Virus record (IMG/VR): IMGVR_UViG_3300044653_000098
Coordinates: 32,001 to 96,000 of that record
Reading direction: 5' to 3' (one strand)
Length of the DNA stretch: 64,000 nt
Source: a virus
This document shows positions 1 through 64,000 of this stretch, one piece after another. The notes under the pieces were generated by a model. It was not told the DNA's origin. It did not search any database and saw only the letters and a program-made list of their open reading frames with translations. Position 1 is the stretch's first letter. Each line of letters starts with the position of its first letter. Both the position numbers and the translations under genes were made by a program.

Positions 1-464
1 AGAAGGTCTGGAAAGAGCTGTACGGCCCGGGTGGCTCGCTCGTTACACACACGGTTACCGGGCCGCCTACGCCCGGACCCGGCACGCCCCCGCCTTCGGC
101 CTACGTCCCCGCAGCCAACTACACCTCAGCGATCCTGGCGTACGCCGGCCAGGGAGGCCCGGCCATCCCGCAGTACGCAGCTGGCGGCTCGGTCGGCGGC
201 CTCGCCTCGATGTTCGGCGGGTTCCAGGCCGGCGGCAGCGTGCCGGACTTCTCCGACTTCACCCCGGCGTTCCAGCAGCCAGGCATGCAGCAGGCCCCGC
301 GCGCCCTGAGTGAGGCAGCGCAGGCGAGCGGCGCCGGCCAGAGCATCGGGATGCAGGTCAACGGCGGCATCAACGTGCACAACCCGCTGCCCGAGCGCGC
401 TAGCGACTCGATAGCCCACCAGGTCAACCGCCTGTCGTTCCTGCACGGAAGGGGCGTTGCGTAA
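1..464 (+). CDS. Tape measure protein, C-terminal end (partial, starts before window)
   Basis: The frame of ORF 210..464 is open from base 3 (KVWKELYG...). YAAGG/FQAGG motifs are typical of actinophage TMP C-termini. The stop overlaps the start of the next tail gene. Confidence 0.7.
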   Translation, partial: KVWKELYGPGGSLVTHTVTGPPTPGPGTPPPSAYVPAANYTSAILAYAGQGGPAIPQYAAGGSVGGLASMFGGFQAGGSVPDFSDFTPAFQQPGMQQAPRALSEAAQASGAGQSIGMQVNGGINVHNPLPERASDSIAHQVNRLSFLHGRGVA

Positions 465-1354
465 TGGCGCTCACCGGCAACACCAACTTCCCGGCAGATG
501 AATACTGGAGCTGGTCTCCGGTCTATGGGCAGTATGCCGGGGACGCTGTCAGCCTCCAGATGCAGCACTGGAACATCGCTGTGTTCGGCGGCAGCCGGTT
601 CAGTCTGCCGACGCTGCGCGGCCAGGACATCGAGCAGCCCTACCGCTCGGGCCTGCAGTGGCGTCCCAAGTACCCGAACAGCCGCACGGTCACGCTCGGG
701 ATGTGGACCGCGGGCATCAACCAGACCACCGGGGTGCCGGACACAGCTGACCAGAGACTGACCTTCAACAACAACCTCCAGCAGCTGCGTGCGATGTTCT
801 TTCAGCGTGGCCCGTCCGGCAGCGCGCAGGGCCAGCTGACCCGGCGGTGGTGGCTGACGCAGGGCGGCCTCAAGCAGATCGTCACCGCTACGGCCATGGC
901 CGAGGTCGCCGGGACGATGGAGCCGACCAACATGGGCCGCACCAGTGCGAGCTTCAGCGTCGACCTGCTGCTGTCAGATCCGTACTTCTACGGGGCCGAG
1001 CGGGAGATCGCCGTCACCACCAGCGGCGCCTCGATCTTCGGCTACGGCGAGGGTGTGGTCGGTGAGGGCTACCCGAGCGCGGTGAATGCCTTCACGATTC
1101 AGCTCACCACGGGCCCGGTCACGGTCACCAACAGCACCGCCGGGGTCTCGGTCACCTACGGGGCTGCCATCGCCAACTCCCCGGTCACCCTGGACATCCT
1201 CAACAACACAGCCATAGACGATGCGGGCAACAACGTGATCGCCAACGTCACCCACGCCGGAGCGCGGCCGTGGATGACGATCGTGCCTGGCTCGAACGTC
1301 ATCGCCGTGTCCGATGGGACCGCCACCTTCACCTTCTCCGACGCCTACGTATAG
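464..1354 (+). CDS. Distal tail (Dit-like) minor tail protein
   Basis: 296 aa directly after TMP; SRTVTLG, FSVDLLLSDPYFYG and IVPGSNVIAV resemble Dit-family motifs. Confidence 0.7.
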   Translation: MALTGNTNFPADEYWSWSPVYGQYAGDAVSLQMQHWNIAVFGGSRFSLPTLRGQDIEQPYRSGLQWRPKYPNSRTVTLGMWTAGINQTTGVPDTADQRLTFNNNLQQLRAMFFQRGPSGSAQGQLTRRWWLTQGGLKQIVTATAMAEVAGTMEPTNMGRTSASFSVDLLLSDPYFYGAEREIAVTTSGASIFGYGEGVVGEGYPSAVNAFTIQLTTGPVTVTNSTAGVSVTYGAAIANSPVTLDILNNTAIDDAGNNVIANVTHAGARPWMTIVPGSNVIAVSDGTATFTFSDAYV

Positions 1355-1387
1355 AGGTACTCAGATGCCCAAGAACGTGGCCAGCTG

Positions 1388-2299
1388 ATGGCCAGCCGCT
1401 ACTACTCCTCGGTCGCTGTGCCCGGCAATCTCGGGGCCTCGATCTCCAACAGCGCGACCAGCCTCTACATGTCCACCACCCCGTCGGGCTACCCGGGGCA
1501 GTTCCCGTTCACGCTGTGCCTGGACGGCGGCACCTCCGGCATGGAGCTGGTCTCGGTCACGGCCGGGTCCGGCACGGCAGGCACTCCGTGGACCTGCACC
1601 CGCGGCTTTGACGGCACCACCGCCTCGGCTCATACCGGGGGGACCGGCACGGTCTCGCACGACTTCAGCGCCTACGACCTGACCACCAGCCGCAGCCACG
1701 AGGCGAGCGGGTCCGGCTCGGGTGTGCACGGCCTGCCGGCCAGCGCCTGGTCCACCGCGGCGAACGCCGTGATCAACGAGACGGTGCTGAACAACTCGAC
1801 CACCGCGGTGCAGACCTGGAGCGGGATCCCCGGCACCTACAACCACCTGATGGTGATCGTGCTCGGCCGGCTGACGGAGACCTCCGAGCAGACCGACTAC
1901 ATCACCCTGCAGATCAACGGGGACACCGGGGCGAACTACTCCTCCTGCCAGATCGAGACCAACAACGTCGGCGGCACGCTCAACAGCCCGAACTCGGTTG
2001 CCTCTTACGGGCAGACGTCCTTCTCGATCGGAAGGATCACCGCGAGTGGCGGGGGTGGCGCCGCCAACGCCGGGGCCCTGGTCGCTTACATCCCCTGGTA
2101 CACCAGCACCTCCTTCAACAAGGTGGTGCAGTCCCAGAGCGGTGGTGGCAACGGCACCAGCGCGCTTGTGGACTGCCGGATGTTCTGGGGCTTCTACAAC
2201 CCCACGGTCCAGGCTGCCATCACGTCTCTGTCCATCTCCGCGCCGAGCGGGAGCGATTTCAAGACGGGCACCAGCTTCGCCCTGCTGGGGGTGAGCTAG
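1388..2299 (+). CDS. Minor tail protein
   Basis: 303 aa, S/T/G-rich; ELVSVT...TRGFDGTTASAH N-terminal module and a C-terminal AITSLSISA...GTSFALLG beta domain; tail context. Confidence 0.65.
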   Translation: MASRYYSSVAVPGNLGASISNSATSLYMSTTPSGYPGQFPFTLCLDGGTSGMELVSVTAGSGTAGTPWTCTRGFDGTTASAHTGGTGTVSHDFSAYDLTTSRSHEASGSGSGVHGLPASAWSTAANAVINETVLNNSTTAVQTWSGIPGTYNHLMVIVLGRLTETSEQTDYITLQINGDTGANYSSCQIETNNVGGTLNSPNSVASYGQTSFSIGRITASGGGGAANAGALVAYIPWYTSTSFNKVVQSQSGGGNGTSALVDCRMFWGFYNPTVQAAITSLSISAPSGSDFKTGTSFALLGVS

Positions 2300-2536
2300 G
2301 TGTCGGTCGAGCACATCGTGGACTGCGGTGCGCAGCTCACCAACCACAGTGCGGTAGATGAAGACCTCTCCCCCGGGCGCCGGGCGGAGTTCGCCGTGCC
2401 CCCGGAGCTGACCTTCGGGCACATCAGGGAGCGCGACCGCCGCCAGCGCGAGGCGCTGGACCGGCTGCAGCTGGCGGCGGTCACCGACGAGCATCTCCGC
2501 GACATCCTCATTGTGCTGGGGGTGGAGGACCAGTGA
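2300..2536 (+). CDS. Small tail-associated hypothetical protein
   Basis: 78 aa, abuts previous stop. Confidence 0.45.
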   Translation: MSVEHIVDCGAQLTNHSAVDEDLSPGRRAEFAVPPELTFGHIRERDRRQREALDRLQLAAVTDEHLRDILIVLGVEDQ

Positions 2537-2712
2537 GCGAGCCCACCGTGATCACCGCCGAGACGGAAGAGATCACTTTGTCGGAGGGAGTGGAGATCGT
2601 CCAGCTGGTCCGCCCCGGCCGCCCGTATCCGGCTGCCCCGTTCCCCGGCCCCGGCGGCAGGGTCTCGGCCGCTGTCCCGGACCGCGGGCAGGGCTCGCGC
2701 CCGCGGCGGTAG
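2533..2712 (+). CDS. Small hypothetical protein (59 aa, MSEPTVITAETEEITL...)
   Basis: Not in the ORF track; GGAGGA upstream, GTGA overlap with the previous stop, fills the gap to the next gene. Confidence 0.4.
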   Translation: MSEPTVITAETEEITLSEGVEIVQLVRPGRPYPAAPFPGPGGRVSAAVPDRGQGSRPRR

Positions 2713-2715
2713 CTC

Positions 2716-5700
2716 ATGGCCACAGGAATAGGCACCACCACCCCGAGCATCCCCGAGCTGATCCCGGCTCCGGTCCAGACCTCCCAGCCGGGCCCGGGCG
2801 AGCCTGGCGGTCCCGGCGGCCCGGGGGGTTCCGCAGCCCCCGGCCTGGGCTCCGGTTACGAGATAGCTATTCGTGCGGCCCCGGACTACAGCACGCTCAT
2901 GGCGGTGCTGCCGAGATACGAGTCGCTTCAGTTCACCAAGATGCTGAACGACAAGGGCTCTGGCTCTGCGGTGTCCAACCTGGACGACGAGTGGTTCGAG
3001 ACCGCCACGCTCGCGCTCCCCGCCCCGACCGCCCCGGTGGTCATCGCCCAGGGCAGCTCCGACGCGACGGCGGACGTGTTCACCGCTGACGTCCAGACCT
3101 CCGCGGTGCAGGGCAGCGCGGTCACGGTCGTGTCCAGCGCGAGCGGGACAAACACCCCCATCACCTGCCAGGACACCGAAGGCAACATCTATCTCAACAC
3201 CCTGGCCCGGCTGCTGTCGTCCAACCCCTACTTCGAGCAGGCCGGCGCCGGGTCGGCGGCCAGCTGGAGCGGCTTCAACTGCACGCTCACCTCCCAGGCG
3301 CTGACCGGCTTGCCGGTGCCTTACGGAGCCCTGCTGACGGTGACCACGGCAGGGTGCGCGTGCGAAGGCAGCCCGGCCAAGTTCACGATCACGCCGGGCG
3401 CTTCCTACCTCGTCACCGCGCTGGTCTGGCTGCCCGCCGCGGGCACCGTCGTCCTCGGGGCCGACTGGGATACCAGCCTCGGGGTCTACGTCTCGACCAG
3501 CACTAACAACATCTCCGTGGAGGCGGAGACCTGGACAGCGATCGGGACGGTGATCACCGCCCCGGGCAGCGGCGTGGGCAAGGCGTACCCGCGGCTCGGC
3601 TACTCCACCAGCGTGGCGGCCGGGGGCACCATGCAGCTCACCGCGCTGGCGATGCAGCCCGCGGCCAGCATGCAGGTCTTCCAGGCTCTGAACATCACCG
3701 TGCTCACCCTGAATGATGCCATCAGCGTCACCTACGCGGCTGACGTCGCTCAGCAGACCAACCTCATTGCGGTGAACATGGCCGGGATCCAGCCGCAGAG
3801 CGCGGTCGACGTCGCTGTGGGTGCCTCCGGCACCTCTGCGCACGCCACTGCCACGGGCACCCCGTCCGAGTTCGGCGAGCTGGGCCTGTTCTTCGTCAAC
3901 AACGCTGCGGCCGGAGGCTCTCCTTCGGTGCCCGCGAACTGGAGCAGGCTGACGCAGCTGGCCGGGACTGGCCGGGGCGAGGCCCAGCGGCTGATGATCG
4001 GGCTCTACAACTACCCGCCCAGCGCCTTCTGGACAGCAGCAATTGATGCAGCGCCCACGACCGCCATCATCATTGCCAATGTGGACAGCGGCCCGGGCGC
4101 TGGCCAGGAGTCGAACTTCCTGGCTGTCTACCAGGAGGCAGCGGCCGCGGGCATCACCCTGGCCGGCTATGTGTCCACGAACTACGGCGCGGTCAGCCAG
4201 ACGGCCCTGCAGAACCAGATCCAGCAGTGGAATGATTATTACGGAATCACCAGCATATTCTTTGATACAGTCAACCCGGCTGCGGATTACGTCGACTACT
4301 ACCAGGAAGCTGTGCAGTATGTGCACGCGCAGCCGGGCGGCGCTGAGGCGATAGTTATTCTCAACCCGGGGTCTCCGCCAACGCAGGCGCTGTTCGGGGT
4401 GATTGGCGAGAACGACATCATTCAGGTCTGCGAAGATAGCTATGCCAACTTCGCCGGGGATGGAGCGCTCGCTCCCGCGTGGCTATTTGATGAAAGTTCC
4501 GCGAACATAGCGATCACCGTCAACCAGTGCCCGAACAGCACGGATATGACCACTGCGCTGGGGATCGCTGCCAGCGACTTCAATGCGGGGTACGTGTGGA
4601 TCACCGCTGATGCAATCTACAACGCCGAGCCCAGCTACTTCGCCGCGGAGGTCTCCGCGCTCGCGGGCACCGGCACGACCGAGCAGTACACCACGGTCTA
4701 CTACTCCGAGCTGACCAGCGATGCTGCGCAGTCTCCCTCGGCCACCATCACCAGTGCTGCCTGGCAGGCGCAGCTGCTCACCCTGGAGGGCACCGGCACC
4801 GCGCCGGCCTCCACGCTGTGGGACAACGAGCACCTGTGGCAGGTCTTGCTCGACGGCATTGTCGTCTTCGAGTTCTTTGCCGAAACGATAACCGAGCAGC
4901 AGGTCGACCAGAGCGAGCAGAGAAACGTCACCACCACCGGCCCCGGAACGATAACCGCATTGTCGTGGGCGGCTGCGATGCCTCCCGGATTTCCCAACAT
5001 CATTTTCAAGTGCGATGCAATCCAGGACGGCTTCGCAGAAATTGATGAGAATGGGAACCTGGAGGTCGACACCAGCCTGTGGAACATCATCAGCCCGACC
5101 GACATGGTCACGCTGAACCCGTCCGGCACGCTGCAGCTCACCGCCTCGCAAGATACAACCTATTGCGGTGCCACTCCCTACGACCTGACCGAGTCGCTGA
5201 TCTCTGCGCAGATAGCACCGCTCGGCCAGGGCACGGAGAACAGCACCGACATCACCGTGGCGCTCGACGGCTCCCAGGTCACGCAGTTCTATATCCAGAG
5301 CAACGCCAGCGCAGGCGACTATATTTTGATGGGAGTCACCGCGGCGGGCATCTACTGCCAGCTCGGGGACACCGAGTCCGGCACCCAGACCAAGGAACTC
5401 GGCGCCTACAACTCCCAGACCCAGCTGTACTGGCAGATGAGTGCCGACTACCTGGATGCTGACTCCGGCGCGGTGCAGGTCACCTTCTGGACCTCCGCAG
5501 ATGGGCAGACGTACACCCCGGTGTGGGTGGTGAACCCGAGCTGGGTGCCCGACAACGTCACGGTGTTCTTCGCCTGTTCTTACGATCAGAACAACAGCCA
5601 GGTGATGAGCATCACCAATGTGAACGGCAACGTCGTCACGCCGAGCAGCAGCGGCAACATCTACTTCGGTGAGCCGATCATGGCTGTCTGGGATGCGATC

Positions 5701-8361
5701 TTCACCGCGGCGCAGGGCCGGGGCACCATCCCGTTCGTCACCACCGCGCTGGACGGGGCGACCGACAGCTTCGGCAACCCCTGGACCGACAGCGAGAGTG
5801 TGCAGATCGAGAACGGCACCGACCTGTACTCGCTGCTGCAGTCCCACACCGCGATTGTCGACGCCGACTACCTCATGCAGCCCGGCTTTGTGCTGCAGGT
5901 GGGCCTGCCGGTGGAGGGCTCGATCACCCTCGGTGTCGACCGCAGCGAGCAGGTGGTATTCCGCGAGGGGCAGTGGATTCAGCAGAAGCAGTACACCCGC
6001 GACCGCAGCCAGATCGCCAACCTCGATGGCGGGGTCAACAGCGACGGCACCACGGTCAGCGCCTCGGACGAGGACTCCATCCTGGAGTGGGGGCAGCGCG
6101 AGGGGTGGGTGCAGACCGCGGTCCAGGTCAACCCGCAGTCCATGGAGATCGCTGTCCAGGCGAGCGTGCAGCAGACCGCGGATGAGGTGGAGAGCTACAC
6201 CATCCAGGTCGACCCGGCCCAGCCCGGCTGCAGTGCGTGGAAGGACTACAACGTCGGGGACTGGATCGGCCTGGAAGCTCCGGGGCCCGAGCCCGGCGGC
6301 CCGGACTTCAGCGCGAACTTTGTCTCGGCCGTCCGCGTCACCGCGATTGCCATCTCGGTCGACGCCACCGGCCTGGTTACCTGCCAGCTCACCCTCATGA
6401 CCTACCTGCAGTGGCTCCAGGAGCAGCTGCAGTACCTGGTGAACAAGATGGGCGGGCAGTTCATCAACTCGCTCGGCACCACCCCGGTCACCAGCTCGGC
6501 CAACGGCGTGCCGACGCAGCTGCCGACGATCTTCGCCCCGAATATCAACGGGCTCAACGGCGCCAATGTGCTCGGCACCACGGGCATCCCGAACGGGGCG
6601 CAGCTGGTCTACAACGCCATCACCGGGCAGTGGCAGGCCGCGTCCAGCCAGGACCCGGTCACCGGGTCCACGCTCAGCCCGACCGGCGCGAACCTGTCGA
6701 CGCTGCAGTACAGCACGCCGCAGGCGAGTCAGGGCAACCTGATCGCCTCGATCAGCAACGCCGGCGGCACCGACCCGACCGGCAACGCGTATCTGCCTGG
6801 CGTGGTGAGCTACGGCTCGACGGAGAGCCAGACCATCCAGCTCTACATGGGGCAGGTGGCGATCGGGCAGGCGCCGGGAACCCAGATCGTGCTCAACCCC
6901 GATGCTAACCAGGTCTTCAACATCACCACGGCGATTGCCGGGACGTTGCAGGCCATCGCTGAGTTCACCACCAACGACACGAACGAGGTGCTGCCGGGCG
7001 TCGCGGGCTCGCTGGTGCTCAACCCGGGCGCGTCCCAGAAGATGGCTACTGCGCTGACCAGCCCGCTGAACGGCAACTCCGCGGCCGCCGTGGTGCTGGA
7101 GACCGAGAACGATGCTGGCACCGACACCCCGGTGATCACCTTCGGTCAGGTCACCACCCCGGACGACTCGACGTTCGTTTTCACCCCGACCGCCACGCTC
7201 ACCCCGTGGGCGTTCCTGCTCTACGGCGGCGAGGGCGGCACGGTCGTGGAGACGATTGACGGGGCTGCCTCCGGCAACTGGCCGGTCCCCGGCACAGTGT
7301 CGCAGGTCAAGGCCGAGGTCTGGGGCCCTGCCGCTGGCGGTGGCGGGTCGAACCACAGCTTCTGGACCGTCCAGGCCGGAGGCGGCTCGGGCGGTGGTGC
7401 TTACTCGTGCGAGCCGGCCCTGGCCGTCACCCCGTTGGGCACCTGCCCGTATGTGCTGCCCGCAGGCGGGGCCGGGGGCGTCGGGTCGACTGGCTCGCCG
7501 GGCCAGCCCGCGGCCGCCACGTTCCAGGGCTTCGCAGTTACGGTCACTGCGGATGCCGGGCTGGTCGGTGCGGGCAGCGCCTCGCCGGGCAATGGGCAGG
7601 GTGGTCTCGGAGGTGCCGCCTCCGGCAACACGATCAGCTACCCCGGCGGAAACGGGGCCGACGGCGGATACAACGATGGCGGCGGTGGTGGCGGCGCTGC
7701 TGGTACAGGTGGCCCGGGCGGTGGCGGAGCGGTCAATGGCGGCGGGTCTCCGGGTACTGGCGGAGGCAAGGGCGGGAACGGCGGTGTCAGCGGCGGCCCG
7801 GGAAACGGGGGCAGCGGCAGTGCGCCTGGTGGTGGTGCCGGAGGCGCGGCCGGGACGTCCGCGAGCGGTACGACGACCGGAGGCAACGGCGCGGCCGCCC
7901 GGGCCCGGATCACCTACACCACCGGGGCCCCGGACATCATGGCCAGCTTCGCGGTCGCTGCGGGCACCGACCAGTTCGGCAACACCTACCCAGCCGGGAC
8001 AGTGCTGGCCGGGGCCGACACGGGCTGGACCTACGTCGGAACTGGCGGGGCCCCGGCGTTCGGCTCGGGCTGGAGCAATACCGGAAGCAGCAACGCCCCG
8101 ATGGCGTACAAGAACATCGGGCAGAACACGGTGCTGGTCATCGGGGTGGTTAACAACGGAACTGCTAGCAACACCACCCAGATTTTTACCCTGCCTACTG
8201 CCTACCGCCCCCTGACTCAGCAAGCGTTCCCGACAATCGAGATAACCAACGTCTACGGTAACTCTGTGGTCGTCCAGACCAACGGTGAGGTGAAGATGTA
8301 TAGTGCTGCGGGTGCTGGCACCTACTTCATAGGATTCACCTACAGCCTGGATATCACCTAG
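2716..8361 (+). CDS. Large minor tail / central fibre protein with CBM-like and spherulin-4 (GH135)-like insertions and a Gly-rich C-terminal region
   Basis: 1,881 aa; Tal-like segments (YNVGDWIG, VRVTAIAISVD); IIIANVDSGPG/GYVSTNYG/SIFFDT/VILNPG spherulin-4-like motifs; poly-Gly tract. Confidence 0.75.
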   Translation: MATGIGTTTPSIPELIPAPVQTSQPGPGEPGGPGGPGGSAAPGLGSGYEIAIRAAPDYSTLMAVLPRYESLQFTKMLNDKGSGSAVSNLDDEWFETATLALPAPTAPVVIAQGSSDATADVFTADVQTSAVQGSAVTVVSSASGTNTPITCQDTEGNIYLNTLARLLSSNPYFEQAGAGSAASWSGFNCTLTSQALTGLPVPYGALLTVTTAGCACEGSPAKFTITPGASYLVTALVWLPAAGTVVLGADWDTSLGVYVSTSTNNISVEAETWTAIGTVITAPGSGVGKAYPRLGYSTSVAAGGTMQLTALAMQPAASMQVFQALNITVLTLNDAISVTYAADVAQQTNLIAVNMAGIQPQSAVDVAVGASGTSAHATATGTPSEFGELGLFFVNNAAAGGSPSVPANWSRLTQLAGTGRGEAQRLMIGLYNYPPSAFWTAAIDAAPTTAIIIANVDSGPGAGQESNFLAVYQEAAAAGITLAGYVSTNYGAVSQTALQNQIQQWNDYYGITSIFFDTVNPAADYVDYYQEAVQYVHAQPGGAEAIVILNPGSPPTQALFGVIGENDIIQVCEDSYANFAGDGALAPAWLFDESSANIAITVNQCPNSTDMTTALGIAASDFNAGYVWITADAIYNAEPSYFAAEVSALAGTGTTEQYTTVYYSELTSDAAQSPSATITSAAWQAQLLTLEGTGTAPASTLWDNEHLWQVLLDGIVVFEFFAETITEQQVDQSEQRNVTTTGPGTITALSWAAAMPPGFPNIIFKCDAIQDGFAEIDENGNLEVDTSLWNIISPTDMVTLNPSGTLQLTASQDTTYCGATPYDLTESLISAQIAPLGQGTENSTDITVALDGSQVTQFYIQSNASAGDYILMGVTAAGIYCQLGDTESGTQTKELGAYNSQTQLYWQMSADYLDADSGAVQVTFWTSADGQTYTPVWVVNPSWVPDNVTVFFACSYDQNNSQVMSITNVNGNVVTPSSSGNIYFGEPIMAVWDAIFTAAQGRGTIPFVTTALDGATDSFGNPWTDSESVQIENGTDLYSLLQSHTAIVDADYLMQPGFVLQVGLPVEGSITLGVDRSEQVVFREGQWIQQKQYTRDRSQIANLDGGVNSDGTTVSASDEDSILEWGQREGWVQTAVQVNPQSMEIAVQASVQQTADEVESYTIQVDPAQPGCSAWKDYNVGDWIGLEAPGPEPGGPDFSANFVSAVRVTAIAISVDATGLVTCQLTLMTYLQWLQEQLQYLVNKMGGQFINSLGTTPVTSSANGVPTQLPTIFAPNINGLNGANVLGTTGIPNGAQLVYNAITGQWQAASSQDPVTGSTLSPTGANLSTLQYSTPQASQGNLIASISNAGGTDPTGNAYLPGVVSYGSTESQTIQLYMGQVAIGQAPGTQIVLNPDANQVFNITTAIAGTLQAIAEFTTNDTNEVLPGVAGSLVLNPGASQKMATALTSPLNGNSAAAVVLETENDAGTDTPVITFGQVTTPDDSTFVFTPTATLTPWAFLLYGGEGGTVVETIDGAASGNWPVPGTVSQVKAEVWGPAAGGGGSNHSFWTVQAGGGSGGGAYSCEPALAVTPLGTCPYVLPAGGAGGVGSTGSPGQPAAATFQGFAVTVTADAGLVGAGSASPGNGQGGLGGAASGNTISYPGGNGADGGYNDGGGGGGAAGTGGPGGGGAVNGGGSPGTGGGKGGNGGVSGGPGNGGSGSAPGGGAGGAAGTSASGTTTGGNGAAARARITYTTGAPDIMASFAVAAGTDQFGNTYPAGTVLAGADTGWTYVGTGGAPAFGSGWSNTGSSNAPMAYKNIGQNTVLVIGVVNNGTASNTTQIFTLPTAYRPLTQQAFPTIEITNVYGNSVVVQTNGEVKMYSAAGAGTYFIGFTYSLDIT

Positions 8362-8375
8362 CAGAGAGTGAAGCG

Positions 8376-8666
8376 ATGCCTCTTACAAGTGATTCAAACC
8401 TGCAGATCAGCATCCAGAATGTCCAGTATCAGTTCTTCACGCCAGATGGTCCTAGTGGTTTGGTTATTACTCTGCCGTTTCCTGAGGAGGCTACCGACAC
8501 CACCTACTGGGACAGCTTGGCTTACACGATCGCTGACGCACTCAATGGGGTAGAGAGCTGGGGCGGCTTGCAAGACTTCATAGTCAAGAACTTCGGCGGG
8601 AGTGATGTCGATAACGCACTGGGCGGGAATGGCTTCAGTGATCCGAATCTTCCCTACCCGGAGTGA
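8376..8666 (+). CDS. Hypothetical protein (lower GC)
   Basis: 96 aa acidic ORF following the large tail gene. Confidence 0.5.
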   Translation: MPLTSDSNLQISIQNVQYQFFTPDGPSGLVITLPFPEEATDTTYWDSLAYTIADALNGVESWGGLQDFIVKNFGGSDVDNALGGNGFSDPNLPYPE

Positions 8667-8680
8667 CGGGTATATAGATC

Positions 8681-9112
8681 ATGCCGGTAACCGACAGCGG
8701 ATCGGCCGTGTTCGGCCAGATGCTTGCCCGCGGCTCGCGGATCGGCCTTGGCGTGGGGGCCGGGGAGAACCCGGAGGACCGCGGCGCGGCCGCGCTGGGC
8801 GGGGACGGCAGCCCGCACTCCGCGTGGTACCGGCCCGCCGACACCGGCTTCCCGCAGCTTCAGGCTGATGGAACCATGATGCTGCGCGTCAGCTTCGACC
8901 CGGACGAGGCCAACTTCCTGTGGCGGGAGTACTGCATCTTCGTCACCACCGGGAAGATGACTCCGCACCACACCCTGGCCGAGGTGGCCAGCGGTGCGGT
9001 CATGCTCAGCCGCCGGTCGCCTGCGGCGCCGCTGCACGGCGAGGCCAAGACCCGGGAGAGCTGGCGGACGTGGGTGCTGCAGGTGCCCGTAAGGTTCACC
9101 GCACCCGATTAA
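8681..9112 (+). CDS. Tail-associated hypothetical protein
   Basis: 143 aa; EANFLWREY motif reminiscent of tail-fibre N-terminal/baseplate modules. Confidence 0.5.
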   Translation: MPVTDSGSAVFGQMLARGSRIGLGVGAGENPEDRGAAALGGDGSPHSAWYRPADTGFPQLQADGTMMLRVSFDPDEANFLWREYCIFVTTGKMTPHHTLAEVASGAVMLSRRSPAAPLHGEAKTRESWRTWVLQVPVRFTAPD

Positions 9113-9118
9113 TCCCGT

Positions 9119-12100
9119 GTGGCCCTGTCCAGTGTTGAGCTGACGCTTGATGTCTACGGTGGCTCTGGTCAGTCCATCACGCAGGGCACGGCGTTCTTCT
9201 CCCCCACGTCCTCCCTGACCGACACCACAGATCATGAGTTCATCTGGCAGACCCCCATCCCGGTGGCGCTGGAGCCTCCGGAAGGTGCAGCTGAGGACTG
9301 GCTGCCGACGGTCAGCCTGTACTCGACGGATTCGACCAACCTGAGCCCGGCTGGCTGGGCATGGACCGTCACCTTTGATGCTCCAGGAGCCCCGGAGCCG
9401 TTCAGTTTCTTCCTGCCGTACTCGGCCGGCGGCAGCCAGTACCTGTCCGAGCAGGCTCCGTATTACACCTCCCCGGTCCTCTACGGGTACATCCCGCTGC
9501 CGCCGGGCACACCGTCCGCCGGGCAGGTTCCCACCGCCACGGGCGTGGGGTCGGAGACCGTCTGGGGAGCGACCGGCTCGACGGGGCTGCCGCTTCCTGC
9601 GGGCACGGCTCAGGCCGGGTACGTGCCTGTAGCCACCGGGGCTGGCTCGGCCTCGGAGTGGTTCCCCGGCGCAGGACTCGCGCCGCTCGGCGGCAGCGGC
9701 GACGACACAGCTAACATCCAGGGGCTGCTCAACCTTGGCGGCATGGCCGCCCTGCAGGCCCTGAGCTTCAACTTCTCGGCCCCGCTGACCGTGCCGACCG
9801 GCGGCGGGATTACCTGCCCGATCGTGGCCCAGTCGTTCGGTGACCCGGGAGCCAACTACGGGATCGGCGGCCTCGCGCTGCAGGGCTGCATCCTCAAGGC
9901 GTCCTCCTCTTTCGCCGATGCCAACTCCTCGACCGGCTGCATCGTCATGACCTCCCCGAACGGAGTACAGGGCGGAGGCCAGCGGCTGGAGGGCATCAGC
10001 CTGGACCTGTCGAACACGCCCAACGGCAACAACCTCCACGGTGTGCTGGTCCAGAACAACACGGCCTGTGTGACTCTCCGGGACGTCACGGTCTACGGCG
10101 GCAACGCCCAGCTCGGGGGCGACTGCCTGCATGCCGTGGCTTCGCTGTACCAGCCCCCGGACCTGCTGAATATGGCATTCTGCCACTTCGTCGGCGGGAC
10201 CGGCGGCGTGACCATGAGCGGGGTTGCTGACACCTACGTCACGGCGTGCGAGTCGACGGGCAACAAGAACTACGCCTGGAACATCATCAACGGGAACAAC
10301 ACGAGATTCCTCGGCTGCAAGGGCGAGACCTCGAATGCCGGGCCCGGCTGGCTGTTCACCGCTGACTCAGGCTTCACTGGCGTGGTTCACCTCGCGCTGT
10401 GCACGAGCCAGAGCAACTACGGGGATGGGTTCAAGTTCACGGGGCTGGGAACCGGCACTTACCAGCTGATCGCCTGCTCCGATGATGGCTCCGGGGTCAA
10501 CGGAGGCTCTGGCGGTGGCAGCTACTCGGGGCTGAACGTCACCAGCTTCTCCGGCACGGTCGAGGCTACCGGCTGGAACACGCGGGTCAGCTCGGCTACG
10601 ACCAGCCCTGAGTATGGCGTGTCCATGACCAGCAGCAACACGCTGATCCTGACCAACGCCAACCTGGCTGGTGCGACCTCCCTGATCCATAACGGTGGCG
10701 GGAACATCAGCCTGCAGACTCCGTACAGCGGCCCGGGCCTGGCGCCGAGCGGGGACATCACCGGGGCTACGGACACAGCGGCTCTCCAGGCTGTGCTCAC
10801 CGCGGCCCCGGAAGGCAGCACTGTTTACCTGCAGGGTGGCATCTTCTACACGAATGCGCCGATCATTCACCCGCCGTGGGTGACCGTCATCGGCAACGGT
10901 GTGGTGCTCAACAACAGCTACCTGTCCGACAACCCCACAACGATCAAGCCGGTGGCTGCCTGGGCGCAGGGCAGCGCCGCAGTCGCCGCGGTCTGGCTGT
11001 CTGTGGACCAGACCACGGGCGGCTACGCGGCGGCGAGCGCGGGCCAGCAGCTCATCGGGGTCAACATCGATGGCTCGGCCGCCCCCTCCTCTGTGGACGG
11101 CTTCGACGTTTACGGCAACGTCGGCGGCGTCCAGATGGCGTATTGCTCAGCACAGTCGGTGACCGGCGGTGGCTTCAACTTCCTCTCCAGGTCCGGGAAC
11201 ATCCCGGACGGCCTGCGCCTCATTGGTCTTATGTCGGCCCGGGCCACCGGCAACAACTTCTTTTTCCAGGCCGCGGATGTGGTCGGCCACGACCTGCATG
11301 CGATCGGCAGCAATGCCGGTGACGGGTTCCGGATCATCACCTGTGCTAACAGCCACTTCTCGGACTGCCGCAGCGGCAACAACGCCGGGCACGGATGGAA
11401 CTTCGGCAACGGCACCGGCAGTGCGGCGCCGACCGGGTACATCTCGCTGCAGAACTGCAACAGCCAGCTGAACACCGAGGATGGCTGGTACGTCGACTGG
11501 ACGTCGGCTAACGGCGGCCACGTGCTCAACATGTCCGGCTGCACGTCGATCGGGGACGGAAACAACGGCGGCGCGGGCGGCGGCTCGTTCGGCGCGCTGA
11601 CGATCGTGCAGTCGACCGCGCCGATCCTGATGGACAACTTCGTCGTCATCAGCAACACCGGCACCGGGAACTGCCCGCAGTACGCGGTGAAAGCCACCAA
11701 CTGCGCCTACCTGCTGATCCGCTCCGGGATGCTCCAGGCATACAGCACCGTCTTCTACAACGGCGGGTCCAACGGCACCATTCTCATCGACCCCGGTGTG
11801 CTGACTGGCACCGGCTCGCCAACGGCACCGTCGTGGAACCCTCTCCCGGCAACGCTCAGCCCGGAGGCCCTGCCCTCCGACCACGGGTTCCTGGCGTGGA
11901 ACCTCGATCCGATGAAGGCGTCCGGCACCGGTCTCATGGTGTCCGAGACGCAGTACGTGCTCGGGGTTTTCATCCGGTCGCCCATGCTGGTGACGCACGT
12001 AACCATGGAGTCCACCGCGGGGGCGGCCGCGACCGGGTTCGTGGGTGCCGGCCTAGGTCTCTGCAGCTCTGCTGGCACGCTTCTCTCCGGCAGCGGCACG

Positions 12101-12379
12101 TCGGCATCTGTCTGGCAGACCACTGGCACGATGGAGTTCACTCTCACTACGCCGCAGCTCATCACCCCCGGTTTCTACTGGGTGATCTTCTTTGTGGAGA
12201 GCACTGGCACGATGCCTACGCTCAAGCAGAGTGGCGCTGGGAACGCAGCCAACCTGGGACTGAGCGCGTCCTCTTATCGCAGCTGCGTCAACGGGACTGC
12301 GGTCACCACTCTGGCTAGCATCACGCCGTCGGCAAACAGCCAGCTCAACCAGTTCCCGTTCCTGATAGCACTGTCGTGA
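9119..12379 (+). CDS. Tail fibre/spike with two right-handed beta-helix (pectate-lyase-like) domains, putative depolymerase
   Basis: 1,086 aa; two pectate_lyase_3-like starts (GDDTANIQGLL; DTAALQAVLTA...TVYLQGG); Asn/Gly beta-helix repeats. Confidence 0.75.
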   Translation: MALSSVELTLDVYGGSGQSITQGTAFFSPTSSLTDTTDHEFIWQTPIPVALEPPEGAAEDWLPTVSLYSTDSTNLSPAGWAWTVTFDAPGAPEPFSFFLPYSAGGSQYLSEQAPYYTSPVLYGYIPLPPGTPSAGQVPTATGVGSETVWGATGSTGLPLPAGTAQAGYVPVATGAGSASEWFPGAGLAPLGGSGDDTANIQGLLNLGGMAALQALSFNFSAPLTVPTGGGITCPIVAQSFGDPGANYGIGGLALQGCILKASSSFADANSSTGCIVMTSPNGVQGGGQRLEGISLDLSNTPNGNNLHGVLVQNNTACVTLRDVTVYGGNAQLGGDCLHAVASLYQPPDLLNMAFCHFVGGTGGVTMSGVADTYVTACESTGNKNYAWNIINGNNTRFLGCKGETSNAGPGWLFTADSGFTGVVHLALCTSQSNYGDGFKFTGLGTGTYQLIACSDDGSGVNGGSGGGSYSGLNVTSFSGTVEATGWNTRVSSATTSPEYGVSMTSSNTLILTNANLAGATSLIHNGGGNISLQTPYSGPGLAPSGDITGATDTAALQAVLTAAPEGSTVYLQGGIFYTNAPIIHPPWVTVIGNGVVLNNSYLSDNPTTIKPVAAWAQGSAAVAAVWLSVDQTTGGYAAASAGQQLIGVNIDGSAAPSSVDGFDVYGNVGGVQMAYCSAQSVTGGGFNFLSRSGNIPDGLRLIGLMSARATGNNFFFQAADVVGHDLHAIGSNAGDGFRIITCANSHFSDCRSGNNAGHGWNFGNGTGSAAPTGYISLQNCNSQLNTEDGWYVDWTSANGGHVLNMSGCTSIGDGNNGGAGGGSFGALTIVQSTAPILMDNFVVISNTGTGNCPQYAVKATNCAYLLIRSGMLQAYSTVFYNGGSNGTILIDPGVLTGTGSPTAPSWNPLPATLSPEALPSDHGFLAWNLDPMKASGTGLMVSETQYVLGVFIRSPMLVTHVTMESTAGAAATGFVGAGLGLCSSAGTLLSGSGTSASVWQTTGTMEFTLTTPQLITPGFYWVIFFVESTGTMPTLKQSGAGNAANLGLSASSYRSCVNGTAVTTLASITPSANSQLNQFPFLIALS

Positions 12380-12634
12380 TCAGCTGGGAAGCTCCCGCAC
12401 AGGCGGCGGCCGCATCGGCCCGTGGAACTGCACGCCCTCCCCGCGGAACTCCCCCGGAGGGTCGTGGTCCAGGAATGCCCCGGGAGGAAACTTCAGCGCA
12501 TGTGCGCACCCGTGTTCAGCGCAGCGTGCCTGCACCACAAAGTCCCCGTCGTCGGCCTGTCCCCATTCCCAGCCGACCAGCTGGGCATCTTCGACGTCAA
12601 AGATGGGCAGGCACTCACCCTGGCCGCTGCTCAT
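12380..12634 (-). CDS. Hypothetical protein between the fibre genes
   Basis: 84-aa ORF filling the gap; no SD seen. Confidence 0.3.
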   Translation of the reverse strand: MSSGQGECLPIFDVEDAQLVGWEWGQADDGDFVVQARCAEHGCAHALKFPPGAFLDHDPPGEFRGEGVQFHGPMRPPPVRELPS

Positions 12635-12672
12635 ACAGCCAGGGTAGGGGTCGCTGACCCGATTAACCGTGC

Positions 12673-14238
12673 ATGGCGCTCAACCAGGTTGTCCTGACGC
12701 TTGACGTTTACAACGGCGCGGGCAGCCTCGTTCAGGAGGGCTCTGCCTTCCTCACGCCGTCGAGTCCGCTGACCGACCCCACCGACCATCTCTACATCTG
12801 GCAGACGCCGATCTCTGTCTCCCTGGTGCCCCCGGAGGGCGCCGCGGAGGACTGGATGCCGACGGTCACGCTCTACAGCTGCGATAGCTCCAATCTCAGC
12901 CCGGGCGGATGGGCGTGGCAGATCAGTTTCCAGGCGCCCGGTGCGCCTCCTGGGTTCAATTTCTTCCTGAACTACTCCAACGGCGCTGACCAGTATCTGG
13001 ACGATCAGACCCCTGTCTACAGTGTGACTACGATGCAGGGGTACCTGCAGTACCCGACGGGCACGCCGTCCAACGGCAACGTCCCTACCTACGAGAGCGG
13101 CGCGATCCAGTGGGGCTCGGGCGGTGGTGGCGGGGGCATGTCGAACCCGATGACCACGCTCGGGGACATCATCGCCGGCGGGGCTTCCGGCTCTCCTGCC
13201 CGTGTGGCCGGGCCGACCGCGTCTGAGGGCGTGCTGACCAGCACACCGTCCGGCGGCGTGGCCCAGGACCCGGTCTGGACCACCCTGCAGGCCCTGCAGA
13301 ACGCGCAGGCCGGCGGCGTCACCTCCGGTGACTACCTGCGGGGCAACGGCACGAACATCCTTCTGGCCGCGCTGCAGGCTGCCGATCTGACCGGAACGGT
13401 CAGCGCTGCCCAGGGCGGCACCGGGCAGACCAGCTTGCAGGCAGCGATCAACTCCCTGGCCGGCGGTGTCACCAGCGGGGATTACCTGCGCGGGAACGGG
13501 ACTAATATCCTGCTCTCCGCGATCCAGGCAGCTGACCTGCCCACCGGCACCACCTCGGCCAAAGGCGCGCTGCAGCTCGATGGCACAGCCATCGACATCC
13601 AGCCTTTTGGCTTGGTGCCCGCGGCCGGCGGGAACGGCCTGTCCGCCGACTCCGGTCATGTCCACCCGCTGCCCGACGTCTTCTACGGCAACATGGGCTC
13701 GGTCCTGGCCTGGAACTACCCGCCGTCCCAGATCAGCACCTCCAGCGCGACCGGGGGCACACCGGGCACCAACGCGACGGTCTACTTCCTGCAGATACCG
13801 GTGGCCTATGCGAAGACCATCACTGACCTGAACTTCGGCATCGTCACCGCGGCGACAGGCACGATTACGCACGCCTATGCCGGGCTGGTGAACTCCTCCG
13901 GGCTCGTCGTGGCGGAGTCGGCGGACCGTGCCTCCGACGCCGCGCTCACCACGTCCTCGTCGCTGTGGAGCCCGCCGCTGTCCTCGACCTATGCGGCGGC
14001 GGCCGGAACCTATTATGCGTTCCTGTGGATCCTGATGGCCGGCGGTGGCTCCCCGCCCGCCATCGCCCGGTGCGCGGCCAACGGCGGCGTCACGACCCTG
14101 CTGAACCTGGGCACAGTCTCGGGTTCCTACCGGTTCAGCCAGCTCGCCAGCCAGACCGCGATCCAGACCGTCGGCAACAGCTACACGCTGACGTCGAATG
14201 CTATCTCCAGCTTCTCTGCCTGGTGCGCGCTGACGTGA
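12673..14238 (+). CDS. Second tail fibre, paralogous N- and C-terminal domains to 9119..12379
   Basis: First ~130 aa nearly identical (LTLDVY.G.G...IWQTPI.V.L.PPEGAAEDW.PTV.LYS.DS.NLSP.GWAW). Confidence 0.75.
   Translation: MALNQVVLTLDVYNGAGSLVQEGSAFLTPSSPLTDPTDHLYIWQTPISVSLVPPEGAAEDWMPTVTLYSCDSSNLSPGGWAWQISFQAPGAPPGFNFFLNYSNGADQYLDDQTPVYSVTTMQGYLQYPTGTPSNGNVPTYESGAIQWGSGGGGGGMSNPMTTLGDIIAGGASGSPARVAGPTASEGVLTSTPSGGVAQDPVWTTLQALQNAQAGGVTSGDYLRGNGTNILLAALQAADLTGTVSAAQGGTGQTSLQAAINSLAGGVTSGDYLRGNGTNILLSAIQAADLPTGTTSAKGALQLDGTAIDIQPFGLVPAAGGNGLSADSGHVHPLPDVFYGNMGSVLAWNYPPSQISTSSATGGTPGTNATVYFLQIPVAYAKTITDLNFGIVTAATGTITHAYAGLVNSSGLVVAESADRASDAALTTSSSLWSPPLSSTYAAAAGTYYAFLWILMAGGGSPPAIARCAANGGVTTLLNLGTVSGSYRFSQLASQTAIQTVGNSYTLTSNAISSFSAWCALT
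13309..13542 (+). repeat. Internal duplication in fibre 2 (AGGVTSGDYLRGNGTNILL.A.QAADL x2)
   Basis: Two 27-aa copies starting at 13309 and 13459 with synonymous divergence. Confidence 0.85.
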
Positions 14239-14303
14239 GGTGCTGAACCTGCTGTAGCATTTTCATTGCGGGTTGCTATCCCAGGTTCACCCGTATAGAA
14301 GGT

Positions 14304-14813
14304 ATGCGCACTGACGACACAGATCCCGTGATGAAGCAGGCCCTCGATGCGGCCAAGACCCAGCTGAGGCAGCAGGTCCGCATCCGCGCTGCTGCGGAAA
14401 CCCGTATCGGGCAGCTTCAGGCTACGGTCGCCTCGCTGACCGCCGCGGTGCACGGCCAGAGGCCGCCGGGAACCGGGGAAGTGATCAAGGGGTTCCTGGA
14501 CCGCCTGCAGCCGGGAGAGGATATCGACGTTGCCGAGCTGGTCAGGTACGGGCGGTCCGTGAACTGGGTCTCGACCTCCCCGGAGGAGCGCACGGCGCTG
14601 ATCGGCCGGCTGTCCCGGTGGGCTCTGGAGGGCCGCGTTGCCCGGGCTGATAGCCACCGGGCCGGCCGGTACCGGAAGCTGACCGAGGAGGAGCAGGCTG
14701 CCTACGAGGCCGCGGAGGAGGAGCGCCTGCGGAACATGCCCGTGGTCACCCGCACCCGCGGCTCCCAGGGACGGCCGGGAGGCCGGTATCCCAGTAGACA
14801 CGTGTCAACCTGA
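14304..14813 (+). CDS. Hypothetical protein (coiled coil plus possible winged helix)
   Basis: 169 aa; its 3' end contains the first palindrome copy. Confidence 0.5.
   Translation: MRTDDTDPVMKQALDAAKTQLRQQVRIRAAAETRIGQLQATVASLTAAVHGQRPPGTGEVIKGFLDRLQPGEDIDVAELVRYGRSVNWVSTSPEERTALIGRLSRWALEGRVARADSHRAGRYRKLTEEEQAAYEAAEEERLRNMPVVTRTRGSQGRPGGRYPSRHVST
14793..14810. promoter_or_regulatory. Cassette palindrome copy 1 (TAGACA-N18-TAGAGT on +)
   Basis: AGTAGACACGTGTCAACC; -10 at 14819-14824, ATG at 14832. Confidence 0.8.
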
Positions 14814-14831
14814 TCCGCTAGAGTTCTCCCC

Positions 14832-15107
14832 ATGATGAATCTTCCGGTAGACGAGTTCTGCGATGGTTGCGGCCAGCCGGCTGGCCTGTGCGGTGGCGAG
14901 TGCAGCCCTGACCTCATCGAGTACACCCCCATAATCCGGTATGCCGACGAGGTTCTGCATCTGGTCAATACCGAAGGCCGGCCGGTGCTGCTCGATCGCC
15001 ATCCGTCCCCGCACGTGCGCGTGCCGGTCGGGCTCTTCGAGATCACCCGCCACGGGCCCAGGGTCCGCCGGACCCCGGTGCAGCCGCGGGAATGGTGGGA
15101 GGACTAG
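14832..15107 (+). CDS. Hypothetical protein with Cys-rich N-terminus
   Basis: Apparently leaderless, downstream of the palindrome promoter. Confidence 0.5.
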   Translation: MMNLPVDEFCDGCGQPAGLCGGECSPDLIEYTPIIRYADEVLHLVNTEGRPVLLDRHPSPHVRVPVGLFEITRHGPRVRRTPVQPREWWED

Positions 15108-15438
15108 CACGCTACCCTGATCAGCTCCAGGTGGTCAGTCGGCGTTTCCTGTAATCCTCCCCACGCGCTCAGCCGTCCACCTTTCATCAGCATGCGCGCG
15201 TGGAGGTGGGGAGTGGTTGCCCGGTCCGTCCGCAAGATCGTCAAGACCCAGCGTGAGCTGAGGGAGGAATGCCTCGGCGCCGGGCACTGGGTCATCGAAG
15301 GTTACGACGTGCACCGGGCGACCGGCTCTGGCTCGGTGAAGCGGTGGCTCATAAACGATCCCCGCGGTAACAGGGTCGGCCAGCCGGCCACACTTGGACA
15401 GGCACGGCAAATGATCAGAGATCTGCTAGGGGAGTTAC

Positions 15439-15744
15439 GTGGTGTGGGCAGCGCTGACCATCTACAGCCTCATCGGCGGCACGATGGTGTTCTTTGTGTG
15501 GGCAGGGCTCACCGGCCAGCTGCCGTACCTGTTCGGCGCCAGCCCTGAACGCAGAGAGCAGCGCCGCCGCTACCGGCAGGTGATGCGCTGCCGCACCGTC
15601 CGGGCCCAGTCGGCCATGCTCCAGGAGGCGTGCCCGGAAGAGCACGGCAACGGCCATGTGGTGCTGTGGGCCGATCACAAGCCCTCCGCGGTCCGGCTCG
15701 ACCTGCTGTGGGGCCTGTTCACCTTCACCCGCGATCCAAGTTGA
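15439..15744 (+). CDS. Small membrane-anchored hypothetical protein
   Basis: N-terminal hydrophobic helix; GGGGAG upstream. Confidence 0.5.
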   Translation: MVWAALTIYSLIGGTMVFFVWAGLTGQLPYLFGASPERREQRRRYRQVMRCRTVRAQSAMLQEACPEEHGNGHVVLWADHKPSAVRLDLLWGLFTFTRDPS

Positions 15745-15756
15745 CACGTGTCTACC
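15739..15756. promoter_or_regulatory. Cassette palindrome copy 2 (TTGACA-N18-TAGTCT on +)
   Basis: AGTTGACACGTGTCTACC; -10 at 15765-15770. Confidence 0.85.
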
Positions 15757-15813
15757 AGCTTCGGTAGTCTGGTGCCCTGTTAAGAATCTGCTGGACGGTC
15801 TTTGGAGGGCGCC

Positions 15814-16092
15814 ATGCCACGTTGGCCAGACGATCCAACTGCGACACGTCCTCCCGGCATGTACCGCGATCCTGGGGAGCGGCGCGTGAGCGTTGCGCAG
15901 GCCAGGATCGCGCTGGCCCTGGAGAACCTTCAGGCCGAGCATGGCCTGACGACTATCGAGATGCTCCAGGCGATCACCTCCTGGCAGCAGACCGCCATCA
16001 AGTTCATGCTGCGGGCCGAGCGCGGGGCTCCGGGTGAGCCCGCGGAGGATCGTCTTATCGATCCTGAAGACGCCGTGAGCCCAGGGCTGTGA
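15814..16092 (+). CDS. Hypothetical protein
   Basis: GGAGGG before ATG; first of a run of overlapping genes ending in whiB. Confidence 0.5.
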   Translation: MPRWPDDPTATRPPGMYRDPGERRVSVAQARIALALENLQAEHGLTTIEMLQAITSWQQTAIKFMLRAERGAPGEPAEDRLIDPEDAVSPGL

Positions 16093-16274
16093 ACGGCCAC
16101 TGCCGGCAGCCGGAGTGCACGGCCACCTACGGCGCGCATAAGTGGGGCAAGATCCGGGCTCACAGTGAGGGCTGGTTCTTTCCCGATGACGCCGAGCCCG
16201 GTGGCTGGTGCCCGGATCACCTGCCCGAGTGGGTGCCGGACTGGCGCGCTCGCAAGTCGGCGGCCCGCGGATGA
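16089..16274 (+). CDS. Small Cys/His protein
   Basis: CRQPEC...WCPDH; start/stop overlaps on both sides. Confidence 0.5.
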   Translation: MNGHCRQPECTATYGAHKWGKIRAHSEGWFFPDDAEPGGWCPDHLPEWVPDWRARKSAARG

Positions 16275-16534
16275 ACCGGGTCCAGCTTGATCAGCAGGCT
16301 GAGCTTCTGGCCGAGGAGCTGTGGCGTGAGCTTGCCGGGCAGACGATGAAGAAATGGATGCTGCTCACGGGTGAGATGGTCGCTACCCCGGAGTGGGAGG
16401 CGTTCCGGGCCAAGGTCTTCGTCAGAGTAGAGAGCAGGATGAACAACTGGCTGCCCGCCGTCGAGGAGCTGCCCAATGGCCAGGCGCTGTCTGAGCCGGT
16501 CCCAGAGCGCCGCAGGCGCCGGGGGCGGATGTGA
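16271..16534 (+). CDS. Hypothetical protein
   Basis: ATGA overlap; MNRVQLDQQAELL... Confidence 0.5.
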   Translation: MNRVQLDQQAELLAEELWRELAGQTMKKWMLLTGEMVATPEWEAFRAKVFVRVESRMNNWLPAVEELPNGQALSEPVPERRRRRGRM

Positions 16535-16709
16535 CTAAGAGAGGCGCGTTCCCTGCGGGTAAGCACCAGGCTGCGCTCCGGCAGTCGGGGCGGTTCGTTG
16601 AGCACCCGGAAGACTGTGACTGCCGTCGGTGCAGGCGTCTGCGCAAGGCGTTCCTCCGGCGCTCTACGCCCCCCACAGACCCTCTGGGGCGCCCGATCGG
16701 CGGCCCTAG

Positions 16710-17030
16710 GTGAGCGTCTACCTCATCCACTTCGCCCGCCCGTTTGGCCCTGAGGGCGCCCCAGCGGGCAGCACGGCCCAGCACTACATCGGCAGCTCGC
16801 CCGAGTACCGGCTGAAGGCTCGCCTCCGCGAGGAGCTGACCGGCTGCGCGGCCGCCGCACGGCTCATGCAGCATGTGGTCGCCGCGGGTATCGCCTGTGA
16901 GGTCGTGCGGACATGGCCGGGCGGCCGCAAGCGGGAGCGCCAGCTCAAGACTCAGGGCAGCGCCCGCCGGCTGTGCCCGGCGTGCGGGGTCAGGCCCGGC
17001 AAGGGCTGGACAGTCAGGAGCGTGAAATGA
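16710..17030 (+). CDS. Small GIY-YIG-like endonuclease
   Basis: VYLIHF...HYIG...RL...ERQLK pattern, C-terminal CPAC. Confidence 0.65.
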   Translation: MSVYLIHFARPFGPEGAPAGSTAQHYIGSSPEYRLKARLREELTGCAAAARLMQHVVAAGIACEVVRTWPGGRKRERQLKTQGSARRLCPACGVRPGKGWTVRSVK

Positions 17031-17163
17031 TCACTGTTCTCGTGGCGTGCGCGCTCGGGCTGGTCCTTGCCGGAGGCATCTTCTGGTTTGCGTGGTGGAC
17101 GACTAAGCCGCTCCGGGGCTACATGGTTACCCGCGGCTGGCCGGCCAACCGGGTGCGCCGCCC

Positions 17164-17424
17164 GTGAGGTTCCTCGACACCAGCTGGCACGAGCGGGCCA
17201 AGTGCAAGGATGCTGACCCCAACCTGTTCTTCACCAAGGCGGGCCAGCACGCGGACGAGGCCAAGGCTCTGTGCGATGGCTGCCCGGTCAGGGAGCAGTG
17301 CCTGGAGGAAGCTCTGGGGATGTCTGCCACGTGTGACTTCGGGATCAGGGGCGGGCTGTCGCAGAAAGAGCGTCAGGCGATAAGAAAGGCCCGGCGCACG
17401 GCCGAGACCAGACTCTCAGCTTAA
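17164..17424 (+). CDS. whiB: WhiB-family transcription factor
   Basis: W..RAKC...P.LFF...AK.LCDGCPVREQCLE.AL...GIRGGLS..ER. Confidence 0.93.
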   Translation: MRFLDTSWHERAKCKDADPNLFFTKAGQHADEAKALCDGCPVREQCLEEALGMSATCDFGIRGGLSQKERQAIRKARRTAETRLSA

Positions 17425-17608
17425 CACTCAGGCAAGCGCAGGTCAGGGGCATAAATCTGTGGCCCGCCCGGCATAGCGCCCAAGCGGGCCACGAGTTTAG
17501 CGTGTGTGCTGTAGTCGATGGTGGCTGGGATCTGGTGCAGTTCCCACGTCGGTGCAGCCGAGGAGGTGAGTCAGGCGGGCAGTTTGGCCGCTGCCCGCCT
17601 GGCAAGCC

Positions 17609-18034
17609 CTACCAGATCTCCGGACCGGCCGGTGTCGCGGTCACCGTGATGAGCGCCATGTACTTCCCCTCCGAGACGTTCACGGTTCGCTTAATCGTGT
17701 AGTCGGTCGGGTAGCTCAGCTCGACCCCGGTGCCAAAGATCTCGAACGCCTGCTTGTGGGCGTAAGCCTGGATCGCCTCGTTGTCGTCCCCGTAGGCCCG
17801 GATCTCGGCGGAAGGGGCTAGGCGCTCGCGTGCCCGCACGTCCACCCGGGCGATGAAGCCCTGGCTGCGGTCCTCTCTGGAGACCGGGTTGGCTGAGTAG
17901 CCGGCGATCTCCAGCACCGTGCCGTGGCCGAAGAACTCCAGCGCCTCGTCCAGCGCGGCGTTCTCGATCTCGTGCGCTCCGGGTCCGCGGATGATGGTTT
18001 GGTAGATGCGCTCGTCCTTGGTGTCGTCGTTCAT
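17609..18034 (-). CDS. Hypothetical protein with an apparent internal two-fold repeat
   Basis: ALDEALEFFG / AHKQAFEIFG; AGGAGG SD. Confidence 0.55.
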   Translation of the reverse strand: MNDDTKDERIYQTIIRGPGAHEIENAALDEALEFFGHGTVLEIAGYSANPVSREDRSQGFIARVDVRARERLAPSAEIRAYGDDNEAIQAYAHKQAFEIFGTGVELSYPTDYTIKRTVNVSEGKYMALITVTATPAGPEIW

Positions 18035-18046
18035 GGGCGGTACCTC

Positions 18047-18661
18047 CTAGGTGGGCCGGAGCGGGTTCAGCTCGTCTTCCAGTCGGCCGACGAGCTTGTG
18101 CAGCTCGTCCAGCGTGAAACTCATCCGGTCGTCGTGGCGGTAGTCCCTCAGCACTTCGATGCCCAGCACTTCCAGGCGGGCTGAGAGGTCGTCGCGCTGG
18201 AGCTGGAGCCGGTTGCGTGCCGCGGTGGCTTCCTCCCGCTGGCGCCGGTCGTTGTCTTCCTGCCGGGCCATCTGCTGCATCACCTCGTCGTAGAGCCCGG
18301 TGACCGAGGCCATGCGGGTCAGCAGGGTGAGGTAGATCCCGGCGTCAGCGTGCTGCTGTGCCAGCCCCGTGGTGACCGCGGTCGGCTTGATCCTCATCAT
18401 CGTGGCGATCTGGTCCGGCAGGGCGTTCTGGCGCCCGATCAGCACCGGGTAGCCGACCGCGGGGGAGTAGGTGGGCCGCCCGGCTGCCGGCTTGGTGTAG
18501 CCTGCGTCGCCGGCCACCAGATATGCGGGATCGGAGGGCAGGTCGCCGCGCCATCTCTGGCGGTAGAGCGTGCTGGACAGAAACACCAGCGGCTGTGGGT
18601 GATTCCACGACCGGTTCTGGTATGCGTAGACGATGCCTAGTTTGATGTCCTGTTTCCTCAT
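18047..18661 (-). CDS. Hypothetical protein
   Basis: 204 aa, GGAGG SD, C-terminal coiled coil. Confidence 0.6.
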   Translation of the reverse strand: MRKQDIKLGIVYAYQNRSWNHPQPLVFLSSTLYRQRWRGDLPSDPAYLVAGDAGYTKPAAGRPTYSPAVGYPVLIGRQNALPDQIATMMRIKPTAVTTGLAQQHADAGIYLTLLTRMASVTGLYDEVMQQMARQEDNDRRQREEATAARNRLQLQRDDLSARLEVLGIEVLRDYRHDDRMSFTLDELHKLVGRLEDELNPLRPT

Positions 18662-19108
18662 CTATGCCTCCTCCTGGAGCTTGGCCAGCCCGGCGTCGGT
18701 GAGCCCGTACTGGAGCCGGTGCATTGTGGGTGTTCCGAAAGACCGCACCGTGCTGTCGAGCAGGCCGAGGCGCACCAGCCTCTGGGCCAAGCCCGCCATT
18801 CTGGCCGGGGTGCCCTCCAGCGCTTCCGCGAGCATGACGTGTGTGGTGGCACCCTCGTGCACGGCGTTGAGCACCCACCACAGGTTGTCGGCCATCCGCC
18901 TGCCCCATCTCACGTGCAGCAGCGCTGCGCAGATGTCGCGCTGGTCTGTGCGAGCCTGCTCCAGCACCTGCTGCAGTGTGTCGATGTTCCGGATCTTGAT
19001 CATCCCGATCTCGCCGGCCGCGAGGATCCACACACCGCCCTGGTCGTCCACACCGATTTGTGCTTCCGACTCGGGTACGTCGTAGAGGATCTTCATGCCC
19101 TGGTCCAT
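18662..19108 (-). CDS. Putative MarR-like winged-helix DNA-binding protein
   Basis: WVLNAVHEGATTHVMLAEALE...LAQRLVRLGLL...YGLTDAG. Confidence 0.55.
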   Translation of the reverse strand: MDQGMKILYDVPESEAQIGVDDQGGVWILAAGEIGMIKIRNIDTLQQVLEQARTDQRDICAALLHVRWGRRMADNLWWVLNAVHEGATTHVMLAEALEGTPARMAGLAQRLVRLGLLDSTVRSFGTPTMHRLQYGLTDAGLAKLQEEA

Positions 19109-19113
19109 AGTGA

Positions 19114-19462
19114 TCAGCTCCTGCTTCGTTCGATCGCGTCCGCGGCAAGTTCCATGATCCAGTCGGGGGCCGGGATGCCATAGAGAGACTTAGTGCTTGG
19201 GCTGTAGCTGAGGGACATCCACTGCTCGATCGGCCTGCCGGTGCCCCAGCGGCCCTTCACGGCTACGCGGGTGATGTCTGGCTTTTCTCCCACCTTGTAG
19301 CGCACGGCAACCCGCACCTGAGTGACCACGATCTCCGAGGTCTTCCGCTTGGCCCCTTCCGGGTAGCGGTGGACAAGGATCGTCGGCCAGCCCATGCGGC
19401 GTGGTCGTGCCCACACGTACTGGTCATCGTGGTAGCGGGTGAGGTCCGGCTCATTACCCATA
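19114..19462 (-). CDS. Hypothetical protein
   Basis: Start re-assigned to MGNEPD after a degenerate leader GGCCAAAGAACGGAGCC. Confidence 0.5.
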
Positions 19463-19507
19463 TCCTGGCTCCGTTCTTTGGCCAACTGCTCATACATTAG
19501 CACGTCT

Positions 19508-19525
19508 GGTTGACACGTGTCTACC
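19508..19525. promoter_or_regulatory. Cassette palindrome copy 3, bidirectional (TTGACA-N18-TAGGTT on +; TAGACA-N18-TAATGT on -)
   Basis: GGTTGACACGTGTCTACC between divergent genes; leader AGCCCAGTAAACGGAGGC at 19554-19571. Confidence 0.88.
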
Positions 19526-19574
19526 GACTCTGCTAGGTTTCTCTCATGACCACAGCCCAGTAAACGGAGGCCAG

Positions 19575-20516
19575 ATGGAAACCTACACGTTCGCCGACCC
19601 TGAGCTGTCCCCTCTGCCCATGAAGTGGGTCTGGGACGGTTACATCCCGCGGTACTGCATGACGGAGGGGTACGGCGAGGGCGGGACGATGAAGGGCCTC
19701 GGCATTCAGAGCATCATCGCCCTGATCACCCTCGGTGCGGACATGCCGGACGGCAGCCTCAACGGGTTCGGTGGTCCGCGCACCGTGATCAGCATCACGG
19801 GCGAGGATCTGCTGCGGCAGGGCATGGCCTGGCGCTACCGCGCGGCCGGCGCCGACACCCGCAATATCGTGGATCTCAGCAAGGACGAGAACGGCCGGCC
19901 CTTCAAGCTGAACGACGCGGGGCTCGCGCGCATCCGCGAGGAGATCGCCAAGATCAACTCTCACGAGGGCAAGTACCGGCATATGCCGGACTACGGCTTC
20001 CTGTACCTCGACCCCATGATGAGCATCGCGCCCCGCAGCGTCACCCAGAACACCACGTTCCGTGCGGTGCTGCTCGAACCTCTCGACGCGCTGTGCGCCG
20101 AGGAGGAGCTTGGCAAGGACGGCACGGGCTGCTTCCTCATGAACCACTCGACCAAGGACAAGAAGGTCGTGGCCGGCTCGGCCGCCGCAGTGCAGGGCCC
20201 GCGCATGGTTCTCGGGTTCCGCCAGAGCGACCGCAACCCGCTGTGGCGTGAGCTGTACCGGTACAAGACCAATATCACCGAGAACACCCCGGCTCCCGTG
20301 CCGTACATGGGGGAGGGCAAGGACACCAGTATCCGCGTGCGGTGGATGACGGACTCCTGGGAGCAGCGCCGCAGCGGGTCCGGTGTCCTGAGCCGGTACG
20401 GCTCGCGCGCCTCGGAGGCCATGGCTCCCGCGCCAGTCCCGGCCCCGTACGCGGCGCCCGTTCCGCAGCCGGCCAGCGTTGGCGAGATGTGGAAGAATCT
20501 CCAGTCCAGCATGTGA
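19575..20516 (+). CDS. AAA_25 / RepA-helicase-like P-loop protein with degenerate Walker A
   Basis: WVWDGYIP...GEGGTMKG; ITGED; RYRAAGAD; FLYLDP; MNHSTK...AGSAA. Confidence 0.7.
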   Translation: METYTFADPELSPLPMKWVWDGYIPRYCMTEGYGEGGTMKGLGIQSIIALITLGADMPDGSLNGFGGPRTVISITGEDLLRQGMAWRYRAAGADTRNIVDLSKDENGRPFKLNDAGLARIREEIAKINSHEGKYRHMPDYGFLYLDPMMSIAPRSVTQNTTFRAVLLEPLDALCAEEELGKDGTGCFLMNHSTKDKKVVAGSAAAVQGPRMVLGFRQSDRNPLWRELYRYKTNITENTPAPVPYMGEGKDTSIRVRWMTDSWEQRRSGSGVLSRYGSRASEAMAPAPVPAPYAAPVPQPASVGEMWKNLQSSM

Positions 20517-20535
20517 TGTAGCCGCGGAGGCAGTC

Positions 20536-20811
20536 ATGGAACGCATGGAGCTTGCCGACGCACGGTCCGGGCCCGCCCTGCAGGAGGCTGTGCGTCTTGC
20601 GCGCGACAAGCAGCGCACGACCGAGATCATCGAGGATGGCATGGTGATTGCGGTCATCAGTCCCGCGCAGAGCGCGGAGCCGGGCCACGCTGCCCGCGGC
20701 CAGGCACCGGATGAGATCGAGCAGGGCATTGCCTCAGCCTCCCGGCTGAGCGCTGAGCTTGGCCTGGAGCTGACCCGTGTCCGCGATCTCGTTGCACAGC
20801 AGAGAGGGTAG
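20536..20811 (+). CDS. Hypothetical protein, possible Phd/YefM-like N-terminus
   Basis: GGAGG before ATG; EAVRLA...TTEIIEDGMVIAVISP. Confidence 0.4.
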   Translation: MERMELADARSGPALQEAVRLARDKQRTTEIIEDGMVIAVISPAQSAEPGHAARGQAPDEIEQGIASASRLSAELGLELTRVRDLVAQQRG

Positions 20812-20818
20812 CTCACCT

Positions 20819-20836
20819 GGTTGACACGTGTCTACC
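20819..20836. promoter_or_regulatory. Cassette palindrome copy 4 (TTGACA-N17-TAATAT on +)
   Basis: Exact motif; leader AGCCCAGCAAACGGAGGC at 20859-20876. Confidence 0.88.
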
Positions 20837-20880
20837 GCACCATTAATATAGATCTATCAGCCCAGCAAACGGAGGCGATT

Positions 20881-21120
20881 ATGTGGAGACAGCGTAAGCC
20901 TGAGACCCAGCGCCAGCCGCATCCCGACCCGTCTATTGAGGTCGAGCTGCAGCGGATCATCTCGCTTCAGCGCGCGGCAGCCCGCAAAGAGACTGAGCTG
21001 GATCAGCTCCAGGAGCTTACCGGCAGGCTGCGGAAGGCTATGCAGGCCGAGGCTAGTGCTGTTACCAGCAACGGAGAGCGCCGCAAGCAGATCGACCGGG
21101 CATGTCGGCCGGACCGGTGA
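20881..21120 (+). CDS. Small coiled-coil hypothetical protein
   Basis: ATG follows the conserved leader; in frame with ORF 20821..21120. Confidence 0.55.
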   Translation: MWRQRKPETQRQPHPDPSIEVELQRIISLQRAAARKETELDQLQELTGRLRKAMQAEASAVTSNGERRKQIDRACRPDR

Positions 21121-21235
21121 GCTGGAGGCGGAGGTCGTTCGGCTCCATGACGAGATAGCCAACCGCCTCACTCCTATGCGCGAGGAAGACCGCGCGTACC
21201 TGTACGACTCCACCAAACAGAGAGGATGATGCGCC

Positions 21236-21784
21236 ATGAAAGGTATCTGGACCAGAAACCACTTCGACGTGGTTGCCGCGGTGCTGCAGCGTGCTGTCGA
21301 CACGGCTGACCACATCGAGGGGCCGCAGGGGAGCAGTGCGCACCGCGCGCTGGAGTTCGTGTGCGAGGCATTCGTCGCGGTATTCAATGCGGACAGCGAG
21401 CGCTTCCAGCCCGACCGGTTCCGCCAGGCGGCCGGCCTTGACCCCAAGGGCACCACGGTGCAGCTCGATGAGCGGGAGATGTTCTTCTACGAGCACGCTA
21501 ACTGGGCCGGGAAGTTCGAGGGGGAGTCCGCGGCGCACGCCCGCGGCCGCACCGCGATCTTGCTGGCCGACGCGGAGCGGTGCCTGGAGAAGACACCGGA
21601 CACCCGGATCGAGTGGGAGCCTGACCCGGCAGGCAGGGTTGGCACGGATTTCTGGGGTGCCTACCTGTACCAGGGCGGCAGGTTCCTCGGCTCGGATGAG
21701 GTGGAGCTGACCGGCGACCCGGAGAAGGACGCTGTTCGCAAGAGAGTCACCACTGCGATCCTCGCGCTGGAGTACCTTGCCTGA
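21236..21784 (+). CDS. Hypothetical protein
   Basis: TRNHFDVVAAVL...F.ADSERFQPDRFRQAAG resembles a recurring small phage domain. Confidence 0.6.
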   Translation: MKGIWTRNHFDVVAAVLQRAVDTADHIEGPQGSSAHRALEFVCEAFVAVFNADSERFQPDRFRQAAGLDPKGTTVQLDEREMFFYEHANWAGKFEGESAAHARGRTAILLADAERCLEKTPDTRIEWEPDPAGRVGTDFWGAYLYQGGRFLGSDEVELTGDPEKDAVRKRVTTAILALEYLA

Positions 21785-21877
21785 CAGGAGGTGAGTGGAC
21801 TCCACCTCGGAGCACCAGTTCTGCACTGCAGGCTGGTGCTCCGCTTTGTGTGAGGGTACTCCGTAAGGCCGTAGATA

Positions 21878-21895
21878 GGTTGACACGTGTCTACC
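21878..21895. promoter_or_regulatory. Cassette palindrome copy 5 (TTGACA-N17-TACCAT on +)
   Basis: Exact motif; leader AGCCCACCGAACGGAGGC at 21922-21939. Confidence 0.88.
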
Positions 21896-21943
21896 GTACC
21901 ACTACCATAGGGGTAGATGAAAGCCCACCGAACGGAGGCCACC

Positions 21944-22240
21944 ATGACAGCCATACGGGTCACTGTGGAGGCGATGAAGCATCCCGAGGTGCGGGAAACA
22001 CTGGAGGTCGATACTGATCTGCCGCTCCCGCTCACTGCGGACGGGGTAGCGCAGCTCTGGAACTCCCTGAACGGCCAGAGCAAGGTCACGGCCGCCGCGG
22101 GGTCGTTCTGGATTCGCCACGTGCGCGACGAGCACGGCGGTTGTGTGGAGTGCGGCAAGCTCGTCTCCGGCCGGTTCGGCCATGGCCCGTCGTGCTCGGT
22201 GCCGACCGGCGGCGAGCCTACCCCGGTGCTGTTCTCGTGA
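21944..22240 (+). CDS. Hypothetical protein with CxxC...H..C motif
   Basis: Starts after the conserved leader. Confidence 0.6.
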   Translation: MTAIRVTVEAMKHPEVRETLEVDTDLPLPLTADGVAQLWNSLNGQSKVTAAAGSFWIRHVRDEHGGCVECGKLVSGRFGHGPSCSVPTGGEPTPVLFS

Positions 22241-22457
22241 GGCCGCACCGCTGCTCGCGCCGGCTGTGCTTCCGCATCGCCCACGTCTGGGTGGGTGTCC
22301 CCGGCTACTGGCCAGCCCCGTCGACCGTCGGCCGGTGGAGCTGCCGCCGGCATGCCAAGTACATCCAGAGCGCGATGAACGTGGCGCTCCGGTTCCCCGC
22401 CTAGGTGGGCTGGCCACGGTACTCCGATTATCCGTATGAGCAGAGAGGAGGCAGTTC

Positions 22458-22673
22458 ATGATCATTCGTACGGCTGGTGAGCCCGACCTAGGCCGGGCCG
22501 AGATCCTGCACGAGCTTGCGTGGGCTGCCTACGATGCCTCTATCGAGGAAGTAGCAGACGGCGCCTCCCTCGCTGAGGTAGAGACTGCAGCCCGGCGTGT
22601 CGACACGTCCGCGGTCAACCTCGCGGACACCTGCCAGGCGGCCGGCCTCACGCCGGTTGCACAGCCCGCCTAG
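22458..22673 (+). CDS. Small acidic hypothetical protein
   Basis: GAGGAGG SD. Confidence 0.5.
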   Translation: MIIRTAGEPDLGRAEILHELAWAAYDASIEEVADGASLAEVETAARRVDTSAVNLADTCQAAGLTPVAQPA

Positions 22674-22750
22674 CGGGTACCTTGATTGAGCCCGGTAAAA
22701 ACTAACTCAAGCCTGCTTGAGCATGTCTCTGCAAAGCCGGGCACAGCGCG

Positions 22751-22790
22751 CGGGCCCGGGATTAGCTACCCCGGGCCCGTTCGTTTCTCT
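22751..22790. terminator. Hairpin terminator between convergent genes
   Basis: CGGGCCCGGG-loop-CCCGGGCCCG followed by TTCGTTT. Confidence 0.65.
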
Positions 22791-22791
22791 C

Positions 22792-23100
22792 TCAGACCTC
22801 TGGCCGGCTCGGCCACGGAAACGCGCGCTGCAGCTCGGTCAGGTCGTATGGCGGCTCGTCCGGCGTCACGAGCGTGAAGTCCTGCACATCCACGATCGGG
22901 TACCCGGCAGTCTCAGCCTGTGCGGCCGCCTCGTCGCTGTCGCGCGCCTGGTAGCTCGGCCCGGTCCATCCGCTAGGGGCCATCACTGTGTACGTCTCCA
23001 GGCAGCTCTGCGGGCCGGGCTGAGCGGCCTCCTCGCCGGGCCCGTCTGGCTGGCCCGCGGCCTGCATGCGGAGGAGGTCTTTGGTCTGCTGTGCGTCCAT
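22792..23100 (-). CDS. Acidic hypothetical protein
   Basis: GAGGAG SD; 102 aa. Confidence 0.55.
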   Translation of the reverse strand: MDAQQTKDLLRMQAAGQPDGPGEEAAQPGPQSCLETYTVMAPSGWTGPSYQARDSDEAAAQAETAGYPIVDVQDFTLVTPDEPPYDLTELQRAFPWPSRPEV

Positions 23101-23103
23101 CGC

Positions 23104-23637
23104 TCAGCTCTCCTCATCCAGCACGATCCAGGTCTTGCCTTCCAGCGCACTGGGCTCCACGCGGGCCGGGTACTCCGATCCGTCGCGTGCCCGGACCAGC
23201 AGCGGAAGCTCCCTCGTCAGCGCGGGATTGGTTGCCGGGATGATGATTTCTCCGGCCGCTTCGATCAGGTCTGCGGGTGTGGCAGGCAGAGACACCACGG
23301 TGCTCTCAGCGAAGAGCAAGATCCGGAACGCGCTGTCGGCGATCTCCAGGACTTCCGCGCTCCCCTCCTCGTCCGGATCGCTGTCGAGAACCGGCTGTGA
23401 GTAGGCCGGCGGGATGATCCGGGAGGCTGACCACGAGTCTTCTGCGGCAACCTCTCCGTCCTCGTCGCGCACGGTGATCTCGCCTCCGCTGATTACCCTC
23501 CACATGTCTTCACGCGGCAGCTCGTAGCTGGAGCTGGCCACGATCCGCGCGGCTTCCTCCGCGTTCTCGGCTACGATGGTCACGTTTGAAACGATGGTCC
23601 GGGCAATCTCCACATCAAACTCTGTCATGGTCATCAC
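23104..23637 (-). CDS. Highly acidic hypothetical protein
   Basis: 177 aa, D/E-rich; degenerate leader ACCAGAACGGAAG. Confidence 0.6.
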   Translation of the reverse strand: MMTMTEFDVEIARTIVSNVTIVAENAEEAARIVASSSYELPREDMWRVISGGEITVRDEDGEVAAEDSWSASRIIPPAYSQPVLDSDPDEEGSAEVLEIADSAFRILLFAESTVVSLPATPADLIEAAGEIIIPATNPALTRELPLLVRARDGSEYPARVEPSALEGKTWIVLDEES

Positions 23638-23687
23638 TTCCGTTCTGGTTTGGTCTTGGGGGTCTCCGGGTCGGCCGAGAGGTGCGC

Positions 23688-24179
23688 TCAGCGCACCCAG
23701 TAGTCGACTCCGCCGAAGCTGACCGTGGAGTAGTCGATCTTGAGTTCGTCGGCCGCCGCTTCCCAGTCGATGCAGTTGACCGGCCAGTTGGCGTCCTTGT
23801 CGATCGCGCCTATGTCGTCGGCAAGCTGTTCCGCGTACTCCTCGAAGTAGCTGTCGCGGATGAGCGTGGCCCCGTGCTTCCAGTCGCCCGCGTTGCTCTC
23901 TCCGTCGCTGGCAAGCTCGCGGAGCTGCTCCAGTTCTTCCGTCTGGTCCTCGTCCAGCCCGACCCCGTACTCCTCTGCCTGCTCGCGCAGGCTGGCCAGC
24001 TCGGCCGCCTCGTCGTCGGACACCCCTGGGTCTGTCTCCAGTGCGCGCAGTTCCGCGAGTCGGCGCTCTTGCGCTTCCAGCTCGGACAGCTCTTCGATCC
24101 GCGCGATCACGTCGCGGCTGTCAATCAGGTCCTCGTCATTGGTGATCGGTTCGGTAGCTGTGATCTCTGCCATGTCCAT
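23688..24179 (-). CDS. ArdA-like acidic antirestriction / DNA-mimic protein
   Basis: Very D/E-rich; FEEYAEQLADDIG...CIDWEAAADELKIDY resembles the ArdA C-terminal region; leader at 24181-24198. Confidence 0.65.
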   Translation of the reverse strand: MDMAEITATEPITNDEDLIDSRDVIARIEELSELEAQERRLAELRALETDPGVSDDEAAELASLREQAEEYGVGLDEDQTEELEQLRELASDGESNAGDWKHGATLIRDSYFEEYAEQLADDIGAIDKDANWPVNCIDWEAAADELKIDYSTVSFGGVDYWVR

Positions 24180-24219
24180 CGCCTCCGTTTACTGGGCTGT
24201 GCTCACAGCTTAGCTGACA

Positions 24220-24237
24220 GGTAGACACGTGTCAACC
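24220..24237. promoter_or_regulatory. Cassette palindrome copy 6 (TTGACA-N17-TAAGCT on -)
   Basis: GGTAGACACGTGTCAACC. Confidence 0.88.
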
Positions 24238-24272
24238 AGTTAGGGAACTCCGGGAGAGGGCATAATAGAGCC

Positions 24273-24437
24273 GTGACCATTCTGGTGCTCAGCCTCCTGG
24301 CCCTGGCCTACCTGTGCCGCCGGCCGCTCGGCGCGTGGATGCTGAGCAAGCTCACGCGCCTGGCGGTCAAGCTCCGCCCGTTCGGCATCGCCTATGTGCT
24401 GATGCTCGCGTTTTTCTTTGGCGTCCTGCACGTCTGA
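24273..24437 (+). CDS. 54-aa two-helix membrane protein
   Basis: VTILVLSLLALAYLC...FGIAYVLMLAFFFGVLHV; CATAAT-N6-GTG; hairpin right after the stop. Confidence 0.5.
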   Translation: MTILVLSLLALAYLCRRPLGAWMLSKLTRLAVKLRPFGIAYVLMLAFFFGVLHV

Positions 24438-24470
24438 GGGCCCGCCCAGACGCATCTAGGCGGGCCCTTC
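24436..24470. terminator. Hairpin terminator between convergent genes
   Basis: AGGGCCCGCCCAGA-CGCA-TCTAGGCGGGCCCT. Confidence 0.65.
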
Positions 24471-24483
24471 GTGCGTTCGTGCG

Positions 24484-25158
24484 CTACTCCTCGTCGTCCT
24501 CGTAGAGCTTGACCTGTGCGCGCTGCTCTCCGTCGAAGAACTCGCGCTCTCCGTAGCTGCTGAGGATCAGGCCGAGAGTGCCGTAGTCGGCCACCACGGT
24601 TCCCTCGGTCCACAGCACCGGCTCCTGAGAGGGGTCCGAGGTGAACGTCACGGTGTCGTCCTCGGAGAACTGGACACCCTCCAGCGGCTTCATCTTGAGC
24701 GCGTCGGGCCCGTCCTCCTGGAACGCGTAGACCTCCTCCCCAATGTTGTCCGAGGTGCCGCGCTCGTCCTGGTACCACGCGTTGGGGTAGTACCCGGATT
24801 CCACCATGAGCTTGGCCAGCTCGTAGGTGGCAATCTCGCGCGTGGGGTAGCCCGGCTCCTGCCAGTTGGCCGGCCGGTGCGTGCTCTCCATGACCACGCG
24901 GTAGGCGCCGCGGTCCTCGGTTACGTAGCCATCGAACTCGTCGGGCAGGTCTTGCCAGCCGTCGACCAGTTCTTTGGCCTCTTCTGCGGCGTCCTGGAGC
25001 GCGCCGAGTAGTGCGTCCGCGTCGCTGGAGAACCGGCCGCAGTTGATCTCCACGTCTCCGTCCTCGTCTTCCACGTCGATCGTGAGGATGATGCCGCCGT
25101 CCTCGTCGTCCTGCCGGACGATCTTGAAAGAGGGGTTTCCGTGCAGTGTGAGCTTCAT
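24484..25158 (-). CDS. Highly acidic hypothetical protein (candidate DNA mimic)
   Basis: 224 aa, very D/E-rich; leader at 25163-25180. Confidence 0.7.
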   Translation of the reverse strand: MKLTLHGNPSFKIVRQDDEDGGIILTIDVEDEDGDVEINCGRFSSDADALLGALQDAAEEAKELVDGWQDLPDEFDGYVTEDRGAYRVVMESTHRPANWQEPGYPTREIATYELAKLMVESGYYPNAWYQDERGTSDNIGEEVYAFQEDGPDALKMKPLEGVQFSEDDTVTFTSDPSQEPVLWTEGTVVADYGTLGLILSSYGEREFFDGEQRAQVKLYEDDEE

Positions 25159-25201
25159 GTGCGCCTCCGTTTACTGGGCTATGGCAGCAGCTTAGCTGAT
25201 A

Positions 25202-25219
25202 GGTAGACACGTGTCAACC
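25202..25219. promoter_or_regulatory. Cassette palindrome copy 7 (TTGACA-N17-TAAGCT on -)
   Basis: Exact motif. Confidence 0.88.
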
Positions 25220-25251
25220 AAAAGGCCCCCGGAAGTTAGATCCGGGGGCCT
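25220..25251 (-). terminator. Intrinsic terminator of the upstream cassette
   Basis: AGGCCCCCGGA-loop-TCCGGGGGCCT with a T run on the minus strand, abutting the palindrome. Confidence 0.8.
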
Positions 25252-25267
25252 CCGTAAGGCCGGAGCG

Positions 25268-25663
25268 CTAGGAGACCAGCGCGAGGAATGGCGCTGTGGA
25301 CTTCGGCCGGCGGTATGGCGCGTACTGCCGTACCTGCCTGATGAAGTCAGCGCACCCCTTGTACTGGCCGATGATCGCATCCGGGTCGATCTTGAAGAGG
25401 TGCGCGATCATCCAGCCGTAGTCATCCCACGACGCGGCGCGCGCCTCGTCATCCAGCGGATAGCTGCCGATCGTGCGGTGTGCGGTCGGCCTCGTGCCGT
25501 TGTGGCTGTAGGCATAGAACTGCACGCCATGGCTGTAGCCGGCCAGCCGCGGGCGGAAGTCCTGAACATCGTCGGGCCAGATGTCGGCCCCGTTCAGCAG
25601 ACGCGCCAGGCGGAAAGCCTCGCGCACGTCGTCTGAGGTGATTTTGGTGCTGTAGACCTTCAT
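25268..25663 (-). CDS. Hypothetical protein
   Basis: 131 aa; AASWDDYGWMIAHLF.IDPDA; leader at 25671-25688. Confidence 0.7.
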   Translation of the reverse strand: MKVYSTKITSDDVREAFRLARLLNGADIWPDDVQDFRPRLAGYSHGVQFYAYSHNGTRPTAHRTIGSYPLDDEARAASWDDYGWMIAHLFKIDPDAIIGQYKGCADFIRQVRQYAPYRRPKSTAPFLALVS

Positions 25664-25716
25664 GGGCTCGGCCTCCGTTTAGTGGGCTTGGCTTCCATCA
25701 CCTATCTAAGCACATT

Positions 25717-25734
25717 GGTAGACACGTGTCAACC
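25717..25734. promoter_or_regulatory. Cassette palindrome copy 8 (TTGACA on -)
   Basis: Exact motif. Confidence 0.85.
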
Positions 25735-25814
25735 ACCTAGGGAACTCCGTAAGGCCGGAGGCAGCAAAGACCGCCCGCACCGGCAGGCACGAGCGGTCTC
25801 TAGCCTCGATGCAG

Positions 25815-26111
25815 TTATTCCGCGCGCTCGTGCACAGCCTTGGTCATGTCCGGCTCCGCGTAGGTGCCTTCGGGCAGCCCGCCCGACCGGCGCCCGGTCT
25901 TGTAGGACGCCACGTCATCCGCGTGCACGTAGAAGACCAGCGTGCCGTGCTCCGGGAAGCTAGAGCGCACGTACAGCGCCGGAGCGTCCAGCTCAGCCCC
26001 GTGTGCGTCCGTGTCCATGGCCAGAACTTCCGGCCAGCCTGTCTCCTCCGGCTGAGTCAGCTCCAGCCCATCCGCGGGACCTTCGAGCAATTCCGCAAAC
26101 ATGTCATCCAT
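25815..26111 (-). CDS. Acidic hypothetical protein
   Basis: 98 aa; GGAG SD. Confidence 0.5.
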   Translation of the reverse strand: MDDMFAELLEGPADGLELTQPEETGWPEVLAMDTDAHGAELDAPALYVRSSFPEHGTLVFYVHADDVASYKTGRRSGGLPEGTYAEPDMTKAVHERAE

Positions 26112-26309
26112 GTGATCAGCTCCATTCTCCGATGCATCTATTTTGGCAACAGGCCAAGCTCGCGCATGTCCTCCATCACCACCCCGAACGGGCTGGAGCC
26201 GTCCGGGATCGCTGCCACGCGCCTGGCGAGATCAGTCAGGTACAGCCGCACCGCAAGCGCGTAGGTCTCAGGCGTGCCATGGAATTGCCAGGGCACGCGC
26301 ACGGCCGGC

Positions 26310-26669
26310 TCATCCGTCGTTGCCATGCGCCTCCTCGTTCGTCCAGCGCGGCACGTGGGGCCCGTTGCCGGCCGGATAGCAGTGATCATCCCCGGACGTG
26401 TCGAATACGTGTCCGTCGCTCGCTAGGTGCACGTAGTCACCACAGCCGCGACAGGTCACACCAGGGAGGTGCGGGGATACCTGAATCAGGAACTGTGAGC
26501 CGGCCGCGTCGGTGTAGATGAAGGACGCGCCCGTGTTCCATTCCTCCGGCTCAGAGCATCCGCTCAGGATGAGATCTCCGCTCGACAGCTCTTGCGCTAT
26601 GTAGATCGCACGCTCCGGCTTGGCCTGTGCGTAGAACTCATCCCGCAAAGGATCATGCTGTGTCGTCAT
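26310..26669 (-). CDS. Hypothetical protein with CxxC
   Basis: Start re-assigned to MTTQHDPL. Confidence 0.5.
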   Translation of the reverse strand: MTTQHDPLRDEFYAQAKPERAIYIAQELSSGDLILSGCSEPEEWNTGASFIYTDAAGSQFLIQVSPHLPGVTCRGCGDYVHLASDGHVFDTSGDDHCYPAGNGPHVPRWTNEEAHGNDG

Positions 26670-26688
26670 CTTGCTTCCGATGCACTTC

Positions 26689-27054
26689 TCAGAAAAGCTT
26701 GGCGGGCCGGTGCAGGTTGCGGCACAGCCCGCAGCGGAACACTCCGGTTGCATAGGGCATGCCGTTGTCATGGCTGGAGTACTGCGGCTCTTGGTGCCCG
26801 GGCGTGGCGTGGCACCGCGGGCAGTAGACACCCCCGTCCGTGTCGCCTACGGGGTTGCCGGTGCCGTCACAGATCACGCCGTGCTCGTTCAGCCGGTAGG
26901 TCAGCACGAGCGCGCCGTCGGCCCCCTCTTGCAAGATCACGCCTGGCCGCTGCCACACGTGCACGAGCATGCGCAGCGCTGCACGCGGGGAGGGCAGGCC
27001 GGCCGCGGTGCGCAGCGTGGGGGAATCGTTGCGCGCTACCGCGTAGCAGATCAT
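26689..27054 (-). CDS. Zn-ribbon hypothetical protein
   Basis: CPRC...CGLC; ATGA overlap with upstream gene. Confidence 0.55.
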   Translation of the reverse strand: MICYAVARNDSPTLRTAAGLPSPRAALRMLVHVWQRPGVILQEGADGALVLTYRLNEHGVICDGTGNPVGDTDGGVYCPRCHATPGHQEPQYSSHDNGMPYATGVFRCGLCRNLHRPAKLF

Positions 27055-27458
27055 GCGGACACCGCGCGGAAGATCTCAGCGCGCTGAGCGTCCGTCCAGT
27101 CCCCTACCACGTAGACGCTTACCTCTTCCTTTTCCGTGGTGTAGTTGTCCGGCAGGCTGCAGCTCAGCCACGCATGCGCGCTCAGCTCCGCGGGCACGGG
27201 GCTTACGCTTGGCTCGTAGGCTCCGGTGCGCTGGATACGCTCCACAGCCCACGCCACGCGCGCCGCGCTCTCGCGCTTGGACGCTCCGAGGTAGCGGCGC
27301 ACGCTGTACCACGGAAGTGGCTCCGGCCCGTCAAACTCAGGATCGTAAGCTTCCGTGTCGGTGCCATGGTCCCGGATCTCGCGGGAATCGCCTTCCATCC
27401 ATTCCCCCTCTTCTGAGTAGGGGTCAATGGTGCGCCGGTAGATCTGAATTTCGTACAT
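27051..27458 (-). CDS. Hypothetical protein
   Basis: 135 aa; leader at 27463-27479. Confidence 0.7.
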   Translation of the reverse strand: MYEIQIYRRTIDPYSEEGEWMEGDSREIRDHGTDTEAYDPEFDGPEPLPWYSVRRYLGASKRESAARVAWAVERIQRTGAYEPSVSPVPAELSAHAWLSCSLPDNYTTEKEEVSVYVVGDWTDAQRAEIFRAVSA

Positions 27459-27504
27459 GCTGGCCTCCGTTTGTGGGCTTGCTGTGTCCTCATTGTCTCA
27501 TGCC

Positions 27505-27522
27505 GGTAGACACGTGTCAACC
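27505..27522. promoter_or_regulatory. Cassette palindrome copy 9 (TTGACA-N17-GACAAT on -)
   Basis: Exact motif; followed by hairpin ACGGAGCCCCG...CGGGGCTCCGT (about 27528-27563). Confidence 0.85.
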
Positions 27523-27580
27523 ACAGCACGGAGCCCCGCACCTCTGCAGGCACGGGGCTCCGTACGGGCTTAGGCGGCCC

Positions 27581-28810
27581 CTAGTCGCGGCCGGCTGTGC
27601 CCGCGGGGAGGTCATCCCACGCGGTGTGCTGAATCCTCCGGCCATCCTCGCTGATCTCATACAGCACGGTGCAGCTCCGGGCCTTGACCTTGTTGCCGAC
27701 CGGAACCATGCTCGCGTAGTCGACCGCACAGGCAAGGAAGCGCACGCCCCGCACATACTCGCGCGTGTCCTCTGCGGTAGCGCAGAAGTGCAGACCGTGT
27801 CCGCAGTGCGGCTCCGGGGTGTAGTCCTCCGCTGTGACCGTGGAGCCAATCTCATACCGGATATCGCCATGGCCGACGGGCGAGCTCAGGTCAGCTAGCA
27901 CAGCCTTGACCAGTGTCACGGTCTTGCCGTCATCGCTGAGCGTCAGGCCACGCTCAGCGAGCCAGCGTGGTCTGGCGTTGCGCGCGTCACGCTTGGCTCT
28001 CCGCTGCGCAGCCTTGAGCCGGCGGACAGCCTCCGCACGCTCGCGCGCTTCGGTCTCCAGCCGTGCTGCCTTCTCTTCTGGGGTCTCGTACAGCCGCTTG
28101 GCGTTCGGATCGATCACCATGCCGGAACTGTCCACGCGGATACCGTCATAGAAGATCGCCGGCCGTTGCTGTGAGCCGTAGTCGGCAACCTTCGAGCCGT
28201 GGCAGTTGTGGCACGTGGCCTGATGCTGGCCGGTCACACCCATGCCGCGGTGCCTGTGCCATTGGCCAACCACGCGTACGGTTTCTGGCTGATCACGGAG
28301 AGGCCAGCCATTGCGCTGTAGTGCGGTTGGCACAGGCTCATTCCAGCGCACTGCAAAGTCATATGACCATTCAGAGCATGGGTAGGTCCGGCCCTCTATT
28401 CCCCGGTAGTGGTTGGTAACCGAGTAGTCGGCCGGGTGGTAGTAGCTGACCGTGCCCCAATCGTTTACGGTGACCAGTCCCGTGCCCTTGCACGTGCGGC
28501 ACTTCTGGAGCTTGGCCGGCATGTGGGGGTCTGAGCTGTGCCACACAGCCCAGACGCCACGGTGTGAGTACACCCGCGCGGGCCCGTAGCCATTGATCCT
28601 GTCTTTGGTGGTGACGGTCTCCCACCCGCCAGTGTTCAGGGTGTACGTGCCGTCTGCATGGATGGCCACCACGTCTGTGTTGTGGAGCCGGACAGCGTAG
28701 TTGCTACCTCTCTCCACTAGATAAGTGTTGTTCTGCAGCTTGCGCCGTGGTCCGTATCCGCGGTCCTGAGCACGCGCCATCATGGTCTGTGCGTCTTGGT
28801 AGCTGAGCAT
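27581..28810 (-). CDS. Multidomain hypothetical protein with split CxxCxG Zn finger
   Basis: 409 aa; RKLQNNTYL...TGGWETVTTKDRIN; CRTCKGTG...CHNCHG; YEIGSTV...CGHGLHFC; leader at 28818-28834. Confidence 0.7.
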   Translation of the reverse strand: MLSYQDAQTMMARAQDRGYGPRRKLQNNTYLVERGSNYAVRLHNTDVVAIHADGTYTLNTGGWETVTTKDRINGYGPARVYSHRGVWAVWHSSDPHMPAKLQKCRTCKGTGLVTVNDWGTVSYYHPADYSVTNHYRGIEGRTYPCSEWSYDFAVRWNEPVPTALQRNGWPLRDQPETVRVVGQWHRHRGMGVTGQHQATCHNCHGSKVADYGSQQRPAIFYDGIRVDSSGMVIDPNAKRLYETPEEKAARLETEARERAEAVRRLKAAQRRAKRDARNARPRWLAERGLTLSDDGKTVTLVKAVLADLSSPVGHGDIRYEIGSTVTAEDYTPEPHCGHGLHFCATAEDTREYVRGVRFLACAVDYASMVPVGNKVKARSCTVLYEISEDGRRIQHTAWDDLPAGTAGRD

Positions 28811-28863
28811 TGGTGCCGCCTCCGTTTGTGGGCTTGACCTTGTGACCTCACCTTAGCATGGCT

Positions 28864-28881
28864 GGTAGACACGTGTCAACT
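28864..28881. promoter_or_regulatory. Cassette palindrome copy 10 (TTGACA-N18-TAAGGT on -)
   Basis: GGTAGACACGTGTCAACT. Confidence 0.85.
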
Positions 28882-28882
28882 A

Positions 28883-28920
28883 GAAACCTCCCGTACCCTG
28901 TGGCGGATACGGGAGGTTTC
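28883..28920. terminator. Terminator hairpin abutting the palindrome
   Basis: GAAACCTCCCGTA-loop-TACGGGAGGTTTC, 13-bp stem. Confidence 0.8.
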
Positions 28921-28937
28921 CGGGGGTGAGCTGAGAG

Positions 28938-29474
28938 CTAGTCCGGCTCACCAAGCGGGCCGGTCATGCTCAGTATGTTTGTGGTGATCTCCTGCCGCAC
29001 GCTGGCCGGTATCGCTGCGGCCGACACTAGCGCGCTGACAACCTCGCGCCATTCCGCGCGGGTGAGGTCAGCACCGAGGATGTCATCATCCGCGATTCCG
29101 AACGTGTCAGACTCCCACACGTACAGCCGGCAGTTGTCGGCTACGTAGTACGGGAAGTGTTCCGCAACCAGCCGCTCTATCGTCGCGTCCCACGCTGCAG
29201 CATCGCCGCGGTAGAGCGGCGCACTGGCACGCTTGTTATCGAACGTGGCAGCGAGGTTATACATGGTGTCCGCCTCCGCGCGGATCTTCCATGCGTCCTC
29301 ATACTGGCCGGCGTCCGCGTAGCTGACCGCGGTGTCTCCTGCCTGATCGGCCGACTCGCTCAGCATGCGGCGCACCTCGTCGGCAACGTCGCGCCACGTG
29401 GTGGCCACGCTGAAATTGTCGTCGCTAGCTTCGGGCCCGTATCCGGGCAGTCCGTAGGCAAGGATCATGCGCAT
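28938..29474 (-). CDS. Acidic hypothetical protein
   Basis: 178 aa; GGGAGG SD. Confidence 0.65.
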   Translation of the reverse strand: MRMILAYGLPGYGPEASDDNFSVATTWRDVADEVRRMLSESADQAGDTAVSYADAGQYEDAWKIRAEADTMYNLAATFDNKRASAPLYRGDAAAWDATIERLVAEHFPYYVADNCRLYVWESDTFGIADDDILGADLTRAEWREVVSALVSAAAIPASVRQEITTNILSMTGPLGEPD

Positions 29475-29479
29475 GGCGG

Positions 29480-29662
29480 TTACCTCCCCTGCCTGATCAG
29501 GTATCCGAAGCCGGCCGCGTCGCGCTGGTCAGCGCGGAATGCGGCACGCTGCAGACTGGCACGCCGGCGGGCACGCTGCATGCGGCCGGCCTTGACGGCC
29601 AGGCGTTCAGCCAGCGGCGCACGCGGAGCCGCGTGGCGTGGGGTGGGGTTGGTGTCGTTCAT
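29480..29662 (-). CDS. Small basic hypothetical protein
   Basis: MNDTNPTP... after leader at 29670-29687. Confidence 0.55.
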   Translation of the reverse strand: MNDTNPTPRHAAPRAPLAERLAVKAGRMQRARRRASLQRAAFRADQRDAAGFGYLIRQGR

Positions 29663-29714
29663 TGTTCTAGCCTCCGTTTGGTGGGCTTGCTTACAGGTCA
29701 ATCCTCGCACGGAC

Positions 29715-29732
29715 GGTAGACACGTGTCAACC
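29715..29732. promoter_or_regulatory. Cassette palindrome copy 11, bidirectional
   Basis: TAGACA-N18-TAGTCT on +, TTGACA-N18-GAGGAT on -; mirror-image leaders at 29670-29687 and 29756-29773. Confidence 0.9.
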
Positions 29733-29780
29733 TCTCGTGCTAGTCTGATCTCATCAGCCCACCAAACGGAGGCACCCAAA

Positions 29781-29993
29781 ATGTTCAATCTCTACGTATG
29801 GGAAGGCGTCCTAGCAGGCTGGTCAAGCGGCATGGCTGTGGCGATCGGCCGCACGCAGGATGAGGCCATAGCCACGCTTGACCGCCTCACGCCTAAAGAT
29901 GTGCGTGAGCTGCAGAAGGAAACCCCGGAGGTTATCCCGTTGCGTGCCCGTGGCATGACGCCTAGAGGCTGGTACCTCTACGGGGGAGACTAA
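29781..29993 (+). CDS. Hypothetical protein (70 aa, MFNLYVWEGVL...)
   Basis: Starts after the conserved leader. Confidence 0.65.
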   Translation: MFNLYVWEGVLAGWSSGMAVAIGRTQDEAIATLDRLTPKDVRELQKETPEVIPLRARGMTPRGWYLYGGD

Positions 29994-30024
29994 GGGAACC
30001 CCGTAAGGCCGTTCACACGCGCCG

Positions 30025-30639
30025 ATGTGTGCGAGCGTGCCTGTTGTCGACTCGGCGGATATCTCCGATCTTCCGCCGGCGTTGCGGCCGCGTAAGGCCA
30101 GCGTGCCCGACGCGCTCTCTGATCTGCCCGTCGGGTTCAACGTGCTGCATGAGCCACGGCCGGCCGCTCAGCGCGCGGAGGCTGCACCGCTAGTTGTCCA
30201 GTGCTATCACTGTGCGCGCATCCGCCACAGCAAGTGTGCGCGCATTGCCGGAACGGGCCCGTGCCTGTGCTACCAATGCCACAGATTTAAGATCATTGCC
30301 GACGCTGAGTCAGCGCTCACCTCGCGTGACGCGCGGCGTTTGGCCGAATCGCTGCAGCTAACTCTGATCTTGCTAGCGCAGCGCATAGGCCGTGAGCCTA
30401 AAGACAATCCCGACCCCTATCCTCCTCGCGCTTGCGCGTGCGGCTGTGGCCGGCTCGTCTACAGCTCATCCCGCGGAGGCGCACGGAAGAAATACGCTCG
30501 CAAGTCATGCCTCAAGGCGGCCGACGCGCGACGTTCCCGGGCCCGCAAGCGAGAAGGGAAAACGGGCACGTTCGTGCTTATCTCCGCGTTCGATGCAGAT
30601 GGTTTCCCCCTGCCTGGCATGGTGGCTCCGCCGGCCTAG
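30025..30639 (+). CDS. Cys-rich Zn-binding hypothetical protein
   Basis: CYHC, CLCYQC, CACGCGR...KYARKSC. Confidence 0.5.
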   Translation: MCASVPVVDSADISDLPPALRPRKASVPDALSDLPVGFNVLHEPRPAAQRAEAAPLVVQCYHCARIRHSKCARIAGTGPCLCYQCHRFKIIADAESALTSRDARRLAESLQLTLILLAQRIGREPKDNPDPYPPRACACGCGRLVYSSSRGGARKKYARKSCLKAADARRSRARKREGKTGTFVLISAFDADGFPLPGMVAPPA

Positions 30640-30675
30640 GCGGGCCCTAGGCCCGGACGGTATGCCACGATGCAC

Positions 30676-30984
30676 TTATTTTGTGAGGTGCGCGTAGGGG
30701 TCTTGACCTTCTGGGTAGATCACCCATGGCTCGTCTGGGCCAGCCTCCCCGTAGCACGTGCCTAGCGGGTGGGGGGTCTCGTTATCCGCTATGGCCAGGA
30801 AAGCATCACGGTCGAATCCGGGTAGCAAGTTCTCAAGATCATAAGAGACTTGCTCCATGAAAGCTCCGGCTATCCGCGCGCAATCGTCGGTTGGCTCCAT
30901 GCCCATATCGATCATCTGCCGGTACATTTCGCTCATGCGCCGTGCGAGCGTTCCGGTAAGGCTGTCTGTGCTCATGGTCATCAC
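30676..30984 (-). CDS. Hypothetical protein
   Basis: GAGGAG SD; PGFDRDAFL echoes the F.PDRF motif of 21236..21784. Confidence 0.55.
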   Translation of the reverse strand: MMTMSTDSLTGTLARRMSEMYRQMIDMGMEPTDDCARIAGAFMEQVSYDLENLLPGFDRDAFLAIADNETPHPLGTCYGEAGPDEPWVIYPEGQDPYAHLTK

Positions 30985-31046
30985 TCCTCACCAATCCACG
31001 GCTATCCAGCAGATAGCCTCTCCGGACGGTGTGGGCACGGTGTCAG

Positions 31047-31994
31047 TCATGAGAGCGCGCCAATCTGGTAACCGAGGCGGGCAGTGAATGCGCGCATGCC
31101 GTCAAGATCCCCGGTGCAGCGGGGATCGGCTGTGGCAATCGAGAGCGTGAGCGCTCCCCATACCATCCACAGCTCAGCGAGCGACAGCACCCATGGCTGC
31201 GGGTTGCTGAGCTTGCCGTGGAGCGAGCGGAGCCGCGCGGAGTTAGCTTCCGTCGCGCCGGCGTTCTCAAGCTCGCTCAGCGCGTTCTCTGCGGCATCCT
31301 GAGCCATGGCACGCTCAGCGCTCGTGAGCAGTCCGGCCGGCCGCGGGTAGGTCTCTATCGGCCGTTGCTCTCCGTTGACGAACTGAAAATGATCTCCCGC
31401 GTACTCAGCCGACCACACGCGCTCGCGGTCCGCTTCCCGTGCCCACAGCTCAGACGCCATGAGCGCGGCTGAGTCAAAGTCAATCCCTGCGTACTGCTGC
31501 AGCGCTTGCGCTATCTGACACCAGCACGCGCACGTTCCCGCGTGCACAGGATTACCGCAGCTCTGGCACCAATCCGGAGCGCCGCGCGAGCGGAGCCATG
31601 CATCTACCGCGTCCGTAACCGCATTGGCCATGTCCGTTTCAGCGTCGCTGAACATCACCTCGCTCAGCTCATCCCCGCGCGGCTGGTAGCCGTCTAGCGC
31701 TGTGATCACGTATTCGTTGGCGTCCACATGATCATGCAGCTCAGCAAACGAGCGCGCGGTGTCCGGGATGACGCCGGCCGCTATGTCCTCCGTGATCATG
31801 CGCTGCACCTCTGTGGCGTAGCGCTGAATATCGGCCGGCTGTGGCACTATCGCTAGCGCATCCTTGTGCTCTGCCGACCGTAGGCAGTTCCCGCACGTGA
31901 CGTCAGACCATGCTGCGGTGTAGACGCAACGGTGCGCCGGCATGTGGCACGGTGACCAGGATGCGCCCGGTTGCCTGTAATGGGTCTTGCTCAT
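31047..31994 (-). CDS. Multidomain hypothetical protein
   Basis: MSKTHY after leader 32002-32018; VTCGNC; SFAELHDHVDANEY; CQSC. Confidence 0.7.
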   Translation of the reverse strand: MSKTHYRQPGASWSPCHMPAHRCVYTAAWSDVTCGNCLRSAEHKDALAIVPQPADIQRYATEVQRMITEDIAAGVIPDTARSFAELHDHVDANEYVITALDGYQPRGDELSEVMFSDAETDMANAVTDAVDAWLRSRGAPDWCQSCGNPVHAGTCACWCQIAQALQQYAGIDFDSAALMASELWAREADRERVWSAEYAGDHFQFVNGEQRPIETYPRPAGLLTSAERAMAQDAAENALSELENAGATEANSARLRSLHGKLSNPQPWVLSLAELWMVWGALTLSIATADPRCTGDLDGMRAFTARLGYQIGALS

Positions 31995-32043
31995 CTCGCT
32001 AGCCTCCGTTTGTGGGCTGTGGAGTCTCCACCGTACCATGCAC

Positions 32044-32061
32044 GGTTGACACGTGTCTACT
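32044..32061. promoter_or_regulatory. Cassette palindrome copy 12 (TAGACA-N18-TACGGT on -)
   Basis: GGTTGACACGTGTCTACT; followed by hairpin AGACCCCCGGA-N5-TCCGGGGGTCT (32069-32095). Confidence 0.85.
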
Positions 32062-32114
32062 CAGCACAAGACCCCCGGAGGCTATCCGGGGGTCTGTGTG
32101 GGCTTGGTTGTGGC

Positions 32115-32645
32115 CTAGTGGTTGTTCCCCTCGTCATACAGCCACGTGCCGCACATACGCTCATCACGGCAGATTGCCGACCCGTAGACCTCCGTTTTCC
32201 AGCCGGCCACGAGCTGAGCGAACTCAAGGTCAAGGCTGATCAGCACTATGTCTTGGGCACCATCGGCCGTCCAGTCATACACGGTGTAGGTCACCACGCC
32301 GGCGTCTTGCGCGCGGAGCCATGCGTTGCCGGCCGGAATCGCGGCGAACATCGGCGCGCACTCTGAGAAGTCCTCCGCAAGCTCAGCCTCCGCTGCTTCT
32401 ACGCGAGCACGGTCGGCTGTCGGGTCGTACATTCGGTTCCCAAAGTGTGAGAGCGGTGCATGGATCGGTTCGTCAAGCTCTCCAGCCTCCGCGGCGTCCA
32501 TAGCTGCGCTAATGGCGGCCGAGTTGCGCTGCAGCTCATCCTGCAACTGTGCGGCCGCGCGCTTGGCTACGGCGATCTTCTGTTCCGGGGACAGCTCCCC
32601 AAACCTCTTGCCGGCCGGCCACGCTGTGGGATCGTTCGGGTCCAT
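32115..32645 (-). CDS. Hypothetical protein
   Basis: MDPNDPTAW after leader 32654-32671. Confidence 0.65.
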   Translation of the reverse strand: MDPNDPTAWPAGKRFGELSPEQKIAVAKRAAAQLQDELQRNSAAISAAMDAAEAGELDEPIHAPLSHFGNRMYDPTADRARVEAAEAELAEDFSECAPMFAAIPAGNAWLRAQDAGVVTYTVYDWTADGAQDIVLISLDLEFAQLVAGWKTEVYGSAICRDERMCGTWLYDEGNNH

Positions 32646-32696
32646 TGCTCTGTGCCTCCGTTTGGTGGGCTGTGGAGACTCCATAGTCGCATGCGG

Positions 32697-32714
32697 GGTA
32701 GACACGTGTCAACC
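32697..32714. promoter_or_regulatory. Cassette palindrome copy 13, bidirectional
   Basis: TAGACA-N18-TAGACT on +, TTGACA-N18-GACTAT on -; leaders on both sides. Confidence 0.9.
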
Positions 32715-32771
32715 AGACACGCTAGACTCATCCCACGATGCACAGCCCACCAAACGGAGGCAAAGACTCAG

Positions 32772-33101
32772 ATGGCAAACATCAAATCTCATGACGGCCA
32801 GGCGCACATGAGCGCCACCTACAGCAAGCCGGAAGAGACGGCCAGCCTCACCACAGACGGCAAGACGCACCTGACGCTGACCGTCACCACAGACGGCCGC
32901 TTGCTGCGCAAGACAGCTCACCGTTTCCGCTCATCACAGCGCAAGTGCGGCTACCGGCTCAGCAGCACGGATTACCGCCTCGTGACCAAGGTCAGGGTGC
33001 ATCCTTCCCGCCTCACAGAGGAATACCGGCCGCAGCTCCGCGCTGATCTGGCAGCCATAGCGGCACGGTGGGGGTATGCCCCCGACCACACGGAAGCCTG
33101 A
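32772..33101 (+). CDS. Basic hypothetical protein
   Basis: MANIKSH after leader 32744-32761. Confidence 0.65.
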   Translation: MANIKSHDGQAHMSATYSKPEETASLTTDGKTHLTLTVTTDGRLLRKTAHRFRSSQRKCGYRLSSTDYRLVTKVRVHPSRLTEEYRPQLRADLAAIAARWGYAPDHTEA

Positions 33102-33143
33102 GCACGCCCACAGACGCACGTGCTGTTAGCTCAGCTCCCAAAA

Positions 33144-33183
33144 TACGGGCCGGAGGAAAAGCACAGCTAGCCTCCGGCCCGTA
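33144..33183. terminator. Hairpin after 32772..33101
   Basis: TACGGGCCGGAGG-loop-CCTCCGGCCCGTA. Confidence 0.65.
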
Positions 33184-33240
33184 CTCATGCGCCTAGGTGT
33201 CTCCACAGCAATCCGCGCACAAGAGCTAGCTCAGCTCTCC

Positions 33241-33350
33241 AGCCCCGCACAGCCGCTCGCGTGGCCTCCGTCCCGGGCGTGCCTGTGGGCATGATGTAGA
33301 GCCGTTATGCACCCATAGCCACAGCCCGCTAGTAGCGTCTGCGCGGGGCT
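33241..33350 (+). ncRNA. Candidate structured RNA in a 350-bp intergenic gap
   Basis: Outer 17-nt stem with 2 mismatches, nested stems with G-U pairs. Confidence 0.35.
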
Positions 33351-33455
33351 GAGCTTAACGGAGACAGCCGTACAGCCCTACCCGTATGTAATCGGGTAGG
33401 GCAAACGGCAGAATCGCTCTCAGGGCCGTACAGCTACAAGCGCTGCAGCCATGCG

Positions 33456-34670
33456 TCATCTATCGCGGCGTCCGTCTTGCGGTGCTTGCCTTCCCGCGTG
33501 CCGCGCCTTCATGCCGGCCTCCCACCTGTCCAGAGCGGACAGCACGTCAGCCTGTGCAGTGAGGCTGAGTGTCGCGGTGTAGACGAGTCCGTCAATGACT
33601 ACGAGTGTCAGGCTGACATAGCACTGCGGGCACACGGGCATGTCCCCGCCACACAACTCGCTGTAGGCGGTCAGTGTGCCATCACACGGGGCTGAGCAGT
33701 TCTCACAGCTCACAAGCTCAGCCGGCGCGGTGTAGGGGTGACCCTGCCATGGTGAGTCCGGCCGGTGCGCGTTACGGCCGCACGTGGTGCAGCGCTTGGA
33801 GTTGTGAGCCCCGGACACGTCATCCTTGGCCGGCTGTGCCGTGTCCTCACGCACGGGGCGGAGGTTCGGCCACGTGTAGCCAAGCGCGTAGTGGTCGGCA
33901 CTGTGCCCGTCGGTGAAACTGCAGGTCAGACCCGGCATTCCGGGGTGCATGGACGGGCACGGCTGAGCGTTCGCGCTGGTCCGCTCTTCCGCCGGCTCGT
34001 GCCGTTCCGTGCACGGGATCACCGCTATGGAGTCCCCATCGCTGTAGTGCCGCAGCTCTTCGTGGTAGTGCAGCTCGTGCCGCTCGCTGATCTCGTCTAT
34101 GAGCGCGTTCGTGTCGGCTAGCTCCCGCGCGTCATCGGCCGGCAGCACCTCTAGCGGCTGGTCAGTGTCGTGGGGTCCGTTCATGCCCCGCGCGTCACAC
34201 AGCCACGTGCGCTCGTACTCCACGTACACCAGACGCCACGTGCCTCCGGGGGTCATGCGGAACACTGGCCGGTGACAGTAGCTGCAGGTTCCCTCTTCCG
34301 GCTTCTCAGCTCCCACAACCACAGCAGCCTGAGCGTGCCCGCGTACGCGCGCCTCTTCCGGGCTGGTCACCATGGCTAGCAGCTCATCCGCTACGTGGCC
34401 GGTCTCCGCCATGCGCACGCGCTTGCCTGAGTCCGTCAGCACGTTGCCGTTGTCCTCGTGTCCGGGGCTGAGCGCTTCCGCTGCGGCTGTGGGCACGTAG
34501 AACACCTGCAGCTCAGGGTGAGCCGTGCCAAAGATTCCAGCAAGCTCATAAGCCTGATCCCACGTGCCCGCGTAGTTCGCCGCGCGCTGGAACCGGTTGG
34601 CTGTGGGCTTGCGGTAGGCGATCGTCCATGTGGCTATGGTGCGACTCTCGTGCGTGTTGGTGCTGGTCAT
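33456..34670 (-). CDS. Multidomain protein with several Cys/His (Zn) modules
   Basis: MTSTNTH after leader 34675-34691; CSYC, CTTC, CENC, CPQC. Confidence 0.7.
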   Translation of the reverse strand: MTSTNTHESRTIATWTIAYRKPTANRFQRAANYAGTWDQAYELAGIFGTAHPELQVFYVPTAAAEALSPGHEDNGNVLTDSGKRVRMAETGHVADELLAMVTSPEEARVRGHAQAAVVVGAEKPEEGTCSYCHRPVFRMTPGGTWRLVYVEYERTWLCDARGMNGPHDTDQPLEVLPADDARELADTNALIDEISERHELHYHEELRHYSDGDSIAVIPCTERHEPAEERTSANAQPCPSMHPGMPGLTCSFTDGHSADHYALGYTWPNLRPVREDTAQPAKDDVSGAHNSKRCTTCGRNAHRPDSPWQGHPYTAPAELVSCENCSAPCDGTLTAYSELCGGDMPVCPQCYVSLTLVVIDGLVYTATLSLTAQADVLSALDRWEAGMKARHAGRQAPQDGRRDR

Positions 34671-34724
34671 CTGTGCCTCCGTTTGCTGGGCAGTTGGGTC
34701 AACCATGCTCAGGCTTTCAATGGA

Positions 34725-34740
34725 GTAGACCTGTGTCTAC
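34725..34740. promoter_or_regulatory. Variant cassette palindrome
   Basis: GTAGACCTGTGTCTAC upstream of the last cassette. Confidence 0.55.
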
Positions 34741-35253
34741 CCGTTCAGCTCCCATTGTTATCAACCTGTAACCTACCCAAACGATCAGCCTCCGTTTATC
34801 GCCAGGCGCGCTACCAGCCATGACTTACCATCCGCCGGCTAGCCCAGTACCCAAATAGATGGGTACAGCCTCCGTTTAGCTCAGCCGTTCCCATACCTCG
34901 ATAGTCCCACCCAATGGGACACCCCCCGCGCCAACCGCTGCAGCTCCCCTGTGCCCGTGCCGCACAGCTCCCCGTGCGCAGCTCTCAGCGCCACGCACAG
35001 CCGCTCACAGCCCCTGCCCTGTGTCAGCACATGGCCAGCACCGCAGCGTGCCTCTCAGCCCCGCGGGCACACAGCTCAGCTCGGCCGGTCAGCTCAGCTC
35101 CCCGCGGCCGTCCGTTCGGCTGCCCCCGTTGCCGGCTAGGCCCCCGCCCCCGCCGTGCCCGCCCCCCGTCGTGCGGGGCGATGAGGGTTAGGAGTCCCGT
35201 TCCTCCGCCCCCGCACTGACCGGCGCCTTCCATTAACAGATGCACCCGCACAC

Positions 35254-35475
35254 GTCACAGCACATCACCCGTCCCTGCGGAGCCCAGGGTTTGATGGCCT
35301 GGGGAAGTGATTGTGATGTGTGATGGGGCCCCCTGACCTGTGATAACTCCAGGAAAGGTGGTCACAGTGATGTACCGCATCACTCATGTGCCCGGATGAT
35401 GTCACATGCCGCTGACCTGGGCGCATCACTATCTTGTGATGGAGGACATCACAGCTGCCGCCAAGTGGTGTGATC
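35254..35475. repeat. GTGAT/ATCAC repeat cluster
   Basis: 11 copies in both orientations within about 215 bp of non-coding DNA, plus two CTGACCTG. Confidence 0.75.
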
Positions 35476-35769
35476 TGGCGCCTGGCCGGTAATAATGGCA
35501 GGGCGTGCCCCGGGGAGCCTGCGGAACGATGATCAGCGTCCTCGTTCCGGCCAGGACCGTTACCCCCCGGGGCCGCCCCGCCAGCGAAACGGAAGGCGGA
35601 GGCCCATGAACGTAGCTAGCAAGGTGCCGGAGCGGCCGCAGCCGCCAGCTGCACCGGGCGGATATCACCAGGAAGCTGCGCCTGATAGTGCGTGGCGGGT
35701 GATCGGGGGGCTTGCCACGATCGGGAGCAAGCGGTGCCGGGCAGGCGCGACGCGGAACAAGCGGGCGGG

Positions 35770-36363
35770 ATGAGCCGCAGGCGCCGCAGGCGCCGCAGGA
35801 GGTTCCAGGCGGGCTGGCTGAGCTGGGCGGTGCCGCTGGCCGGGGGTGTGTGGATCTGGACGTCCCTGCACGATCCTGGACGCCAGGCGGGCATGTGGAC
35901 GATCGAGGGCGCCGCGGTGCTGGCCTGGCCGCTGGCGCTGACCGCGGCGTTCTACGTGCTGCCCGCGACTGCGATGTCTGCGGTACCGAGGGGGCTGCGC
36001 AAATGGTGGCGCCGGAGCTACACCGCGCGGCCGGCGATTCCGCTGTTCATCCGCCGGGCTGTGATGTACGCCGACGCGCACCGCTGTGTGCACTGCGGGG
36101 AGTGGCTGGACCTGCAGCTGGACCACGTCTTCCCCTGGAGCCTCGGCGGCCTGAGCGTGCTGTTCAACCTGATGGTGCTGTGCGGGACGTGCAACCGCGT
36201 GAAGTCCAACTACTGGCGGTTCCGCTCGGGGCATGAGATCTACCGGGCGTTCGACAACGCTGACAACATCCGGATGGCCCGGGAGATCCTGAGGTCGGAG
36301 AAGCTGGCGAGGATCAGCCCGCTGCGGTGGTACCGGGCTTCGCTCGCGCTAGGGGTGATCTAG
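35770..36363 (+). CDS. HNH endonuclease with N-terminal hydrophobic (membrane) segments
   Basis: CVHCG...LQLDHVFPWSLGG...NLMVLCGTCNRVKSN; two hydrophobic stretches after a poly-Arg start. Confidence 0.85.
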   Translation: MSRRRRRRRRRFQAGWLSWAVPLAGGVWIWTSLHDPGRQAGMWTIEGAAVLAWPLALTAAFYVLPATAMSAVPRGLRKWWRRSYTARPAIPLFIRRAVMYADAHRCVHCGEWLDLQLDHVFPWSLGGLSVLFNLMVLCGTCNRVKSNYWRFRSGHEIYRAFDNADNIRMAREILRSEKLARISPLRWYRASLALGVI

Positions 36364-36795
36364 GTGAACTGGGGAGCGCTGGAGGCGGTCGCGGCCGGGC
36401 TGGTCACCGCCGTTGTGGTGGTTGGCCTCGTCTGGCTCTATGTGACCCATTCCCCAGCGGCCTTCAGGCACAAGGCCGACGAGCACTACCTGGAGGCGCG
36501 GGACGCGGTGCTGGCGGCCGTCAGGCACCTGCCTAAGCGCAAGGTGGTGGTCCGGTCGGCCGACGGCACGGTGTTCCAGGTCGCCCGGCGCCCTCCGCTG
36601 CGGATCTACCTGCTGATGGTCGGCTGCAAAGGCACGACGTTCAGCTTCGGCCGGGACGGCCGGGTCGACCTCGGCGGGAACCGCGGGCGGTCTCTGTCAC
36701 AGGCGATGCGGGACGGCCATCATTCGTGGGCGAGCAGGGCGGAGCTATTCAAGATGGCCGAGCAGCTGAAGACGGCAAAGCCGGTGAAGCGGTGA
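36364..36795 (+). CDS. Membrane-anchored hypothetical protein
   Basis: N-terminal TM helix; abuts HNH stop. Confidence 0.55.
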   Translation: MNWGALEAVAAGLVTAVVVVGLVWLYVTHSPAAFRHKADEHYLEARDAVLAAVRHLPKRKVVVRSADGTVFQVARRPPLRIYLLMVGCKGTTFSFGRDGRVDLGGNRGRSLSQAMRDGHHSWASRAELFKMAEQLKTAKPVKR

Positions 36796-37112
36796 TAGAC
36801 GACATGCCGCTATGCGACTGCGAGTGGTGCCTGTCGTTCCGGCCTTACCCGGAGCCGCGTTGCCGTCCTCTGCGCTCTGTGCGCATCCGCGAGCGCCGGG
36901 CACGCAGGCGCCGCTGGCTCCAGGACGCCGCGTACATGCCGCTGTGGTGCCTGGATGCCACGCTGGGCGGGATGAGCCCCTCCGTGGCGCTGACGGCCGC
37001 CTGCGGGGTTTACCTAGGTGTGCTGTTCGAGATGCCGCTGTGGCTGGTCTGCGCCATCCTGTTCGTGGCCAGCGTCCTGCCCGCGCCCCCGGATCACACC
37101 TCCCAGCAGTGA
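36792..37112 (+). CDS. Small membrane protein with CxCxxC
   Basis: GTGA overlap; C-terminal hydrophobic helices. Confidence 0.45.
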   Translation: MIDDMPLCDCEWCLSFRPYPEPRCRPLRSVRIRERRARRRRWLQDAAYMPLWCLDATLGGMSPSVALTAACGVYLGVLFEMPLWLVCAILFVASVLPAPPDHTSQQ

Positions 37113-37136
37113 TCTGGCCAGCTCAGCGGTGTGACA

Positions 37137-39176
37137 TCACTGCTGGGGCGGAGGCGGCGTCTTCGGGTACCAGCGGCCGTTCTTGCTGTCGAGCAGCTCA
37201 GCGTCACGGTCCTTGCCCAGCTCGCGCTGGATGTGCGCACGGTCGACCCCGATCCCCTCTCTCTTGAGGATCGTGAGGATCTCGCTGGTCGCGATGCCCA
37301 TCCGGGAGCGCTCCGCGATCAGCGCGTAGGCCCGCAGCTTCCACGCCGGGGCGTTGCCCTGCGGGGTGTATCCCTGGGCGAAGGTGGTCAGGTCCGCCAG
37401 GGTGTCGCCCATCATCTCCTGGAACACGTCCAGCTGGGCCCTGCGCTCTTCCTCGCGGTCGATCACCGCGGTAGCTGCGGCGCTGCGCGCCGGGGCGGCT
37501 GCGGCCGGGGGCTCGGGCGCCAGGTTCTGGAACAGCTCGGAGCGGTTCCACCGCTCGGTGTAGTCCTCGCCCAGCACGGCGAGGTCGGCCTCGTCAAAGA
37601 CCGGCCGTATGGACGAGCAGCGGGCCGCGATCCGGTCGACCTTCGCGCGGTCCTCGGGGTGCTCGTCGCCGGGGTCGAGGCGGAAGAACTTCCACACCTT
37701 CAGCTTCCGGTCACGGTCGCCCATCCGCCAGATGAGCCCGGTGCCCCTGTGCTGGAGGCGGGAGATCGCCTTGGCCGCCGGGTCGGAGTCCGGGACCGCG
37801 GACCGGGCGTCCATCTCCGTCATCTGGCCGAGAGTAATTTTCAGGCCGCTCTGGCTCTTGAGGTCGCCGGAGCCGGCCTGGGAAACGGTTGGCCGCTGTG
37901 TGGTCCAGATTGGGTCGACCGCGGACGGCCGGCCTTTCCGGGTGATGTCGTTGGCCCAGGCGACCATCTGGACGTTGGAGACGCCGGCCAGCTGCTGCTT
38001 CTCCCGCGGGGCGTCGAGCATGAAAATGTCGGCCACCTCATCGCCCACGAGCATCACCGCGGGCTTGGCCCGGCTCGGCACGAGCTTGGTCCGGTGCCTG
38101 ACGGCGTTCTCGTCCCGGCGTCCCGCCACGAGCCGGTCGGCTGCCTTGAACATCAGGTATGCCTCCGCTCTGGTGGTGGCGACCCAGTCGATGCACGGGC
38201 GCAGGCCCTTGGCCCCGTTGTTGAGTACCTCGTCGTTGATCCATGGCTGGATCCACGGTCCCGACAGCGAGCCGCCGCCGAGGTCGACGCACCAGACGAT
38301 GACGTCCTCGCACGCGGAGAACTGCGCGATCAGGACGTTGAGAAGATTGCTCTTGCCCCAGCCCCGGATACCTGTCAGGAACGTTGCTACCTCGCGGAAC
38401 AGGATGCGGCCCAGCTCTCCGATCGCTGCGACGCCGATTGGGATGGGCTTGTTGATGGTGAGGACTTCGTCGTGCTCGGGGAACAGCACGGTCTCCTCAA
38501 AGATGTCTTCCTCGTTGAGGGTCATGATGGCCTCGCCACCGTGCTTGCCCCCCTCGAAGGTGATCGCTCCCGGGTCCATCTTCAGCGGGATGCAGAGCTT
38601 CTCCACACAGGTCCGCAGGGTGTTCAGGGTGACCGAGCCGTCCGTCGGGAGGCGCAGGTACACGATGCGGTTGCCTCGTGCCTCCTCGATCTGGATGATC
38701 GAGATGTTCAGCAGGCCGATCCGGGTGAAGGCCGCGATGAGCTTGCGCCGCTCTGCCGCTGCGGCGAACGACGCCGCGCGGGTGTTCGCCTGGTGGCTCT
38801 CCATGGCATGGCGTTCCCAGACCAGGCCGCCAGCGACAATCACGGCCCCGATAACCGCGACCAGAGAGACCAACGCCGGCCAGTGCCACACGCCGGTCAG
38901 CTTCGCATACACCAGCCATCCCGGAACAGTGACCGCGACCGCTATGGCGCAAATGACGACCGAGGAGGACTTCGACCGGATCGAGATCCCGGCCGCAACT
39001 GAGCCGGAGATCACGAGTGCGAGCGCCCCCGCCGGGAAAGCGTGGATCTTGGTGAGTGCGAACAGGAACAACGCCACGCCCACAGCCAGCCCGGTCTCGA
39101 TCATGTGCGTCCACACATGACGGGGTGCCGGGTCAAGGGACTTCGCCGGGGCGGGCTGGCTGCGGGTCGTGGTCAT
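37137..39176 (-). CDS. traB: FtsK/SpoIIIE-family DNA translocase, actinomycete TraB-like
   Basis: About four N-terminal TM helices; Walker A GIRGWGKS; VWCVDLGGG; Walker B MLVGDEVAD; TTQRPT; C-terminal wHTH-like region; AGGAGG SD. Confidence 0.8.
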   Translation of the reverse strand: MTTTRSQPAPAKSLDPAPRHVWTHMIETGLAVGVALFLFALTKIHAFPAGALALVISGSVAAGISIRSKSSSVVICAIAVAVTVPGWLVYAKLTGVWHWPALVSLVAVIGAVIVAGGLVWERHAMESHQANTRAASFAAAAERRKLIAAFTRIGLLNISIIQIEEARGNRIVYLRLPTDGSVTLNTLRTCVEKLCIPLKMDPGAITFEGGKHGGEAIMTLNEEDIFEETVLFPEHDEVLTINKPIPIGVAAIGELGRILFREVATFLTGIRGWGKSNLLNVLIAQFSACEDVIVWCVDLGGGSLSGPWIQPWINDEVLNNGAKGLRPCIDWVATTRAEAYLMFKAADRLVAGRRDENAVRHRTKLVPSRAKPAVMLVGDEVADIFMLDAPREKQQLAGVSNVQMVAWANDITRKGRPSAVDPIWTTQRPTVSQAGSGDLKSQSGLKITLGQMTEMDARSAVPDSDPAAKAISRLQHRGTGLIWRMGDRDRKLKVWKFFRLDPGDEHPEDRAKVDRIAARCSSIRPVFDEADLAVLGEDYTERWNRSELFQNLAPEPPAAAAPARSAAATAVIDREEERRAQLDVFQEMMGDTLADLTTFAQGYTPQGNAPAWKLRAYALIAERSRMGIATSEILTILKREGIGVDRAHIQRELGKDRDAELLDSKNGRWYPKTPPPPQQ

Positions 39177-39185
39177 CTTGTCCTC

Positions 39186-40925
39186 CTACTGGGTCAGCCA
39201 GAGACGGTGCGCCGCGCGGTGCGTGGCGAACGCGTCGCTTGCCGCATCCCCCGTGCTGGCGAGAGCTGAGCCGTACTCCCTCAGGCTCTCGATGAACGCC
39301 GGGTGGATGTGCTCGTCCGTCATCCCGTCAGCGGCCGCCTGGACTGCTTTGCCGATCACGCTGGGCAGCTCGGCCATCCGCTTAGCCCACTGGTCCAGGT
39401 CGTCGCCGCTGGTGGGATGGAACGTGGCAATGTGGTCGTGGACGGCCTCCTCGACCGCATCAAGGTTTCCTGACATAGGGCCTCCTCTAGTTGATGGTGC
39501 TCGCTGCCTGCGCACCTGCGGTGCTTGCAGCCGGGGTGCCGGAGCGGGGGCCGACCTTGGTGCTCCCTGCGGGGAAGCTGGTGCCGGAGCGGGGTTTGGC
39601 TTGCTCTGGCGCTCCTGCTCCCGCCTGGCGCGCTCGCGCTCTCTCCGTTCCTCCCTCATCCGCTTGTTCCAGACCTCCTGCCAGCGGCGGCCAAGCTGAG
39701 CGCCGCTGAGCAGACCTGGAATCCGGCGCTGCCGGGGTTCTCCCAGCCGCGGGACCGGGCGCCATTTGCCTGGAGCCCAGTTGCCTTTGCCCTGGACTTT
39801 GCGCAGCTTGCGCCTGCGGTGCAGCTGGCGCAGTCCTGCAGCCAGGGCGATGGGAGCCAGAATCCGGTCCCGCCACCGTGGCCGCTGGCTGCGGATGTGC
39901 TGGCGCAGGGCTCTTCGCTGAGCCCTGGTCTGCTTGCGCAGTGTCCTGCGGCGCTGCCCGCGCAGCCGCCGGCCGTGGCCTTTGGCTCCAGGACCCCACT
40001 GAACCTGCGGGCCGCCTGCGGGACGGACCGCCCCTGGCTGCCGCCGCCGGAGCCTGGCCGGGACGAGCTTTCGCAGTCTCCTGCGTGCCCGCCCAGGCTT
40101 AGGCGTGCTGCCTGTCGGGATGCCCGGAGGCCGTCCGCCAGCTGGCCGCAGACCGCGGCGTCCGCGCACCCGCGGGCGGCTGCCCGTGCCTGGCCGTGCG
40201 CCTGAGCCTCCAGCAGTCCGGGGACGGTGCGGGATGAACCGCCTGATGCCCCCTCGCGGACGGCTGGCGGTACCCGGGCGCCGCCCGCCTCCTGGGCGCC
40301 CGCCCGCCGGGCGTGAGCCCGCTGGACGGTGTGGCCGGTGCGGCAGGAACCTCCGCATGCCACGACGTGGGCCGCCCGCACCGGTTCCTGTGCCGGAGCG
40401 CCGTCGACCCGCGCCCGGACCAGTTCCCGAACGGCGCCTTCCGCTCCCCAGACCGCCGCCTGGGGACATAGTGCGCCTGCGCGAGCGCCCGGACGATCCG
40501 GAAGCGCCTGACCCGGAGCGCCTGCCCCGTCCCAGGCCCAGACCGCCGCGCCCTGATCCGCCGCCGGATCTCCGGCCTCCGCCCGCACTGCCGCGCGAGC
40601 GGCCGCCTCCGCCGAGCCTCGGCAGTACCCTCCCGCCCGAGGACCGGCTGCTTGAGCGCCGCTCCCTGCGGGACGAGCTGCCCGGAGGCCGTGCGAAGTG
40701 CTTCCGGATACGCGGGTACTGCCAGATTCCGGCTGCCCCGGTCCCGGCTGCCCCGGTCCCGGCCGCTGCCATCTCCACCGGGCCTGCGCCGAAACCGTGG
40801 ACAGCTCCGACCACGGCCGCGATGCCTCCCAGCAGATAGAGAATCGGCCTGCGGCCCCGGACATGCCCCGGGCGTTCCTGCGGGCCTGCACGCGGCTCTT
40901 CATCGAGGGTCTCTTCATCAGCCAC
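39186..40925 (-). CDS. TraA-like protein: TM helix, long Arg/Gly-rich tract, helical C-terminal domain
   Basis: AGGAGG SD, overlaps upstream stop, immediately upstream of traB as in actinomycete plasmid tra operons. Confidence 0.55.
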   Translation of the reverse strand: MADEETLDEEPRAGPQERPGHVRGRRPILYLLGGIAAVVGAVHGFGAGPVEMAAAGTGAAGTGAAGIWQYPRIRKHFARPPGSSSRRERRSSSRSSGGRVLPRLGGGGRSRGSAGGGRRSGGGSGRGGLGLGRGRRSGSGASGSSGRSRRRTMSPGGGLGSGRRRSGTGPGAGRRRSGTGTGAGGPRRGMRRFLPHRPHRPAGSRPAGGRPGGGRRPGTASRPRGGIRRFIPHRPRTAGGSGARPGTGSRPRVRGRRGLRPAGGRPPGIPTGSTPKPGRARRRLRKLVPARLRRRQPGAVRPAGGPQVQWGPGAKGHGRRLRGQRRRTLRKQTRAQRRALRQHIRSQRPRWRDRILAPIALAAGLRQLHRRRKLRKVQGKGNWAPGKWRPVPRLGEPRQRRIPGLLSGAQLGRRWQEVWNKRMREERRERERARREQERQSKPNPAPAPASPQGAPRSAPAPAPRLQAPQVRRQRAPSTRGGPMSGNLDAVEEAVHDHIATFHPTSGDDLDQWAKRMAELPSVIGKAVQAAADGMTDEHIHPAFIESLREYGSALASTGDAASDAFATHRAAHRLWLTQ

Positions 40926-41691
40926 TAGCCACCTCCTGTGCCATTCCTCGTGCTGCTGCCAGCACCTGCCTTGCGATGTGACGACTGCTCAGGCCGTACG
41001 CTTCGCGGAGCCCCCGCTCAGTGAAGCTCGTGCCCTTGCGGATTTCCTTGGAGATTTCTTGCACGAGCTGGCGCATCGCCGGGTCGGTGTCGAGCTTCGG
41101 CTTCGGGCCGCGCTTCGCGTTGATGCTGACCACGTTCTTCTCGCGCTGCTTTTCGGTGTGCTCGGTCACCACCACCGGGCGCTTGGGCTTCGGCTGCCTG
41201 CGCAGCTCCTCGGCTGCCTTGGCCTTGGCCACCGCGTCCTTGACCAGCCCGAGCCCAATGCCCAGCGCGATGGTGGCGACGAGCGGCGCAACGGCGCTGC
41301 CCAGCTTCACGACGATTCCGGCGTGCAGCCCGTCGTGCACGGCGTTTCCCAGGATCGATACCGTCAGTGCTCCGGTCGTCACGATCCATGCCCAGCCGCG
41401 GGTGCGCCACCGGGTGTCCCCGCGCAGAGCGCACAGGAACAGCCGCAGCTCCCCCAGGGCAATGAGCCAGTCAATTATGATGGGATAGCCAGCGGCCCAG
41501 GGCTCGTGAAGATGAAGGTAGTTAATAGCGAGAGCGAACAGGCCCCGGTAGGACTCCCCGAAAGCCCACGATGTTGCCGAAATGATGATTACTGTCAGGC
41601 CCCACATGGTAATGGGGTCTGCGCGCTGAAGCGCCTTGCTCAGGTTGCCTGCGTGTGCAGCTGCGCGGAACCTGGTCATCCTGCCGGCCAT
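40918..41691 (-). CDS. DUF2637 (Spd-like) membrane protein with C-terminal HTH
   Basis: AF.ESYRGL..LA...YPIIID...SILGNAVH...AVAPL; TERGLREAYGLSSRHIARQV; AGGAGG before ATG 41691. Confidence 0.75.
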   Translation of the reverse strand: MAGRMTRFRAAAHAGNLSKALQRADPITMWGLTVIIISATSWAFGESYRGLFALAINYLHLHEPWAAGYPIIIDWLIALGELRLFLCALRGDTRWRTRGWAWIVTTGALTVSILGNAVHDGLHAGIVVKLGSAVAPLVATIALGIGLGLVKDAVAKAKAAEELRRQPKPKRPVVVTEHTEKQREKNVVSINAKRGPKPKLDTDPAMRQLVQEISKEIRKGTSFTERGLREAYGLSSRHIARQVLAAARGMAQEVASG

Positions 41692-41875
41692 CCCGGACCC
41701 TCCTGGGTTCGTAGTCGGGTGGTTACAGCTCTCGGTGCGAGTTACTGTAGCCATAACGATTGTGGAACGCGATTGTTCCTGCGTATGCTGGCCTGTTCGG
41801 TGTTTGCCTTTGACACAGTGCTGGCCCTCGCCATTTAGATGGACGCACTTATGCCGCCGTCGCCGTGGCCTGCCG

Positions 41876-42271
41876 ATGAACGCGGTCATGGACAGGAACC
41901 TAAGCCGTTTGCTCCAGACGGGGCACTCGATTCCCGCAGATCTCCAGCAAGACGACACCGGCCCGCAGGTAGACGCGGCGGCGGCCGGGTGGGCACGGGT
42001 GCGCCAGATCCGCGGTACACAGGCCGATCCGAGGATGCCCCGCGAGCAGACTCCGTCCCCGGAGCCGGGGCAGCCGCCGGTCAACCACGCGCTGAGGCAG
42101 TTCCTGGCCACCGGCTCCTCGGCACCTCCGAGTGTGCGTGCCACCGGCCGCACGCCGCAGGCTCCCAGCGAGGTGCCGCCTGCCAAGGATGACGGCCGGT
42201 GGACCGGCCCCGGTTCAGCAGCGGCCGCGGTCCCGGTTGGCCTGGAGCAGGCGATGGGGCAGGACCGGTAG
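41876..42271 (+). CDS. Pro-rich hypothetical protein
   Basis: MNAVMDRNLSRLL..., divergent from the tra operon. Confidence 0.4.
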   Translation: MNAVMDRNLSRLLQTGHSIPADLQQDDTGPQVDAAAAGWARVRQIRGTQADPRMPREQTPSPEPGQPPVNHALRQFLATGSSAPPSVRATGRTPQAPSEVPPAKDDGRWTGPGSAAAAVPVGLEQAMGQDR

Positions 42272-42607
42272 CCGCCCCGTATAAGGTGCAGGCGCGGCTC
42301 CTGGCTTCTCTTGACCGGGGTTGTCTGGGAGCCGTGCCGCAGATGTCTCAGGCACGACAGCTGTCCCGTGCCCCTCCTGGGAAGGGCACGGTCCCGAGCC
42401 CGGAGTCTGAGACGCGGAGACGAGGGAGGGGCCTTTAAGCAGGTCCCCTGTAGGTCCCTCCCGACTCTCGGCGCCGGAAGATCACGACTTGGCACCTCCC
42501 CTTTTTGCGGTCTTGTCATTTTCTGGACACGACCGGTAGCCTCCAGCCGATAAGAGACGCCCCTGAGGCGCAGGTCACTGGTCTTGCACCTCGGCTAGGG
42601 GGCGTTC

Positions 42608-42949
42608 ATGAATGCTGCTGCGAAGGTCCGGCATGAGCCGGCCGTCTACTTCGTCACCGTCCTGGGCACGCTCGTCGCGCTCATCGTGGCGTTCGCCCAC
42701 CTCTCCCAGACCGATGCCGCCTACCTCGGCATGCTGGTTACCGGGCTGGGCACGATCATCACCGCCCTGCTGGCCCAGCCGCGCCACGTCGCGGTCATCG
42801 GCGGGGCGGCCGCTGACATCCTGCAGTCCCTCGTGCTGTTCAAGATTCACATGAGCAGCGGGGAGCAGGCCGCGATCCTCCAGGCGGTGGCGCTGCTCAC
42901 TGGCTACCTGGCGATGCGGCCGAACCTCACGCCCGACCACAGCGACTGA
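42608..42949 (+). CDS. Holin-like membrane protein
   Basis: 113 aa, about four hydrophobic helices, RHEPAV start and RPNLTP end as in actinophage holins. Confidence 0.55.
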   Translation: MNAAAKVRHEPAVYFVTVLGTLVALIVAFAHLSQTDAAYLGMLVTGLGTIITALLAQPRHVAVIGGAAADILQSLVLFKIHMSSGEQAAILQAVALLTGYLAMRPNLTPDHSD

Positions 42950-42973
42950 TCCGGGCGGAGCGGGGACCAGCAC

Positions 42974-43702
42974 ATGATGTTCATCGGTGGTATTTGCGTT
43001 TCCCAGGAACAGGCCGTCCATGCCCTCGACGTCCTGCGCGAAAGCCCTGGGATGATGGTCCGGCAGCCTCTCCAGCGGGCCGGGAACCCGCTGGCGGCCT
43101 GCGACTACCACGCGGCCGCAGCGCCGTACCGTTCCCGGCCCCAGGATGTGCCTGCGGCCGGCCGGGGCGCTGCCGGGCGGCACCTGACCAAGCCCGCGTT
43201 CGTGCTCGCGGTTGAGACAGCCCTGGCCCTCGACCGCCAGGCGGACGAGCGCAAGGCCGAGCTGGAGCGTGCGGTGGCTGCTCTGCAGCCACCTGTGTCC
43301 CGCGAGGATGTCGACGCGGCCATGGCAGCCTTCGCCGTTGATTGCTCTTACGTGACCTCGATGGCCAATAACGCCGTCGCGGTCCTGCGCAAGCGCTACG
43401 CCACGGGCCGGAGGTTTGCCCTCCGCGCGGCCTCCCAGGCGGCCGTGGCGCTGTGCTCCAGCCGTCCGGGTGCGTTCCGGTGCGCCGCGGTCGCGCCGTG
43501 CGGGACGGGAGACTGCAGGCTCGCCCGCGGGGTGCTGGCGGGGCTCGACATCCCGGCCGGCCGGGAAGCACGCGGCCCGGCGCTGGCCCGCCCGGGCAAC
43601 CATGTGGCGGCCGGGGACCGGTTCGCGCCTGATGTCATGCTCGACTCGCTGCTGGAGCGGCAGCCCTGGATCGCTGGCGGGGGTTTGTCTGTCGCCGTAT
43701 AG
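42974..43702 (+). CDS. Hypothetical protein sharing a domain with 55354..56499
   Basis: IGG...ALDVLRESPGMMVRQPLQRAGNPLA. Confidence 0.6.
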   Translation: MMFIGGICVSQEQAVHALDVLRESPGMMVRQPLQRAGNPLAACDYHAAAAPYRSRPQDVPAAGRGAAGRHLTKPAFVLAVETALALDRQADERKAELERAVAALQPPVSREDVDAAMAAFAVDCSYVTSMANNAVAVLRKRYATGRRFALRAASQAAVALCSSRPGAFRCAAVAPCGTGDCRLARGVLAGLDIPAGREARGPALARPGNHVAAGDRFAPDVMLDSLLERQPWIAGGGLSVAV

Positions 43703-43824
43703 TGACCGGTGCCTCCAGCCATCGCGCTGGGTGGCGGACAGCCCAGCAGGCGAGCAGGGCTGATGAAGCAGAGGGCCGGGGCCTACCGTGATCCCGGCCC
43801 TCCTGCATCTCCTATGCTCTCCCG

Positions 43825-44466
43825 GTGCCTGAAGTCCCTACCCTGCGCGAGAAGTGGCCCTCCATCCTGGCCACAGTGATCATTGCCCCAGCATCAGCGT
43901 GGCTGCTGAGTTTCGCCGGGGTGGCCGGCACCGTCACCGGGATCGCCGTCGGCAGCGCGCTGTCGGGCACGGCCGGGTCGGTGGTCGAGCGGTGGATCCG
44001 GCTGTCTCACCAGGCAGCCGCCCGCAAGCTGACCGAGCACAAGGCAGCATCCGCCCACGGCCGCCAGCCTCCTGCGCATGCGGAGGTGGAGGATCCCTGG
44101 GAGAGCTACTACCGGCCGGGCACGGCGGTGCGGCGTTTCGACATCCCGTGGCGCAGGGCGGCGCTGTGGGCAGCAGCCGCCATCGTGCTGTCCGGAGGAT
44201 CGGTAGTGGTGGCCCAGGCGGTCAGCCACCGTTCGGCCAGCGATCTGGTGCGGGGGATACCGGCGCGGCGTCGACCAGTGCCTGAGAACACGGTTGCTCC
44301 CGTTCCGTCCTATTCTCCGTCACCTTATGTAAGCCCTACGCCGGCCGTGACCCCCAGCTCATCACCCTCCGTCACGCCCAGCCCTTCGTCGTCGCCTTCC
44401 CCCACACCGGTCCCCTCCTCCACCCCGACGCCGGTCATCAGTCCGTCTCCGATAATCCCGGAGTGA
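43825..44466 (+). CDS. Membrane protein with Pro/Ser/Thr-rich tail
   Basis: Three hydrophobic segments; SPSP/TP repeats; TATGCT-N6-GTG. Confidence 0.65.
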   Translation: MPEVPTLREKWPSILATVIIAPASAWLLSFAGVAGTVTGIAVGSALSGTAGSVVERWIRLSHQAAARKLTEHKAASAHGRQPPAHAEVEDPWESYYRPGTAVRRFDIPWRRAALWAAAAIVLSGGSVVVAQAVSHRSASDLVRGIPARRRPVPENTVAPVPSYSPSPYVSPTPAVTPSSSPSVTPSPSSSPSPTPVPSSTPTPVISPSPIIPE

Positions 44467-44497
44467 GGATCGTCGCTGATCTGACGATGGCGCGGGC

Positions 44498-44941
44498 ATG
44501 AATGTCGTCACGGCGCCTGACCCGCGCTCTGCGCGGCTGCCGGTCCGGAGTCTTCTGCTCATCGCCGCGCTCTGCGTGCTCGCGGTCTTCTACACGATCC
44601 ACATGCGCCAGTGCCAGTCCGAGGCGTGGCGGATCATCGGCTCGCGCGACCCCTCCGGCGCTTGGTACGGGTTCTGGTCGGGGCTGGGCGGCTCGCTGCC
44701 GGACATCGCGCTGTTCACCGGGGTGACGGCGTGGTATCTGCACCACACCTGCCATATGAGCCCCTGGTGCCTGCGCTGGGGCAAGTTCGAGGCTGCCGGA
44801 GGGGTGTTCAGGCTGTGCCGTCACCACCACCCAGACATCGACGCGCTGAAGCATCTCTCGCGCCGCGACATGATTCACAAGCTGCACCGGGAGCACCTGG
44901 ACCGGACCTCTCGCAGAGCGCCGGCCAAGCCCAGGGCATGA
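44498..44941 (+). CDS. Membrane protein with Cys/His motif
   Basis: WYGFWSGLGG; CHMSPWCLRWG...LCRHHHP; ATGA overlap with the channel gene. Confidence 0.65.
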   Translation: MNVVTAPDPRSARLPVRSLLLIAALCVLAVFYTIHMRQCQSEAWRIIGSRDPSGAWYGFWSGLGGSLPDIALFTGVTAWYLHHTCHMSPWCLRWGKFEAAGGVFRLCRHHHPDIDALKHLSRRDMIHKLHREHLDRTSRRAPAKPRA

Positions 44942-45294
44942 ACGGCCACCACAAGGCCGCGCTCGCGACGATCTCGGCCTGCTCGGCCCTCACGATGCTG
45001 TGGGGCTGGCTGTTCTCGCTGGCCGAGCAGCTGCCGGCCACCACCGGCCTGTACTGGTCGGTGATCACCGCGGCGACCGTCGGCTACGGCGACGTGATCC
45101 CGCACAACCCGCTGGGCCGGCTGATTGCCGTGGCCGCCGCCATCACCGCGATCCCGCTCTACTCGGCCAGCGTCGGCCTGTTCATCGGGGGAGTGGCTGC
45201 CCGGGTCATCCACAACGTTGTGCACGATGCCAAGACCGAGATCAAGGACCATGTCGAGGAGCGTCTGCGGCATCATCTGCAAAACCGCATGTAG
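44938..45294 (+). CDS. Minimal two-TM potassium channel (KcsA-like)
   Basis: 118 aa; TM1, GLYWSVITAATVGYGDVIPHNPLGRLIA, TM2. Confidence 0.88.
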   Translation: MNGHHKAALATISACSALTMLWGWLFSLAEQLPATTGLYWSVITAATVGYGDVIPHNPLGRLIAVAAAITAIPLYSASVGLFIGGVAARVIHNVVHDAKTEIKDHVEERLRHHLQNRM

Positions 45295-45364
45295 CCTGCG
45301 CGTTCGCCTGCGCTGGGCACCTCACCTGCGGTAAGTTCACCGCGCAGCCTCCGGAAGGGACGCC

Positions 45365-45970
45365 ATGAGCAAGCAGCTGGGCCGCCGCGACGCACTCCGG
45401 ATCGAGGCGCTGCACGCCGCGGTCGCTTTCGCGGCCTCGGCTGAACCGGAGGTAGTGCTGCTTGCAGTAGCCGACGACTGTTTCGGCTGGCTCGTACGGC
45501 ACGAGACGGAGAAGCTCGCCGTCTCCGTTAAGGTGACCCGTCCCGATGGGACAGTCGCATTCACCGCCCAGCTCACCCAGTCAGCAGGAGAAGGGAACAC
45601 GCCGCTCATGACCGCTATGTTCGACGCAGACACCGCCACCATCACTATCGAGCCGGAAGACTCGATGAACCAGCCGACCGGCGACAGCCTGACCGTTGCG
45701 CAGAGCGACAACGGCACGCCGACGACCGGCGGCGCCCCGGCCACGCCTGGCACGATCGCCAACGTCACCTACACCACCGACGACAACGGCGCGATCACCG
45801 ACGTCACGGTCGCTCCGGTGGCCACGGGCTCGGTCACGATCACGGTGTCGGACCCGAGCGCGCCGGGCGTGGCCCCGTTCACCAACACCTTCGACGTCGC
45901 TGCGGGCGCAACTGCGTCGCTGGTCGGCGCCGTCACGGTCAACGCAGGGGCGAACTCGCCTTCTGCCTGA
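45365..45970 (+). CDS. Thr-rich protein with Ig-like C-terminal domain
   Basis: VTVAPVATGSVTITVSD beta pattern. Confidence 0.55.
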   Translation: MSKQLGRRDALRIEALHAAVAFAASAEPEVVLLAVADDCFGWLVRHETEKLAVSVKVTRPDGTVAFTAQLTQSAGEGNTPLMTAMFDADTATITIEPEDSMNQPTGDSLTVAQSDNGTPTTGGAPATPGTIANVTYTTDDNGAITDVTVAPVATGSVTITVSDPSAPGVAPFTNTFDVAAGATASLVGAVTVNAGANSPSA

Positions 45971-46146
45971 TTTACCGGACGATGCCCAGGACGTGAGCCC
46001 TGAGGCACGTGCCGGCGCAGCCGGGAACTGGCGGTCCTTTCCTCCTCTGGTCCGCCAGTTCGTCCGGCCGGCGCGCTTTCATGACCCCTGATCTGCTCTC
46101 ATCTGGGCATAGAGGTGCCCGATAGCAAGCCACCGGTATAAGAGAC

Positions 46147-47868
46147 GTGATCGCTGACGTCAGAACGTGGGATCCGCGTGTCCGCATGCAGGCTGCCTGG
46201 ATGGCCCACGAGGCGCCCGACATCACCGACTACGAGGTGCCAGCCTGCTGGAATGATAGAGTCTGCCTCCAGCACCGGCAGTCTGCCGGCCGCTGCCCGC
46301 TGTGCGGCTCGGACCGCAGCCCGCACCTGTGCCCGCTGTGCGACTACTGCGGGGTCATGCTCCGGCGCCACCAGCGGACTGGTTCGATGTGGCTGTTCCT
46401 GGCCGGGGATGCCCTGCTGGCGGACACGGTCGGCCTGGGCAAGACGCCCTCGGTGACCGGGATGCTCGCCTTCTGCAAGGAATCCGGCGAGCTGAGCCTG
46501 CAGAACCGGGCGGTGGTCGTCGCCAAGTCCAGCGCCGTCGGCCAGTGGGCCACGCAGCTGACCCGCATGATTCCGTCGCTGCGGGTGATCGCCACGACCG
46601 GCAGCATGCCCAAGCAGCAGCGGATCAACGCCTACCTGACCCCGTGGGAGGTAGCGGTCATCTCCGAGCGCACGCTGGCCTCGGCCCGCGGGGCGAAGCG
46701 GAGCAAGGAAGGCGACCTCACGTACCTGTCGCACTTCCCGGTCGGGATCGTCGTTGCCGACGACACCGATGCCATGCGCACCCGCACGACCCGGACGTCG
46801 CACGCGGTCCGTGAGCTGGCTGGCCGGGCGTCCAGGGTGGTCATCGTGCACGGCACGCCACTCCAGAAGAAGATGGATGAGCTTTACAACTTCCTGGAGC
46901 CGATCGGCGGCCCGGCCCGCCTCGGCAGCCAGCGGCAGTTCCATTACCGGTACGTCACCACCTCGACCGACTCCTACTACACCCGTGACAGCACCGGGCA
47001 GGTGGTCGAGTGCGAGCGCACCACCGACACCGGGGTCAAGAACGAGCAGGAGCTGCAGCGGCTGATCGCCCCGCTGATCCTGCGCCGCCGGCCCGAGCAC
47101 GTGGACGACATGACCCTGCCCGCGATCCAGCCGCACGTGGTCTGGCTCGACCCCTCCCCGGCCCAGGCCCGGCGCTATGCCGAGCTGCAGGACGGGGTGC
47201 TGCGTCTGATACGGGAGCAGGGCGAGACCATCTCCCGGCCGCAGGCGGCCGCGCTGTGGACCCACGGCTGGCAGATCTGCTCCGGGCTGGCCACCCTGGA
47301 CGAGGGGCCCGGTGACGACAGCATCAAGCTCGACTGGATCATGGAGCATGTCGAGCCGCCGAGCGCCATGAGCCTGGGCGGGTTCGCCGGCGATAAGGCC
47401 GTGGTCTTCGTCAACTTCAAGCCGAATGTGGAGGCCCTGTCCCGGAGACTGGACGTCGCGGGCATCCGGCATGTAGTCATGTGGGGGAACGAGACCGGCC
47501 AGGCCGAGCGTGACCGCCGGCTGGCCGCATTCCGCCAGGATCCTGGCTGCCGGATGCTGATCGGGACGACGACTATCGAGATGAGCCTGAACCTTCAGGC
47601 CGCGCGCCACCTCGTTGCCGTCGATACCATCCCGAACCCCGCGCGCATGACGCAGCTAGCGGGGCGCGTGAGGCGCGCGGGGTCTCCGTTCAGCACGGTG
47701 TACTTTCATCAGCTTCTGCTTCGTGGGACGCAGGAGGAGGGTATTCTCAACCAGCTGTACTCCGAGCAGGAGACCGCGGACACCGTCTGGGGAGAGCAGG
47801 GCGATCTGTTCCAGGACAGAACCCCGCTGGAGATGCTGCGGATGATCGCAGCCCGGAGGGCGGCATAG
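46147..47868 (+). CDS. SNF2-family helicase/ATPase with N-terminal Zn finger
   Basis: LLADTVGLGKT; VVADDTD; HGTPLQ; LILRR; KAVVFVNF; SLNLQAA; NPARMTQLAGRVRRAG. Confidence 0.88.
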   Translation: MIADVRTWDPRVRMQAAWMAHEAPDITDYEVPACWNDRVCLQHRQSAGRCPLCGSDRSPHLCPLCDYCGVMLRRHQRTGSMWLFLAGDALLADTVGLGKTPSVTGMLAFCKESGELSLQNRAVVVAKSSAVGQWATQLTRMIPSLRVIATTGSMPKQQRINAYLTPWEVAVISERTLASARGAKRSKEGDLTYLSHFPVGIVVADDTDAMRTRTTRTSHAVRELAGRASRVVIVHGTPLQKKMDELYNFLEPIGGPARLGSQRQFHYRYVTTSTDSYYTRDSTGQVVECERTTDTGVKNEQELQRLIAPLILRRRPEHVDDMTLPAIQPHVVWLDPSPAQARRYAELQDGVLRLIREQGETISRPQAAALWTHGWQICSGLATLDEGPGDDSIKLDWIMEHVEPPSAMSLGGFAGDKAVVFVNFKPNVEALSRRLDVAGIRHVVMWGNETGQAERDRRLAAFRQDPGCRMLIGTTTIEMSLNLQAARHLVAVDTIPNPARMTQLAGRVRRAGSPFSTVYFHQLLLRGTQEEGILNQLYSEQETADTVWGEQGDLFQDRTPLEMLRMIAARRAA

Positions 47869-47871
47869 GCC

Positions 47872-48066
47872 ATGGCTGTCACCGATCAGTTCTGGCGAGT
47901 GACTTTGAGACTGCCCCACGGAGCCGTGATGATATTTTCCGTAACGGGCGCTACGCGCCGGGACGCTGCGGCGGCCATGTTCCTGCACCTGCTGCACCAT
48001 GGCCCAGCCCCTAGCAAGATCAGCGACATCAAGTTGTGGCAGCAGGCTTCTCGCGTTAAGCCGTGA
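47872..48066 (+). CDS. Small hypothetical protein
   Basis: Fills the gap between SNF2 and sigma; overlaps sigma start. Confidence 0.4.
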   Translation: MAVTDQFWRVTLRLPHGAVMIFSVTGATRRDAAAAMFLHLLHHGPAPSKISDIKLWQQASRVKP

Positions 48067-48746
48067 CGCCGGAGATCGAGCGTCTTGTTGCGGAGCTGAT
48101 GCCCCAGGCCAAGGCCGAGGCGTGGAAGCTGTTCAACACGGCGCCCCAGCAGCTGAGCCTGGACGAGCTGGTCTCCTGGGCTTATCTCGGGCTGTCCAAG
48201 GCCGGGGACCGGTGGCAGGGGTACTGCGAGAAGAACAGCTACAGCCCGGATGCCACGCAGTATTTCGCTGCGTATGCGCTGCGCTACATCCGCGGGACGA
48301 TGGTCGACTCCCTGCGCTCCTCCGACCACGTCACCCGTTCGATGCGCCGCCGGGCCAAGGATCTGCGCGACGCCGGCCAGGATCTTGGCGTCGGTGAGAG
48401 TGAGCTGGCGGAGAAGACCGGCCTGACGGTCCAGCAGATCCGGGCCACGGTTGCCGCGGTGGCCCGGCGGCCGGTGTCCATGGATGCCGAGCCCGTCGAC
48501 ATCGCGGATGATGACGACGTGGAGGGCCAAGCGGTGGTTAACACCGTGCTGGCCGCCGCGGTGCAGGTGCTGCTGGCCCAGCCCCCCGACGTCCAGGCCG
48601 TGATCGCGCTGCGCTACCACCAGGGGATGGACCTGCGGGCGGTGGCTACGCAGCTGGGCTGGCCGGAATCCGAGGTGGGCGACCTGCACACCGCAGGCAT
48701 CCTCGCCGTGCACGAGGCCATGCTGTCCGCGGTTGATGAGTCCTAG
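48063..48746 (+). CDS. Sigma-70 family factor, FliA/WhiG-like
   Basis: DELVSWAYLGLSKA...FAAYALRYIRGTMVDSLRSSDHVTRSMR; VIALRYHQGMDLRAVATQLG. Confidence 0.85.
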   Translation: MTPEIERLVAELMPQAKAEAWKLFNTAPQQLSLDELVSWAYLGLSKAGDRWQGYCEKNSYSPDATQYFAAYALRYIRGTMVDSLRSSDHVTRSMRRRAKDLRDAGQDLGVGESELAEKTGLTVQQIRATVAAVARRPVSMDAEPVDIADDDDVEGQAVVNTVLAAAVQVLLAQPPDVQAVIALRYHQGMDLRAVATQLGWPESEVGDLHTAGILAVHEAMLSAVDES

Positions 48747-48763
48747 GGAGCGGTAACAGCCTC

Positions 48764-49228
48764 ATGCTGGATCGTGCAGAGAAGCTGGCCGGGCGCTGGT
48801 TCAAGGCGCAGATGGATGCCTACCTGGACCGCCTGAACGCCGAGGATCCCCCGAACTTCACGGTGCCTGAGGTGCTGCGCAACCCCCGCCACGACTGCAA
48901 GCACCGCGGCGGGATGTCGACGTCCTTCCGGATGGCGGAGATCTACGTCACCTCGCCGGAGATCTGGATCTGCTATTGCAGCAAGACTGGCCTGATGGGG
49001 CCGGACTTCCCTCATGACGACTGCCAGGGAGGCGTCGTGGCTGCCGTGGAGGCCCGCTTCGGCTTCCTGTACTCCGAGGGCCGGTGCCGCTGCGGGATCC
49101 ACGGCCGCTCGCCTCATGGCCGCATTGTCGATGCCGTAGAGCGTCCTCCGATCGGAAGGGTACGGGCGTGGCAGACGACGGACATGGCGGCAAAGTCCCC
49201 GGGAAGTGGAAGGACGCCCTCCCGGTAG
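48764..49228 (+). CDS. Cys-rich hypothetical protein
   Basis: 154 aa; AGGGAG SD. Confidence 0.5.
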   Translation: MLDRAEKLAGRWFKAQMDAYLDRLNAEDPPNFTVPEVLRNPRHDCKHRGGMSTSFRMAEIYVTSPEIWICYCSKTGLMGPDFPHDDCQGGVVAAVEARFGFLYSEGRCRCGIHGRSPHGRIVDAVERPPIGRVRAWQTTDMAAKSPGSGRTPSR

Positions 49229-49782
49229 TCCCCGATAAGGTTGCGGAGCACCTCGATGCGGGCCACGACGTGCCGCTGGAGGCCATGGTCAGCGAGAAGG
49301 CCATGGAGCAGTTCGAGGACCATGTCAGGCGCCAGGCAGAGCCGGTGCACGCTGAGGATCTGATCCCGGTCGCCCGCAACGACCCGCGGATCCAGGGGCC
49401 CGCCCCGGGCAACGGCTCGGTGCTGCCCAAGGTGCCGGTCCGGCGCCGCGTCATCCCCGCCCCGTTCAAGCGGCCGAGCATCCACATCGACCACCACGGC
49501 AAGAGCTGGCAGGTTAAGCACGTTGAGTCGGTGCAGGCCGGCGACATCGTGCCGGACGTCGGCCGGGTGGCCAAGGCTGAGCAGCGGACCCGGTACGTGC
49601 GGATGTCGGAAGTGATGAGGCTGGAGGATCTTCAGCTGCACGCCCTGAACCCGCACAAGCAGGTGGCGGTCGGCCTCGAAGTCGTGCTCACCGGTATAGA
49701 TGGCCGTGAGCACCTATTTGAGCCGTCTCAGCGCATACGAGTCTTCACCGCGGAAGAGCACGCGGGTGCCAGCGCCGACTAA
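49168..49782 (+). CDS. Hypothetical protein
   Basis: GGAAGG before GTG; VESVQAGDIVPDVGRV beta-barrel-like segment. Confidence 0.5.
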   Translation: MADDGHGGKVPGKWKDALPVVPDKVAEHLDAGHDVPLEAMVSEKAMEQFEDHVRRQAEPVHAEDLIPVARNDPRIQGPAPGNGSVLPKVPVRRRVIPAPFKRPSIHIDHHGKSWQVKHVESVQAGDIVPDVGRVAKAEQRTRYVRMSEVMRLEDLQLHALNPHKQVAVGLEVVLTGIDGREHLFEPSQRIRVFTAEEHAGASAD

Positions 49783-49962
49783 GGCCGAGCTGGGAGCCGT
49801 CCCGGCCGGCCTGATCACCGGCCTGCGCCCGCACGACTGCATCAACTGCACCTGGACCATGGTCCGCGGGGTGTGGACCCTGAAGTTCATCCACTCCGAG
49901 TGCCCGGCGCACCGCGGCCTGCCGCGCGCCACCGACGGCCTGCGCTCCTGGATGCTTACCGG

Positions 49963-50571
49963 ATGAAGACAGGCAGCCTCTGCACGGGCTACAGCGGCCT
50001 GGAGCTGGGCGCTGCCGCCTACTTCGACATCGACTTGCAGTGGGTGGCTGACAACGACTCTGACGCCGCGGTGGCGCTGGCTGAGCACCATCCTGGGGTG
50101 CTGAACCTCGGGGACATCAAAGAGGTCGACTGGTCCCGCGTCACCCCGGTCGAGCTGCTGCTCCTGGGCTTCCCGTGCCCGGACGTCTCGTCGGCCGGCC
50201 GGCGGGCAGGGCTGCAGCCCGGTAACAGGAGCGGGATCTGGTCGCACTGCGCTTATGCGATAGGAGTGCTACGACCTCAGCTGATCTTGGTGGAAAATGT
50301 AAAGGGGCTGCTCAGTGCTCGTGCCCACAGCGACGTGGAACCCTGCCCGTGGTGTATGGGAAACGCCACAGATCGCATCCTGCGGGCACTTGGTGCCGTA
50401 CTCGGTGACCTTGCCACGCTCGGGTACGATGCGGAATGGGAAACTCTATCCGCCTCTGACGCCGGCTGCTGCCATCCCCGTGATCGGGTCTTCATCGTCG
50501 CCTGGCCCCGTGCTGCTGAAGACACCGACAGCCCAGCTGGGGATCAACGGCGGGAGCCAGCATCCGTCTAA
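49963..50571 (+). CDS. C5 cytosine methyltransferase, N-terminal catalytic part (motifs I-VIII)
   Basis: SLCTGYSG; GDI; GFPCPD; ENV; HPRDRVFIVA. Confidence 0.88.
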   Translation: MKTGSLCTGYSGLELGAAAYFDIDLQWVADNDSDAAVALAEHHPGVLNLGDIKEVDWSRVTPVELLLLGFPCPDVSSAGRRAGLQPGNRSGIWSHCAYAIGVLRPQLILVENVKGLLSARAHSDVEPCPWCMGNATDRILRALGAVLGDLATLGYDAEWETLSASDAGCCHPRDRVFIVAWPRAAEDTDSPAGDQRREPASV

Positions 50572-51037
50572 GCGCAAGGCAGGCGGCCACGGCCCGACCC
50601 TGGCCGACGAGGTCGAGCACGAGATCCTGCTGAGGGACTGGGATCTGCTGCCAACGCCCGCGGCCCGCGACTTCAAATCAGGCGAGTCGAATCTGCTGGA
50701 GCGCAATGCGCGGCCGCTCAACGAGGTAGCCGTCAACTGGCTGCGTCCGGCCGGCGGGGTGGTCGACTGGGGCAAGTTCGCCCGTGCGGTGTTGCGGTGG
50801 GAGCAGGTGTTTGGTCACCTTGTGCCCTGCCCCCTGGAGCCCGGCCGGTTTGGCAACCTTGTGCTGGCTCCTGTGTTCGTGGAGTGGATGATGGGACTGG
50901 AGCCTGGGTGGGTGACGGACCTTCCCATCTCCCGTAACGCCAAGCTGAAGCTGCTTGGCAATGGTGTGGTTCCCCAGCAGGTGGCGCTTGCGCTGCCCCG
51001 GCTGCTGCAGCGGGTACCAGTGTCATGGATTCGCTAG
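50315..51037 (+). CDS. C5 cytosine methyltransferase, C-terminal part (TRD and motifs IX-X) in an overlapping frame
   Basis: LLPTPAARDFK; PVFVEWMMGLEPGW; LKLLGNGVVPQQ. Confidence 0.8.
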   Translation: MLVPTATWNPARGVWETPQIASCGHLVPYSVTLPRSGTMRNGKLYPPLTPAAAIPVIGSSSSPGPVLLKTPTAQLGINGGSQHPSKRKAGGHGPTLADEVEHEILLRDWDLLPTPAARDFKSGESNLLERNARPLNEVAVNWLRPAGGVVDWGKFARAVLRWEQVFGHLVPCPLEPGRFGNLVLAPVFVEWMMGLEPGWVTDLPISRNAKLKLLGNGVVPQQVALALPRLLQRVPVSWIR

Positions 51038-52506
51038 ATCACGGAAAGCGTGTTCTGGGAACGATACTGGGCCACCAGGACCGGCAGGCTCTCGACTACG
51101 CCCTGCGCTGGCTCCAGCCCGAGCACTTCACCGACGCCGTCCAGGCCAACATCTGGGTGATGTGCCAGCGGTACCTGGACCAGGCTGGCCACGTGCTTAC
51201 CCGCAGCGCGCTGGAAGACATCATGAGCCACCAGCCGCCCGGCACAGCCCTCATGTATACGGAGATGTTCGACAGCCTCGTGACGTGGAAGGCCGACGCC
51301 ACCGCGGCCGGCGTCGCTGCGTTTCAGTGGTCGGTGCAGCAGCTGCGCGATCTGGCCGCCGAGCGGCTGACGGGCGAGGCCCTGACCCGCGGGATGGAAA
51401 TCCTGCGCCGGGGCTGGACGGAGGGCCGCCAGTCCTGGTCCGGCCACGACGACGCCCGGCGCTGGCTGATCACCCGTTTCTCCGAGATCGAGCGCCAGAT
51501 GCGTTACGCCGAGGTGCCCGAGGGCGACATGCGCACCGAGGGCGCAGCCATGCTGAGCGAGTACGGAAATCGCAAGGCCATGGCTGCCCGAGGCGAGACC
51601 GGGAGCATCGCCACTGGCATCCTGGAGCTGGACAAGCTGCTCGGCGGCGGTCTGGAGCGGGGCGAGCTGGATTTCATCGCCGCCTACACCAGCGTCGGGA
51701 AGACCAGCCTGTGCGTCCACCTCGCCTGGCACGCCGCAGTGATGCAGGGCAAGAACGTCGTCTACTTCACCAGCGAGACGCTGCGCGAGCAGATCAAGAT
51801 CAAGGTGATCTCCCGGCACTCCCGGCTGGAGAAGTTTGGGCTGAAGTACGGGCTCAACAGCAAGGACATCAAGGCGGGACAGCTGACCCCGGAGGGCGAA
51901 CGGTCCTTCGCCGCGGTGAGGGACGATTTCGACCGGATCGCCGGGCGGCTGTTCATTGCCCAGGTGCCCAAGGGCGCCACGGTCAGCGTCATCGATGCGA
52001 GCCTGGAGCGCATTACCCGGGACTGGGAGGCCGATCTGGTCATCCTGGACTCGGTAAACCTGCTGCGGCCTGAGGAGACGCGCCGGTCCGGCTGGGAGGA
52101 GCACTCCCGCACGATCAAGGCGTCCAAGGAACTGGCAGCCACCTACCACGATGGCCGTGGGGTGCCTTTGGTTAGCCCGTGGCAGATATCCGAGTCCGGC
52201 CAGCGCGCGGCCCGCGAGCGCGGGCACTACCTAGTCGGGGATTTGGCCGAGTCACACGAGGCGGCCACCAGCTCGGATGTGGCCCTGTCGCTCATGAGTC
52301 CCGCGGACTTTGGCGGCGGCCGCAACGTCACGCTGGAGATGAGCGTGCTGAAGAACCGCGACGGTGAGTCCCTGCAGGGCGCAAGCTCCACCATCAAGCT
52401 GCGCACCGACTACGCCACGAGCTACTTCATGGCCCAGGGCGGAGGCTCCGACAGCGTCACCCAGCTGATGCAGTACCAGGCCAACGGGTCCAATGTCTTC
52501 GGGTGA
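51025..52506 (+). CDS. dnaB: DnaB-like replicative helicase
   Basis: IATGILELDKLLGGGLERGEL; AYTSVGKT; YFTSE; LVILD; SPWQ; VLKNRDG. Confidence 0.9.
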   Translation: MDSLDHGKRVLGTILGHQDRQALDYALRWLQPEHFTDAVQANIWVMCQRYLDQAGHVLTRSALEDIMSHQPPGTALMYTEMFDSLVTWKADATAAGVAAFQWSVQQLRDLAAERLTGEALTRGMEILRRGWTEGRQSWSGHDDARRWLITRFSEIERQMRYAEVPEGDMRTEGAAMLSEYGNRKAMAARGETGSIATGILELDKLLGGGLERGELDFIAAYTSVGKTSLCVHLAWHAAVMQGKNVVYFTSETLREQIKIKVISRHSRLEKFGLKYGLNSKDIKAGQLTPEGERSFAAVRDDFDRIAGRLFIAQVPKGATVSVIDASLERITRDWEADLVILDSVNLLRPEETRRSGWEEHSRTIKASKELAATYHDGRGVPLVSPWQISESGQRAARERGHYLVGDLAESHEAATSSDVALSLMSPADFGGGRNVTLEMSVLKNRDGESLQGASSTIKLRTDYATSYFMAQGGGSDSVTQLMQYQANGSNVFG

Positions 52507-53062
52507 GCTGGCCGGCGGCGAGCTGATCTCCCTGGCCAACCGGATCGTGCCTTTCCCGCTGGCATGCCGCGAGGCCGGGATGGACAACGTGCCAGAGCCC
52601 CGGCAGAGCGGCAGCCGGGCCTATTGCCCGTTCGGTGAGTTCAGCCACCCCGATGGTGGCCGGGATCAGGCGCTGCGCGTCTACTACGATCACGGGTTCT
52701 GCTTTGCGGAATGGCTGTACCTGTCCCCGGTCAAGATCCTCGCTCTGGCCCGGGATCTCGCCGCGGAGGAGGCTGCCAGGCACCTGCTCGACTGCGTCGG
52801 GTACCAGCCGGCCTCGTGGCAGGAGCGGTGGGAGGAGCTGCTGGAAGAGCGGCCGGAACCGGATTACGCTGCCCTGGCCCGTGCTCTTCGTTCCCGGCTG
52901 GAGGTTAGGTACGCTGACTGGGGGAATCGCCAACTCGATTCTAATGTTTCGACAATGCTGGCCAGCTGCCTTGGGCTGCTGACACGGGTCCACTCGGAGG
53001 CGGACTGCAAGCTTTGGCTGGAGCGGTCCTCAGAAGTGATGGCGCAGGCACTAGGAGGATGA
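52493..53062 (+). CDS. Primase-like Zn-binding domain protein (no TOPRIM)
   Basis: YCPFGEFSH...ALRVY...GFCF; overlaps dnaB. Confidence 0.55.
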   Translation: MSSGELAGGELISLANRIVPFPLACREAGMDNVPEPRQSGSRAYCPFGEFSHPDGGRDQALRVYYDHGFCFAEWLYLSPVKILALARDLAAEEAARHLLDCVGYQPASWQERWEELLEERPEPDYAALARALRSRLEVRYADWGNRQLDSNVSTMLASCLGLLTRVHSEADCKLWLERSSEVMAQALGG

Positions 53063-53063
53063 G

Positions 53064-53354
53064 ATGACTGCAAAGACCACGCTGAACGTCCCAAAGCTGC
53101 CCGGATGGATCACGCTGAGCGAGGCGGGAAAGATCCTGGGAGTCTCCCGGTGGGCGGTCCACAAGATGTGCGACCGGGAAGCTCTCAAGCCGGGTGAGAA
53201 GCCGGTGCTGAATGCTTTCTACATCGGGGATCCGGACCGCCCGGTATACCTTGTGCGCGAGGCGGAAGTCTCGGCCCTCAAGAGGAACCGGGGCCGCCCA
53301 GCCCAGCCCTCGGCTAGTTCCGCAGAGGCAGTGCCCGAGGTGCAGACGGCGTAA
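53064..53354 (+). CDS. HTH DNA-binding protein (excisionase/HTH_17-like)
   Basis: WITLSEAGKILGVSRWAVHKM. Confidence 0.75.
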   Translation: MTAKTTLNVPKLPGWITLSEAGKILGVSRWAVHKMCDREALKPGEKPVLNAFYIGDPDRPVYLVREAEVSALKRNRGRPAQPSASSAEAVPEVQTA

Positions 53355-53419
53355 CAAGAGCAGGGCCCTGGGATCCACGGGCGGTGGTCCCAGGGCTCTT
53401 CACGTTGGAGGGTGGGGAT

Positions 53420-53914
53420 ATGGCGATCTTCGCGGACATGGTGGCCGAGCAGGCGACGGAAGCTGCTGCCACCTATGATGGCCACCGCTGGCGCTGGCTG
53501 GTTGAGCAGTGGGGGCGCCCGGTACGCAGAAACGGTCTTGTCCTCCCGGAGCAGCAGCTGAGCGACGGCGCGGTTATTGATGTAGCAGGCGCCCTGACCT
53601 GTGATGCTGTCATGCGGCGCTGGCTTGGGCTGCCTGGCGAGGAGAATGCCCCCAGGCGGCGGGCTGCCCTGGAGCTGCAGGAGGCCCTGCACGGCTTCGA
53701 GATGGAGCGCGCAGCCCGGCCGCCGCAGGTGACCTACTCGCTGCCGCTCAGTGCTCCGGTGACGGAGGATCCGTACGGCAGCACCTATCCCATCCCCGCG
53801 CCTGCCACCAGCCCGGCAACCATGCCCGTGCCCGCGGTGCATCCGGCCCGTCCCGGCCTCATCGAGACCACCCATCAGGTCCGGGCGTTTCTCAGAGACC
53901 GCCTGCACAGATGA
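53420..53914 (+). CDS. Hypothetical protein
   Basis: GGAGG before MAIFADM. Confidence 0.5.
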   Translation: MAIFADMVAEQATEAAATYDGHRWRWLVEQWGRPVRRNGLVLPEQQLSDGAVIDVAGALTCDAVMRRWLGLPGEENAPRRRAALELQEALHGFEMERAARPPQVTYSLPLSAPVTEDPYGSTYPIPAPATSPATMPVPAVHPARPGLIETTHQVRAFLRDRLHR

Positions 53915-54315
53915 AAACCATCCTCACGTTCCTGGCACCGCGGGAGATGCTGTCTCCCGCACAGCTGTGGTTCCTGGCCGGGCAGGACCCCGCTCGCTAT
54001 CTGGAGCTGATGCGTGAGTATGGGTACATCGTGCCCTCCCGTGGCGCTCCCCAGGAGCCACTGCCGTGCGGCTGGCCAGACAATGGGCACCGGGTGCCAC
54101 TCGAGTATGACGACACCCTGGTCTGGGAGGAGCCGTCGGACAGCGGCAACGGTGTCTACCTGGTTCGCCAGCTGGCCGATGGGCGCTGGTACTGCCCATG
54201 TGAGGACTTCGAGTACCGCGGCATGGAGCGGCCTTGCAAGCACATCGTGCGCCGGCAGCGGAAGATCGCAGAGGCTGTCGCAAGCCAGGACGGCAGAGGT
54301 AGGGTGACGGCGTGA
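53911..54315 (+). CDS. SWIM zinc-finger protein
   Basis: YLV...WYCPCEDFEYR...PCKHI. Confidence 0.75.
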   Translation: MKTILTFLAPREMLSPAQLWFLAGQDPARYLELMREYGYIVPSRGAPQEPLPCGWPDNGHRVPLEYDDTLVWEEPSDSGNGVYLVRQLADGRWYCPCEDFEYRGMERPCKHIVRRQRKIAEAVASQDGRGRVTA

Positions 54316-54563
54316 ATGAGCTGCTGGAGGAACGCGGGTGGGAAGAGCTTCCTCCAGGGGAGCTGTGCTGGCTGGACTGTGCCGGGCAGGCCCTGCACAA
54401 GGAATGGCATCACAGCGAGATAGATCTCTGCGAACCGCACGCCCTGGTGCTGGAATCCGGGCGCAAGAACGCCACCTACGCTGGGGCGCTGACCCCGTCC
54501 GACTCGGTTGCAATCGAGTGGCCGTGGCGCCGCATTGCCCGTCAGCTTGTCGACGTCGTATAA
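54312..54563 (+). CDS. Small Cys/His protein
   Basis: CWLDC...LCEPH; GTGA overlap. Confidence 0.45.
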   Translation: MNELLEERGWEELPPGELCWLDCAGQALHKEWHHSEIDLCEPHALVLESGRKNATYAGALTPSDSVAIEWPWRRIARQLVDVV

Positions 54564-54568
54564 GTCCT

Positions 54569-54835
54569 ATGGCGGCAGGACGATGCGAGGGCTGTGGCAG
54601 ATCAGACTCTGCGTCCAAGATTGCGCGTCACATCCAGGCATGCGATGAGTGGCTGAAGCTGTACGCCAGGGATCCGGCGCTGGCGCTGTCTCCCGAGGAG
54701 TCGGCCCGGCGGTGGAAAGGCGGGGGCCGCGCTTCCGAGCGCGCGGCATATCTGCTGGCTGTAACCTCTGACATCGAGGAGCGCCGGGCCGCTGCCCTGG
54801 AGCGCTTCCGTCCCGCCGACATCCTGGCCGATTAG
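54569..54835 (+). CDS. Small Zn-finger protein
   Basis: CEGC...H...C; GTATA-N6-ATG. Confidence 0.55.
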   Translation: MAAGRCEGCGRSDSASKIARHIQACDEWLKLYARDPALALSPEESARRWKGGGRASERAAYLLAVTSDIEERRAAALERFRPADILAD

Positions 54836-54842
54836 GAGCGCC

Positions 54843-55283
54843 ATGCCCGATGATGCGCAGCCCACGACCAACTCCAAGATCGAGAACATGAAGCGGGCGC
54901 GGGAAGCTCAGTTCGCCGGCTGGTTCGAGAAACGGCACTGGCGGGTGGCCGAGGAGACCAACGGCCTGCGGACGCGCGATGGCATCACCATTCTGTACGA
55001 CCACGGGGAGTTCTGGGTCCAGCATCCCGGTGTGTTCAAGACCCCGCTCGGGCACCGCGGCAAGCGCGGGTTCCTGGTCAGGGAGACCGACGCCAAGGGC
55101 AATGACCTTGATCCTGCGTCGGTGCAAGCCTTCGGCCATCTCACCCTGAAGACGGCCGGGGAGCGCTACGGGACGATCCACGGCCTGCCGGCCGAGCCCC
55201 GCAGAGAGCCTCCTGAGGAGCTGCTGGGACAGCTGGACCCCCCTCACCCGGATTCGGACGACCCTCCTGAGCCGACTGGCTGA
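54843..55283 (+). CDS. Hypothetical protein
   Basis: AGGAG SD; 146 aa. Confidence 0.6.
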   Translation: MPDDAQPTTNSKIENMKRAREAQFAGWFEKRHWRVAEETNGLRTRDGITILYDHGEFWVQHPGVFKTPLGHRGKRGFLVRETDAKGNDLDPASVQAFGHLTLKTAGERYGTIHGLPAEPRREPPEELLGQLDPPHPDSDDPPEPTG

Positions 55284-55318
55284 GAACTGTCGCCCCTGGG
55301 TGGTAGGATTCCCTTCCA

Positions 55319-55348
55319 GTTGACACGGGTCTACCTCCCGGCTAGTCT
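55319..55348 (+). promoter_or_regulatory. Variant cassette palindrome promoter (TTGACA-N17-TAGTCT)
   Basis: GTTGACACGGGTCTAC, one mismatch to the core, upstream of ATG 55354. Confidence 0.75.
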
Positions 55349-55353
55349 GCTAG

Positions 55354-56499
55354 ATGGAAGAGCCCAGCACGCCTGGGCGCGCATTCCAGCTCGGAAGCAG
55401 GAGGATGCGCATGCCGCAACCTGTAAGTGCAGTGCCGTCATCGCCGGAAGAGTTCGTCAGGCTGTACCGCGATTATGTCGTGCATCTGGTCCGCAAGCTC
55501 GGGGTTCCGGACCAGGACTGTGAGGACGTCGCGAACGACATCCTGGAGAAAGAGCTGAGGGCCAGGGACACGCTCGGCCGCGAGGTCGGGGTCCTGGCGC
55601 TCTACAACCCCCGGCACGAGGTCGAGTTCCAGGGCGAGCGCAAGCGGGTAACCTTCCGCGCGTTCCTGTCCGCCCGGGTAGCCCTGAGAGTGCGGGGCAA
55701 GCGCGAGACCATTCAGCGCCGCGCCGGGCGCGAGCTGCTGATCTGCGACTCCGCGGTCAGCGACGGCCAGAGCTGGATCGACCTGTTCGGGGGATCGGTC
55801 ACCGACGACTACAGCCACCTGGACGCCGAGGAGTGGCTGGCCGCCATGCGTGACCGGCTGGCCCGCGTTCCCCGCAGCTCCCCCGGTGACAGCTGCGACC
55901 TCATCGCCTTGTTTGATGAGCTGGTCAGCCAGATCAAGCGGACCGGGGCGATCGACCGGTCCGCGGTGCAGTCCCGCTTCGACGTTGCCGACACCACGGT
56001 GACCAACTGGCTGCACCGGCTTCGCGAAATTATGGGCGCCGTCCCCGGCACCGAGCTGGCCCCGCCGGAGAGCCGCGTCATCGGCGGCGTGACCCTGACC
56101 ATGGCCGACATCCGGATGGCGCTCAACGTTCTGCGCAGCGCCCCCGGCATCATGGTCCGGCAGCCGCTGGCCAAGGCCGGGCACCCGCTGGCCAGGGCCG
56201 AGGCGGGCTGGTACCACTCTTTCTCCAAGGAAGAGATCAAGGCTTTCCCCGAGATCGCGGTCGACCCCCAGACCCACCGCAAGCCTGCCGGGCACGTGAA
56301 GCTCGCCGTGATCCACCGGCTGGAGCGGATGCTCGGGCTGCTCATGGCCGAGGCCCCGGCGCCCGAGCCGGAAGAGCCGCTGACCGAGTGGGAGCTGACC
56401 GAGGCCCGCCTGTGGTCGGCCGGCCTGAAGGACACCTCGGTGCTGGATGAGATCCACAAGTGGTGGGAGACCAGCCACTCGGAGGTATCAGTCGCATGA
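55354..56499 (+). CDS. Sigma-factor-like protein with extra C-terminal domain
   Basis: FVRLYRDYVVHLVRKLGVPDQDCEDVANDIL (region 2-like); TFRAFL; VQSRFDVADTTVTNWLHRLR (HTH). Confidence 0.6.
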   Translation: MEEPSTPGRAFQLGSRRMRMPQPVSAVPSSPEEFVRLYRDYVVHLVRKLGVPDQDCEDVANDILEKELRARDTLGREVGVLALYNPRHEVEFQGERKRVTFRAFLSARVALRVRGKRETIQRRAGRELLICDSAVSDGQSWIDLFGGSVTDDYSHLDAEEWLAAMRDRLARVPRSSPGDSCDLIALFDELVSQIKRTGAIDRSAVQSRFDVADTTVTNWLHRLREIMGAVPGTELAPPESRVIGGVTLTMADIRMALNVLRSAPGIMVRQPLAKAGHPLARAEAGWYHSFSKEEIKAFPEIAVDPQTHRKPAGHVKLAVIHRLERMLGLLMAEAPAPEPEEPLTEWELTEARLWSAGLKDTSVLDEIHKWWETSHSEVSVA

Positions 56500-56638
56500 T
56501 GGCAGAACAGACGGTTGTCGTTCAGGGTCTGGATGTCCTGGGCATCGTTGCAAGTATCGGGCTGGTGGTACTGATCTTTGGTCTTGTGTGGGTCATCAAT
56601 CTCCTGGGCGACATCCGCAGAGAGCTGCGGAGGAATCG

Positions 56639-57427
56639 GTGATCGTCGGCCACGACCGCGTCATGACCGAGTTGCTGTGCTGCTCCGAGCCGGCCATGCT
56701 TCTGCAGGGCCCCGCCAGCGTCGGCAAGTTCACCGCAGCCCGTCACGTCGCCTACTCCTGGGAAGTGCAGCAGGCCGACCTGTTCTGCATCGAGAAGCTT
56801 TCAGCAAACGATGCTAAGCGGGTGGCTGACCAGCTGGCTTACATCCCGCCGTTCGGTGAGCTGAAGGCGTTCATCATCCGGACGGACGGATCCACCCCCA
56901 TCGCCCAGAACATCCTGCTGAAGACGCTGGAGGAGCCCACGCCCGGCATCCGGTTCTTCCTGGTGGCTTCGGAGCCTGTGCTGCCCACGATCGCCTCGCG
57001 GTGCCGCCTGTTCCAGTTCGGGCTGCTCAGCGACGGTGAGGTCGAGCAGGTGCTTCGCCAGACCGGGATGAATGCCGAGTCGGCCGCCTTCCACGCACCG
57101 CTCGGCGCGGGCCGGGTGCAGGCCGCCAGGGCCGGGGTCAGTCCCCATGCCCGCGGTCAGGTCGTCTCAGCGCTGCGTGCGCTGGCCGCCAGGGATCCGT
57201 CCATGCTGCCCGCCGCCCTGAGGGAATGGGACGAGGCGGCTCACGAGCTGCTCAAGTTGTGGGCTGCTGAGGCCGCCTCCGGCCGGTGGCGCGTGTTCAC
57301 TGACGAGAGCGCCCCCGGTGCCAGTGCGGACATGGCCCGGAAGTTGCTCGGCCGGCTGGGCAGCTACTCCCAGAGCGCTCCCAAGCTGGCGGCTTACGCC
57401 GCGCTCGACTCCCTGTGCTGGAGCTGA
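56639..57427 (+). CDS. holB: DNA polymerase III delta-prime-like clamp-loader subunit
   Basis: LLQGPASVGKFTAA; AQNILLKTLEEP; LPTIASRC. Confidence 0.85.
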   Translation: MIVGHDRVMTELLCCSEPAMLLQGPASVGKFTAARHVAYSWEVQQADLFCIEKLSANDAKRVADQLAYIPPFGELKAFIIRTDGSTPIAQNILLKTLEEPTPGIRFFLVASEPVLPTIASRCRLFQFGLLSDGEVEQVLRQTGMNAESAAFHAPLGAGRVQAARAGVSPHARGQVVSALRALAARDPSMLPAALREWDEAAHELLKLWAAEAASGRWRVFTDESAPGASADMARKLLGRLGSYSQSAPKLAAYAALDSLCWS

Positions 57428-57489
57428 TTTCCTGCGCGATACCCCTCCTGTCGTGCAGCATTGCACCGACCACATAGGAGGGGAATACG

Positions 57490-58047
57490 ATGCCTGACGA
57501 GATCGGGGCTGTCGACCTCAGCGGACTGCCCGGCAGGATGGATGCCGCCCGGCGGCAGAGGAGTGAGCCGCCTCACCCGCAGCGCCCTCCGTCCCGGACC
57601 ACCGCCAGGGTGCACTCGGCGGTGACCAATCCAGATGGATCTGGCGTAGCCCAGATCATGGTCACGGACGACGCTCCTCCGTGGATGACCCCTGAGCTGG
57701 AGCAGAGCCACAAAGACCTGCTCGACCTGGGTGAGCAGGTGCAGCGGCGCAGTCAGGAGGTGCTGCGCTACGGGGGGAACATCCCCCTGGAGAGCATGTT
57801 CTCCCTGCAGCTGTTCACGCTGGTCGACATGCTCTTCCCGCGGACCACCGAGCGCGGCCAGAGGCAGTTTCTGGAGTATCAGGTCCGGGTGCAGAACCGG
57901 CTGCTGGAGATTCTCGACTCCGTTGAGGCGCAGATCCACCAGGCAGCCCTGGCCGCCGGGAGTCACGTTCCCCCGGAGGCCCTGGCCCGGATGGCTGAGC
58001 GCGCCGGGATACCCACCCCGGCGGCCGAGCAGAGACGAGGTGGATGA
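57490..58047 (+). CDS. Hypothetical protein
   Basis: AGGAGG SD; 185 aa. Confidence 0.6.
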   Translation: MPDEIGAVDLSGLPGRMDAARRQRSEPPHPQRPPSRTTARVHSAVTNPDGSGVAQIMVTDDAPPWMTPELEQSHKDLLDLGEQVQRRSQEVLRYGGNIPLESMFSLQLFTLVDMLFPRTTERGQRQFLEYQVRVQNRLLEILDSVEAQIHQAALAAGSHVPPEALARMAERAGIPTPAAEQRRGG

Positions 58048-59015
58048 TGGCAACTTACGGGCAGTGGGCTAAGAAACGGGAGCTGGGCAGGATCAGCTGG
58101 GTCTGCGGCAATGAGCCCGTGCTGATCGAGGAGATCGTCGCCACGGCGCTGGCGCAGGCCACGTCCAGCCTCGTCCTTGATGCGGCGGAATGCACTGAGG
58201 CCGACGTCTGGTCCGCGGCCGCCTCACCGCCGGCCGATCCGGACGAGCGCCTGCTGGTTCTCGTCCGCAGCGCCCAGCGGCTGAAACGGTGGGATCAGCT
58301 CGCCCCGCTGCTCACCGCCCGCGACCTCGGTCAGGTCCGGGTGCTGTTCGTCTCCTCTGAGGAACGGCTGGCCAGGCGCCGCGGTGAGGACGAGGAGAAG
58401 GCGGTCCTCGCACCGCATCTGGCCCTGCTGCGCGACAGCCGGCCGGGGATGGTGGTGGAGTGCCGGGTGCCGGAAGACTGGCGGGACATGCCCGAGTGGC
58501 TGCTTGAGTGGGCCAGCACGGCGCTCGGCGGTGCCGGGCGCGTGGCCGGGGAGATGCTGCTCATGCTGTCCGGCAGCATCACCGAAGCGGCTGCGGTGGC
58601 TGCCAAGCTCACCGGAGCCGGGATCCCCCCGAGCCGGGAGATGATCACTGCCCTGGCCGACCCGGCCGCTTCCTACACCGAGGCTGTGATAGCTGGACGC
58701 ACGGCGGAGGCCCTGGCAGCGGCCGCGGGCATGACCCGCGAGGACACCGGGGCTGCGATCGGGCTGCTTGCCTCCCGGCTCGACCTGCTGCTTGCCCTCC
58801 ACGAGGCCGCCATGAGGCACTGGGACGCCCGTGAGACCGCGGTGAAGGGCAGCGTGCCCAGCTTCCTCCAGCTGCGCTACAGGGCCGCTGCGGCCTCGTA
58901 CAGCCACGAGCGTGCCCGCTCGCTCCGGCTGGTCCTGGCGGAAGCTGACGCAGCGTGGCGCTCGGGAGCCCAGGATGGGGTGCCGGAGTTCGTCGCGGTG
59001 CTGTGGGCGGCTTAG
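58044..59015 (+). CDS. DNA polymerase III delta-like subunit (divergent)
   Basis: ISWVCGNEPVLIEE; RLLVLVRSA; size and proximity to holB. Confidence 0.6.
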   Translation: MMATYGQWAKKRELGRISWVCGNEPVLIEEIVATALAQATSSLVLDAAECTEADVWSAAASPPADPDERLLVLVRSAQRLKRWDQLAPLLTARDLGQVRVLFVSSEERLARRRGEDEEKAVLAPHLALLRDSRPGMVVECRVPEDWRDMPEWLLEWASTALGGAGRVAGEMLLMLSGSITEAAAVAAKLTGAGIPPSREMITALADPAASYTEAVIAGRTAEALAAAAGMTREDTGAAIGLLASRLDLLLALHEAAMRHWDARETAVKGSVPSFLQLRYRAAAASYSHERARSLRLVLAEADAAWRSGAQDGVPEFVAVLWAA

Positions 59016-59029
59016 GAGGTAGCAGGGAC

Positions 59030-59470
59030 ATGACGACCAAGCCACGCCAGCGCCCTGGCGATCAGCCGCTGCCGGTCCCGAATGAGCGTCCCTCGATTCA
59101 TGATCTGGCAATCGAGGATCTGACGACCGGGCTGTTCAGTGATCCCGCCCCCGGCATCGACCTCATGGGGTCGCGCAAAGACCTTGGACTGGAGCGGTAC
59201 GGCTCCCTGCTGCAGGCGTTCAACGGCCGTGACGCGCACCGGGATTCCCTGGAAGAGATGGCTGATCTAATCGTCTACACCAGGCAGATGATTGAGGAGC
59301 ACCGGGAGGCTGGAACACCCCCTGGGCCCATGCTCATTAGGCTGGAGGTTGTCTACCAGACCCTGCTGTTCCTGCTAGTCGATATGTCGACACTCTCGCT
59401 TCCTGCGCCAGAGCCGAGCTATGGTGATGGTGAGCAGGCAGGAGAGCCTGCGGACGGAGCTGGTTCATGA
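59030..59470 (+). CDS. Putative all-alpha NTP pyrophosphohydrolase-like protein
   Basis: RKDLGLERYG.LL..FNGRD...DSLEEMADLIVY. Confidence 0.5.
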   Translation: MTTKPRQRPGDQPLPVPNERPSIHDLAIEDLTTGLFSDPAPGIDLMGSRKDLGLERYGSLLQAFNGRDAHRDSLEEMADLIVYTRQMIEEHREAGTPPGPMLIRLEVVYQTLLFLLVDMSTLSLPAPEPSYGDGEQAGEPADGAGS

Positions 59471-59859
59471 CAGGCGCAGCCCCGCCCAGCTGGCGGGTTT
59501 ACCAGAAGGAATGGACCGTCGTCTACACCAGTGATGCAACGGACAAGGAAGGCGCGGCGGAGACCAGCCGGTTCCTTGCCGAGCATTATGATGGCCGCCT
59601 GAACGACGAGGACATCCGGATGAGTCTTACGGTCCCTGTCCTCGTGAACGGCCAGCGCCCCGAGAACTGCGAGCCAACGCATGCGCGCGGCTCGGTGCGG
59701 ACCTGGAACCTCCGTGGTGAGTGGGGCCTGCGCGAGGACGCAGACAACCACGTCGAGAGGATCTGGGCCGCAGAAGGTGTAGTCCCTACCGTGGTGGGGG
59801 CAGAAACACCACAGGAGCAGGAGCTGCTCGATTACGGGAAGAGGATGCTGCCCGCATGA
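59467..59859 (+). CDS. Hypothetical protein
   Basis: ATGA overlaps on both sides. Confidence 0.5.
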   Translation: MTGAAPPSWRVYQKEWTVVYTSDATDKEGAAETSRFLAEHYDGRLNDEDIRMSLTVPVLVNGQRPENCEPTHARGSVRTWNLRGEWGLREDADNHVERIWAAEGVVPTVVGAETPQEQELLDYGKRMLPA

Positions 59860-60031
59860 GCCCAGTTGCTGTCGAGGCACTCGAAACCAGGCTGGCGCAG
59901 ACAGAGCGCGAGCGTGACTTCGCGAACACGGTGGCCGCGGAGGCCGTCCGCATGCTCAGCGATGATCAGCTTCACGCGCTGCGCCGCCGGCTGGCGGGGT
60001 GCGACGAGCCTGCGCTCGTCCGCACGGGCTG

Positions 60032-60373
60032 ATGCGTGTCTACCGGGATCGCTCCGGGCGTGTCGCCGGCACGTCCCAGGGCTGCTTGTCCTACTTTATC
60101 GGATGGTCGTTCGGGGTCATCCTCACACTTGGGGGAATCGCCCTCATCTTCCTGTGGCCGCTGGCGGTCTTCCAGGGACCTAACGACTGGCAGCCCCGGC
60201 TCTTCTGGTTCTTCACCCAGTGGTTCCTCGTCTCCCTGATCGTCCGCCGGGTCTCCCGCGTCGCCAGGCGCCGCCGGCTCGCCGCGCAGGCCGACCGGGC
60301 CATCGCTGAAAAGTACGGGCCCGGCCCGAGGGACTGGTCGCCCATGACCGACGACGGCCGACGGGCAATCTGA
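60032..60373 (+). CDS. Membrane protein
   Basis: Two hydrophobic helices. Confidence 0.5.
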   Translation: MRVYRDRSGRVAGTSQGCLSYFIGWSFGVILTLGGIALIFLWPLAVFQGPNDWQPRLFWFFTQWFLVSLIVRRVSRVARRRRLAAQADRAIAEKYGPGPRDWSPMTDDGRRAI

Positions 60374-60395
60374 GCCTCACACGAGTAATACAGGC

Positions 60396-62927
60396 GTGAG
60401 CCAACCCACGACTGCGTTTGCGCCGGACTACGGTCTTATCTCCAGCGACGACGAGTTCGAGCAGCTCTGCCAGAAGCTGGTAGAAGATGGTCTGCCCTTC
60501 GGCTTTGACATCGAGACCAGCTATGACGGCGAGCCCCGCGAGGAAGCCCAGCTGCACCCGGAGACTAACTTCGTCTGCGGGCTGAGCTTCACCAATGCCA
60601 CGACCTGGGCCCGGTATGCACCGCTGCGCCACGACTTCGGGTTCAACCTGGACAACAAGCGCGCCGCCGTCGCCTTCTGGCAGGTGGTGCAGACCCGGCT
60701 GGGGATCCCGCACAACGCGAAGTTCGAGCGTCGCTGCCTGTCCCGCTGGTTCATGGAGTACCTGGGCGATCACCCGCTGCTGGGCGCCGCGGTGCGTGCG
60801 GCCTGCGGGTACTTCGACGTCCTGTCCGACACGATGCTGGAATCCTACGTCGAGGCGGCCAACCAGAAGCACGGGCTAAAGGAAATCACCTTCCTCAACT
60901 TCGGCCACAAGATGGCTGAGATCTTCGACCTGTTCCCGCAGCGCCTGACCAAGGGCGGCAAGCCGCGCAAGCTCACGCAGAAGGAACAGAAGAGCATCCG
61001 GTTCAGTGAGCTGGACCAGCACGACCCTAAGGTCATCGCGTACGCCTGCGAGGACTCCCTGTGGGCGCTGGTCCACCACTACCGCCGCTACCCGGTGGTC
61101 AAGGACAACTGGATCTACCAGCTGGAGATGGCGATCCTGCCGATCGCCTGCAAGATGGAGGACCGGGGGGTCCAGTACGACTGGAACTTCCTGCGTGAGG
61201 GAGCAGTGCGCGCCCGGGCGTTCCAGGACAAGCTGGCGCGGGTGATCAACGCTGAGCTGACCAAGCTCGTGCGCGGGATGGACCCGGAAGCCGACGAGGT
61301 TGACATCAACCTCGCCTCCCCGGCGCAGATCTCCGCGGTGCTCTACGACAAGCTCGGGTTCACGACCCGGCGCAAGACCAACAGCGGGAAGAACTCGACC
61401 GACGAGGTCGCGCTGACCGGGCTGGCCAAGTCCTATCCGGTGGTCCAGCGGATCCTGGACTGGAAGTCGCTGAATAAGCTCGCAGGCACCTATCTGGAGG
61501 TCTACGAGGAGCGGTTCAGCTACGCACCTGATGGCAGGGCCCACCCCGGCTGGCTCCAGCATGGGGTGCCGGCCGGCCGGTTCGCGGCCGCGGGGCCGCC
61601 GGTCCAGCAGAGCCCCAAGCACTACCACTACAAGATCACCCGCGAGGAGTGGCAGGAGGCCACCGGCACCGCGGCGGAGCAGGACATTACCTTTGACTTC
61701 AACTTCCGCGATGCGATCGTCGCCCCGCAGGGCTACTACCTGATCGGGTTCGACTACAAGAACATGGAGCTGCGGGTTCTGGCCGGCGAGGCCCAGGAGC
61801 CCGCGCTGCTGGAGGCGTTCGGCCGAGGCGAGGACGTCCACATGCTGACCGCCACGCTCATGCTCGGGCGCCCGGCGGCCCAGATCGCCAAGGACGACCG
61901 GGACAAGTTCGGCAAGATCATGAACTTCGCCCTGTCCTATCAGATGGGTGTTGACGGCCTGTCCCAGCGTCTCGGTGTCAGCAAGGACGAAGCTCAGGCT
62001 TTGTTCGATCAGTATTTTTCTGCCTACACCCGGATCAAGGCGTACATGGACCAGACCGTGGCCAGCGCCAAGGCGCTCGGCTACATCACCACCCGGTTCG
62101 GCCGGAAGGTGAAGATCTGGGAGTTCCTGAGCAATGAGCGGTGGATCTACGCCGCCGGGGAGCGCCTGGCTGGGAACGCGCCGATCCAGGGCGCCGGGAC
62201 CGGGGACTACCCGAAGATCGCCATGGTGCGCGCTGAGGCGGCTCTGCAGCAGGCTGGGCTGGCGGACTCGGCCGAGCTGGTCATGAACATGCACGACGCC
62301 CTGTACTGGTACGTGAAGGCCGACGTGGCCCCGGCCGACGTTATTCGCGTCCTGCAGCCCGCGGTTGTCTTCCCGGTTGAGGGCTGGCCGCCTATCGAGG
62401 TCGAGTGGTGCGCCGGGTACCGGTGGGGATCAATGAAGGACTTGGAGGTGCTGCCAGATGGCTCTGTACGGATCGCCGGAGCAGAGGAGCCAGCAGTCGG
62501 AGTACGTGAACCGGCTGGAGTACCTGAGCAAGATGAACCAGCCGCTGAGCCAGTCGGAGCGCGAGTGGCGGTTCCAGAGCCGGCGGTGGCCAGCGCTGCT
62601 CCTGCTGTGCTCGCTGGGCCTGCTCGCAGCCCTGACCCTGGCCTACCTGCTCTGGACACTGCGCCCCGCACTGTGATCGTCACGCTCGAACGTCAGCCCG
62701 AGGTCTTGGCCTGGACGGGTTTCTGCGGCTGGTTGCAGAGCGATGAGATGGCCGGGAGCAACCGGGTGATCGTGCGTGTGCCCGCGGGAGAAGTGGAGCT
62801 GGATATGCGGTGCAAGCTCGACCCGGCGTGGCAGCCTAATGTGTCCCTGCTCTTCGGCGGGGCGGTGGTCAACTACGCTCCTGATAGCGTCGATACAGGA
62901 GCCCTGGCCGCCGGACTGAGCCTTTAG
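60396..62927 (+). CDS. polA: Family A DNA polymerase with 3'-5' exonuclease and C-terminal extension
   Basis: FDIETS, HNAKFE, YACED (exo); DYKNMELRVLA, KIMNFALSY, NAPIQG, MHD. Confidence 0.93.
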   Translation: MSQPTTAFAPDYGLISSDDEFEQLCQKLVEDGLPFGFDIETSYDGEPREEAQLHPETNFVCGLSFTNATTWARYAPLRHDFGFNLDNKRAAVAFWQVVQTRLGIPHNAKFERRCLSRWFMEYLGDHPLLGAAVRAACGYFDVLSDTMLESYVEAANQKHGLKEITFLNFGHKMAEIFDLFPQRLTKGGKPRKLTQKEQKSIRFSELDQHDPKVIAYACEDSLWALVHHYRRYPVVKDNWIYQLEMAILPIACKMEDRGVQYDWNFLREGAVRARAFQDKLARVINAELTKLVRGMDPEADEVDINLASPAQISAVLYDKLGFTTRRKTNSGKNSTDEVALTGLAKSYPVVQRILDWKSLNKLAGTYLEVYEERFSYAPDGRAHPGWLQHGVPAGRFAAAGPPVQQSPKHYHYKITREEWQEATGTAAEQDITFDFNFRDAIVAPQGYYLIGFDYKNMELRVLAGEAQEPALLEAFGRGEDVHMLTATLMLGRPAAQIAKDDRDKFGKIMNFALSYQMGVDGLSQRLGVSKDEAQALFDQYFSAYTRIKAYMDQTVASAKALGYITTRFGRKVKIWEFLSNERWIYAAGERLAGNAPIQGAGTGDYPKIAMVRAEAALQQAGLADSAELVMNMHDALYWYVKADVAPADVIRVLQPAVVFPVEGWPPIEVEWCAGYRWGSMKDLEVLPDGSVRIAGAEEPAVGVREPAGVPEQDEPAAEPVGARVAVPEPAVASAAPAVLAGPARSPDPGLPALDTAPRTVIVTLERQPEVLAWTGFCGWLQSDEMAGSNRVIVRVPAGEVELDMRCKLDPAWQPNVSLLFGGAVVNYAPDSVDTGALAAGLSL

Positions 62928-62941
62928 GGAGTAACAGGATC

Positions 62942-63325
62942 ATGGATATCGAATACCACTGGGCGAGTGAGTACGCCCGCCGCAAGTTCGGCGTCACATT
63001 GAACGATGGAGACGATCTCTACCGTCTCCTCCGGGACATCCACCTCCGGGGCAGCGCCCCTGAGATTGCTGCGAAGCTGACGGGCGATCAGGTGTTCAAC
63101 CTGCTGAGCCTGGAGGCTGAATACCGCGCTCTTACCGCATACGGGATCTACGTCGGCGGCCTGTACGAGGCCGGAGGCGAGGCTGCGCTGCCTCCCGATG
63201 CACAGGACACCGCCACTAGGCTGCGTAAGCTGGCGGCGACACGCCAGGAGATGTTCGCTGACCTGCGCTCCAAGTTCGGGGCCGAGGAGCCTGCTATGGC
63301 CGGCGCGGCCGGGGCCGGTGTCTAG
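62942..63325 (+). CDS. Hypothetical protein
   Basis: 127 aa after the polymerase. Confidence 0.55.
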   Translation: MDIEYHWASEYARRKFGVTLNDGDDLYRLLRDIHLRGSAPEIAAKLTGDQVFNLLSLEAEYRALTAYGIYVGGLYEAGGEAALPPDAQDTATRLRKLAATRQEMFADLRSKFGAEEPAMAGAAGAGV

Positions 63326-63830
63326 CCCGGACCCATCCGCTAACCTCCGCGCTGCGATACTCAGCTGGCTTCAGGAGGCACAGCGCCTGCGCGCTCAGGT
63401 GTCGGCCGCTGTGCCTCCTCTGGGCTCTCACCCGGACCGCTTCGCTGAGGCGCTGCTGGTGGCCCGCGGGTGCCAGGACCGGGTCGAGCAGATCCTCGGT
63501 GAGGCGGAGAGCCTGCGGCACATGTCCCGTCGGTGGGCCTGGGATCTGGAAGCCACCGCCGACGACGCCTACGATGCCCAGGTGGCTGCGAACCGCCAGA
63601 TGGGTCGCGGCGGTGAAGGCGACTACCGCACCGGCCGCGAGCGCCAGGCGGAGATCAATCTTTCGATACTTACCCAGCTTCAGGCTCACCGGAGCGCCCG
63701 TCGTTTCTACGATGAAGTGGACGAGCTGGTCGAGCGGCTGCGGATCCTGCATCGCGGGATTGATGGAACGCGCCAGGATCTCGGCAACTACCTGCGTCAC
63801 GTGCAGTGGGAAAAGAGCATGGAACGATGA
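63318..63830 (+). CDS. Helical hypothetical protein
   Basis: GTG start overlapping previous gene. Confidence 0.55.
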   Translation: MSSPDPSANLRAAILSWLQEAQRLRAQVSAAVPPLGSHPDRFAEALLVARGCQDRVEQILGEAESLRHMSRRWAWDLEATADDAYDAQVAANRQMGRGGEGDYRTGRERQAEINLSILTQLQAHRSARRFYDEVDELVERLRILHRGIDGTRQDLGNYLRHVQWEKSMER

Positions 63831-64000
63831 GATGCCACAGGTGCCATAAAATGATAGGCCCTGGCGTCGCATGGGCTAAGCACGTGGAGTGTCGCCGGGT
63901 AGATGGAGTGCTGAAGGTCTTCGGCAAAGACATGCCGGACGGGAAACTGGCCGACGCCCGCGGCGAGCTGGTGTGGGCCAAGGACTCCAAGTGCTACTGG
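63827..64000 (+). CDS. Hypothetical protein, partial (MRCHRCHK...)
   Basis: ATGA overlap; open to the end of the window. Confidence 0.45.
   Translation, partial: MRCHRCHKMIGPGVAWAKHVECRRVDGVLKVFGKDMPDGKLADARGELVWAKDSKCYW

Follow-up and report, generated by a model that had tools for sequence, protein, structure and literature searches.

A short pseudo-palindrome, repeated at the heads of about 18 gene units in an actinobacterial, siphovirus-like phage that infects high-GC soil bacteria, is probably a hybrid of a promoter and a TetR-type operator, the latter read by a repressor that the host likely encodes. Its geometry is that of a two-faced primary-sigma promoter, and the 16 bases at its core reproduce the consensus of a paired operator found in about 35 actinobacterial species between a TetR-family gene and a divergent DUF4345 target. 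The novelty lies in this occurrence of the 16-mer elsewhere, beside host TetR genes.

By a whole-genome motif count, the 141.7-kb phage genome carries 15 exact copies of the 16-mer and 3 near copies, the latter being two of GTTGACACGGGTCTAC and a degenerate site at 34725. Within the window (the whole stretch of 64,000 nucleotides analyzed, to which coordinates refer unless marked as genome positions), the motif search recovered the 13 exact matches to GTWGACACGTGTCWAC that the first-pass annotation had claimed, all between 14794 and 32713, while 100 shuffles gave none. Their starts, which open the ranges given below, are one higher than in that annotation because it began counting at the flanking G of the 18-mer. 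The asymmetry it had described, one TTGACA and one TAGACA face, is kept in 13/13 copies, and both variants it had listed were found, with 2 mismatches in the one at 34725 and 1 in that at 55319. In the array region itself (14793..34740, both strands), the 13 exact copies and one degenerate promoter/operator copy stand at the head of about 17 transcription units on both strands, each with 1-4 small genes, most of which lack a Pfam or PHROG family. The region is hyperplastic and slightly lower in GC, and its alignment to the close relative G001 is split into 16 short homology blocks over 21.5 kb, compared with blocks of 7-14 kb elsewhere.

Each copy provides a host-type promoter core, that is TTGACA or TAGACA followed after 17-18 bp by TAnnnT, often TG-extended. 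Among the 21 faces genome-wide that point at a gene, TANNNT lies at 17-18 bp in 16 and NANNNT in 20, and an enriched TGN precedes the −10 in 10, which agrees with the −10-like hexamers previously proposed for such faces; those without a gene have no −10, apart from one chance exception. Genome-wide, T[TA]GAC[AC]-N16-18-TANNNT matches 17 times, always on the element, and no consensus promoter occurs elsewhere, so that together with the geometry and a −10 that tracks gene direction the two-faced primary-sigma reading is upheld. A standard 5' leader, CCCA-N1-3-AAACGGAGG, was found by sequence match in 13 copies within 19556..34690 (+ strand at 19556, 20861, 29758, and 32746; − strand at 24196, 25178, 25686, 27477, 28832, 29685, 32016, 32669, and 34690), 5-9 nt ahead of the start codon. 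Strong hairpins with folds at or below the 2nd percentile of background do abut the element, at genome position 9062 and at 25203, 27506, 28865, and 32045 of the window, although the description of this as happening “often” was too strong for 5 of 21 faces.

Three copies are bidirectional, at the same sites where divergent use had been claimed. Copy 3 (19509..19524) on its + side has TTGACA, TAGGTT (19534-19539), the standard leader, and the ATG at 19575 of a 313-aa AAA_25 gene, and on its − side TAGACA, TAATGT (19494-19499), and an ATG at 19461 that opens a four-gene operon including the winged-helix-like gene 18662-19108. In copy 11 (29716..29731), the − side has TTGACA, GAGGAT (29701-29706), and ATG 29662, and the + side TAGACA, TAGTCT (29741-29746), leader, and ATG 29781; in G001 the −10 of the TAGACA face is unchanged and is followed by another, leaderless gene. 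Copy 13 (32698..32713) reads TTGACA, GACTAT (32683-32688), and ATG 32645 on the − side and TAGACA, TAGACT (32723-32728), and ATG 32772 on the + side.

Two copies use only the TAGACA face. In copy 1 (14794..14809, +), the −10 TAGAGT (14819-14824) is seven nt from the ATG at 14832, a candidate leaderless start, and the TTGACA face has no −10 and is directed into the end of the upstream gene; its G001 orthologue is flipped, with TTGACA toward the gene and a non-homologous far flank. Copy 12 (32045..32060, −) has TACGGT (32030-32035), leader, and ATG 31994 (315 aa), its TTGACA face being directed into a hairpin at approximately 32063-32100 at the end of the convergent upstream gene.

The remaining exact copies fire from TTGACA. 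On the + strand are copy 2 (15740..15755; TAGTCT 15765-15770), which heads an operon containing WhiB (17164-17424) and whose homology with G001 ends 2 bp past the motif; copy 4 (20820..20835; TAATAT 20844-20849, leader, ATG 20881), whose 79-aa gene is missing from G001 and from the metagenome fragment L031; and copy 5 (21879..21894; TACCAT 21903-21908, ATG 21944). On the − strand are copy 6 (24221..24236; TAAGCT 24207-24212, leader, ATG 24179 or 24173), whose first gene has a weak anti-restriction PHROG match and whose operon comprises 23688, 23104, and 22792; copy 7 (25203..25218; TAAGCT 25189-25194, leader, ATG 25158, 224 aa), abutted by a strong hairpin and T-run at approximately 25224-25250 (−29.9 kcal/mol, 0th percentile); copy 8 (25718..25733; TAGATA 25703-25708, leader, ATG 25663, 131 aa); copy 9 (27506..27521; TG-extended GACAAT 27492-27497, leader, ATG 27458), with a hairpin at approximately 27526-27565 (−39 kcal/mol) and first genes that are replaced in G001 from the ATG onward; and copy 10 (28865..28880; TG-extended TAAGGT 28850-28855, leader, ATG 28810), which serves a 409-aa DUF7666 gene and has a hairpin at approximately 28882-28921. 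The degenerate copy GTAGACCTGTGTCTAC (34725..34740, −; weak −10 AAGCCT, leader, ATG 34670, 404 aa) corresponds to GTAGACACGTGTCTAC in G001. The central-mismatch variant GTTGACACGGGTCTAC (55319..55334, +; −10 TAGTCT 55343-55348) precedes a replication-module gene at 55411 and is retained at the orthologous G001 site, and its second site lies in the tRNA region (genome 119460).

Conservation of the element extends over its full length. Between orthologous sites of the phage and G001 the motif differs at 4/288 positions (1.4%) and the 10-bp flanks at 69/360 (19%; Fisher P 1e-14), and information content drops sharply at the edges of the motif. In metagenome relatives with proteins just 45-65% identical, the element is exact or near-exact, and the distant relative L026 has another standard leader with the same palindrome. 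All 16 positions are invariant even though ten copies use a single face. These comparisons support selection acting on the whole palindrome.

The earlier suggestion that the site is also an operator is borne out and narrowed by its occurrences in bacteria. The exact 16-mer is present at 70 loci in GTDB, and at 36 of them, from Streptomyces, Kitasatospora, Streptacidiphilus, Lentzea, Micromonospora, Nocardia, and Goodfellowiella, it separates a TetR_N gene from a divergent DUF4345 gene; at all but three of these 36 a second near-identical site follows within approximately 120 bp, with spacings of 15 to 63 bp, most commonly 33 bp (32 measured). A consensus built from 68 host sites is identical to the phage element, with the T/A asymmetry in 58, and the recognition helix is invariant among 34 TetR orthologues. 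Searching four 8-Mb host genomes, we found the 14-mer confined to the TetR/DUF4345 locus. In Cryobacterium the same paired site lies ahead of an MFS pump, and in an uncultured actinobacterium it flanks another TetR gene. That phage sites are single and host sites paired counts against the operator reading.

The consensus operator of EilR, crystallized with the EilR dimer, has the same GACACGTGTC core as the phage 16-mer (PMC6127294), and operators of this kind are palindromes of 16-24 bp. The eilO type tightly represses phage early promoters when it overlies their −35 and spacer (PMC6127294), and operators in divergent regulator/target intergenic regions likewise overlap promoter hexamers; the host operator described here doubles as a −35 at 22/34 loci. 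Unlike EilR-eilO, the phage sites are single, dispersed about 18-fold, and have no TetR gene alongside, and binding is something we infer; the T/A asymmetry belongs to the natural actinobacterial operator and is absent from eilOc. The likeness to an FNR/CRP box that had been proposed thus finds no support.

Taken from sequence geometry, each half of the 18-20 bp pseudo-palindrome would serve as a −35 box for host primary-sigma RNA polymerase, TTGACA as the strong face and TAGACA as the weaker one, and transcription would start wherever a −10 sits 17-18 bp on, so that one element may fire one or both ways. Since the palindrome is identical to operators beside host TetR genes, we read it as a putative site for a TetR-family dimer, and a bound dimer would silence both directions, because on each face the site takes in the −35 and reaches 10 bp into the spacer. 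A domain search of the phage genes found no TetR_N and no HTH_3 gene, and with no phage TetR protein the repressor is most likely that of the host. LexA boxes are host-factor boxes in phage promoters, and the element resembles them as a set of phage sites for a regulator encoded by the host only; in contrast, the factor here would be a local TetR repressor with a two-site regulon, rather than a global regulator, sitting on every consensus promoter of the phage. Why a phage that is probably virulent would hold all its strong promoters under a host repressor is hard to see, and this too counts against the reading.

A dimeric, non-TetR regulator encoded by the phage could instead bind the palindrome and shut off or time the units, the host match being mimicry or coincidence, which we consider unlikely. 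That a phage protein with some other fold might recognize this sequence counts against a host TetR reader. The candidate is the product of 18662-19108, itself driven by copy 3, a 148-aa protein kept in G001 that resembles MarR/HTH_45-type winged helices in the Atlas (scores 0.85-0.86, TM about 0.5), which is a lead only. Usually, repeated operators are read by a repressor of the phage itself, as with the stoperators of Cluster A mycobacteriophages and the CIR operators/early promoters of phiC31, where many copies of a short operator coordinate many units in temperate phages through the phage's own immunity repressor. The array is similar in spreading one short operator over a phage genome; stoperators, however, are asymmetric and block elongation, whereas here the palindrome sits on the −35 and the phage has no recognizable repressor or integrase. 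No test ties any phage protein to the site, including the candidate phage binders that the first-pass annotation had named, and identity with the host TetR consensus at 16/16 positions, asymmetry included, is unexpected for an unrelated fold.

It is also improbable that RNA polymerase is the sole reader, with back-to-back −35 boxes homogenized by copying and gene conversion. The two hexamers by themselves account for 12/18 positions, which counts against an operator; three sites are truly bidirectional, the flanks are mosaic, and the leader shows concerted evolution at work in the array. Unconstrained concerted evolution should nevertheless yield lineage-specific versions, as it has for the leader, but the palindrome is the same across lineages and equals the host operator consensus. 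Nor would this account explain why the half not in use never varies at the 10 one-way sites, why a strong TTGACA face without a target gene persists at 14794 and 32045, or why the T/A asymmetry is retained at divergent sites, where a double TTGACA would serve better.

Cassette shuffling, judged from sequence comparison, is real: order, orientation, and content vary among relatives, as had been anticipated, and the flanks are mosaic. It is very improbable that the element serves mainly as a recombination site in a gene-capture platform (integron-like, or with crossover within the palindrome), its promoter being secondary. Homology with G001 stops at the motif edge at 14794, 15740, and 20820, copy 1 is flipped between the two phages, one downstream module is found on opposite faces at different sites, and two cassettes that are divergent in L026 are tandem in the phage. 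However, the phage and G001 arrays are colinear with 18/18 sites orthologous, breakpoints against G001 lie no nearer the motif than under a gene-boundary null (P about 0.8), and the −10 boxes and leaders point to expression as the primary use; the recombination-point idea is weakly supported, by the variable cassettes and mosaic flanks. Integrons are likewise arrays of small unrelated genes, but their cassettes are promoterless and these each have their own promoter; no integrase, attI, or attC-like partner is present, and since a search of the phage found no encoded tyrosine or serine recombinase, it is not an integron. The repeated promoter-leader units may, on partial support, act as short homologies for exchanging accessory cassettes by general recombination, in the manner of PeSLs in T4-type phages.

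The PeSL cassette of T4-type phages (PMC2839356, PMC4122927) is the nearest analogue. It shares with the array many near-identical, strong early promoters for host sigma, which often come with a terminator hairpin and a Shine-Dalgarno sequence, and a hyperplastic setting of small ORFan genes in which close relatives differ by indels and replacements. PeSL phages are T4-type myoviruses, unlike the siphovirus-like phage here. The block conserved in the latter is palindromic, can act either way, and is identical to a TetR operator; strong hairpins abut it at only the few faces given above, and motif-mediated exchange lacks statistical support.

It is hardly credible that the inverted GACAC words are WhiA sites through which the phage WhiB (17164-17424), host WhiA, and sigma-A activate the promoters: the WhiA motif is indeed GACAC, a mimic of GACA in the −35 (PMC10243135), and the phage does encode a WhiB-family protein, but in the solved complex the site is upstream of the −35, whereas each GACAC here falls within a −35 or immediately downstream; a WhiA site is a single asymmetric word instead of a 16-20 bp palindrome, and the host copies adjoin TetR genes.

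Returning to the hybrid of promoter and operator, the identity of the 16-base core with the docking site of a host TetR protein makes a host repressor the probable gate of these phage genes. An 8-Mb host chromosome has 2 such sites and the phage about 18, so that a scarce host repressor would keep the units off, and their release might come, speculatively, from the repressor's ligand or from titration as phage DNA replicates.

The record (141,724 bp, ~66% GC, rated complete by CheckV), of which the window covers bases 32001-96000, carries the palindrome as a dispersed family. The pattern GTWGACACGTGTCWAC has 13 exact matches from 14794 to 32713 and none in 100 shuffles, which reproduces the 13 exact copies reported in the first-pass annotation, as well as its variants at 34725 (2 mismatches) and 55319 (1 mismatch); the coordinates given there are lower by one because counting began at the flanking G. 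Over the whole genome there are 15 exact copies plus two of GTTGACACGGGTCTAC. The sites at window 55319 and genome 119460 have the same change of centre from ACGT to ACGG, which is kept in the close relative G001, and both lie outside the accessory array, ahead of replication and tRNA units. These centre variants may represent an operator class of lower affinity. The initial 60 nt are repeated at 141,542, corresponding to a terminal overlap of ~183 bp, and G001 is a circular permutation of the phage record.

In all 15 exact copies the -35 hexamer of one face is TTGACA and that of the other TAGACA. With the copies oriented on TTGACA, a spacing of 17-18 bp separates this face from TAnnnT or from a TG-extended GAnnAT. 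Among the 21 faces that point toward a gene, a -10 hexamer at 17±1 bp conforms to TANNNT in 16 and to NANNNT in 20, with a TGN extension in 10, while faces without a gene have no -10, one chance exception aside. The TAGACA face has the same layout at 14794, 19509, 29716, 32045 and 32698, and therefore the copies at 19509, 29716 and 32698, with a -10 on both faces, would serve divergent genes. This geometry fits the two-faced promoter that had been described from the sequence, with a -10-like hexamer 17-18 bp away, and also its divergent use at these three copies (19508, 29715 and 32697 in the earlier numbering). The pattern T[TA]GAC[AC]-N16-18-TANNNT matches the genome 17 times, in each case (17/17) on a copy of the element, and therefore the element copies appear to be the only consensus promoters for host polymerase that the phage has. 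The element is, by prediction, a primary-sigma (sigma-70/sigma-A type) promoter acting in one or both directions.

Downstream of the -10 lies a leader of the form CCCA-N1-3-AAACGGAGG, with the start codon 5-9 nt further on, and 13 copies of this leader stand ahead of cassette genes between 19556 and 34690. In L026, a metagenome fragment of a more distant relative, the leader is GAACCCA...CAGGAGGYAAGGACCAATG (L026:1190-1230, 1670-1705 and 2255-2290) and the palindrome is kept. Judged from this comparison, the leader is lineage-specific and evolves in concert within a lineage. Candidate leaderless starts are the ATG at 14832 (in 14819-14834) and, outside the window, the ATG at genome 135031 (in 135010-135033), which opens a 365-aa frame; both are 6-7 nt past the -10, and a leaderless start is also found in G001 around 98217. 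The layout at 14832 is retained in G001 despite a swapped promoter, and the leadered gene at 29781-29993 is replaced there by a leaderless gene. At copy 3 (19509) a 5-codon mini-ORF (ATG ACC ACA GCC CAG TAA, 19546-19563) starts 6 nt past the -10 and takes its stop from the TAA of the leader. The leaderless ORF at genome 135031, a long one, is headed by the same -10 and ATGACCAC block, suggesting fusion of a promoter module to the standard leader. A second repeat, the short hairpin CTCCGGCCTTACGGAG, occurs three times (0.08 expected) at 21859-21874, 25250-25265 and 25745-25760, each located upstream of a palindrome copy at a distance of 5-32 bp.

Promoter function alone would not seem to account for the conservation of both halves of the element. 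Ten copies are one-way and their unused half is invariant nonetheless, and two copies, 14794 and 32045, have their strong TTGACA face aimed at no gene. All 18 sites are at orthologous positions in G001 (132.5 kb), and comparison of the orthologous pairs gives 4 differences in 288 positions for the 16-mer vs. 69 in 360 for the 10-bp flanks (Fisher P 1e-14). Seven soil metagenome fragments from further relatives, with proteins 45-95% identical, keep the exact element or a centre variant, and in the most distant of these the leader is now a different standard sequence. This pattern of substitution indicates that the whole palindrome is under selection. The leader changes by lineage as the palindrome stays constant, and thus the palindrome would be held by something outside the phage, which makes the pair a clean example separating external constraint from concerted evolution.

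A scan in which each prokaryotic species was represented by one genome placed the exact 16-mer at 70 loci. Of these, 32 are lone sites, unaccompanied by a second, scattered over unrelated taxa, which is the chance level, while 36 belong to Streptomyces, Kitasatospora, Streptacidiphilus, Lentzea, Micromonospora, Nocardia and allied genera. At every one of these 36 actinobacterial loci the 16-mer lies in the gap that separates a TetR_N regulator gene from a divergently oriented gene for a DUF4345 membrane protein, and at all but 3 a second near-identical site is found within ~120 bp (spacing of 15 to 63 bp in the 32 pairs measured, most frequently 33 bp). Two further actinobacterial loci, L122 and L137, have the site as a pair in TetR-type contexts of another kind. 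The paired palindrome occurs upstream of an MFS pump in Cryobacterium and beside another TetR gene in an uncultured actinobacterium. The consensus of 68 host sites, T[A/G][G/C]TTGACACGTGTCTAC[T/C]A, equals the phage element, and 58 of the 68 have the T/A asymmetry as in the phage. The 14-mer core is confined to the TetR/DUF4345 locus in 4 host genomes of ~8 Mb, the recognition helix is invariant across 34 orthologous regulators, and an operator doubles as a -35 at 22 of 34 host loci. The TetR/DUF4345 divergon, with its two 20-bp operators, is conserved over several actinobacterial families (L114, L100 and ~34 other loci), and the literature searched gave no characterisation of it.

The core GACACGTGTC is shared with the consensus operator of the TetR-family repressor EilR, an operator crystallised and solved with the dimer (PMC6127294). 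The EilR operator occurs twice per intergenic region and, over the -35 and spacer, represses phage early promoters (PMC6127294). The phage element is an 18-20 bp pseudo-palindrome, within the 15-24 bp suited to a dimer, and matches sites in the intergenic region that a TetR gene shares with the divergent gene it targets, whereas the phage sites are single and those at the actinobacterial TetR loci paired. The idea of the first-pass annotation that the promoter is also an operator is thus supported, in sequence terms, by the identity with TetR-linked sites and by the selection on the whole palindrome.

No TetR_N match was obtained in six frames of the phage at E<=1, the actinobacterial TetR regulator has no tblastn homologue in the phage or G001, and neither genome has a TetR_N, integrase (Phage_integrase), resolvase or HTH_3 gene. 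As the phage has no TetR gene, the regulator would have to be that of the host, and with no integrase, resolvase, HTH_3 or TetR_N in six frames the phage is probably virulent. A 148-aa protein encoded at 18662-19108 (- strand), in the operon on the TAGACA face of copy 3, is weakly MarR/HTH_45 winged-helix-like and is the only DNA-binding candidate seen within the array.

At the level of sequence it is demonstrated that the copies have the geometry of promoters, that the palindrome is under selection over its whole length and that it is identical with host operators linked to TetR genes. In the mechanism we propose, a TetR dimer, most likely from the host, would span the -35 and the proximal spacer and so block both faces. 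We speculate that release would follow from the ligand of the repressor or from titration as phage genomes multiply, and that weaker binding may let the centre variants, which stand ahead of the units for replication and tRNAs, escape before the other copies. It is possible, at what we judge to be rather less than an even chance, that a probably virulent actinophage has placed all of its consensus promoters under a ligand-sensing TetR present only in the host, with an early/accessory programme gated by the chemical state of the host or by repressor titration (18 sites per phage genome vs. 2 per host chromosome) and with this sponge derepressing the host target.

The array is alike in architecture to the PeSL cassettes of T4-type phages (PMC2839356, PMC4122927), having a repeated, predicted strong early promoter ahead of ORFans in a hyperplastic region. 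Its core element would behave like a TetR operator joined to a -35. Relative to G001 the array is hyperplastic, with 16 short blocks in 21.5 kb vs. blocks of 7-14 kb elsewhere. Genes right behind the leader have been gained, lost or swapped at 20881, 27458, 29781 and 32645, and the metagenome fragments L084 and L056 have comparable changes. A family could be assigned to only a minority of the cassette genes, namely a WhiB, an AAA_25 ATPase, a DUF7666 protein, an HNH endonuclease and a weak anti-restriction match.

A PeSL-like array might be expected to have its junctions at the motif. Homology with G001 ends at the motif edge at three copies (14794, 15740 and 20820), copy 1 is inverted between the two phages, and the flanks of paralogous copies are mosaic, with one downstream module found at two sites on opposite faces, TTGACA and TAGACA. 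In L026 two cassettes are divergent that are tandem in the phage, and another gene is relocated. HSP ends near promoter units are enriched vs. a uniform null (P about 0.02) but not vs. a gene-boundary null (P about 0.8) in the comparison with G001. The proposal that the element is a recombination point finds weak support in cassettes that differ in content, order and orientation, but the breakpoints are in no excess over gene boundaries. Exchange at the repeats seems plausible; as the phage encodes no recombinase, such exchange would need to proceed by general homologous recombination. T-tailed terminators are in no excess (9 found vs. 7.7 expected in a consensus terminator scan), and hairpins were therefore judged by folding energy. 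As to the stem-loop terminator of a PeSL unit, strong hairpins adjoin 5 of 21 faces, and at the remainder hairpins are weak or absent; the first-pass annotation thus overstates the case in saying that terminator hairpins often abut the element.

Other readings of the element fare less well. A WhiA/WhiB-activated promoter is suggested by the presence of GACAC, but this lies within or downstream of each -35, not upstream, and the reading was rejected on this geometry. The likeness to an FNR box drawn in the first-pass annotation does not survive comparison with CRP/FNR sites (TTGAT-N4-ATCAA; TGTGA-N6-TCACA), as the element has half-sites TTGAC/TAGAC and a fixed ACGT centre, and its actinobacterial copies adjoin TetR genes, not CRP-family genes. 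An integron-like gene-capture platform was also discarded, since the phage gave no Phage_integrase or Resolvase match and so encodes no recombinase; nor does a second class of repeat offer an attC candidate. The element is not that of a stoperator system.

Megablast of 40 kb against GenBank phages gave no match. Judged by its DNA polymerase, Microbacterium phage Magritte (35% identity) comes closest among cultured phages, and in it the array is absent between the tail and replication genes. The AAA_25 cassette protein has its sole match in G001 (tblastn and pattern-based locus search), and a search for the host by DNA similarity among 401 actinobacterial genomes gave short weak matches only; two genomes in this set are unpublished, and none of the claims depends on them. 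An unrelated viral contig of 68% GC, G002 (IMGVR_UViG_3300003312_000131), has the exact 16-mer once, in a leaderless promoter, and the variant GTTGACAGATGTCTAC 1.3 kb apart with a similar upstream flank (13543-13558 and 14818-14833); this occurrence may be due to chance or convergence.

Searches of open-access text gave no report of the element, nor of natural host-TetR operators in phage promoters, and the interest of the array lies chiefly in the predicted link to a host repressor. With the array, the PeSL idea that hyperplastic regions carry standardised regulatory cassettes would reach beyond T4-type phages to high-GC ones, and for actinomycete engineering the element could serve as a promoter part that is compact, bidirectional and repressible. 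The conserved TetR orthologue and the 18-mer form a directly testable protein-DNA pair. If a host TetR reads the sites, they would be a natural counterpart of the engineered hybrids of operator and phage promoter, and the phage would leave all its strong promoters under a host regulator that is local and responds to a ligand, in place of a repressor of its own or a global host factor.

Follow-up and report, generated by a model that had tools for sequence, protein, structure and literature searches.

A two-block, start-associated leader behind palindromic promoters in an uncultured soil phage

Among actinobacterial phages, the cluster K mycobacteriophages have short motifs at gene starts, the start-associated sequences (SAS): asymmetric, present in 11–19 copies per genome, and located in the ribosome-binding position, where they combine a Shine-Dalgarno (SD) core with conserved bases unable to pair with 16S rRNA (first described in 2011, PMC3203893; Adephagia, PMC11373665; a survey of 188 genomes, PMC12699233). 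They share one orientation and precede non-structural (early) genes of varied families, with a strong preference for ATG starts; roughly half of them lack the upstream element ESAS, and the phages that carry them are temperate, with about 60 kb (PMC3203893; PMC11373665; PMC12699233). More recently, the ESAS has been interpreted as an inverted repeat together with a SigA promoter (PMC11373665). A SAS-like motif of Microbacterium cluster EF phages, GGGAAAGGACCCC, occurs ten times in ribosome-binding positions and has a weakly conserved upstream element (PMC7302621). Finally, the cluster A stoperators (L5 gp71 sites) are, in the account cited in PMC3203893, repressor-bound DNA sites spread genome-wide and devoid of an SD sequence.

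The window analysed here is the whole 64,000-nucleotide stretch IMGVR_UViG_3300044653_000098:32001-96000, to which all coordinates refer unless stated otherwise. It derives from an uncultured soil phage of 142 kb (141,724 bp) with high GC content, whose host is probably an actinobacterium. Its repeated leader is a new example of the start-associated sequences of actinobacterial phages, cleanly selected and with a different sequence. Our main reading, to which we give a probability of about 0.5, is that it may mark first cistrons at the mRNA level, being the constant 5' leader of about 14 putative early transcription units.

Leader copies, gene starts and promoters

The pattern AGCCCA-N{1,2}-R-AACGGAGGC, that is AGCCCA-N1-2-RAACGGAGGC (17–18 nt), has 13 exact matches where none is expected (none in 100 dinucleotide shuffles). 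With one further copy carrying a single mismatch, the 14 copies of the original prediction are borne out at their positions (G001 is a close relative of the phage):

19554..19571, plus strand: leader copy 1, AGCCCAGTAAACGGAGGC; ATG 19575 of an AAA_25 ATPase-like gene (313 aa)
20859..20876, plus strand: leader copy 2; ATG 20881 of a 79-aa ORF without G001 homologue
21922..21939, plus strand: leader copy 3, GAAC variant; ATG 21944
24181..24198, minus strand: leader copy 4; precedes an antirestriction-like gene (23688-24179)
25163..25180, minus strand: leader copy 5; ATG 25158
25671..25688, minus strand: leader copy 6; ATG 25663
27463..27479, minus strand: leader copy 7, 17-nt form; ATG 27458; cargo replaced by another in G001
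28818..28834, minus strand: leader copy 8, 17-nt form; ATG 28810 of a DUF7666 protein (409 aa)
29670..29687, minus strand: leader copy 9, minus side of the two-faced palindrome 29715..29732
29756..29773, plus strand: leader copy 10, on the plus side of palindrome 29715..29732; G001 lacks both this leader and the 70-aa ORF
32002..32018, minus strand: leader copy 11, 17-nt form; ATG 31994
32654..32671, minus strand: leader copy 12, minus side of palindrome 32697..32714; cargo replaced in G001 past about 4 codons
32744..32761, plus strand: leader copy 13, plus side of palindrome 32697..32714
34675..34692, minus strand: leader copy 14, TGCCCAGCAAACGGAGGC, one mismatch; ATG 34670; most of the cargo differs by replacement in G001

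All copies lie within 15 kb (19.5–34.7 kb), and the whole 141,724-bp genome holds no further one. Their distribution is bimodal, perfect or absent. Sites with three mismatches are no commoner than by chance, with 9 outside the array versus 7–24 in shuffled genomes. A free linker of 1–2 nt separates the two invariant blocks of the motif, AGCCCA and (A/G)AACGGAGGC. AGCCCA lies 5–6 nt 5' of GGAGG with a single nucleotide of play; AGCCCA and the C on either side of GGAGG never vary. Within both blocks the information content is 2.0 bits per position, compared with 0.0–0.7 bit over the preceding 20 nt and no more than 1.1 bit over the following 10 nt, and the flanks are random (27–33% pairwise identity). 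Only GGAGG would be an SD sequence, as judged against the canonical actinobacterial 16S 3' end (CCUCCUUUCU-3'), which we take as the pairing reference in place of that of the host.

As originally described, every copy is located a few nucleotides before an ATG and downstream of a palindrome: GGAGGC ends 1–10 nt before the start codon in all 14 cases, each leader is co-oriented with its gene, and all 14 genes start with ATG, versus 86 of the 146 genes that a crude call yields for the remaining genome. In that same call, GGAGG precedes 41/146 genes and shorter SD cores 53/146, while AACGGAGG precedes none; together with a leaderless start at 14832, these figures make the earlier description of the outside genes as having ordinary SD sequences or being leaderless roughly right. 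The array sits between tail and replication genes and is non-structural.

The palindromic promoters upstream of the leaders are the following, the last of them a degenerate palindrome:

19508..19525 (leader 1): GGTTGACACGTGTCTACC, -35 TTGACA, -10 TAGGTT 18 nt on
20819..20836 (leader 2)
21878..21895 (leader 3)
24220..24237 (leader 4)
25202..25219 (leader 5)
25717..25734 (leader 6)
27505..27522 (leader 7)
28864..28881 (leader 8)
29715..29732 (leaders 9 and 10): two-faced
32044..32061 (leader 11): TAGACA face
32697..32714 (leaders 12 and 13): two-faced
34726..34741 (leader 14): degenerate, GTAGACACAGGTCTAC; its G001 counterpart is perfect

This 18-bp palindrome, which contains the -35 box TTGACA or TAGACA, is found upstream of 14/14 leaders, 13 times as GGTTGACACGTGTCTACC with at most two mismatches and once as the degenerate GTAGACACAGGTCTAC; in every case the -35 box is followed, after 17–18 nt, by a TAnnnT-like -10 hexamer. 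The distance from palindrome to leader is 21–29 nt (32 nt for the 14th copy), and the leader begins 8–15 nt past the -10 box in 13 copies and about 18 nt past it in the 14th. By the usual 6–8-nt rule, its first base would fall at roughly +1 to +9 in the transcript; the leader would thus never overlap the -10 box, would always lie within the predicted transcript, and is predicted to make up nearly the entire 5'UTR of the promoter-proximal gene. The spacing between leader and -10 box ranges over 7 nt, that between AGCCCA and GGAGG only over 1 nt; on sequence grounds the leader is tied to the gene start rather than to the promoter. Nor is it a part of the promoter, because the same palindrome promoters also drive other 5'UTRs or leaderless starts (14832, a leaderless case, and 15741 in the window; 9063 and 134995 in genome coordinates). 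Contrary to the idea of a control layer over the whole array, several palindrome promoters and the internal genes of small operons lack the motif.

Conservation of the leader and exchange of the genes behind it

Thirteen orthologous leader pairs were compared between this genome and its single close relative G001 (77–96% nucleotide identity). The blocks changed at 3 of 208 sites (1.4%) and the palindromes at 2 of 195, whereas the spacer changed at 39/354 (11%) and the linker at 6/23 (26%, 1-nt indels included); Fisher tests on the change counts of the site classes give p = 8e-6 and 3.5e-5. Given the contrast of blocks with spacer and linker, the blocks, including their non-SD bases, are under purifying selection and are not the product of recent duplication. 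The bases beyond GGAGG (AGCCCA and AAC), which had been called extra, thus have selection of their own.

The same figures bear on the very improbable explanation that the leader has no function beyond SD pairing, its copies being alike through recent duplication of promoter–leader units or gene conversion. Whole units do duplicate, as similar spacer pairs indicate (24235 with 25217; 32059 with 32712), and leaders are looser in the relatives L040 and G006. However, flanks and linker are at random level while neither block varies among 13 copies or their orthologues, gene conversion would not leave out a linker of 1–2 nt, and copies are perfect or decayed with no intermediates; the change rates of blocks, spacer and linker in G001 already disfavour it. 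Two decayed copies were found:

19467..19484, minus strand: decayed leader TGGCCAAAGAACGGAGCC, associated with the first palindrome (minus face); its G001 copy is intact, AGCCCAGAGAACGGAGGC
21208..21224, plus strand: decayed internal leader CTCCACCAAACAGAGGA before the gene at 21236; intact in G001, directly before that gene

In the second, now internal, 4 of the 15 positions in the blocks have changed; in G001 it is intact and promoter-proximal. This single case, a natural experiment, suggests that a copy may decay once it becomes internal.

Beyond G001, L039 has an AAA_25 orthologue with a leaderless start and L040 one behind a different leader, so that the leader is dispensable for this gene in relatives. 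In the distant relative G006, whose PolA is 42% identical, the same arrangement recurs 11 times: a TTGAC palindrome, a -10 box, a conserved leader rich in C and A, and an ATG or GTG. Its 3' block is also found before internal genes, which weighs against the decay of internal copies. The similarity between its leader and the present one is not significant when composition is kept (p = 0.13), and hence deep conservation of the leader sequence itself is unsupported.

The genes behind the leaders are far less constant. Kept cargo proteins are 44–98% identical to those of G001, compared with about 99% for promoter and leader; four of the 14 cargo ORFs lack a G001 homologue and a fifth is largely replaced. 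At 20875 and 27460, homology to G001 stops at the leader's 3' edge; at 32633 and 34647 it does so within 21–28 nt of that edge, and at 29754 at the 5' edge. The inserted 79-aa ORF is flanked by leader 2 and the decayed leader at 21208-24. The expectation that cargo context switches at the leader agrees with these breaks. Promoter and leader, being alike from slot to slot, also provide the junctions at which related phages exchange cargo ORFs. An improbable, stronger form holds that leader and palindrome are kept mainly as recombination anchors, that is, as short homology for cargo swaps between co-infecting relatives. The breakpoints, the missing or replaced cargo and the flanked insertion all fit it; on the other hand, 18 nt with a free mid-linker is short for homologous recombination, an anchor has no need of single-base purifying selection on blocks but not linker, and its benefit would be second-order selection. 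The claim of a homology anchor thus stands as far as the mosaic breakpoints fit the leader edges, but selection for expression among recombinants would leave surviving junctions at the same spots.

Possible action of the leader in the mRNA

In the model that we propose, of which transcription start sites, RNA-level action and the existence of a reader are the inferred parts, each unit would comprise a host sigma-70/HrdB-type promoter with its -35 box (TTGACA/TAGACA) inside the 18-bp palindrome, a variable stretch of 21–29 nt with the TAnnnT-like -10 box and the transcription start, the 17–18-nt leader, and the ATG. Once in the mRNA, the leader would act as a start-associated sequence, a short 5'-end tag setting ribosome loading on the first cistron, and a single trans-acting reader probably recognises it, by which the early genes would be controlled together post-transcriptionally. 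An RNA-level role fits because the leader lies in the predicted transcript, is oriented with the gene and is tied to the SD sequence with 1 nt of play; this much of the proposed control layer stands, whereas no protein or sRNA reader was identified. No significant folding was detected in the 13 predicted 5' regions (mean z about +0.4, inside the shuffled range), and Rfam 15 gave 0 matches at gathering score over the whole window.

Orientation and position near the start would also fit an asymmetric DNA operator. The corresponding explanation, quite unlikely in our judgement, is that a phage protein bound to the leader as a stoperator-like site blocks RNA polymerase just past the early promoters. 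That the leader is asymmetric, oriented with transcription, accompanied by a promoter in 14/14 cases and never alone before a gene speaks for it, as does the decay of the internal copy at 21208-24. Against this, the spacing to the promoter differs by up to 8 nt versus a fixed distance to the SD sequence and ATG (ATG gap 1–10 nt), the motif has the SD sequence built in without variation, the 1-nt variability of the linker suits single-stranded recognition better, the palindrome is already an operator-like site, and the flanking genes scanned yielded no repressor or HTH protein. The DNA operator, the pure recombination anchor and neutral homogenisation are all less likely than the mRNA-level tag.

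A more specific version of the mRNA-level tag, possible though unlikely, is a phage post-transcriptional regulon in which one phage reader would bind AAACGGAGGC and AGCCCA and switch the translation of 14 mRNAs off or on. Such a reader could be an RNA-binding protein or a candidate anti-leader RNA from 34770-34920 with two exact CAGCCUCCGUUUA sites; if true, start-associated sequences, which have lacked an explanation since 2011, would gain a mechanism. Regarding proteins, the flanking small proteins have no Pfam matches, the flanking genes scanned contain no repressor-like or HTH domain, and no integrase or repressor occurs among the phage proteins screened. A CsrA/RsmA-type GGA-motif regulon was considered, as the motif does contain ACGGA, but the phage has no CsrA family match (PF02599) at E <= 1; for T4 RegA-type translational repression, no RegA family match (PF01818) was obtained at the same threshold.

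The RNA candidate comes from two orphan half-leaders:

34786..34798: orphan half-leader 1, TAAACGGAGGCTG on the minus strand and CAGCCTCCGTTTA, exactly antisense to the 3' block, on the plus strand; conserved in G001
34842..34878: orphan half-leader 2, plus strand AGCCCAGTA, a 7-bp hairpin, then CAGCCTCCGTTTA; minus strand TAAACGGAGGCTG at 34866-78

Both half-copies (34786-98 and 34866-78, minus strand) are exact 13-mers and, besides the leaders, the sole places in the genome with this sequence; they adjoin the last two-faced palindrome and no ORF follows. Whichever strand is considered, half-leader 2 has one half sense and the other antisense; in G001 its CAGCCTCCGTTTA half is identical and its AGCCCAGTA half has one change, AGCCCGGTA. 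Under the antisense reading, which we consider rather unlikely, RNA from the plus strand of 34770-34920 would pair with the 3' block AAACGGAGGC of each of the 14 leaders over 10–12 nt and, through two single-stranded CAGCCUCCGUUUA copies, jointly shut off translation of the array. Apart from the exactness and ORF-free location of the sites, it is favoured by the identity of the CAGCCUCCGUUUA-type sites in G001, by a predicted plus-strand fold that leaves site 2 single-stranded beside the 7-bp hairpin (site 1 being partly paired), and by the sole variable position of the 3' block (A/G), which would pair with U in both forms. However, there is no convincing plus-strand promoter (the -10 at the right spacing is TCCCAT or CTCTAT), one hairpin substitution in G001 suits the minus strand better, 16 nt of identity in an 86%-identical region is not significant (about 0.09 per site), two genomes are too few for covariation, and the sites could equally be relics of leader duplications or minus-strand decoys.

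Comparison with known systems

In phage T4, RegA is a translational repressor and RegB an endoribonuclease that cuts GGAG in early SD sequences. As a functional model only, the action of one phage factor on many early mRNA initiation regions resembles the mRNA-level tag; the T4 targets are degenerate instead of forming a constant 18-nt tag, and the RegA family is absent here. Aca2-type control of anti-CRISPR operons joins a promoter inverted repeat to an RNA element in the 5'UTR. The likeness lies in such a repeat plus an RNA element over the ribosome-binding site of early anti-defence genes, whereas the RNA element of Aca2 is a stem-loop mimicking the DNA repeat, the present leader is unrelated to its palindrome and has no significant structure, and no Aca-like HTH protein was found in this phage.

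Stoperators, as far as the cited account describes them, are likewise short asymmetric sites, numerous in the genome, oriented with transcription and located in short intergenic gaps; unlike them, the leader includes an SD sequence and is restricted to one array. The sites do not fit a cluster A stoperator/repressor system, being confined to 15 kb, and no repressor-like domain turned up in the flanking genes scanned. The cluster EF motif shares the ribosome-binding position and a linked upstream element, but differs in sequence and phage group, and its upstream element is poorly conserved and not read as a promoter.

The closest match is the cluster K system, although a SAS proper (consensus GGGATAGGAGCCC, at most two mismatches) is not present in the leader, whose AGCCCA-N1-2-RAACGGAGGC is longer and bipartite, a free linker joining its two blocks. 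In the present phage, all copies are promoter-proximal, a single two-faced 18-bp palindrome overlapping the -35 box takes the place of the two 17-bp repeats and spacer of the ESAS, and the phage is unrelated, with 142 kb and neither integrase nor repressor among the proteins screened. In common with cluster K are the number of copies (at least ten; here 13 exact and one near-exact), the ribosome-binding position with an SD core, the co-orientation with non-structural genes, the preference for ATG and the upstream inverted repeat with SigA-like -35 and -10 boxes, present for 14/14 copies. The analogy drawn in the original prediction is thus correct, and closer than it had been put, given that the ESAS is itself a SigA promoter with an inverted repeat (PMC11373665).

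Leader copies and their genome setting

The leader AGCCCA-N1-2-RAACGGAGGC, formed by two blocks joined by a linker of 1-2 nt, lies in an array at 19.5-34.7 kb, with large tail genes on one side and replication genes (SNF2 helicase, DnaB-like helicase and family A polymerase) on the other, in an IMG/VR record of 141,724 bp (66.8% G+C) that is rated complete; the window spans bases 32001-96000 of this record. When searched as AGCCCA-N1-2-R-AACGGAGGC, the motif gives 13 exact matches and none in 100 shuffles. The original prediction had placed all 13 correctly, strand included, its 14th copy having one mismatch:

34675-34692, minus strand: leader copy 14, with T in place of the first A

The remainder of the 141,724-bp genome holds no additional leader copy. 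In a relaxed scan, copies are either perfect or absent, with the exception of one decayed copy (19467-19484), and sites with three mismatches are no more frequent outside the array than expected by chance (9, shuffled genomes having 7-24). Chance or low complexity as the source of the motif is ruled out by these shuffle and relaxed-scan counts. In every copy an ATG follows GGAGGC at a distance of 1-10 nt. Across IMG/VR, the motif forms an array in only one other genome, the 16 other matches being single and in unrelated contexts, and in prokaryote genomes the matches listed were all single and scattered.

This other genome, IMGVR_UViG_3300043788_000169 (G001), is the sole close relative of the genome studied (G000); it is syntenic, shows 77-96% nucleotide identity and also carries 14 leader copies. 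None of the cultured phages is close at the nucleotide level, the nearest cultured PolA being that of Microbacterium phage Magritte (35% identity), and the AAA_25 protein, one of the cargo ORFs driven by the leader, has no match among cultured phages. Relatives at 67-72% amino-acid identity (proteins P0005, P0006 and P0016) are encoded on 140-kb metagenome contigs, and PolA-based searches led to distant relatives at 34-44% identity. Pfam searches with 40 cassette, flanking and replication proteins matched only AAA_25, DUF7666 and HNH in or beside the array, and PolA, SNF2 and DnaB, as expected, in the replication genes farther away. Between the array and the HNH endonuclease gene (35734-36363) lies a stretch of about 0.8 kb without a convincing ORF (34900-35700), in which short repeats are scattered (two copies of CAGCTCAGCTC, GTGATG/CATCAC inverted pairs and C-rich runs); an origin, or some other cis site, may be located there.

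Position of the leader relative to promoter and predicted transcript

Thirteen copies are located 21-29 nt 3' of the palindrome GGTTGACACGTGTCTACC, and the 14th is found 32 nt 3' of a degenerate palindrome. One strand of the palindrome contains TTGACA and the opposite strand TAGACA; 17-18 nt farther on comes a TAnnnT-like hexamer (TAGGTT, TAATAT, TAAGCT, TAGTCT and others; GAnnAT in three copies). Two palindromes serve both directions:

29715-32: palindrome with leader and gene on both sides
32697-714: palindrome with leader and gene on both sides

The motif starts 8-15 nt past the -10 hexamer in 13 copies, and none overlaps the -10 box. Given that transcription usually starts 6-8 nt past the -10 box, the motif would begin at about +1 to +9 of the mRNA, its first A falling at about the predicted start site where the spacing is shortest; since the ATG is close behind, the motif would make up approximately the whole 5'UTR. 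All leaders are promoter-proximal, and internal genes of small operons are devoid of them. G+C-rich hairpins precede several palindromes, one of them followed by TTTT, and therefore most units look like self-contained cassettes, with the strict consensus scan finding only part of the promoters and terminators. One hairpin, CTCCGGCCTTACGGAG, is present three times (0.08 expected) just 5' of palindrome promoters (21859-21874, 25250-25265 and 25745-25760, minus strand), with TTCCCTA after some copies and an arm, CGGAG(G), that resembles the Shine-Dalgarno (SD) part of the leader.

We favor the leader as an mRNA-level start-associated tag of first cistrons, recognized by a putative trans-acting reader, and give this about an even chance. 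A DNA operator occupying the same promoter-proximal position is less likely than such a tag, and we consider it distinctly unlikely. A promoter element is rejected, since palindrome promoters identical in type drive other 5'UTRs or leaderless starts (window 14832 and 15741; genome 9063 and 134995). The apparently leaderless genes behind a palindrome promoter at window 14795-14834 and genome 134995-135030 have their ATG 6-7 nt past the -10 box, and the spacer at genome 134995, the variable stretch that elsewhere separates palindrome and leader, is almost identical to that of leader copy 1, yet it lacks the leader. The leader is also dispensable for a given gene, because the orthologue of the first cargo, the AAA_25 ATPase-like protein, has no leader in locus L039 (58% identity), where it stands behind GTTGACACAAGTCAAC, and has the looser leader CCCCAGTGTGAGGAGC in locus L040 (54% identity), where a second gene carries AGCCCCACAGGAGGC.

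No RNA family was matched in Rfam, and the 13 predicted 5' regions are not more stably folded than shuffled sequences (mean z-score about +0.4). On its own, the motif can form no more than a weak GCC/GGC hairpin (-2.3 to -3.8 kcal/mol), again no better than shuffles, and homologues of CsrA and RegA are absent from the phage. A mini-ORF ending at the TAA in AGCCCAGTAAAC was discarded, as it fits two copies only.

The only further sites of the genome with the 3' block are two orphan half-leaders upstream of the last cassette:

34786-34798: orphan half-leader, minus-strand TAAACGGAGGCTG, not followed by an ORF
34866-34878: orphan half-leader, minus-strand TAAACGGAGGCTG, not followed by an ORF

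On the plus strand, both read CAGCCTCCGTTTA, the exact antisense of the leader 3' block, and the second (34842-34878) has AGCCCAGTA, the 5' block in sense orientation, plus a 7-bp hairpin before it. Three readings come into question for these sites: anti-leader RNA, decoy or relic. In the first case, control at the RNA level would take an antisense form, with a plus-strand RNA started by the opposite face of the last palindrome and, if that strand is transcribed, pairing over 10-12 nt with all 14 leaders. This form is unlikely: the plus strand has a poor -10 box, both CAGCCTCCGTTTA sites are identical in G001 but this conservation is not significant (the flanking AGCCCAGTA has one change), and the relic and decoy readings are just as plausible.

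Selection on the blocks and exchange of the cargo

When copies are anchored on the motif, information content reaches 2.0 bits at five of the six positions of AGCCCA and nine of the ten of RAACGGAGGC, against 0.0-0.7 bit over the 20 preceding nt and no more than 1.1 bit over the 10 following nt, with a pairwise identity of the flanks of 27% and 33%. Between the 13 orthologous pairs of G000 and G001, 3/208 block positions are changed, compared with 39/354 in the spacer (p = 8e-6) and 6/23 in the linker (p = 3.5e-5), where 1-nt indels are included; the palindrome has 2/195. Because changes are retained 2 nt from near-invariant block bases, purifying selection acts at single-base resolution. Gene conversion is rejected as the cause of block identity, as a tract would not skip the linker, and neutral homogenization of the leaders, less likely than an mRNA-level tag, is extremely unlikely. 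Recent duplication alone, which the original prediction had regarded as the outcome that would overturn it, is excluded by blocks that are kept while linker and spacer have diverged from G001.

The canonical actinobacterial 16S rRNA 3' end, which may not be that of the host, pairs with GGAGG only, in agreement with the initial claim that nothing else in the leader is explained by such pairing. The invariant C on both sides of the 5-bp GGAGG core (AAAC-GGAGG-C) is a mismatch to this end, so that, with the same proviso on the host, extended 16S pairing would not account for the motif and the extra leader bases are probably not an extended SD. As read from the substitutions between the two genomes, selection on the non-SD bases is shown.

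One unit contains a natural internal copy. In G001, an intact leader is directly 5' of a 182-aa gene (window 21236), whilst in G000 an inserted 79-aa ORF separates the two; the second leader copy of G000, which is internal as a result, has 4 of 15 block positions changed (CTCCACCAAACAGAGGA), the 182-aa gene being 92% identical to that of G001. This single case points to a role of the full motif at the transcript 5' end only.

Four of the 14 cargo ORFs (20881, 27051, 29781 and 32115) have no homologue in G001, and another (33456) is largely replaced there; the remaining ones are 44-98% identical, against about 99% for promoter and leader. Homology between the two genomes ends at the leader 3' edge (20875, 27460), 21-28 nt inside the downstream unit (32633, 34647), or at the 5' edge of a plus-strand leader (29754). 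It follows that the ORFs move while the slots stay constant, and cargo exchange at leader edges is, at the level of genome comparison, demonstrated as a by-product. These breakpoints fit the "homology anchor" originally proposed for the leader, although selection on recombinants would yield an equal pattern; a leader that is purely a recombination anchor is less likely than an mRNA-level tag, and very unlikely. One cargo (23688-24179, minus strand) is antirestriction-like (phrog_25535, with a weak match to phrog_2059). Phages infecting Proteobacteria and Actinobacteria (Caulobacter, Ralstonia, Burkholderia, Citromicrobium, Mycobacterium, Gordonia and Arthrobacter) encode homologues of it, which suggests that the array carries mobile early anti-defense genes; in Mycobacterium phage Phlei, the gene is internal and has a plain AGGAG site.

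Distant relatives and start-associated sequences

Among the distant relatives, G006 (IMGVR_UViG_3300036831_000148; 146 kb, 71% G+C) has 11 units in which cTTGACTCTAGTCAAG is followed by a -10 box and then by the C/A-rich leader AGGCAACC(A/G)A(C/G)CGAGAGGCAGGCAC. This leader begins 6-8 nt past the -10 box and precedes ATG or GTG; its 3' block, GGCAGGCAC, is also found 5' of internal genes. The leaders of G000 and G006 match at 15/19 positions, a likeness not beyond composition (p = 0.13), and homology is not claimed. Directly 5' of a palindrome promoter, G006 also has a strong intrinsic terminator (126960-127030, minus strand; loci L058-L065). Its G+C-rich stem is 13 bp long, a U-tract is present, and the loop, GAUUGGUUGCCUGCCUUUCGCA, is unusually large (22 nt). 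This loop is complementary to the G006 leader, either to 11 nt of the 5' block or, with one G-U pair, to 12 nt of the SD block; as a leader antisense it was rejected, since genome-wide 11-mer matches are about the number expected by chance. G002 (IMGVR_UViG_3300050821_009780) has TTGACT promoters within a different palindrome, GACTTGA-N-CAAGTC, and no common leader:

64038, 67501, 113436, 125067 and 132737 of G002: examples of the TTGACT palindrome

The low-GC genomes G003 and G004 are without the system, as is G005 (IMGVR_UViG_3300045450_000050). The latter carries, mainly at 86-103 kb (loci L073-L079), 27 copies of ACGCGCTAAC within a longer conserved unit, ctattcttgcacgtc-ACGCGCTAAC-gcacaagc, which resembles a regulatory repeat or promoter specific to that phage and is unrelated to the leader.

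From these comparisons, a TTGAC palindrome promoter emerges as a group trait; location of the -35 box within a palindrome is common to these phages, the palindrome sequence being lineage-specific (G002 versus G000). A constant leader is present in some lineages, and its sequence is likewise lineage-specific, which argues against a universal host site and is compatible with a lineage-specific reader or, alternatively, with a requirement for a C/A-rich, unpaired composition that became sharper in G000 and G001.

The closest known analogue is the start-associated sequence (SAS) of cluster K mycobacteriophages, a 13-bp element, GGGATAGGAGCCC, located 3-9 bp 5' of mostly ATG starts of non-structural genes, whose conserved bases are unable to pair with 16S rRNA (PMC3203893). 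The upstream element linked to it (ESAS) has since been interpreted as an inverted repeat with a SigA-like promoter (PMC11373665), and Microbacterium cluster EF phages have an SAS-like motif, GGGAAAGGACCCC (PMC7302621). G006 has an SAS-like (R)RRGGCAGGCAC 5' of about 15-20 gene starts (104-137 kb, minus strand), with or without the palindrome promoter cTTGACTCTAGTCAAG, a pattern nearer to cluster K than the array of G000 is. The latter shares its anatomy and most of its class features with SAS and ESAS, bearing out the analogy originally drawn; however, its leader differs in sequence, is bipartite and always promoter-linked, and belongs to an unrelated large phage. The locus is an independent SAS-type example in an unrelated phage lineage.

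Beyond the known SAS, every copy is unambiguously tied to a predicted σ70-type promoter, single-base purifying selection bears on non-SD bases next to a free internal linker, and natural cargo swaps end at the leader, which together define the bases to mutate. In its behavior, the unit is a standard slot for the expression of early genes that evolve fast, of which at least one is antirestriction-like. A reader of the tag, should there be one, would act as a master switch over the translation of early genes, and the promoter-leader unit might serve as an expression part in high-GC actinobacteria. SAS were described in 2011 and their role was still called unknown in 2024 and 2025 (PMC11373665, PMC12699233); the leader array is a clean new case of this old question, in an uncultured phage.

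Follow-up and report, generated by a model that had tools for sequence, protein, structure and literature searches.

The question raised by this locus is why, toward a junction near 35 kb, the tetranucleotide TCGA becomes scarce and CTAG becomes common. The 64,000-nucleotide stretch analyzed here (the window) is part of the 141.5-kb genome of an actinobacterial siphophage (G000; coordinates are those of the window unless marked G000). TCGA is the core of the TaqI, SalI, XhoI and ClaI sites, and an earlier note on this DNA proposed that the junction is a genome end and that the adjoining arm, entering the cell first, had been purged of restriction sites. The compositional domain itself is genuine and sharply bounded: sliding counts, TETRA and order-3 Markov log-likelihood ratios (LLR) identify a discrete block with defined edges that is located between the tail genes and the replication genes and ends at about 35.25 kb (Table 1). 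Across the whole genome, the LLR is positive only in this island; the right boundary, at ~35,250, is sharp, and the left one is gradual, extending over 25.5-27.0 kb. The TETRA correlation of the island with the rest of the genome is r = -0.01, compared with 0.55-0.87 for random 9.2-kb chunks, and its G+C content is 63-64% against 67% in the backbone, with A-ending codons increased 2-19-fold and C-ending codons decreased. Depletion among trinucleotides is strongest for CGA/TCG (0.56x) and enrichment strongest for CTA/TAG (2.24x); TCA/TGA and CAA/TTG are also overrepresented, the other CpG-containing triplets are not depleted (ACG/CGT 1.33x, GCG/CGC 1.08x), and many of the differences have no relation to CpG.

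Table 1. Features of the island, its promoters and its borders (window coordinates)
Feature	Position	Strand	Method
Compositional island: reduced GC3; TCG/CGA at about half; CCAG/CTGG rarer; CTA/TAG and CACA/TGTG commoner	25750..35250	.	sliding counts, order-3 Markov, TETRA
18-bp palindromic promoter element, TTGACA / TAGACA arms, island left edge	25717..25736	.	
Further copies of the 18-bp promoter element in the island	27505, 28864, 29715, 32044, 32697		
98-aa ORFan, first island gene; G001 ortholog absent	25815..26111	-	
62-aa ORFan	26138..26326	-	
121-aa ORFan; G001 ortholog absent	26689..27054	-	
135-aa ORFan; G001 ortholog absent	27051..27458	-	
409-aa protein with DUF7666	27581..28810	-	
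178-aa ORFan	28938..29474	-	
60-aa ORFan behind divergent promoter at 29.7 kb	29480..29662	-	
70-aa ORFan, plus-strand side of the 29.7-kb divergent promoter	29781..29993	+	
204-aa ORFan; independent assembly calls the same gene	30025..30639	+	
99-aa ORFan; G001 ortholog absent	30676..30975	-	
315-aa ORFan; holds the TCGA (31,139) that immediately precedes the gap	31047..31994	-	
176-aa ORFan; G001 ortholog absent	32115..32645	-	
109-aa ORFan; G001 counterpart 44% aa identical	32772..33101	+	
404-aa protein; largely replaced in G001	33456..34670	-	
Stretch lacking TCGA; nearest sites on either side at 31,139 and 34,898, 3,759 bp apart	31140..34897	.	site counts
~1-kb non-coding border, G+C-rich repeats; island signature ends ~35,250 within	34671..35733	.	
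Three tandem cassette-leader copies in the border	34675, 34788, 34868		
Cluster of GTGATG-N5-CATCAC dyads and half-sites in the border	35,254-35,480		
HNH endonuclease gene just outside the island, backbone composition (GC3 0.92)	35734..36363	+	

The site counts of the earlier note held up. TCGA, said to be missing from about 31,145 to 34,895, does not occur between the sites at 31,139 and 34,898, and the six copies placed at 23,700-24,100 are found at 23,704-24,094. The gap is the longest in the genome, followed by one of 3,467 bp (G000 10,445-13,912), and TCGA is the most depleted 4-mer of the island (14 occurrences versus 47.1 expected from the density in the rest of the genome). The depletion survives the codon-aware check that the note had called for (9 versus 19.0 expected under synonymous-codon shuffling, P ~5e-4; 10 versus 18.8, P = 0.004, with a refined gene set), the reference genes yielding an O/E of 0.98 under the codon-aware null. 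Both codon runs cited as examples of avoidance, ATT GAC TTT GAC and CTT GAC CTT GAG, are in frame, in the 315-aa and 176-aa minus-strand genes, respectively, and codon-junction tests uphold the claim that the choice among synonymous codons avoids creating TCGA.

The same tests indicate that TCG and CGA are avoided separately and that the TCGA palindrome is not the target. TCG is avoided whatever base follows and CGA whatever base precedes, so that TCG[CGT] and [ACG]CGA are avoided as much as TCGA; ATCG, TTCG, TCGC, CGAC and CGAG are likewise depleted as much as TCGA. The C-ending fraction of NTY codons in the island is 0.88 before non-G, 0.51 before G[CGT] and 0.40 before GA (GA versus G[CGT], P = 0.45), and that of N[ACG]Y codons is 0.82, 0.77 and 0.53, respectively (GA versus non-G, P = 1.5e-12); no such specificity is found in backbone genes. 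T-ending codons replace C-ending ones before G, above all before GA, and TCGA is scarce because the two complementary triplets are each avoided at codon junctions. CTAG, reported as about 30 against about 6 copies, occurs 34 times in 25.7-35.2 kb and 7 times in 1-14 kb; it is the most enriched 4-mer (6.5 expected from the density in the rest of the genome, that is, ~5x denser). The copies lie in CTA-Leu codons, in the -10 boxes of promoters and in the spacers that follow Shine-Dalgarno sequences. CTA-Leu is used about seven times more often than in the backbone (6.6 versus 0.9 per 1000 codons), and the avoidance of CTAG that characterizes the backbone is missing from the island; together, these features account for the surplus. 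Both the loss of TCGA and the excess of CTAG are thus by-products of the island's own oligonucleotide signature.

As the earlier note had it, the domain is an array of small genes with promoters of the host type: there are about 14 ORFan genes, most of them leftward and most preceded by such a promoter and a standard leader. The promoter (TTGACA-N17/18-TANNNT) sits inside an 18-bp palindrome that also drives cassettes of normal composition at 14.8-25.2 kb. TCGA avoidance is absent from the same-promoter cassettes immediately to the left (17.6-25.7 kb), so neither promoter class nor early timing alone can account for the bias. Pfam and PHROGs searches suggested no function for the island genes, and a fold search gave no match. 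Homologs of the N-terminal part of the DUF7666 protein are encoded within the terminal repeats of phiCbK-like Caulobacter phages. The N-terminal domain of the 404-aa protein (~110 aa; PHROG 11310/26559) corresponds to an early right-arm gene, in the right-end early operon, of Mycobacterium phage Catdawg; its homologs also adjoin ArdC and relaxase (TrwC) genes in plasmid-like contigs, and one lies in a related phage contig, within a stretch whose GC fraction is 0.53 against 0.45 for the contig.

The island is retained in a relative, G001 (an IMG/VR contig, 80-95% nucleotide identity), while its genes turn over quickly: 7 of the 14 have no ortholog there, and dS is 0.39-0.96 in most island orthologs versus 0.05-0.45 in the flanks, with the exception of two short genes (0.04). 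The two islands correlate in TETRA at r = 0.76, a replication of the signature that rests on this one close relative sharing ancestry with G000. The TCG/CGA avoidance recurs in G001, also in genes without a full G000 ortholog, and G001-specific DNA scores +35 to +67 LLR per kb inside its island versus -28 to -79 outside. In phage Magritte, the tail genes directly adjoin the helicase gene, so the cassette array is lineage-specific.

Restriction avoidance in this phage is unmistakable but is not specific to the island. GAGCTC, CTCGAG and AGGCCT are almost completely missing from the entire genome (together, under codon shuffling, 0 versus 94.5 expected in the backbone and 1 versus 9.2 in the island), which indicates that the island has been exposed to the same hosts as the backbone. 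The backbone has many GTCGAC sites (87), while CTCGAG is absent genome-wide. Taken together, palindromic 6-mers are avoided less strongly in the island (O/E 0.96) than elsewhere (0.81), and only one of its 15 most depleted 6-mers is a palindrome. Three sites that are normal in the backbone are nevertheless rare or missing only in the island, namely CCWGG (8 versus 27.7), GGCGCC (1 versus 5.1) and CAGCTG (0 versus 3.3-11.5; also 0 in G001).

Altogether, these observations are best explained, with about an even chance in our estimate, by a signature bound to the locus of a discrete island of rapidly turning over ORFan cassettes. The signature would belong to the locus or to a pool of cassettes exchanging there rather than to one imported gene; such a pool might be common to phages and plasmids of the same hosts that differ in backbone G+C content, and the genes would act early in host takeover or in anti-defence. 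No donor was found among L007, the plasmid-like contigs, the Mildred21 repeat and the T5 repeat (r = -0.11 to 0.27 with the island signature). An exchange pool alone does not account for the avoidance of TCG and CGA in particular, and the island-only rarity of CCWGG, CAGCTG and GGCGCC counts against it and fits first entry of this DNA.

Ranked next, as a tentative and rather unlikely alternative, the island could be the collapsed copy of a direct terminal repeat of ~9.5 kb with physical ends at 25.75 kb and ~35.3 kb. This block would enter first and be read by host RNA polymerase, like the first-step-transfer DNA of T5 or the 11-kb repeats of BE1 phages, and its composition would bear the mark of selection acting while the DNA is open to defences and protective functions are not yet at work; if so, sites missing only from the island (TCGA included) would be explained alongside those purged genome-wide. 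In T5-like phages and Autographiviridae, only sites in first-entering DNA matter (PMC10644984, PMC12455610). The architectural likeness keeps the genome-end idea alive: the left repeat of T5 (10,219 bp) consists mostly of leftward, with some divergent, pre-early genes and is bounded on its inner side by a non-coding injection-stop region of 1 kb, and the Mildred21 repeat (10,818 bp) is an array of 21 small genes, directed leftward and spaced ~120 bp apart, that has an HNH gene at its inner end (PMC5764925), much as the leftward cassettes here are followed by a 1-kb repeat-rich border and an HNH gene. Both repeats are compositional outliers in their own genomes (r = 0.35 versus 0.58 or more in T5; 0.44 versus 0.77-0.86 in Mildred21), the large terminase is, after Magritte, closest to those of BE1 phages (31%), and the phiCbK-like and Catdawg homologs of island genes occupy terminal repeats or a right-end operon. 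However, the record of Magritte, the nearest terminase relative (45%), begins at a start codon without a terminal repeat, which suggests that this phage is circularly permuted; palindromes are not depleted as a class, a triplet that is not palindromic gives the strongest signal, the Mildred21 repeat has an excess of TCGA, and none of the contigs (G000, G001, Logan) ends at an island edge. Three assemblies read through 35 kb, as would also be the case if a long terminal repeat had been collapsed. The phage encodes a C5 cytosine methyltransferase, and the earlier argument that the arm precedes its action does not need an entry order because progeny DNA would already be methylated when packaged.

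Improbable is local, context-specific mutation removing CpG from TCG and CGA within the island (NTC|G to NTT|G and NNC|GA to NNT|GA), for example, through cytosine methylation and deamination, or through a deaminase acting on DNA exposed by dense transcription. The synonymous replacements are exactly C-to-T at the C of TCG and of CGA, and the enriched TCA/TGA and CAA/TTG, the raised synonymous divergence and the encoded methyltransferase are all compatible with such a process. Yet the methyltransferase would act genome-wide, whereas the bias stops sharply at 35.25 kb and is absent from the equally transcribed same-promoter cassettes; moreover, neither the undepleted ACG/CGT and GCG/CGC nor the many differences unconnected to CpG are in line with it. 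Highly improbable is a purge of the palindrome itself, or of the SalI, XhoI and ClaI cores, from this arm as an escape from one or a few TCGA-containing restriction systems. The record gap, the codon-aware depletion and the in-frame codon examples speak for such a purge, but given the island's own trinucleotides (maximal-order Markov), TCGA is not under-represented (14 versus 11.1 expected, O/E 1.26), and the gap is unremarkable (P of at least 3,759 bp = 0.086 in Markov-2 simulations of island content). Together with the codon-junction tests, these results refute the literal version, and both the genome-wide absence of CTCGAG and the abundance of GTCGAC in the backbone count against it. A chance effect, or an artefact produced by faulty gene calls or by codon usage alone, is very unlikely and the least probable alternative: not all short ORF calls are certain, and the stretch was picked after the fact, but the gene calls of an independent assembly agree, codon-junction effects reach P = 1e-6 to 1e-12 and are replicated in G001, and positive LLR is confined to the island across 141 kb.

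Among known systems, the left repeat of T5/BF23 resembles the island as a ~10-kb block of small genes directed toward the outer edge, with host-type promoters, a few divergent genes, an HNH gene nearby and a ~1-kb repeat-rich non-coding inner border, and, in T5, as a tetranucleotide outlier; restriction sites count in T5 only when inside the first-step-transfer block (PMC10644984). The terminal position and two-step injection of the T5/BF23 system are at most candidate features of the island, whose dominant bias is a triplet rather than recognisable restriction sites and whose host is an actinobacterium; no homologs of A1, A2 or dmp were seen. Streptomyces cluster BE1 phages such as Mildred21 (~130-140 kb, with large tRNA sets and 10.8-11.5-kb direct terminal repeats) have a related large terminase (31% aa), and their repeat, in which about 21 small genes run leftward up to an HNH gene at the inner end, is similar in layout and likewise deviates in composition. 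In contrast, their repeat is richer in G+C (55%) than the backbone (48-50%) and, in Mildred21, enriched in TCGA, the genomes are not colinear elsewhere, and no homologous genes were found between the BE1 repeat and the island. The leading regions of conjugative plasmids and the early-injected regions of Autographiviridae are, like the island, variable; they are dense in anti-defence genes and the first DNA to be expressed, as the island may be, and the homologs of the 404-aa N-domain next to ArdC and relaxase add to the likeness with plasmids. Composition differences have been reported for leading regions (PMC13478746, PMC11541004, PMC12455610), with higher G+C, better codon adaptation and no consistent palindrome depletion in the plasmid leading-region study among these; the codon usage of the island is less host-like. 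Finally, horizontally acquired islands with atypical signatures resemble this one in the deviant oligonucleotide and codon usage, the sharp edge adjoining a homing-type HNH gene and the absence from more distant relatives. Unlike these, the island carries the backbone's purge of GAGCTC, CTCGAG and AGGCCT, uses the backbone's promoter and leader modules, and bears the same signature in the non-homologous replacements found in G001, so it did not arise as a single recent import.

The window corresponds to bases 32,001-96,000 of one virus contig of 141,724 bp, the genome of a large siphophage with an actinobacterial host. The contig ends (1-183 and 141542-141724) overlap by 183 bp with a single mismatch, so that the unit is 141,541 bp long and the ends are arbitrary. 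The assembly is circular by this overlap, the IMG/VR entry is linear and 100% complete, and the overlap is compatible with a collapsed repeat or with circular permutation alike. The closest named phage is Microbacterium phage Magritte (35% amino acid identity in the polymerase and 45% in the terminase), in which the helicase gene directly adjoins the tail genes; the entire array of small genes that separates them here is therefore specific to this lineage. Two details of the right-hand part of the window can be added. Compared with G001, a close relative from an IMG/VR contig, the 420-aa gene that separates the FtsK-like gene from the DUF2637 gene has a dN/dS of 1.13 and 58% amino acid identity, against a dN/dS of ~0.3 for its neighbours. 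Only the first half of the C5 cytosine methyltransferase model (PF00145) is matched, and the tRNA-Gly(ccc) predicted by ARAGORN within the matching stretch is on the opposite strand.

Positions of the features discussed, with the sequence to which each position refers
Feature	Sequence	Position	Strand
Tail genes	window	1-14 kb	
Array of small genes	window	14.8-35 kb	
Island (compositional block)	window	~25.75-35.25 kb	
409-aa gene (DUF7666)	window	27581-28810	-
404-aa gene	window	33456-34670	-
Cassette leader, tandem copies	window	34675-34877	-
Dyad and half-site cluster	window	35254-35480	
GTGATG-N5-CATCAC dyads	window	35367-35383, 35436-35452	
HNH gene and FtsK/DUF2637 module	window	35.7-43.7 kb	
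420-aa gene	window	39656-40918	-
Helicase, DnaB, DNA polymerase	window	46-63 kb	
C5 cytosine methyltransferase match	window	49963-50508	
tRNA-Gly(ccc)	window	50320-50389	
Second-longest TCGA-free stretch	whole genome	10445-13912	
30 tRNA genes	whole genome	120-124 kb	
Large terminase	whole genome	128.0-130.0 kb	
Portal gene	whole genome	131.7 kb	
Counterpart of the island	G001	94-104 kb	
CTAG-packed intergenic stretches	L007	780-1060, 2556-2915	
Homolog of the 404-aa protein's N-domain	L010-L013	10001-10747	

The right-hand end of the array, here called the island, is a discrete, fast-evolving set of early-type cassettes with a compositional signature of its own. It spans 9.5 kb, with 11 of the 14 genes oriented leftward and with palindromic TTGACA promoters. 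[quoted passage not shown] Composition sets the limits of this 14-gene block with a precision of a few hundred bases. In sliding counts, TCG+CGA is halved from ~25 to 35.5 kb and CCAG+CTGG falls about 3-fold, while CTA+TAG doubles and CACA+TGTG rises 3-fold. GC3 is down from 0.85-0.92 to 0.66-0.81 in most island genes. A-ending codons are up 2-19-fold in the island; the tRNAs encoded by the phage do not match these enriched codons. GC and AT skew track gene orientation, and a dispersed motif with strand bias (a Chi-like site, for example) was tested and rejected. With regard to a donor, the signature correlates with none of the sequences compared, and the phage collection contains no DNA match.

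The border at the right edge consists of 1 kb of non-coding DNA with repeats and GTGATG-N5-CATCAC dyads. Two such dyads, together with ~10 GTGAT/ATCAC half-sites, form a cluster placed exactly where the island signature ends. This cluster is a candidate protein-binding array that could be an origin, a TraB-loading site or an injection-stop-like element. On the island side of the border, the cassette leader AAACGGAGGC is present in three tandem copies within 200 bp; a long ORF follows the innermost copy only, the others preceding ORFs of 27-34 codons.

The earlier note described this region as purged of TCGA and enriched in CTAG, and each of its counts proved correct on recount. Judged by density elsewhere in the genome, no 4-mer in 25.7-35.2 kb is more depleted than TCGA (14 versus 47.1 expected) or more enriched than CTAG (34 versus 6.5 expected). 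The TCGA deficit also survives a codon-aware null (9 versus 19.0, P ~5e-4; with a refined gene set, 10 versus 18.8, P = 0.004), under which reference genes show an observed/expected ratio (O/E) of 0.98. The interpretation then offered is supported in part: the discrete compositional domain stands, and the TCGA palindrome does not hold up as the target, the avoided elements being the TCG and CGA triplets instead. Under a maximal-order Markov model, the island has 14 TCGA versus 11.1 expected (O/E 1.26; rest of the genome, 1.34), Markov-2 simulations of the island give a mean of 11.0, and a TCGA-free gap of at least 3,759 bp arises in 8.6% of triplet-preserving simulations. Among the island triplets, CGA/TCG is the pair with the strongest depletion (0.56x) and CTA/TAG that with the strongest enrichment (2.24x). 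[quoted passage not shown] Restriction avoidance aimed at the palindrome is thus rejected, given the sub-word O/E of 1.26 and half-sites that are avoided as much as the full site.

The triplet-level signal is seen at codon junctions, where the share of Y-ending codons that end in C was compared by the start of the next codon (non-G, G[CGT] or GA). For island NTY codons, this share is 88%, 51% and 40%, respectively, with no difference between the latter two (P = 0.45); for N[ACG]Y codons, it is 82%, 77% and 53% (GA versus non-G, P = 1.5e-12). Therefore, TCG is avoided regardless of the next base and CGA regardless of the preceding base. The bias was not found in backbone genes, nor in the cassettes with the same promoter at 17.6-25.7 kb, where 37 of the 40 NTY codons before GA end in C. 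TCGA is thus missing as a by-product of the avoidance of TCG/CGA, a case showing that the lack of a restriction site can mislead when the actual signal is a triplet-level codon-junction bias. The second-longest TCGA-free stretch of the genome (3,467 bp), located outside the window, has a G+C content of 0.70-0.72 and few TCG+CGA as well, an example of how local composition can give rise to a long TCGA gap.

The CTAG surplus has a different make-up. The O/E is 0.89 in the island versus 0.51 elsewhere, and therefore the usual avoidance of this word has been lost and no motif has been gained. In and around the island, 14 CTAGs are CTA-Leu codons followed by G (CTA makes up 6.6 per 1000 codons in the island versus 0.9 in the backbone), several are TAG stops after C, and the remainder are in -10 boxes (TAGNCT), GGAGGCTAG spacers and other intergenic DNA. 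Intergenic CTAG reaches 12 per kb, with many CCTAGG/CTAGG, in two stretches of L007, a related phage contig with a GC content of 0.45; these adjoin a homolog of the ~110-aa N-domain of the 404-aa island protein, which is encoded in a 0.53-GC, CTAG-rich stretch at the contig end.

Genuine restriction avoidance, of the SacI (GAGCTC), XhoI (CTCGAG) and StuI (AGGCCT) sites, is genome-wide. In the backbone genes (74 kb), each of the three is absent versus 37.6, 32.4 and 24.5 expected from codon shuffling, and the entire backbone contains 0, 1 and 0 versus 71, 66 and 45; ATGCAT occurs once versus 19 expected. The sites are typical of Streptomyces enzymes, and for this reason this strong purge hints at a Streptomyces-like host. 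The island contains one SacI, XhoI or StuI site versus 9.2 expected, so the same host pressure has acted on its evolution as on that of the backbone. Additional depletions are confined to the island (backbone O/E ~0.9-1.0 for each): CCWGG (8 versus 27.7), CAGCTG (0 versus 3.3-11.5, and 0 in G001 too) and GGCGCC (1 versus 5.1). Equally strong depletion affects words that are not palindromes, CCCGGC and CCTCAG among them, and general palindrome avoidance was rejected, with a 6-mer palindrome O/E of 0.96 in the island versus 0.81 outside.

The relative G001 (132.5 kb), reached only via a search with the FtsK-like neighbour, shows colinearity and 80-95% nucleotide identity to this genome and has the same island. 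Identity is 73-85% in most island segments versus 87-95% in the flanks, most island orthologs have a dS of 0.39-0.96 versus 0.05-0.45 in the flanks, and for 7 of the 14 island genes G001 has no ortholog. The DNA specific to G001 carries the island signature inside the island and not elsewhere, and the junction bias is repeated there, including genes without a full ortholog. Magritte has no counterpart of the island, no such compositional domain is found next to distant relatives of the FtsK-like gene in the five cases compared, 50,697 phage records contain no megablast match to the island or to the tail region, and an IMG/VR search with the 404-aa and 409-aa proteins found no related loci. Contig L014, with an 82%-identical homolog, comes from a variant strain of this very phage and was discarded as independent evidence. 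The island has two marks of a horizontally exchanged island, a signature outside the range of its replicon and a patchy distribution among relatives with gene turnover; a third, a donor or a matching signature elsewhere, was looked for and not found in the sequences compared.

Comparison of all island ORFs with Pfam and PHROGs detected only DUF7666 and function-less PHROGs. For two of the neighbouring acidic proteins, Pfam gave no support for an ArdA-like identity. For the 404-aa protein, a PDB sequence search gave no match, and Foldseek against the PDB with the moderate AlphaFold model of its N-domain (pLDDT 66.5) returned none at E <= 0.001. A 248-aa homolog of this domain is encoded ~800 bp from an ArdC-like gene, and near a TrwC relaxase and a coupling protein, on plasmid- or ICE-like contigs (L010-L013), which suggests that the N-domain relatives are a leading-region gene family. 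Phages and plasmids concentrate their anti-defence genes in early-gene and first-entry regions.

The earlier note further proposed that the junction at 35 kb may be a genome end and that the adjacent DNA would enter first. In the corresponding reading, which we regard as possible and somewhat doubtful, the island is a collapsed long terminal repeat, both edges of which are physical ends. [quoted passage not shown] The repeat of one of them, Mildred21 (L041/L042), comprises 21 small genes arrayed leftward and an HNH gene, the first-step-transfer repeat of T5 (L044) has the same layout, with a 1-kb non-coding inner border, and both of these experimentally defined repeats are TETRA outliers in their own genomes (r = 0.44 and 0.35, respectively); Mildred21 also has zero GATC in the 61 kb examined. 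Two island genes have homologs in such settings, the 409-aa gene within terminal repeats of phiCbK-like phages and the 404-aa gene in the early operon at the right end of Catdawg. However, the junction is read through in this genome, in G001 and in an independent 22.8-kb contig of this phage from SRR19747157, the packaging genes are ~60 kb away, and the record of Magritte, the best terminase match (45%), has no terminal repeat; each of these points is against this reading or neutral. Among cultured phages, tblastn with the FtsK-like protein found distant matches only, which are uninformative on genome ends, and for the non-coding border, a TraB-loading site or an origin is as possible as an injection stop signal.

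A more specific version, which appears unlikely, would have the island as the first-entering, collapsed terminal repeat of a new T5-like actinobacterial phage, the avoidance of TCG/CGA, CCWGG and CAGCTG recording host defences, or nucleases dependent on modification, whose action is limited to the DNA that enters first; if so, such defences would include a not-yet-described system that reads a 3-bp element. Sequence composition offers a cheap finder of early or first-entry regions in uncultured genomes, and if the outlier composition of the T5 and Mildred21 repeats is general, pre-early regions, and perhaps termini, would be predictable from assemblies alone. In its length, small genes, host-type promoters and predominant gene direction, the island conforms to what is expected of a T5-type block (~8-13 kb, transcribed mostly outward), with the T5 and Mildred21 repeats as the comparison.
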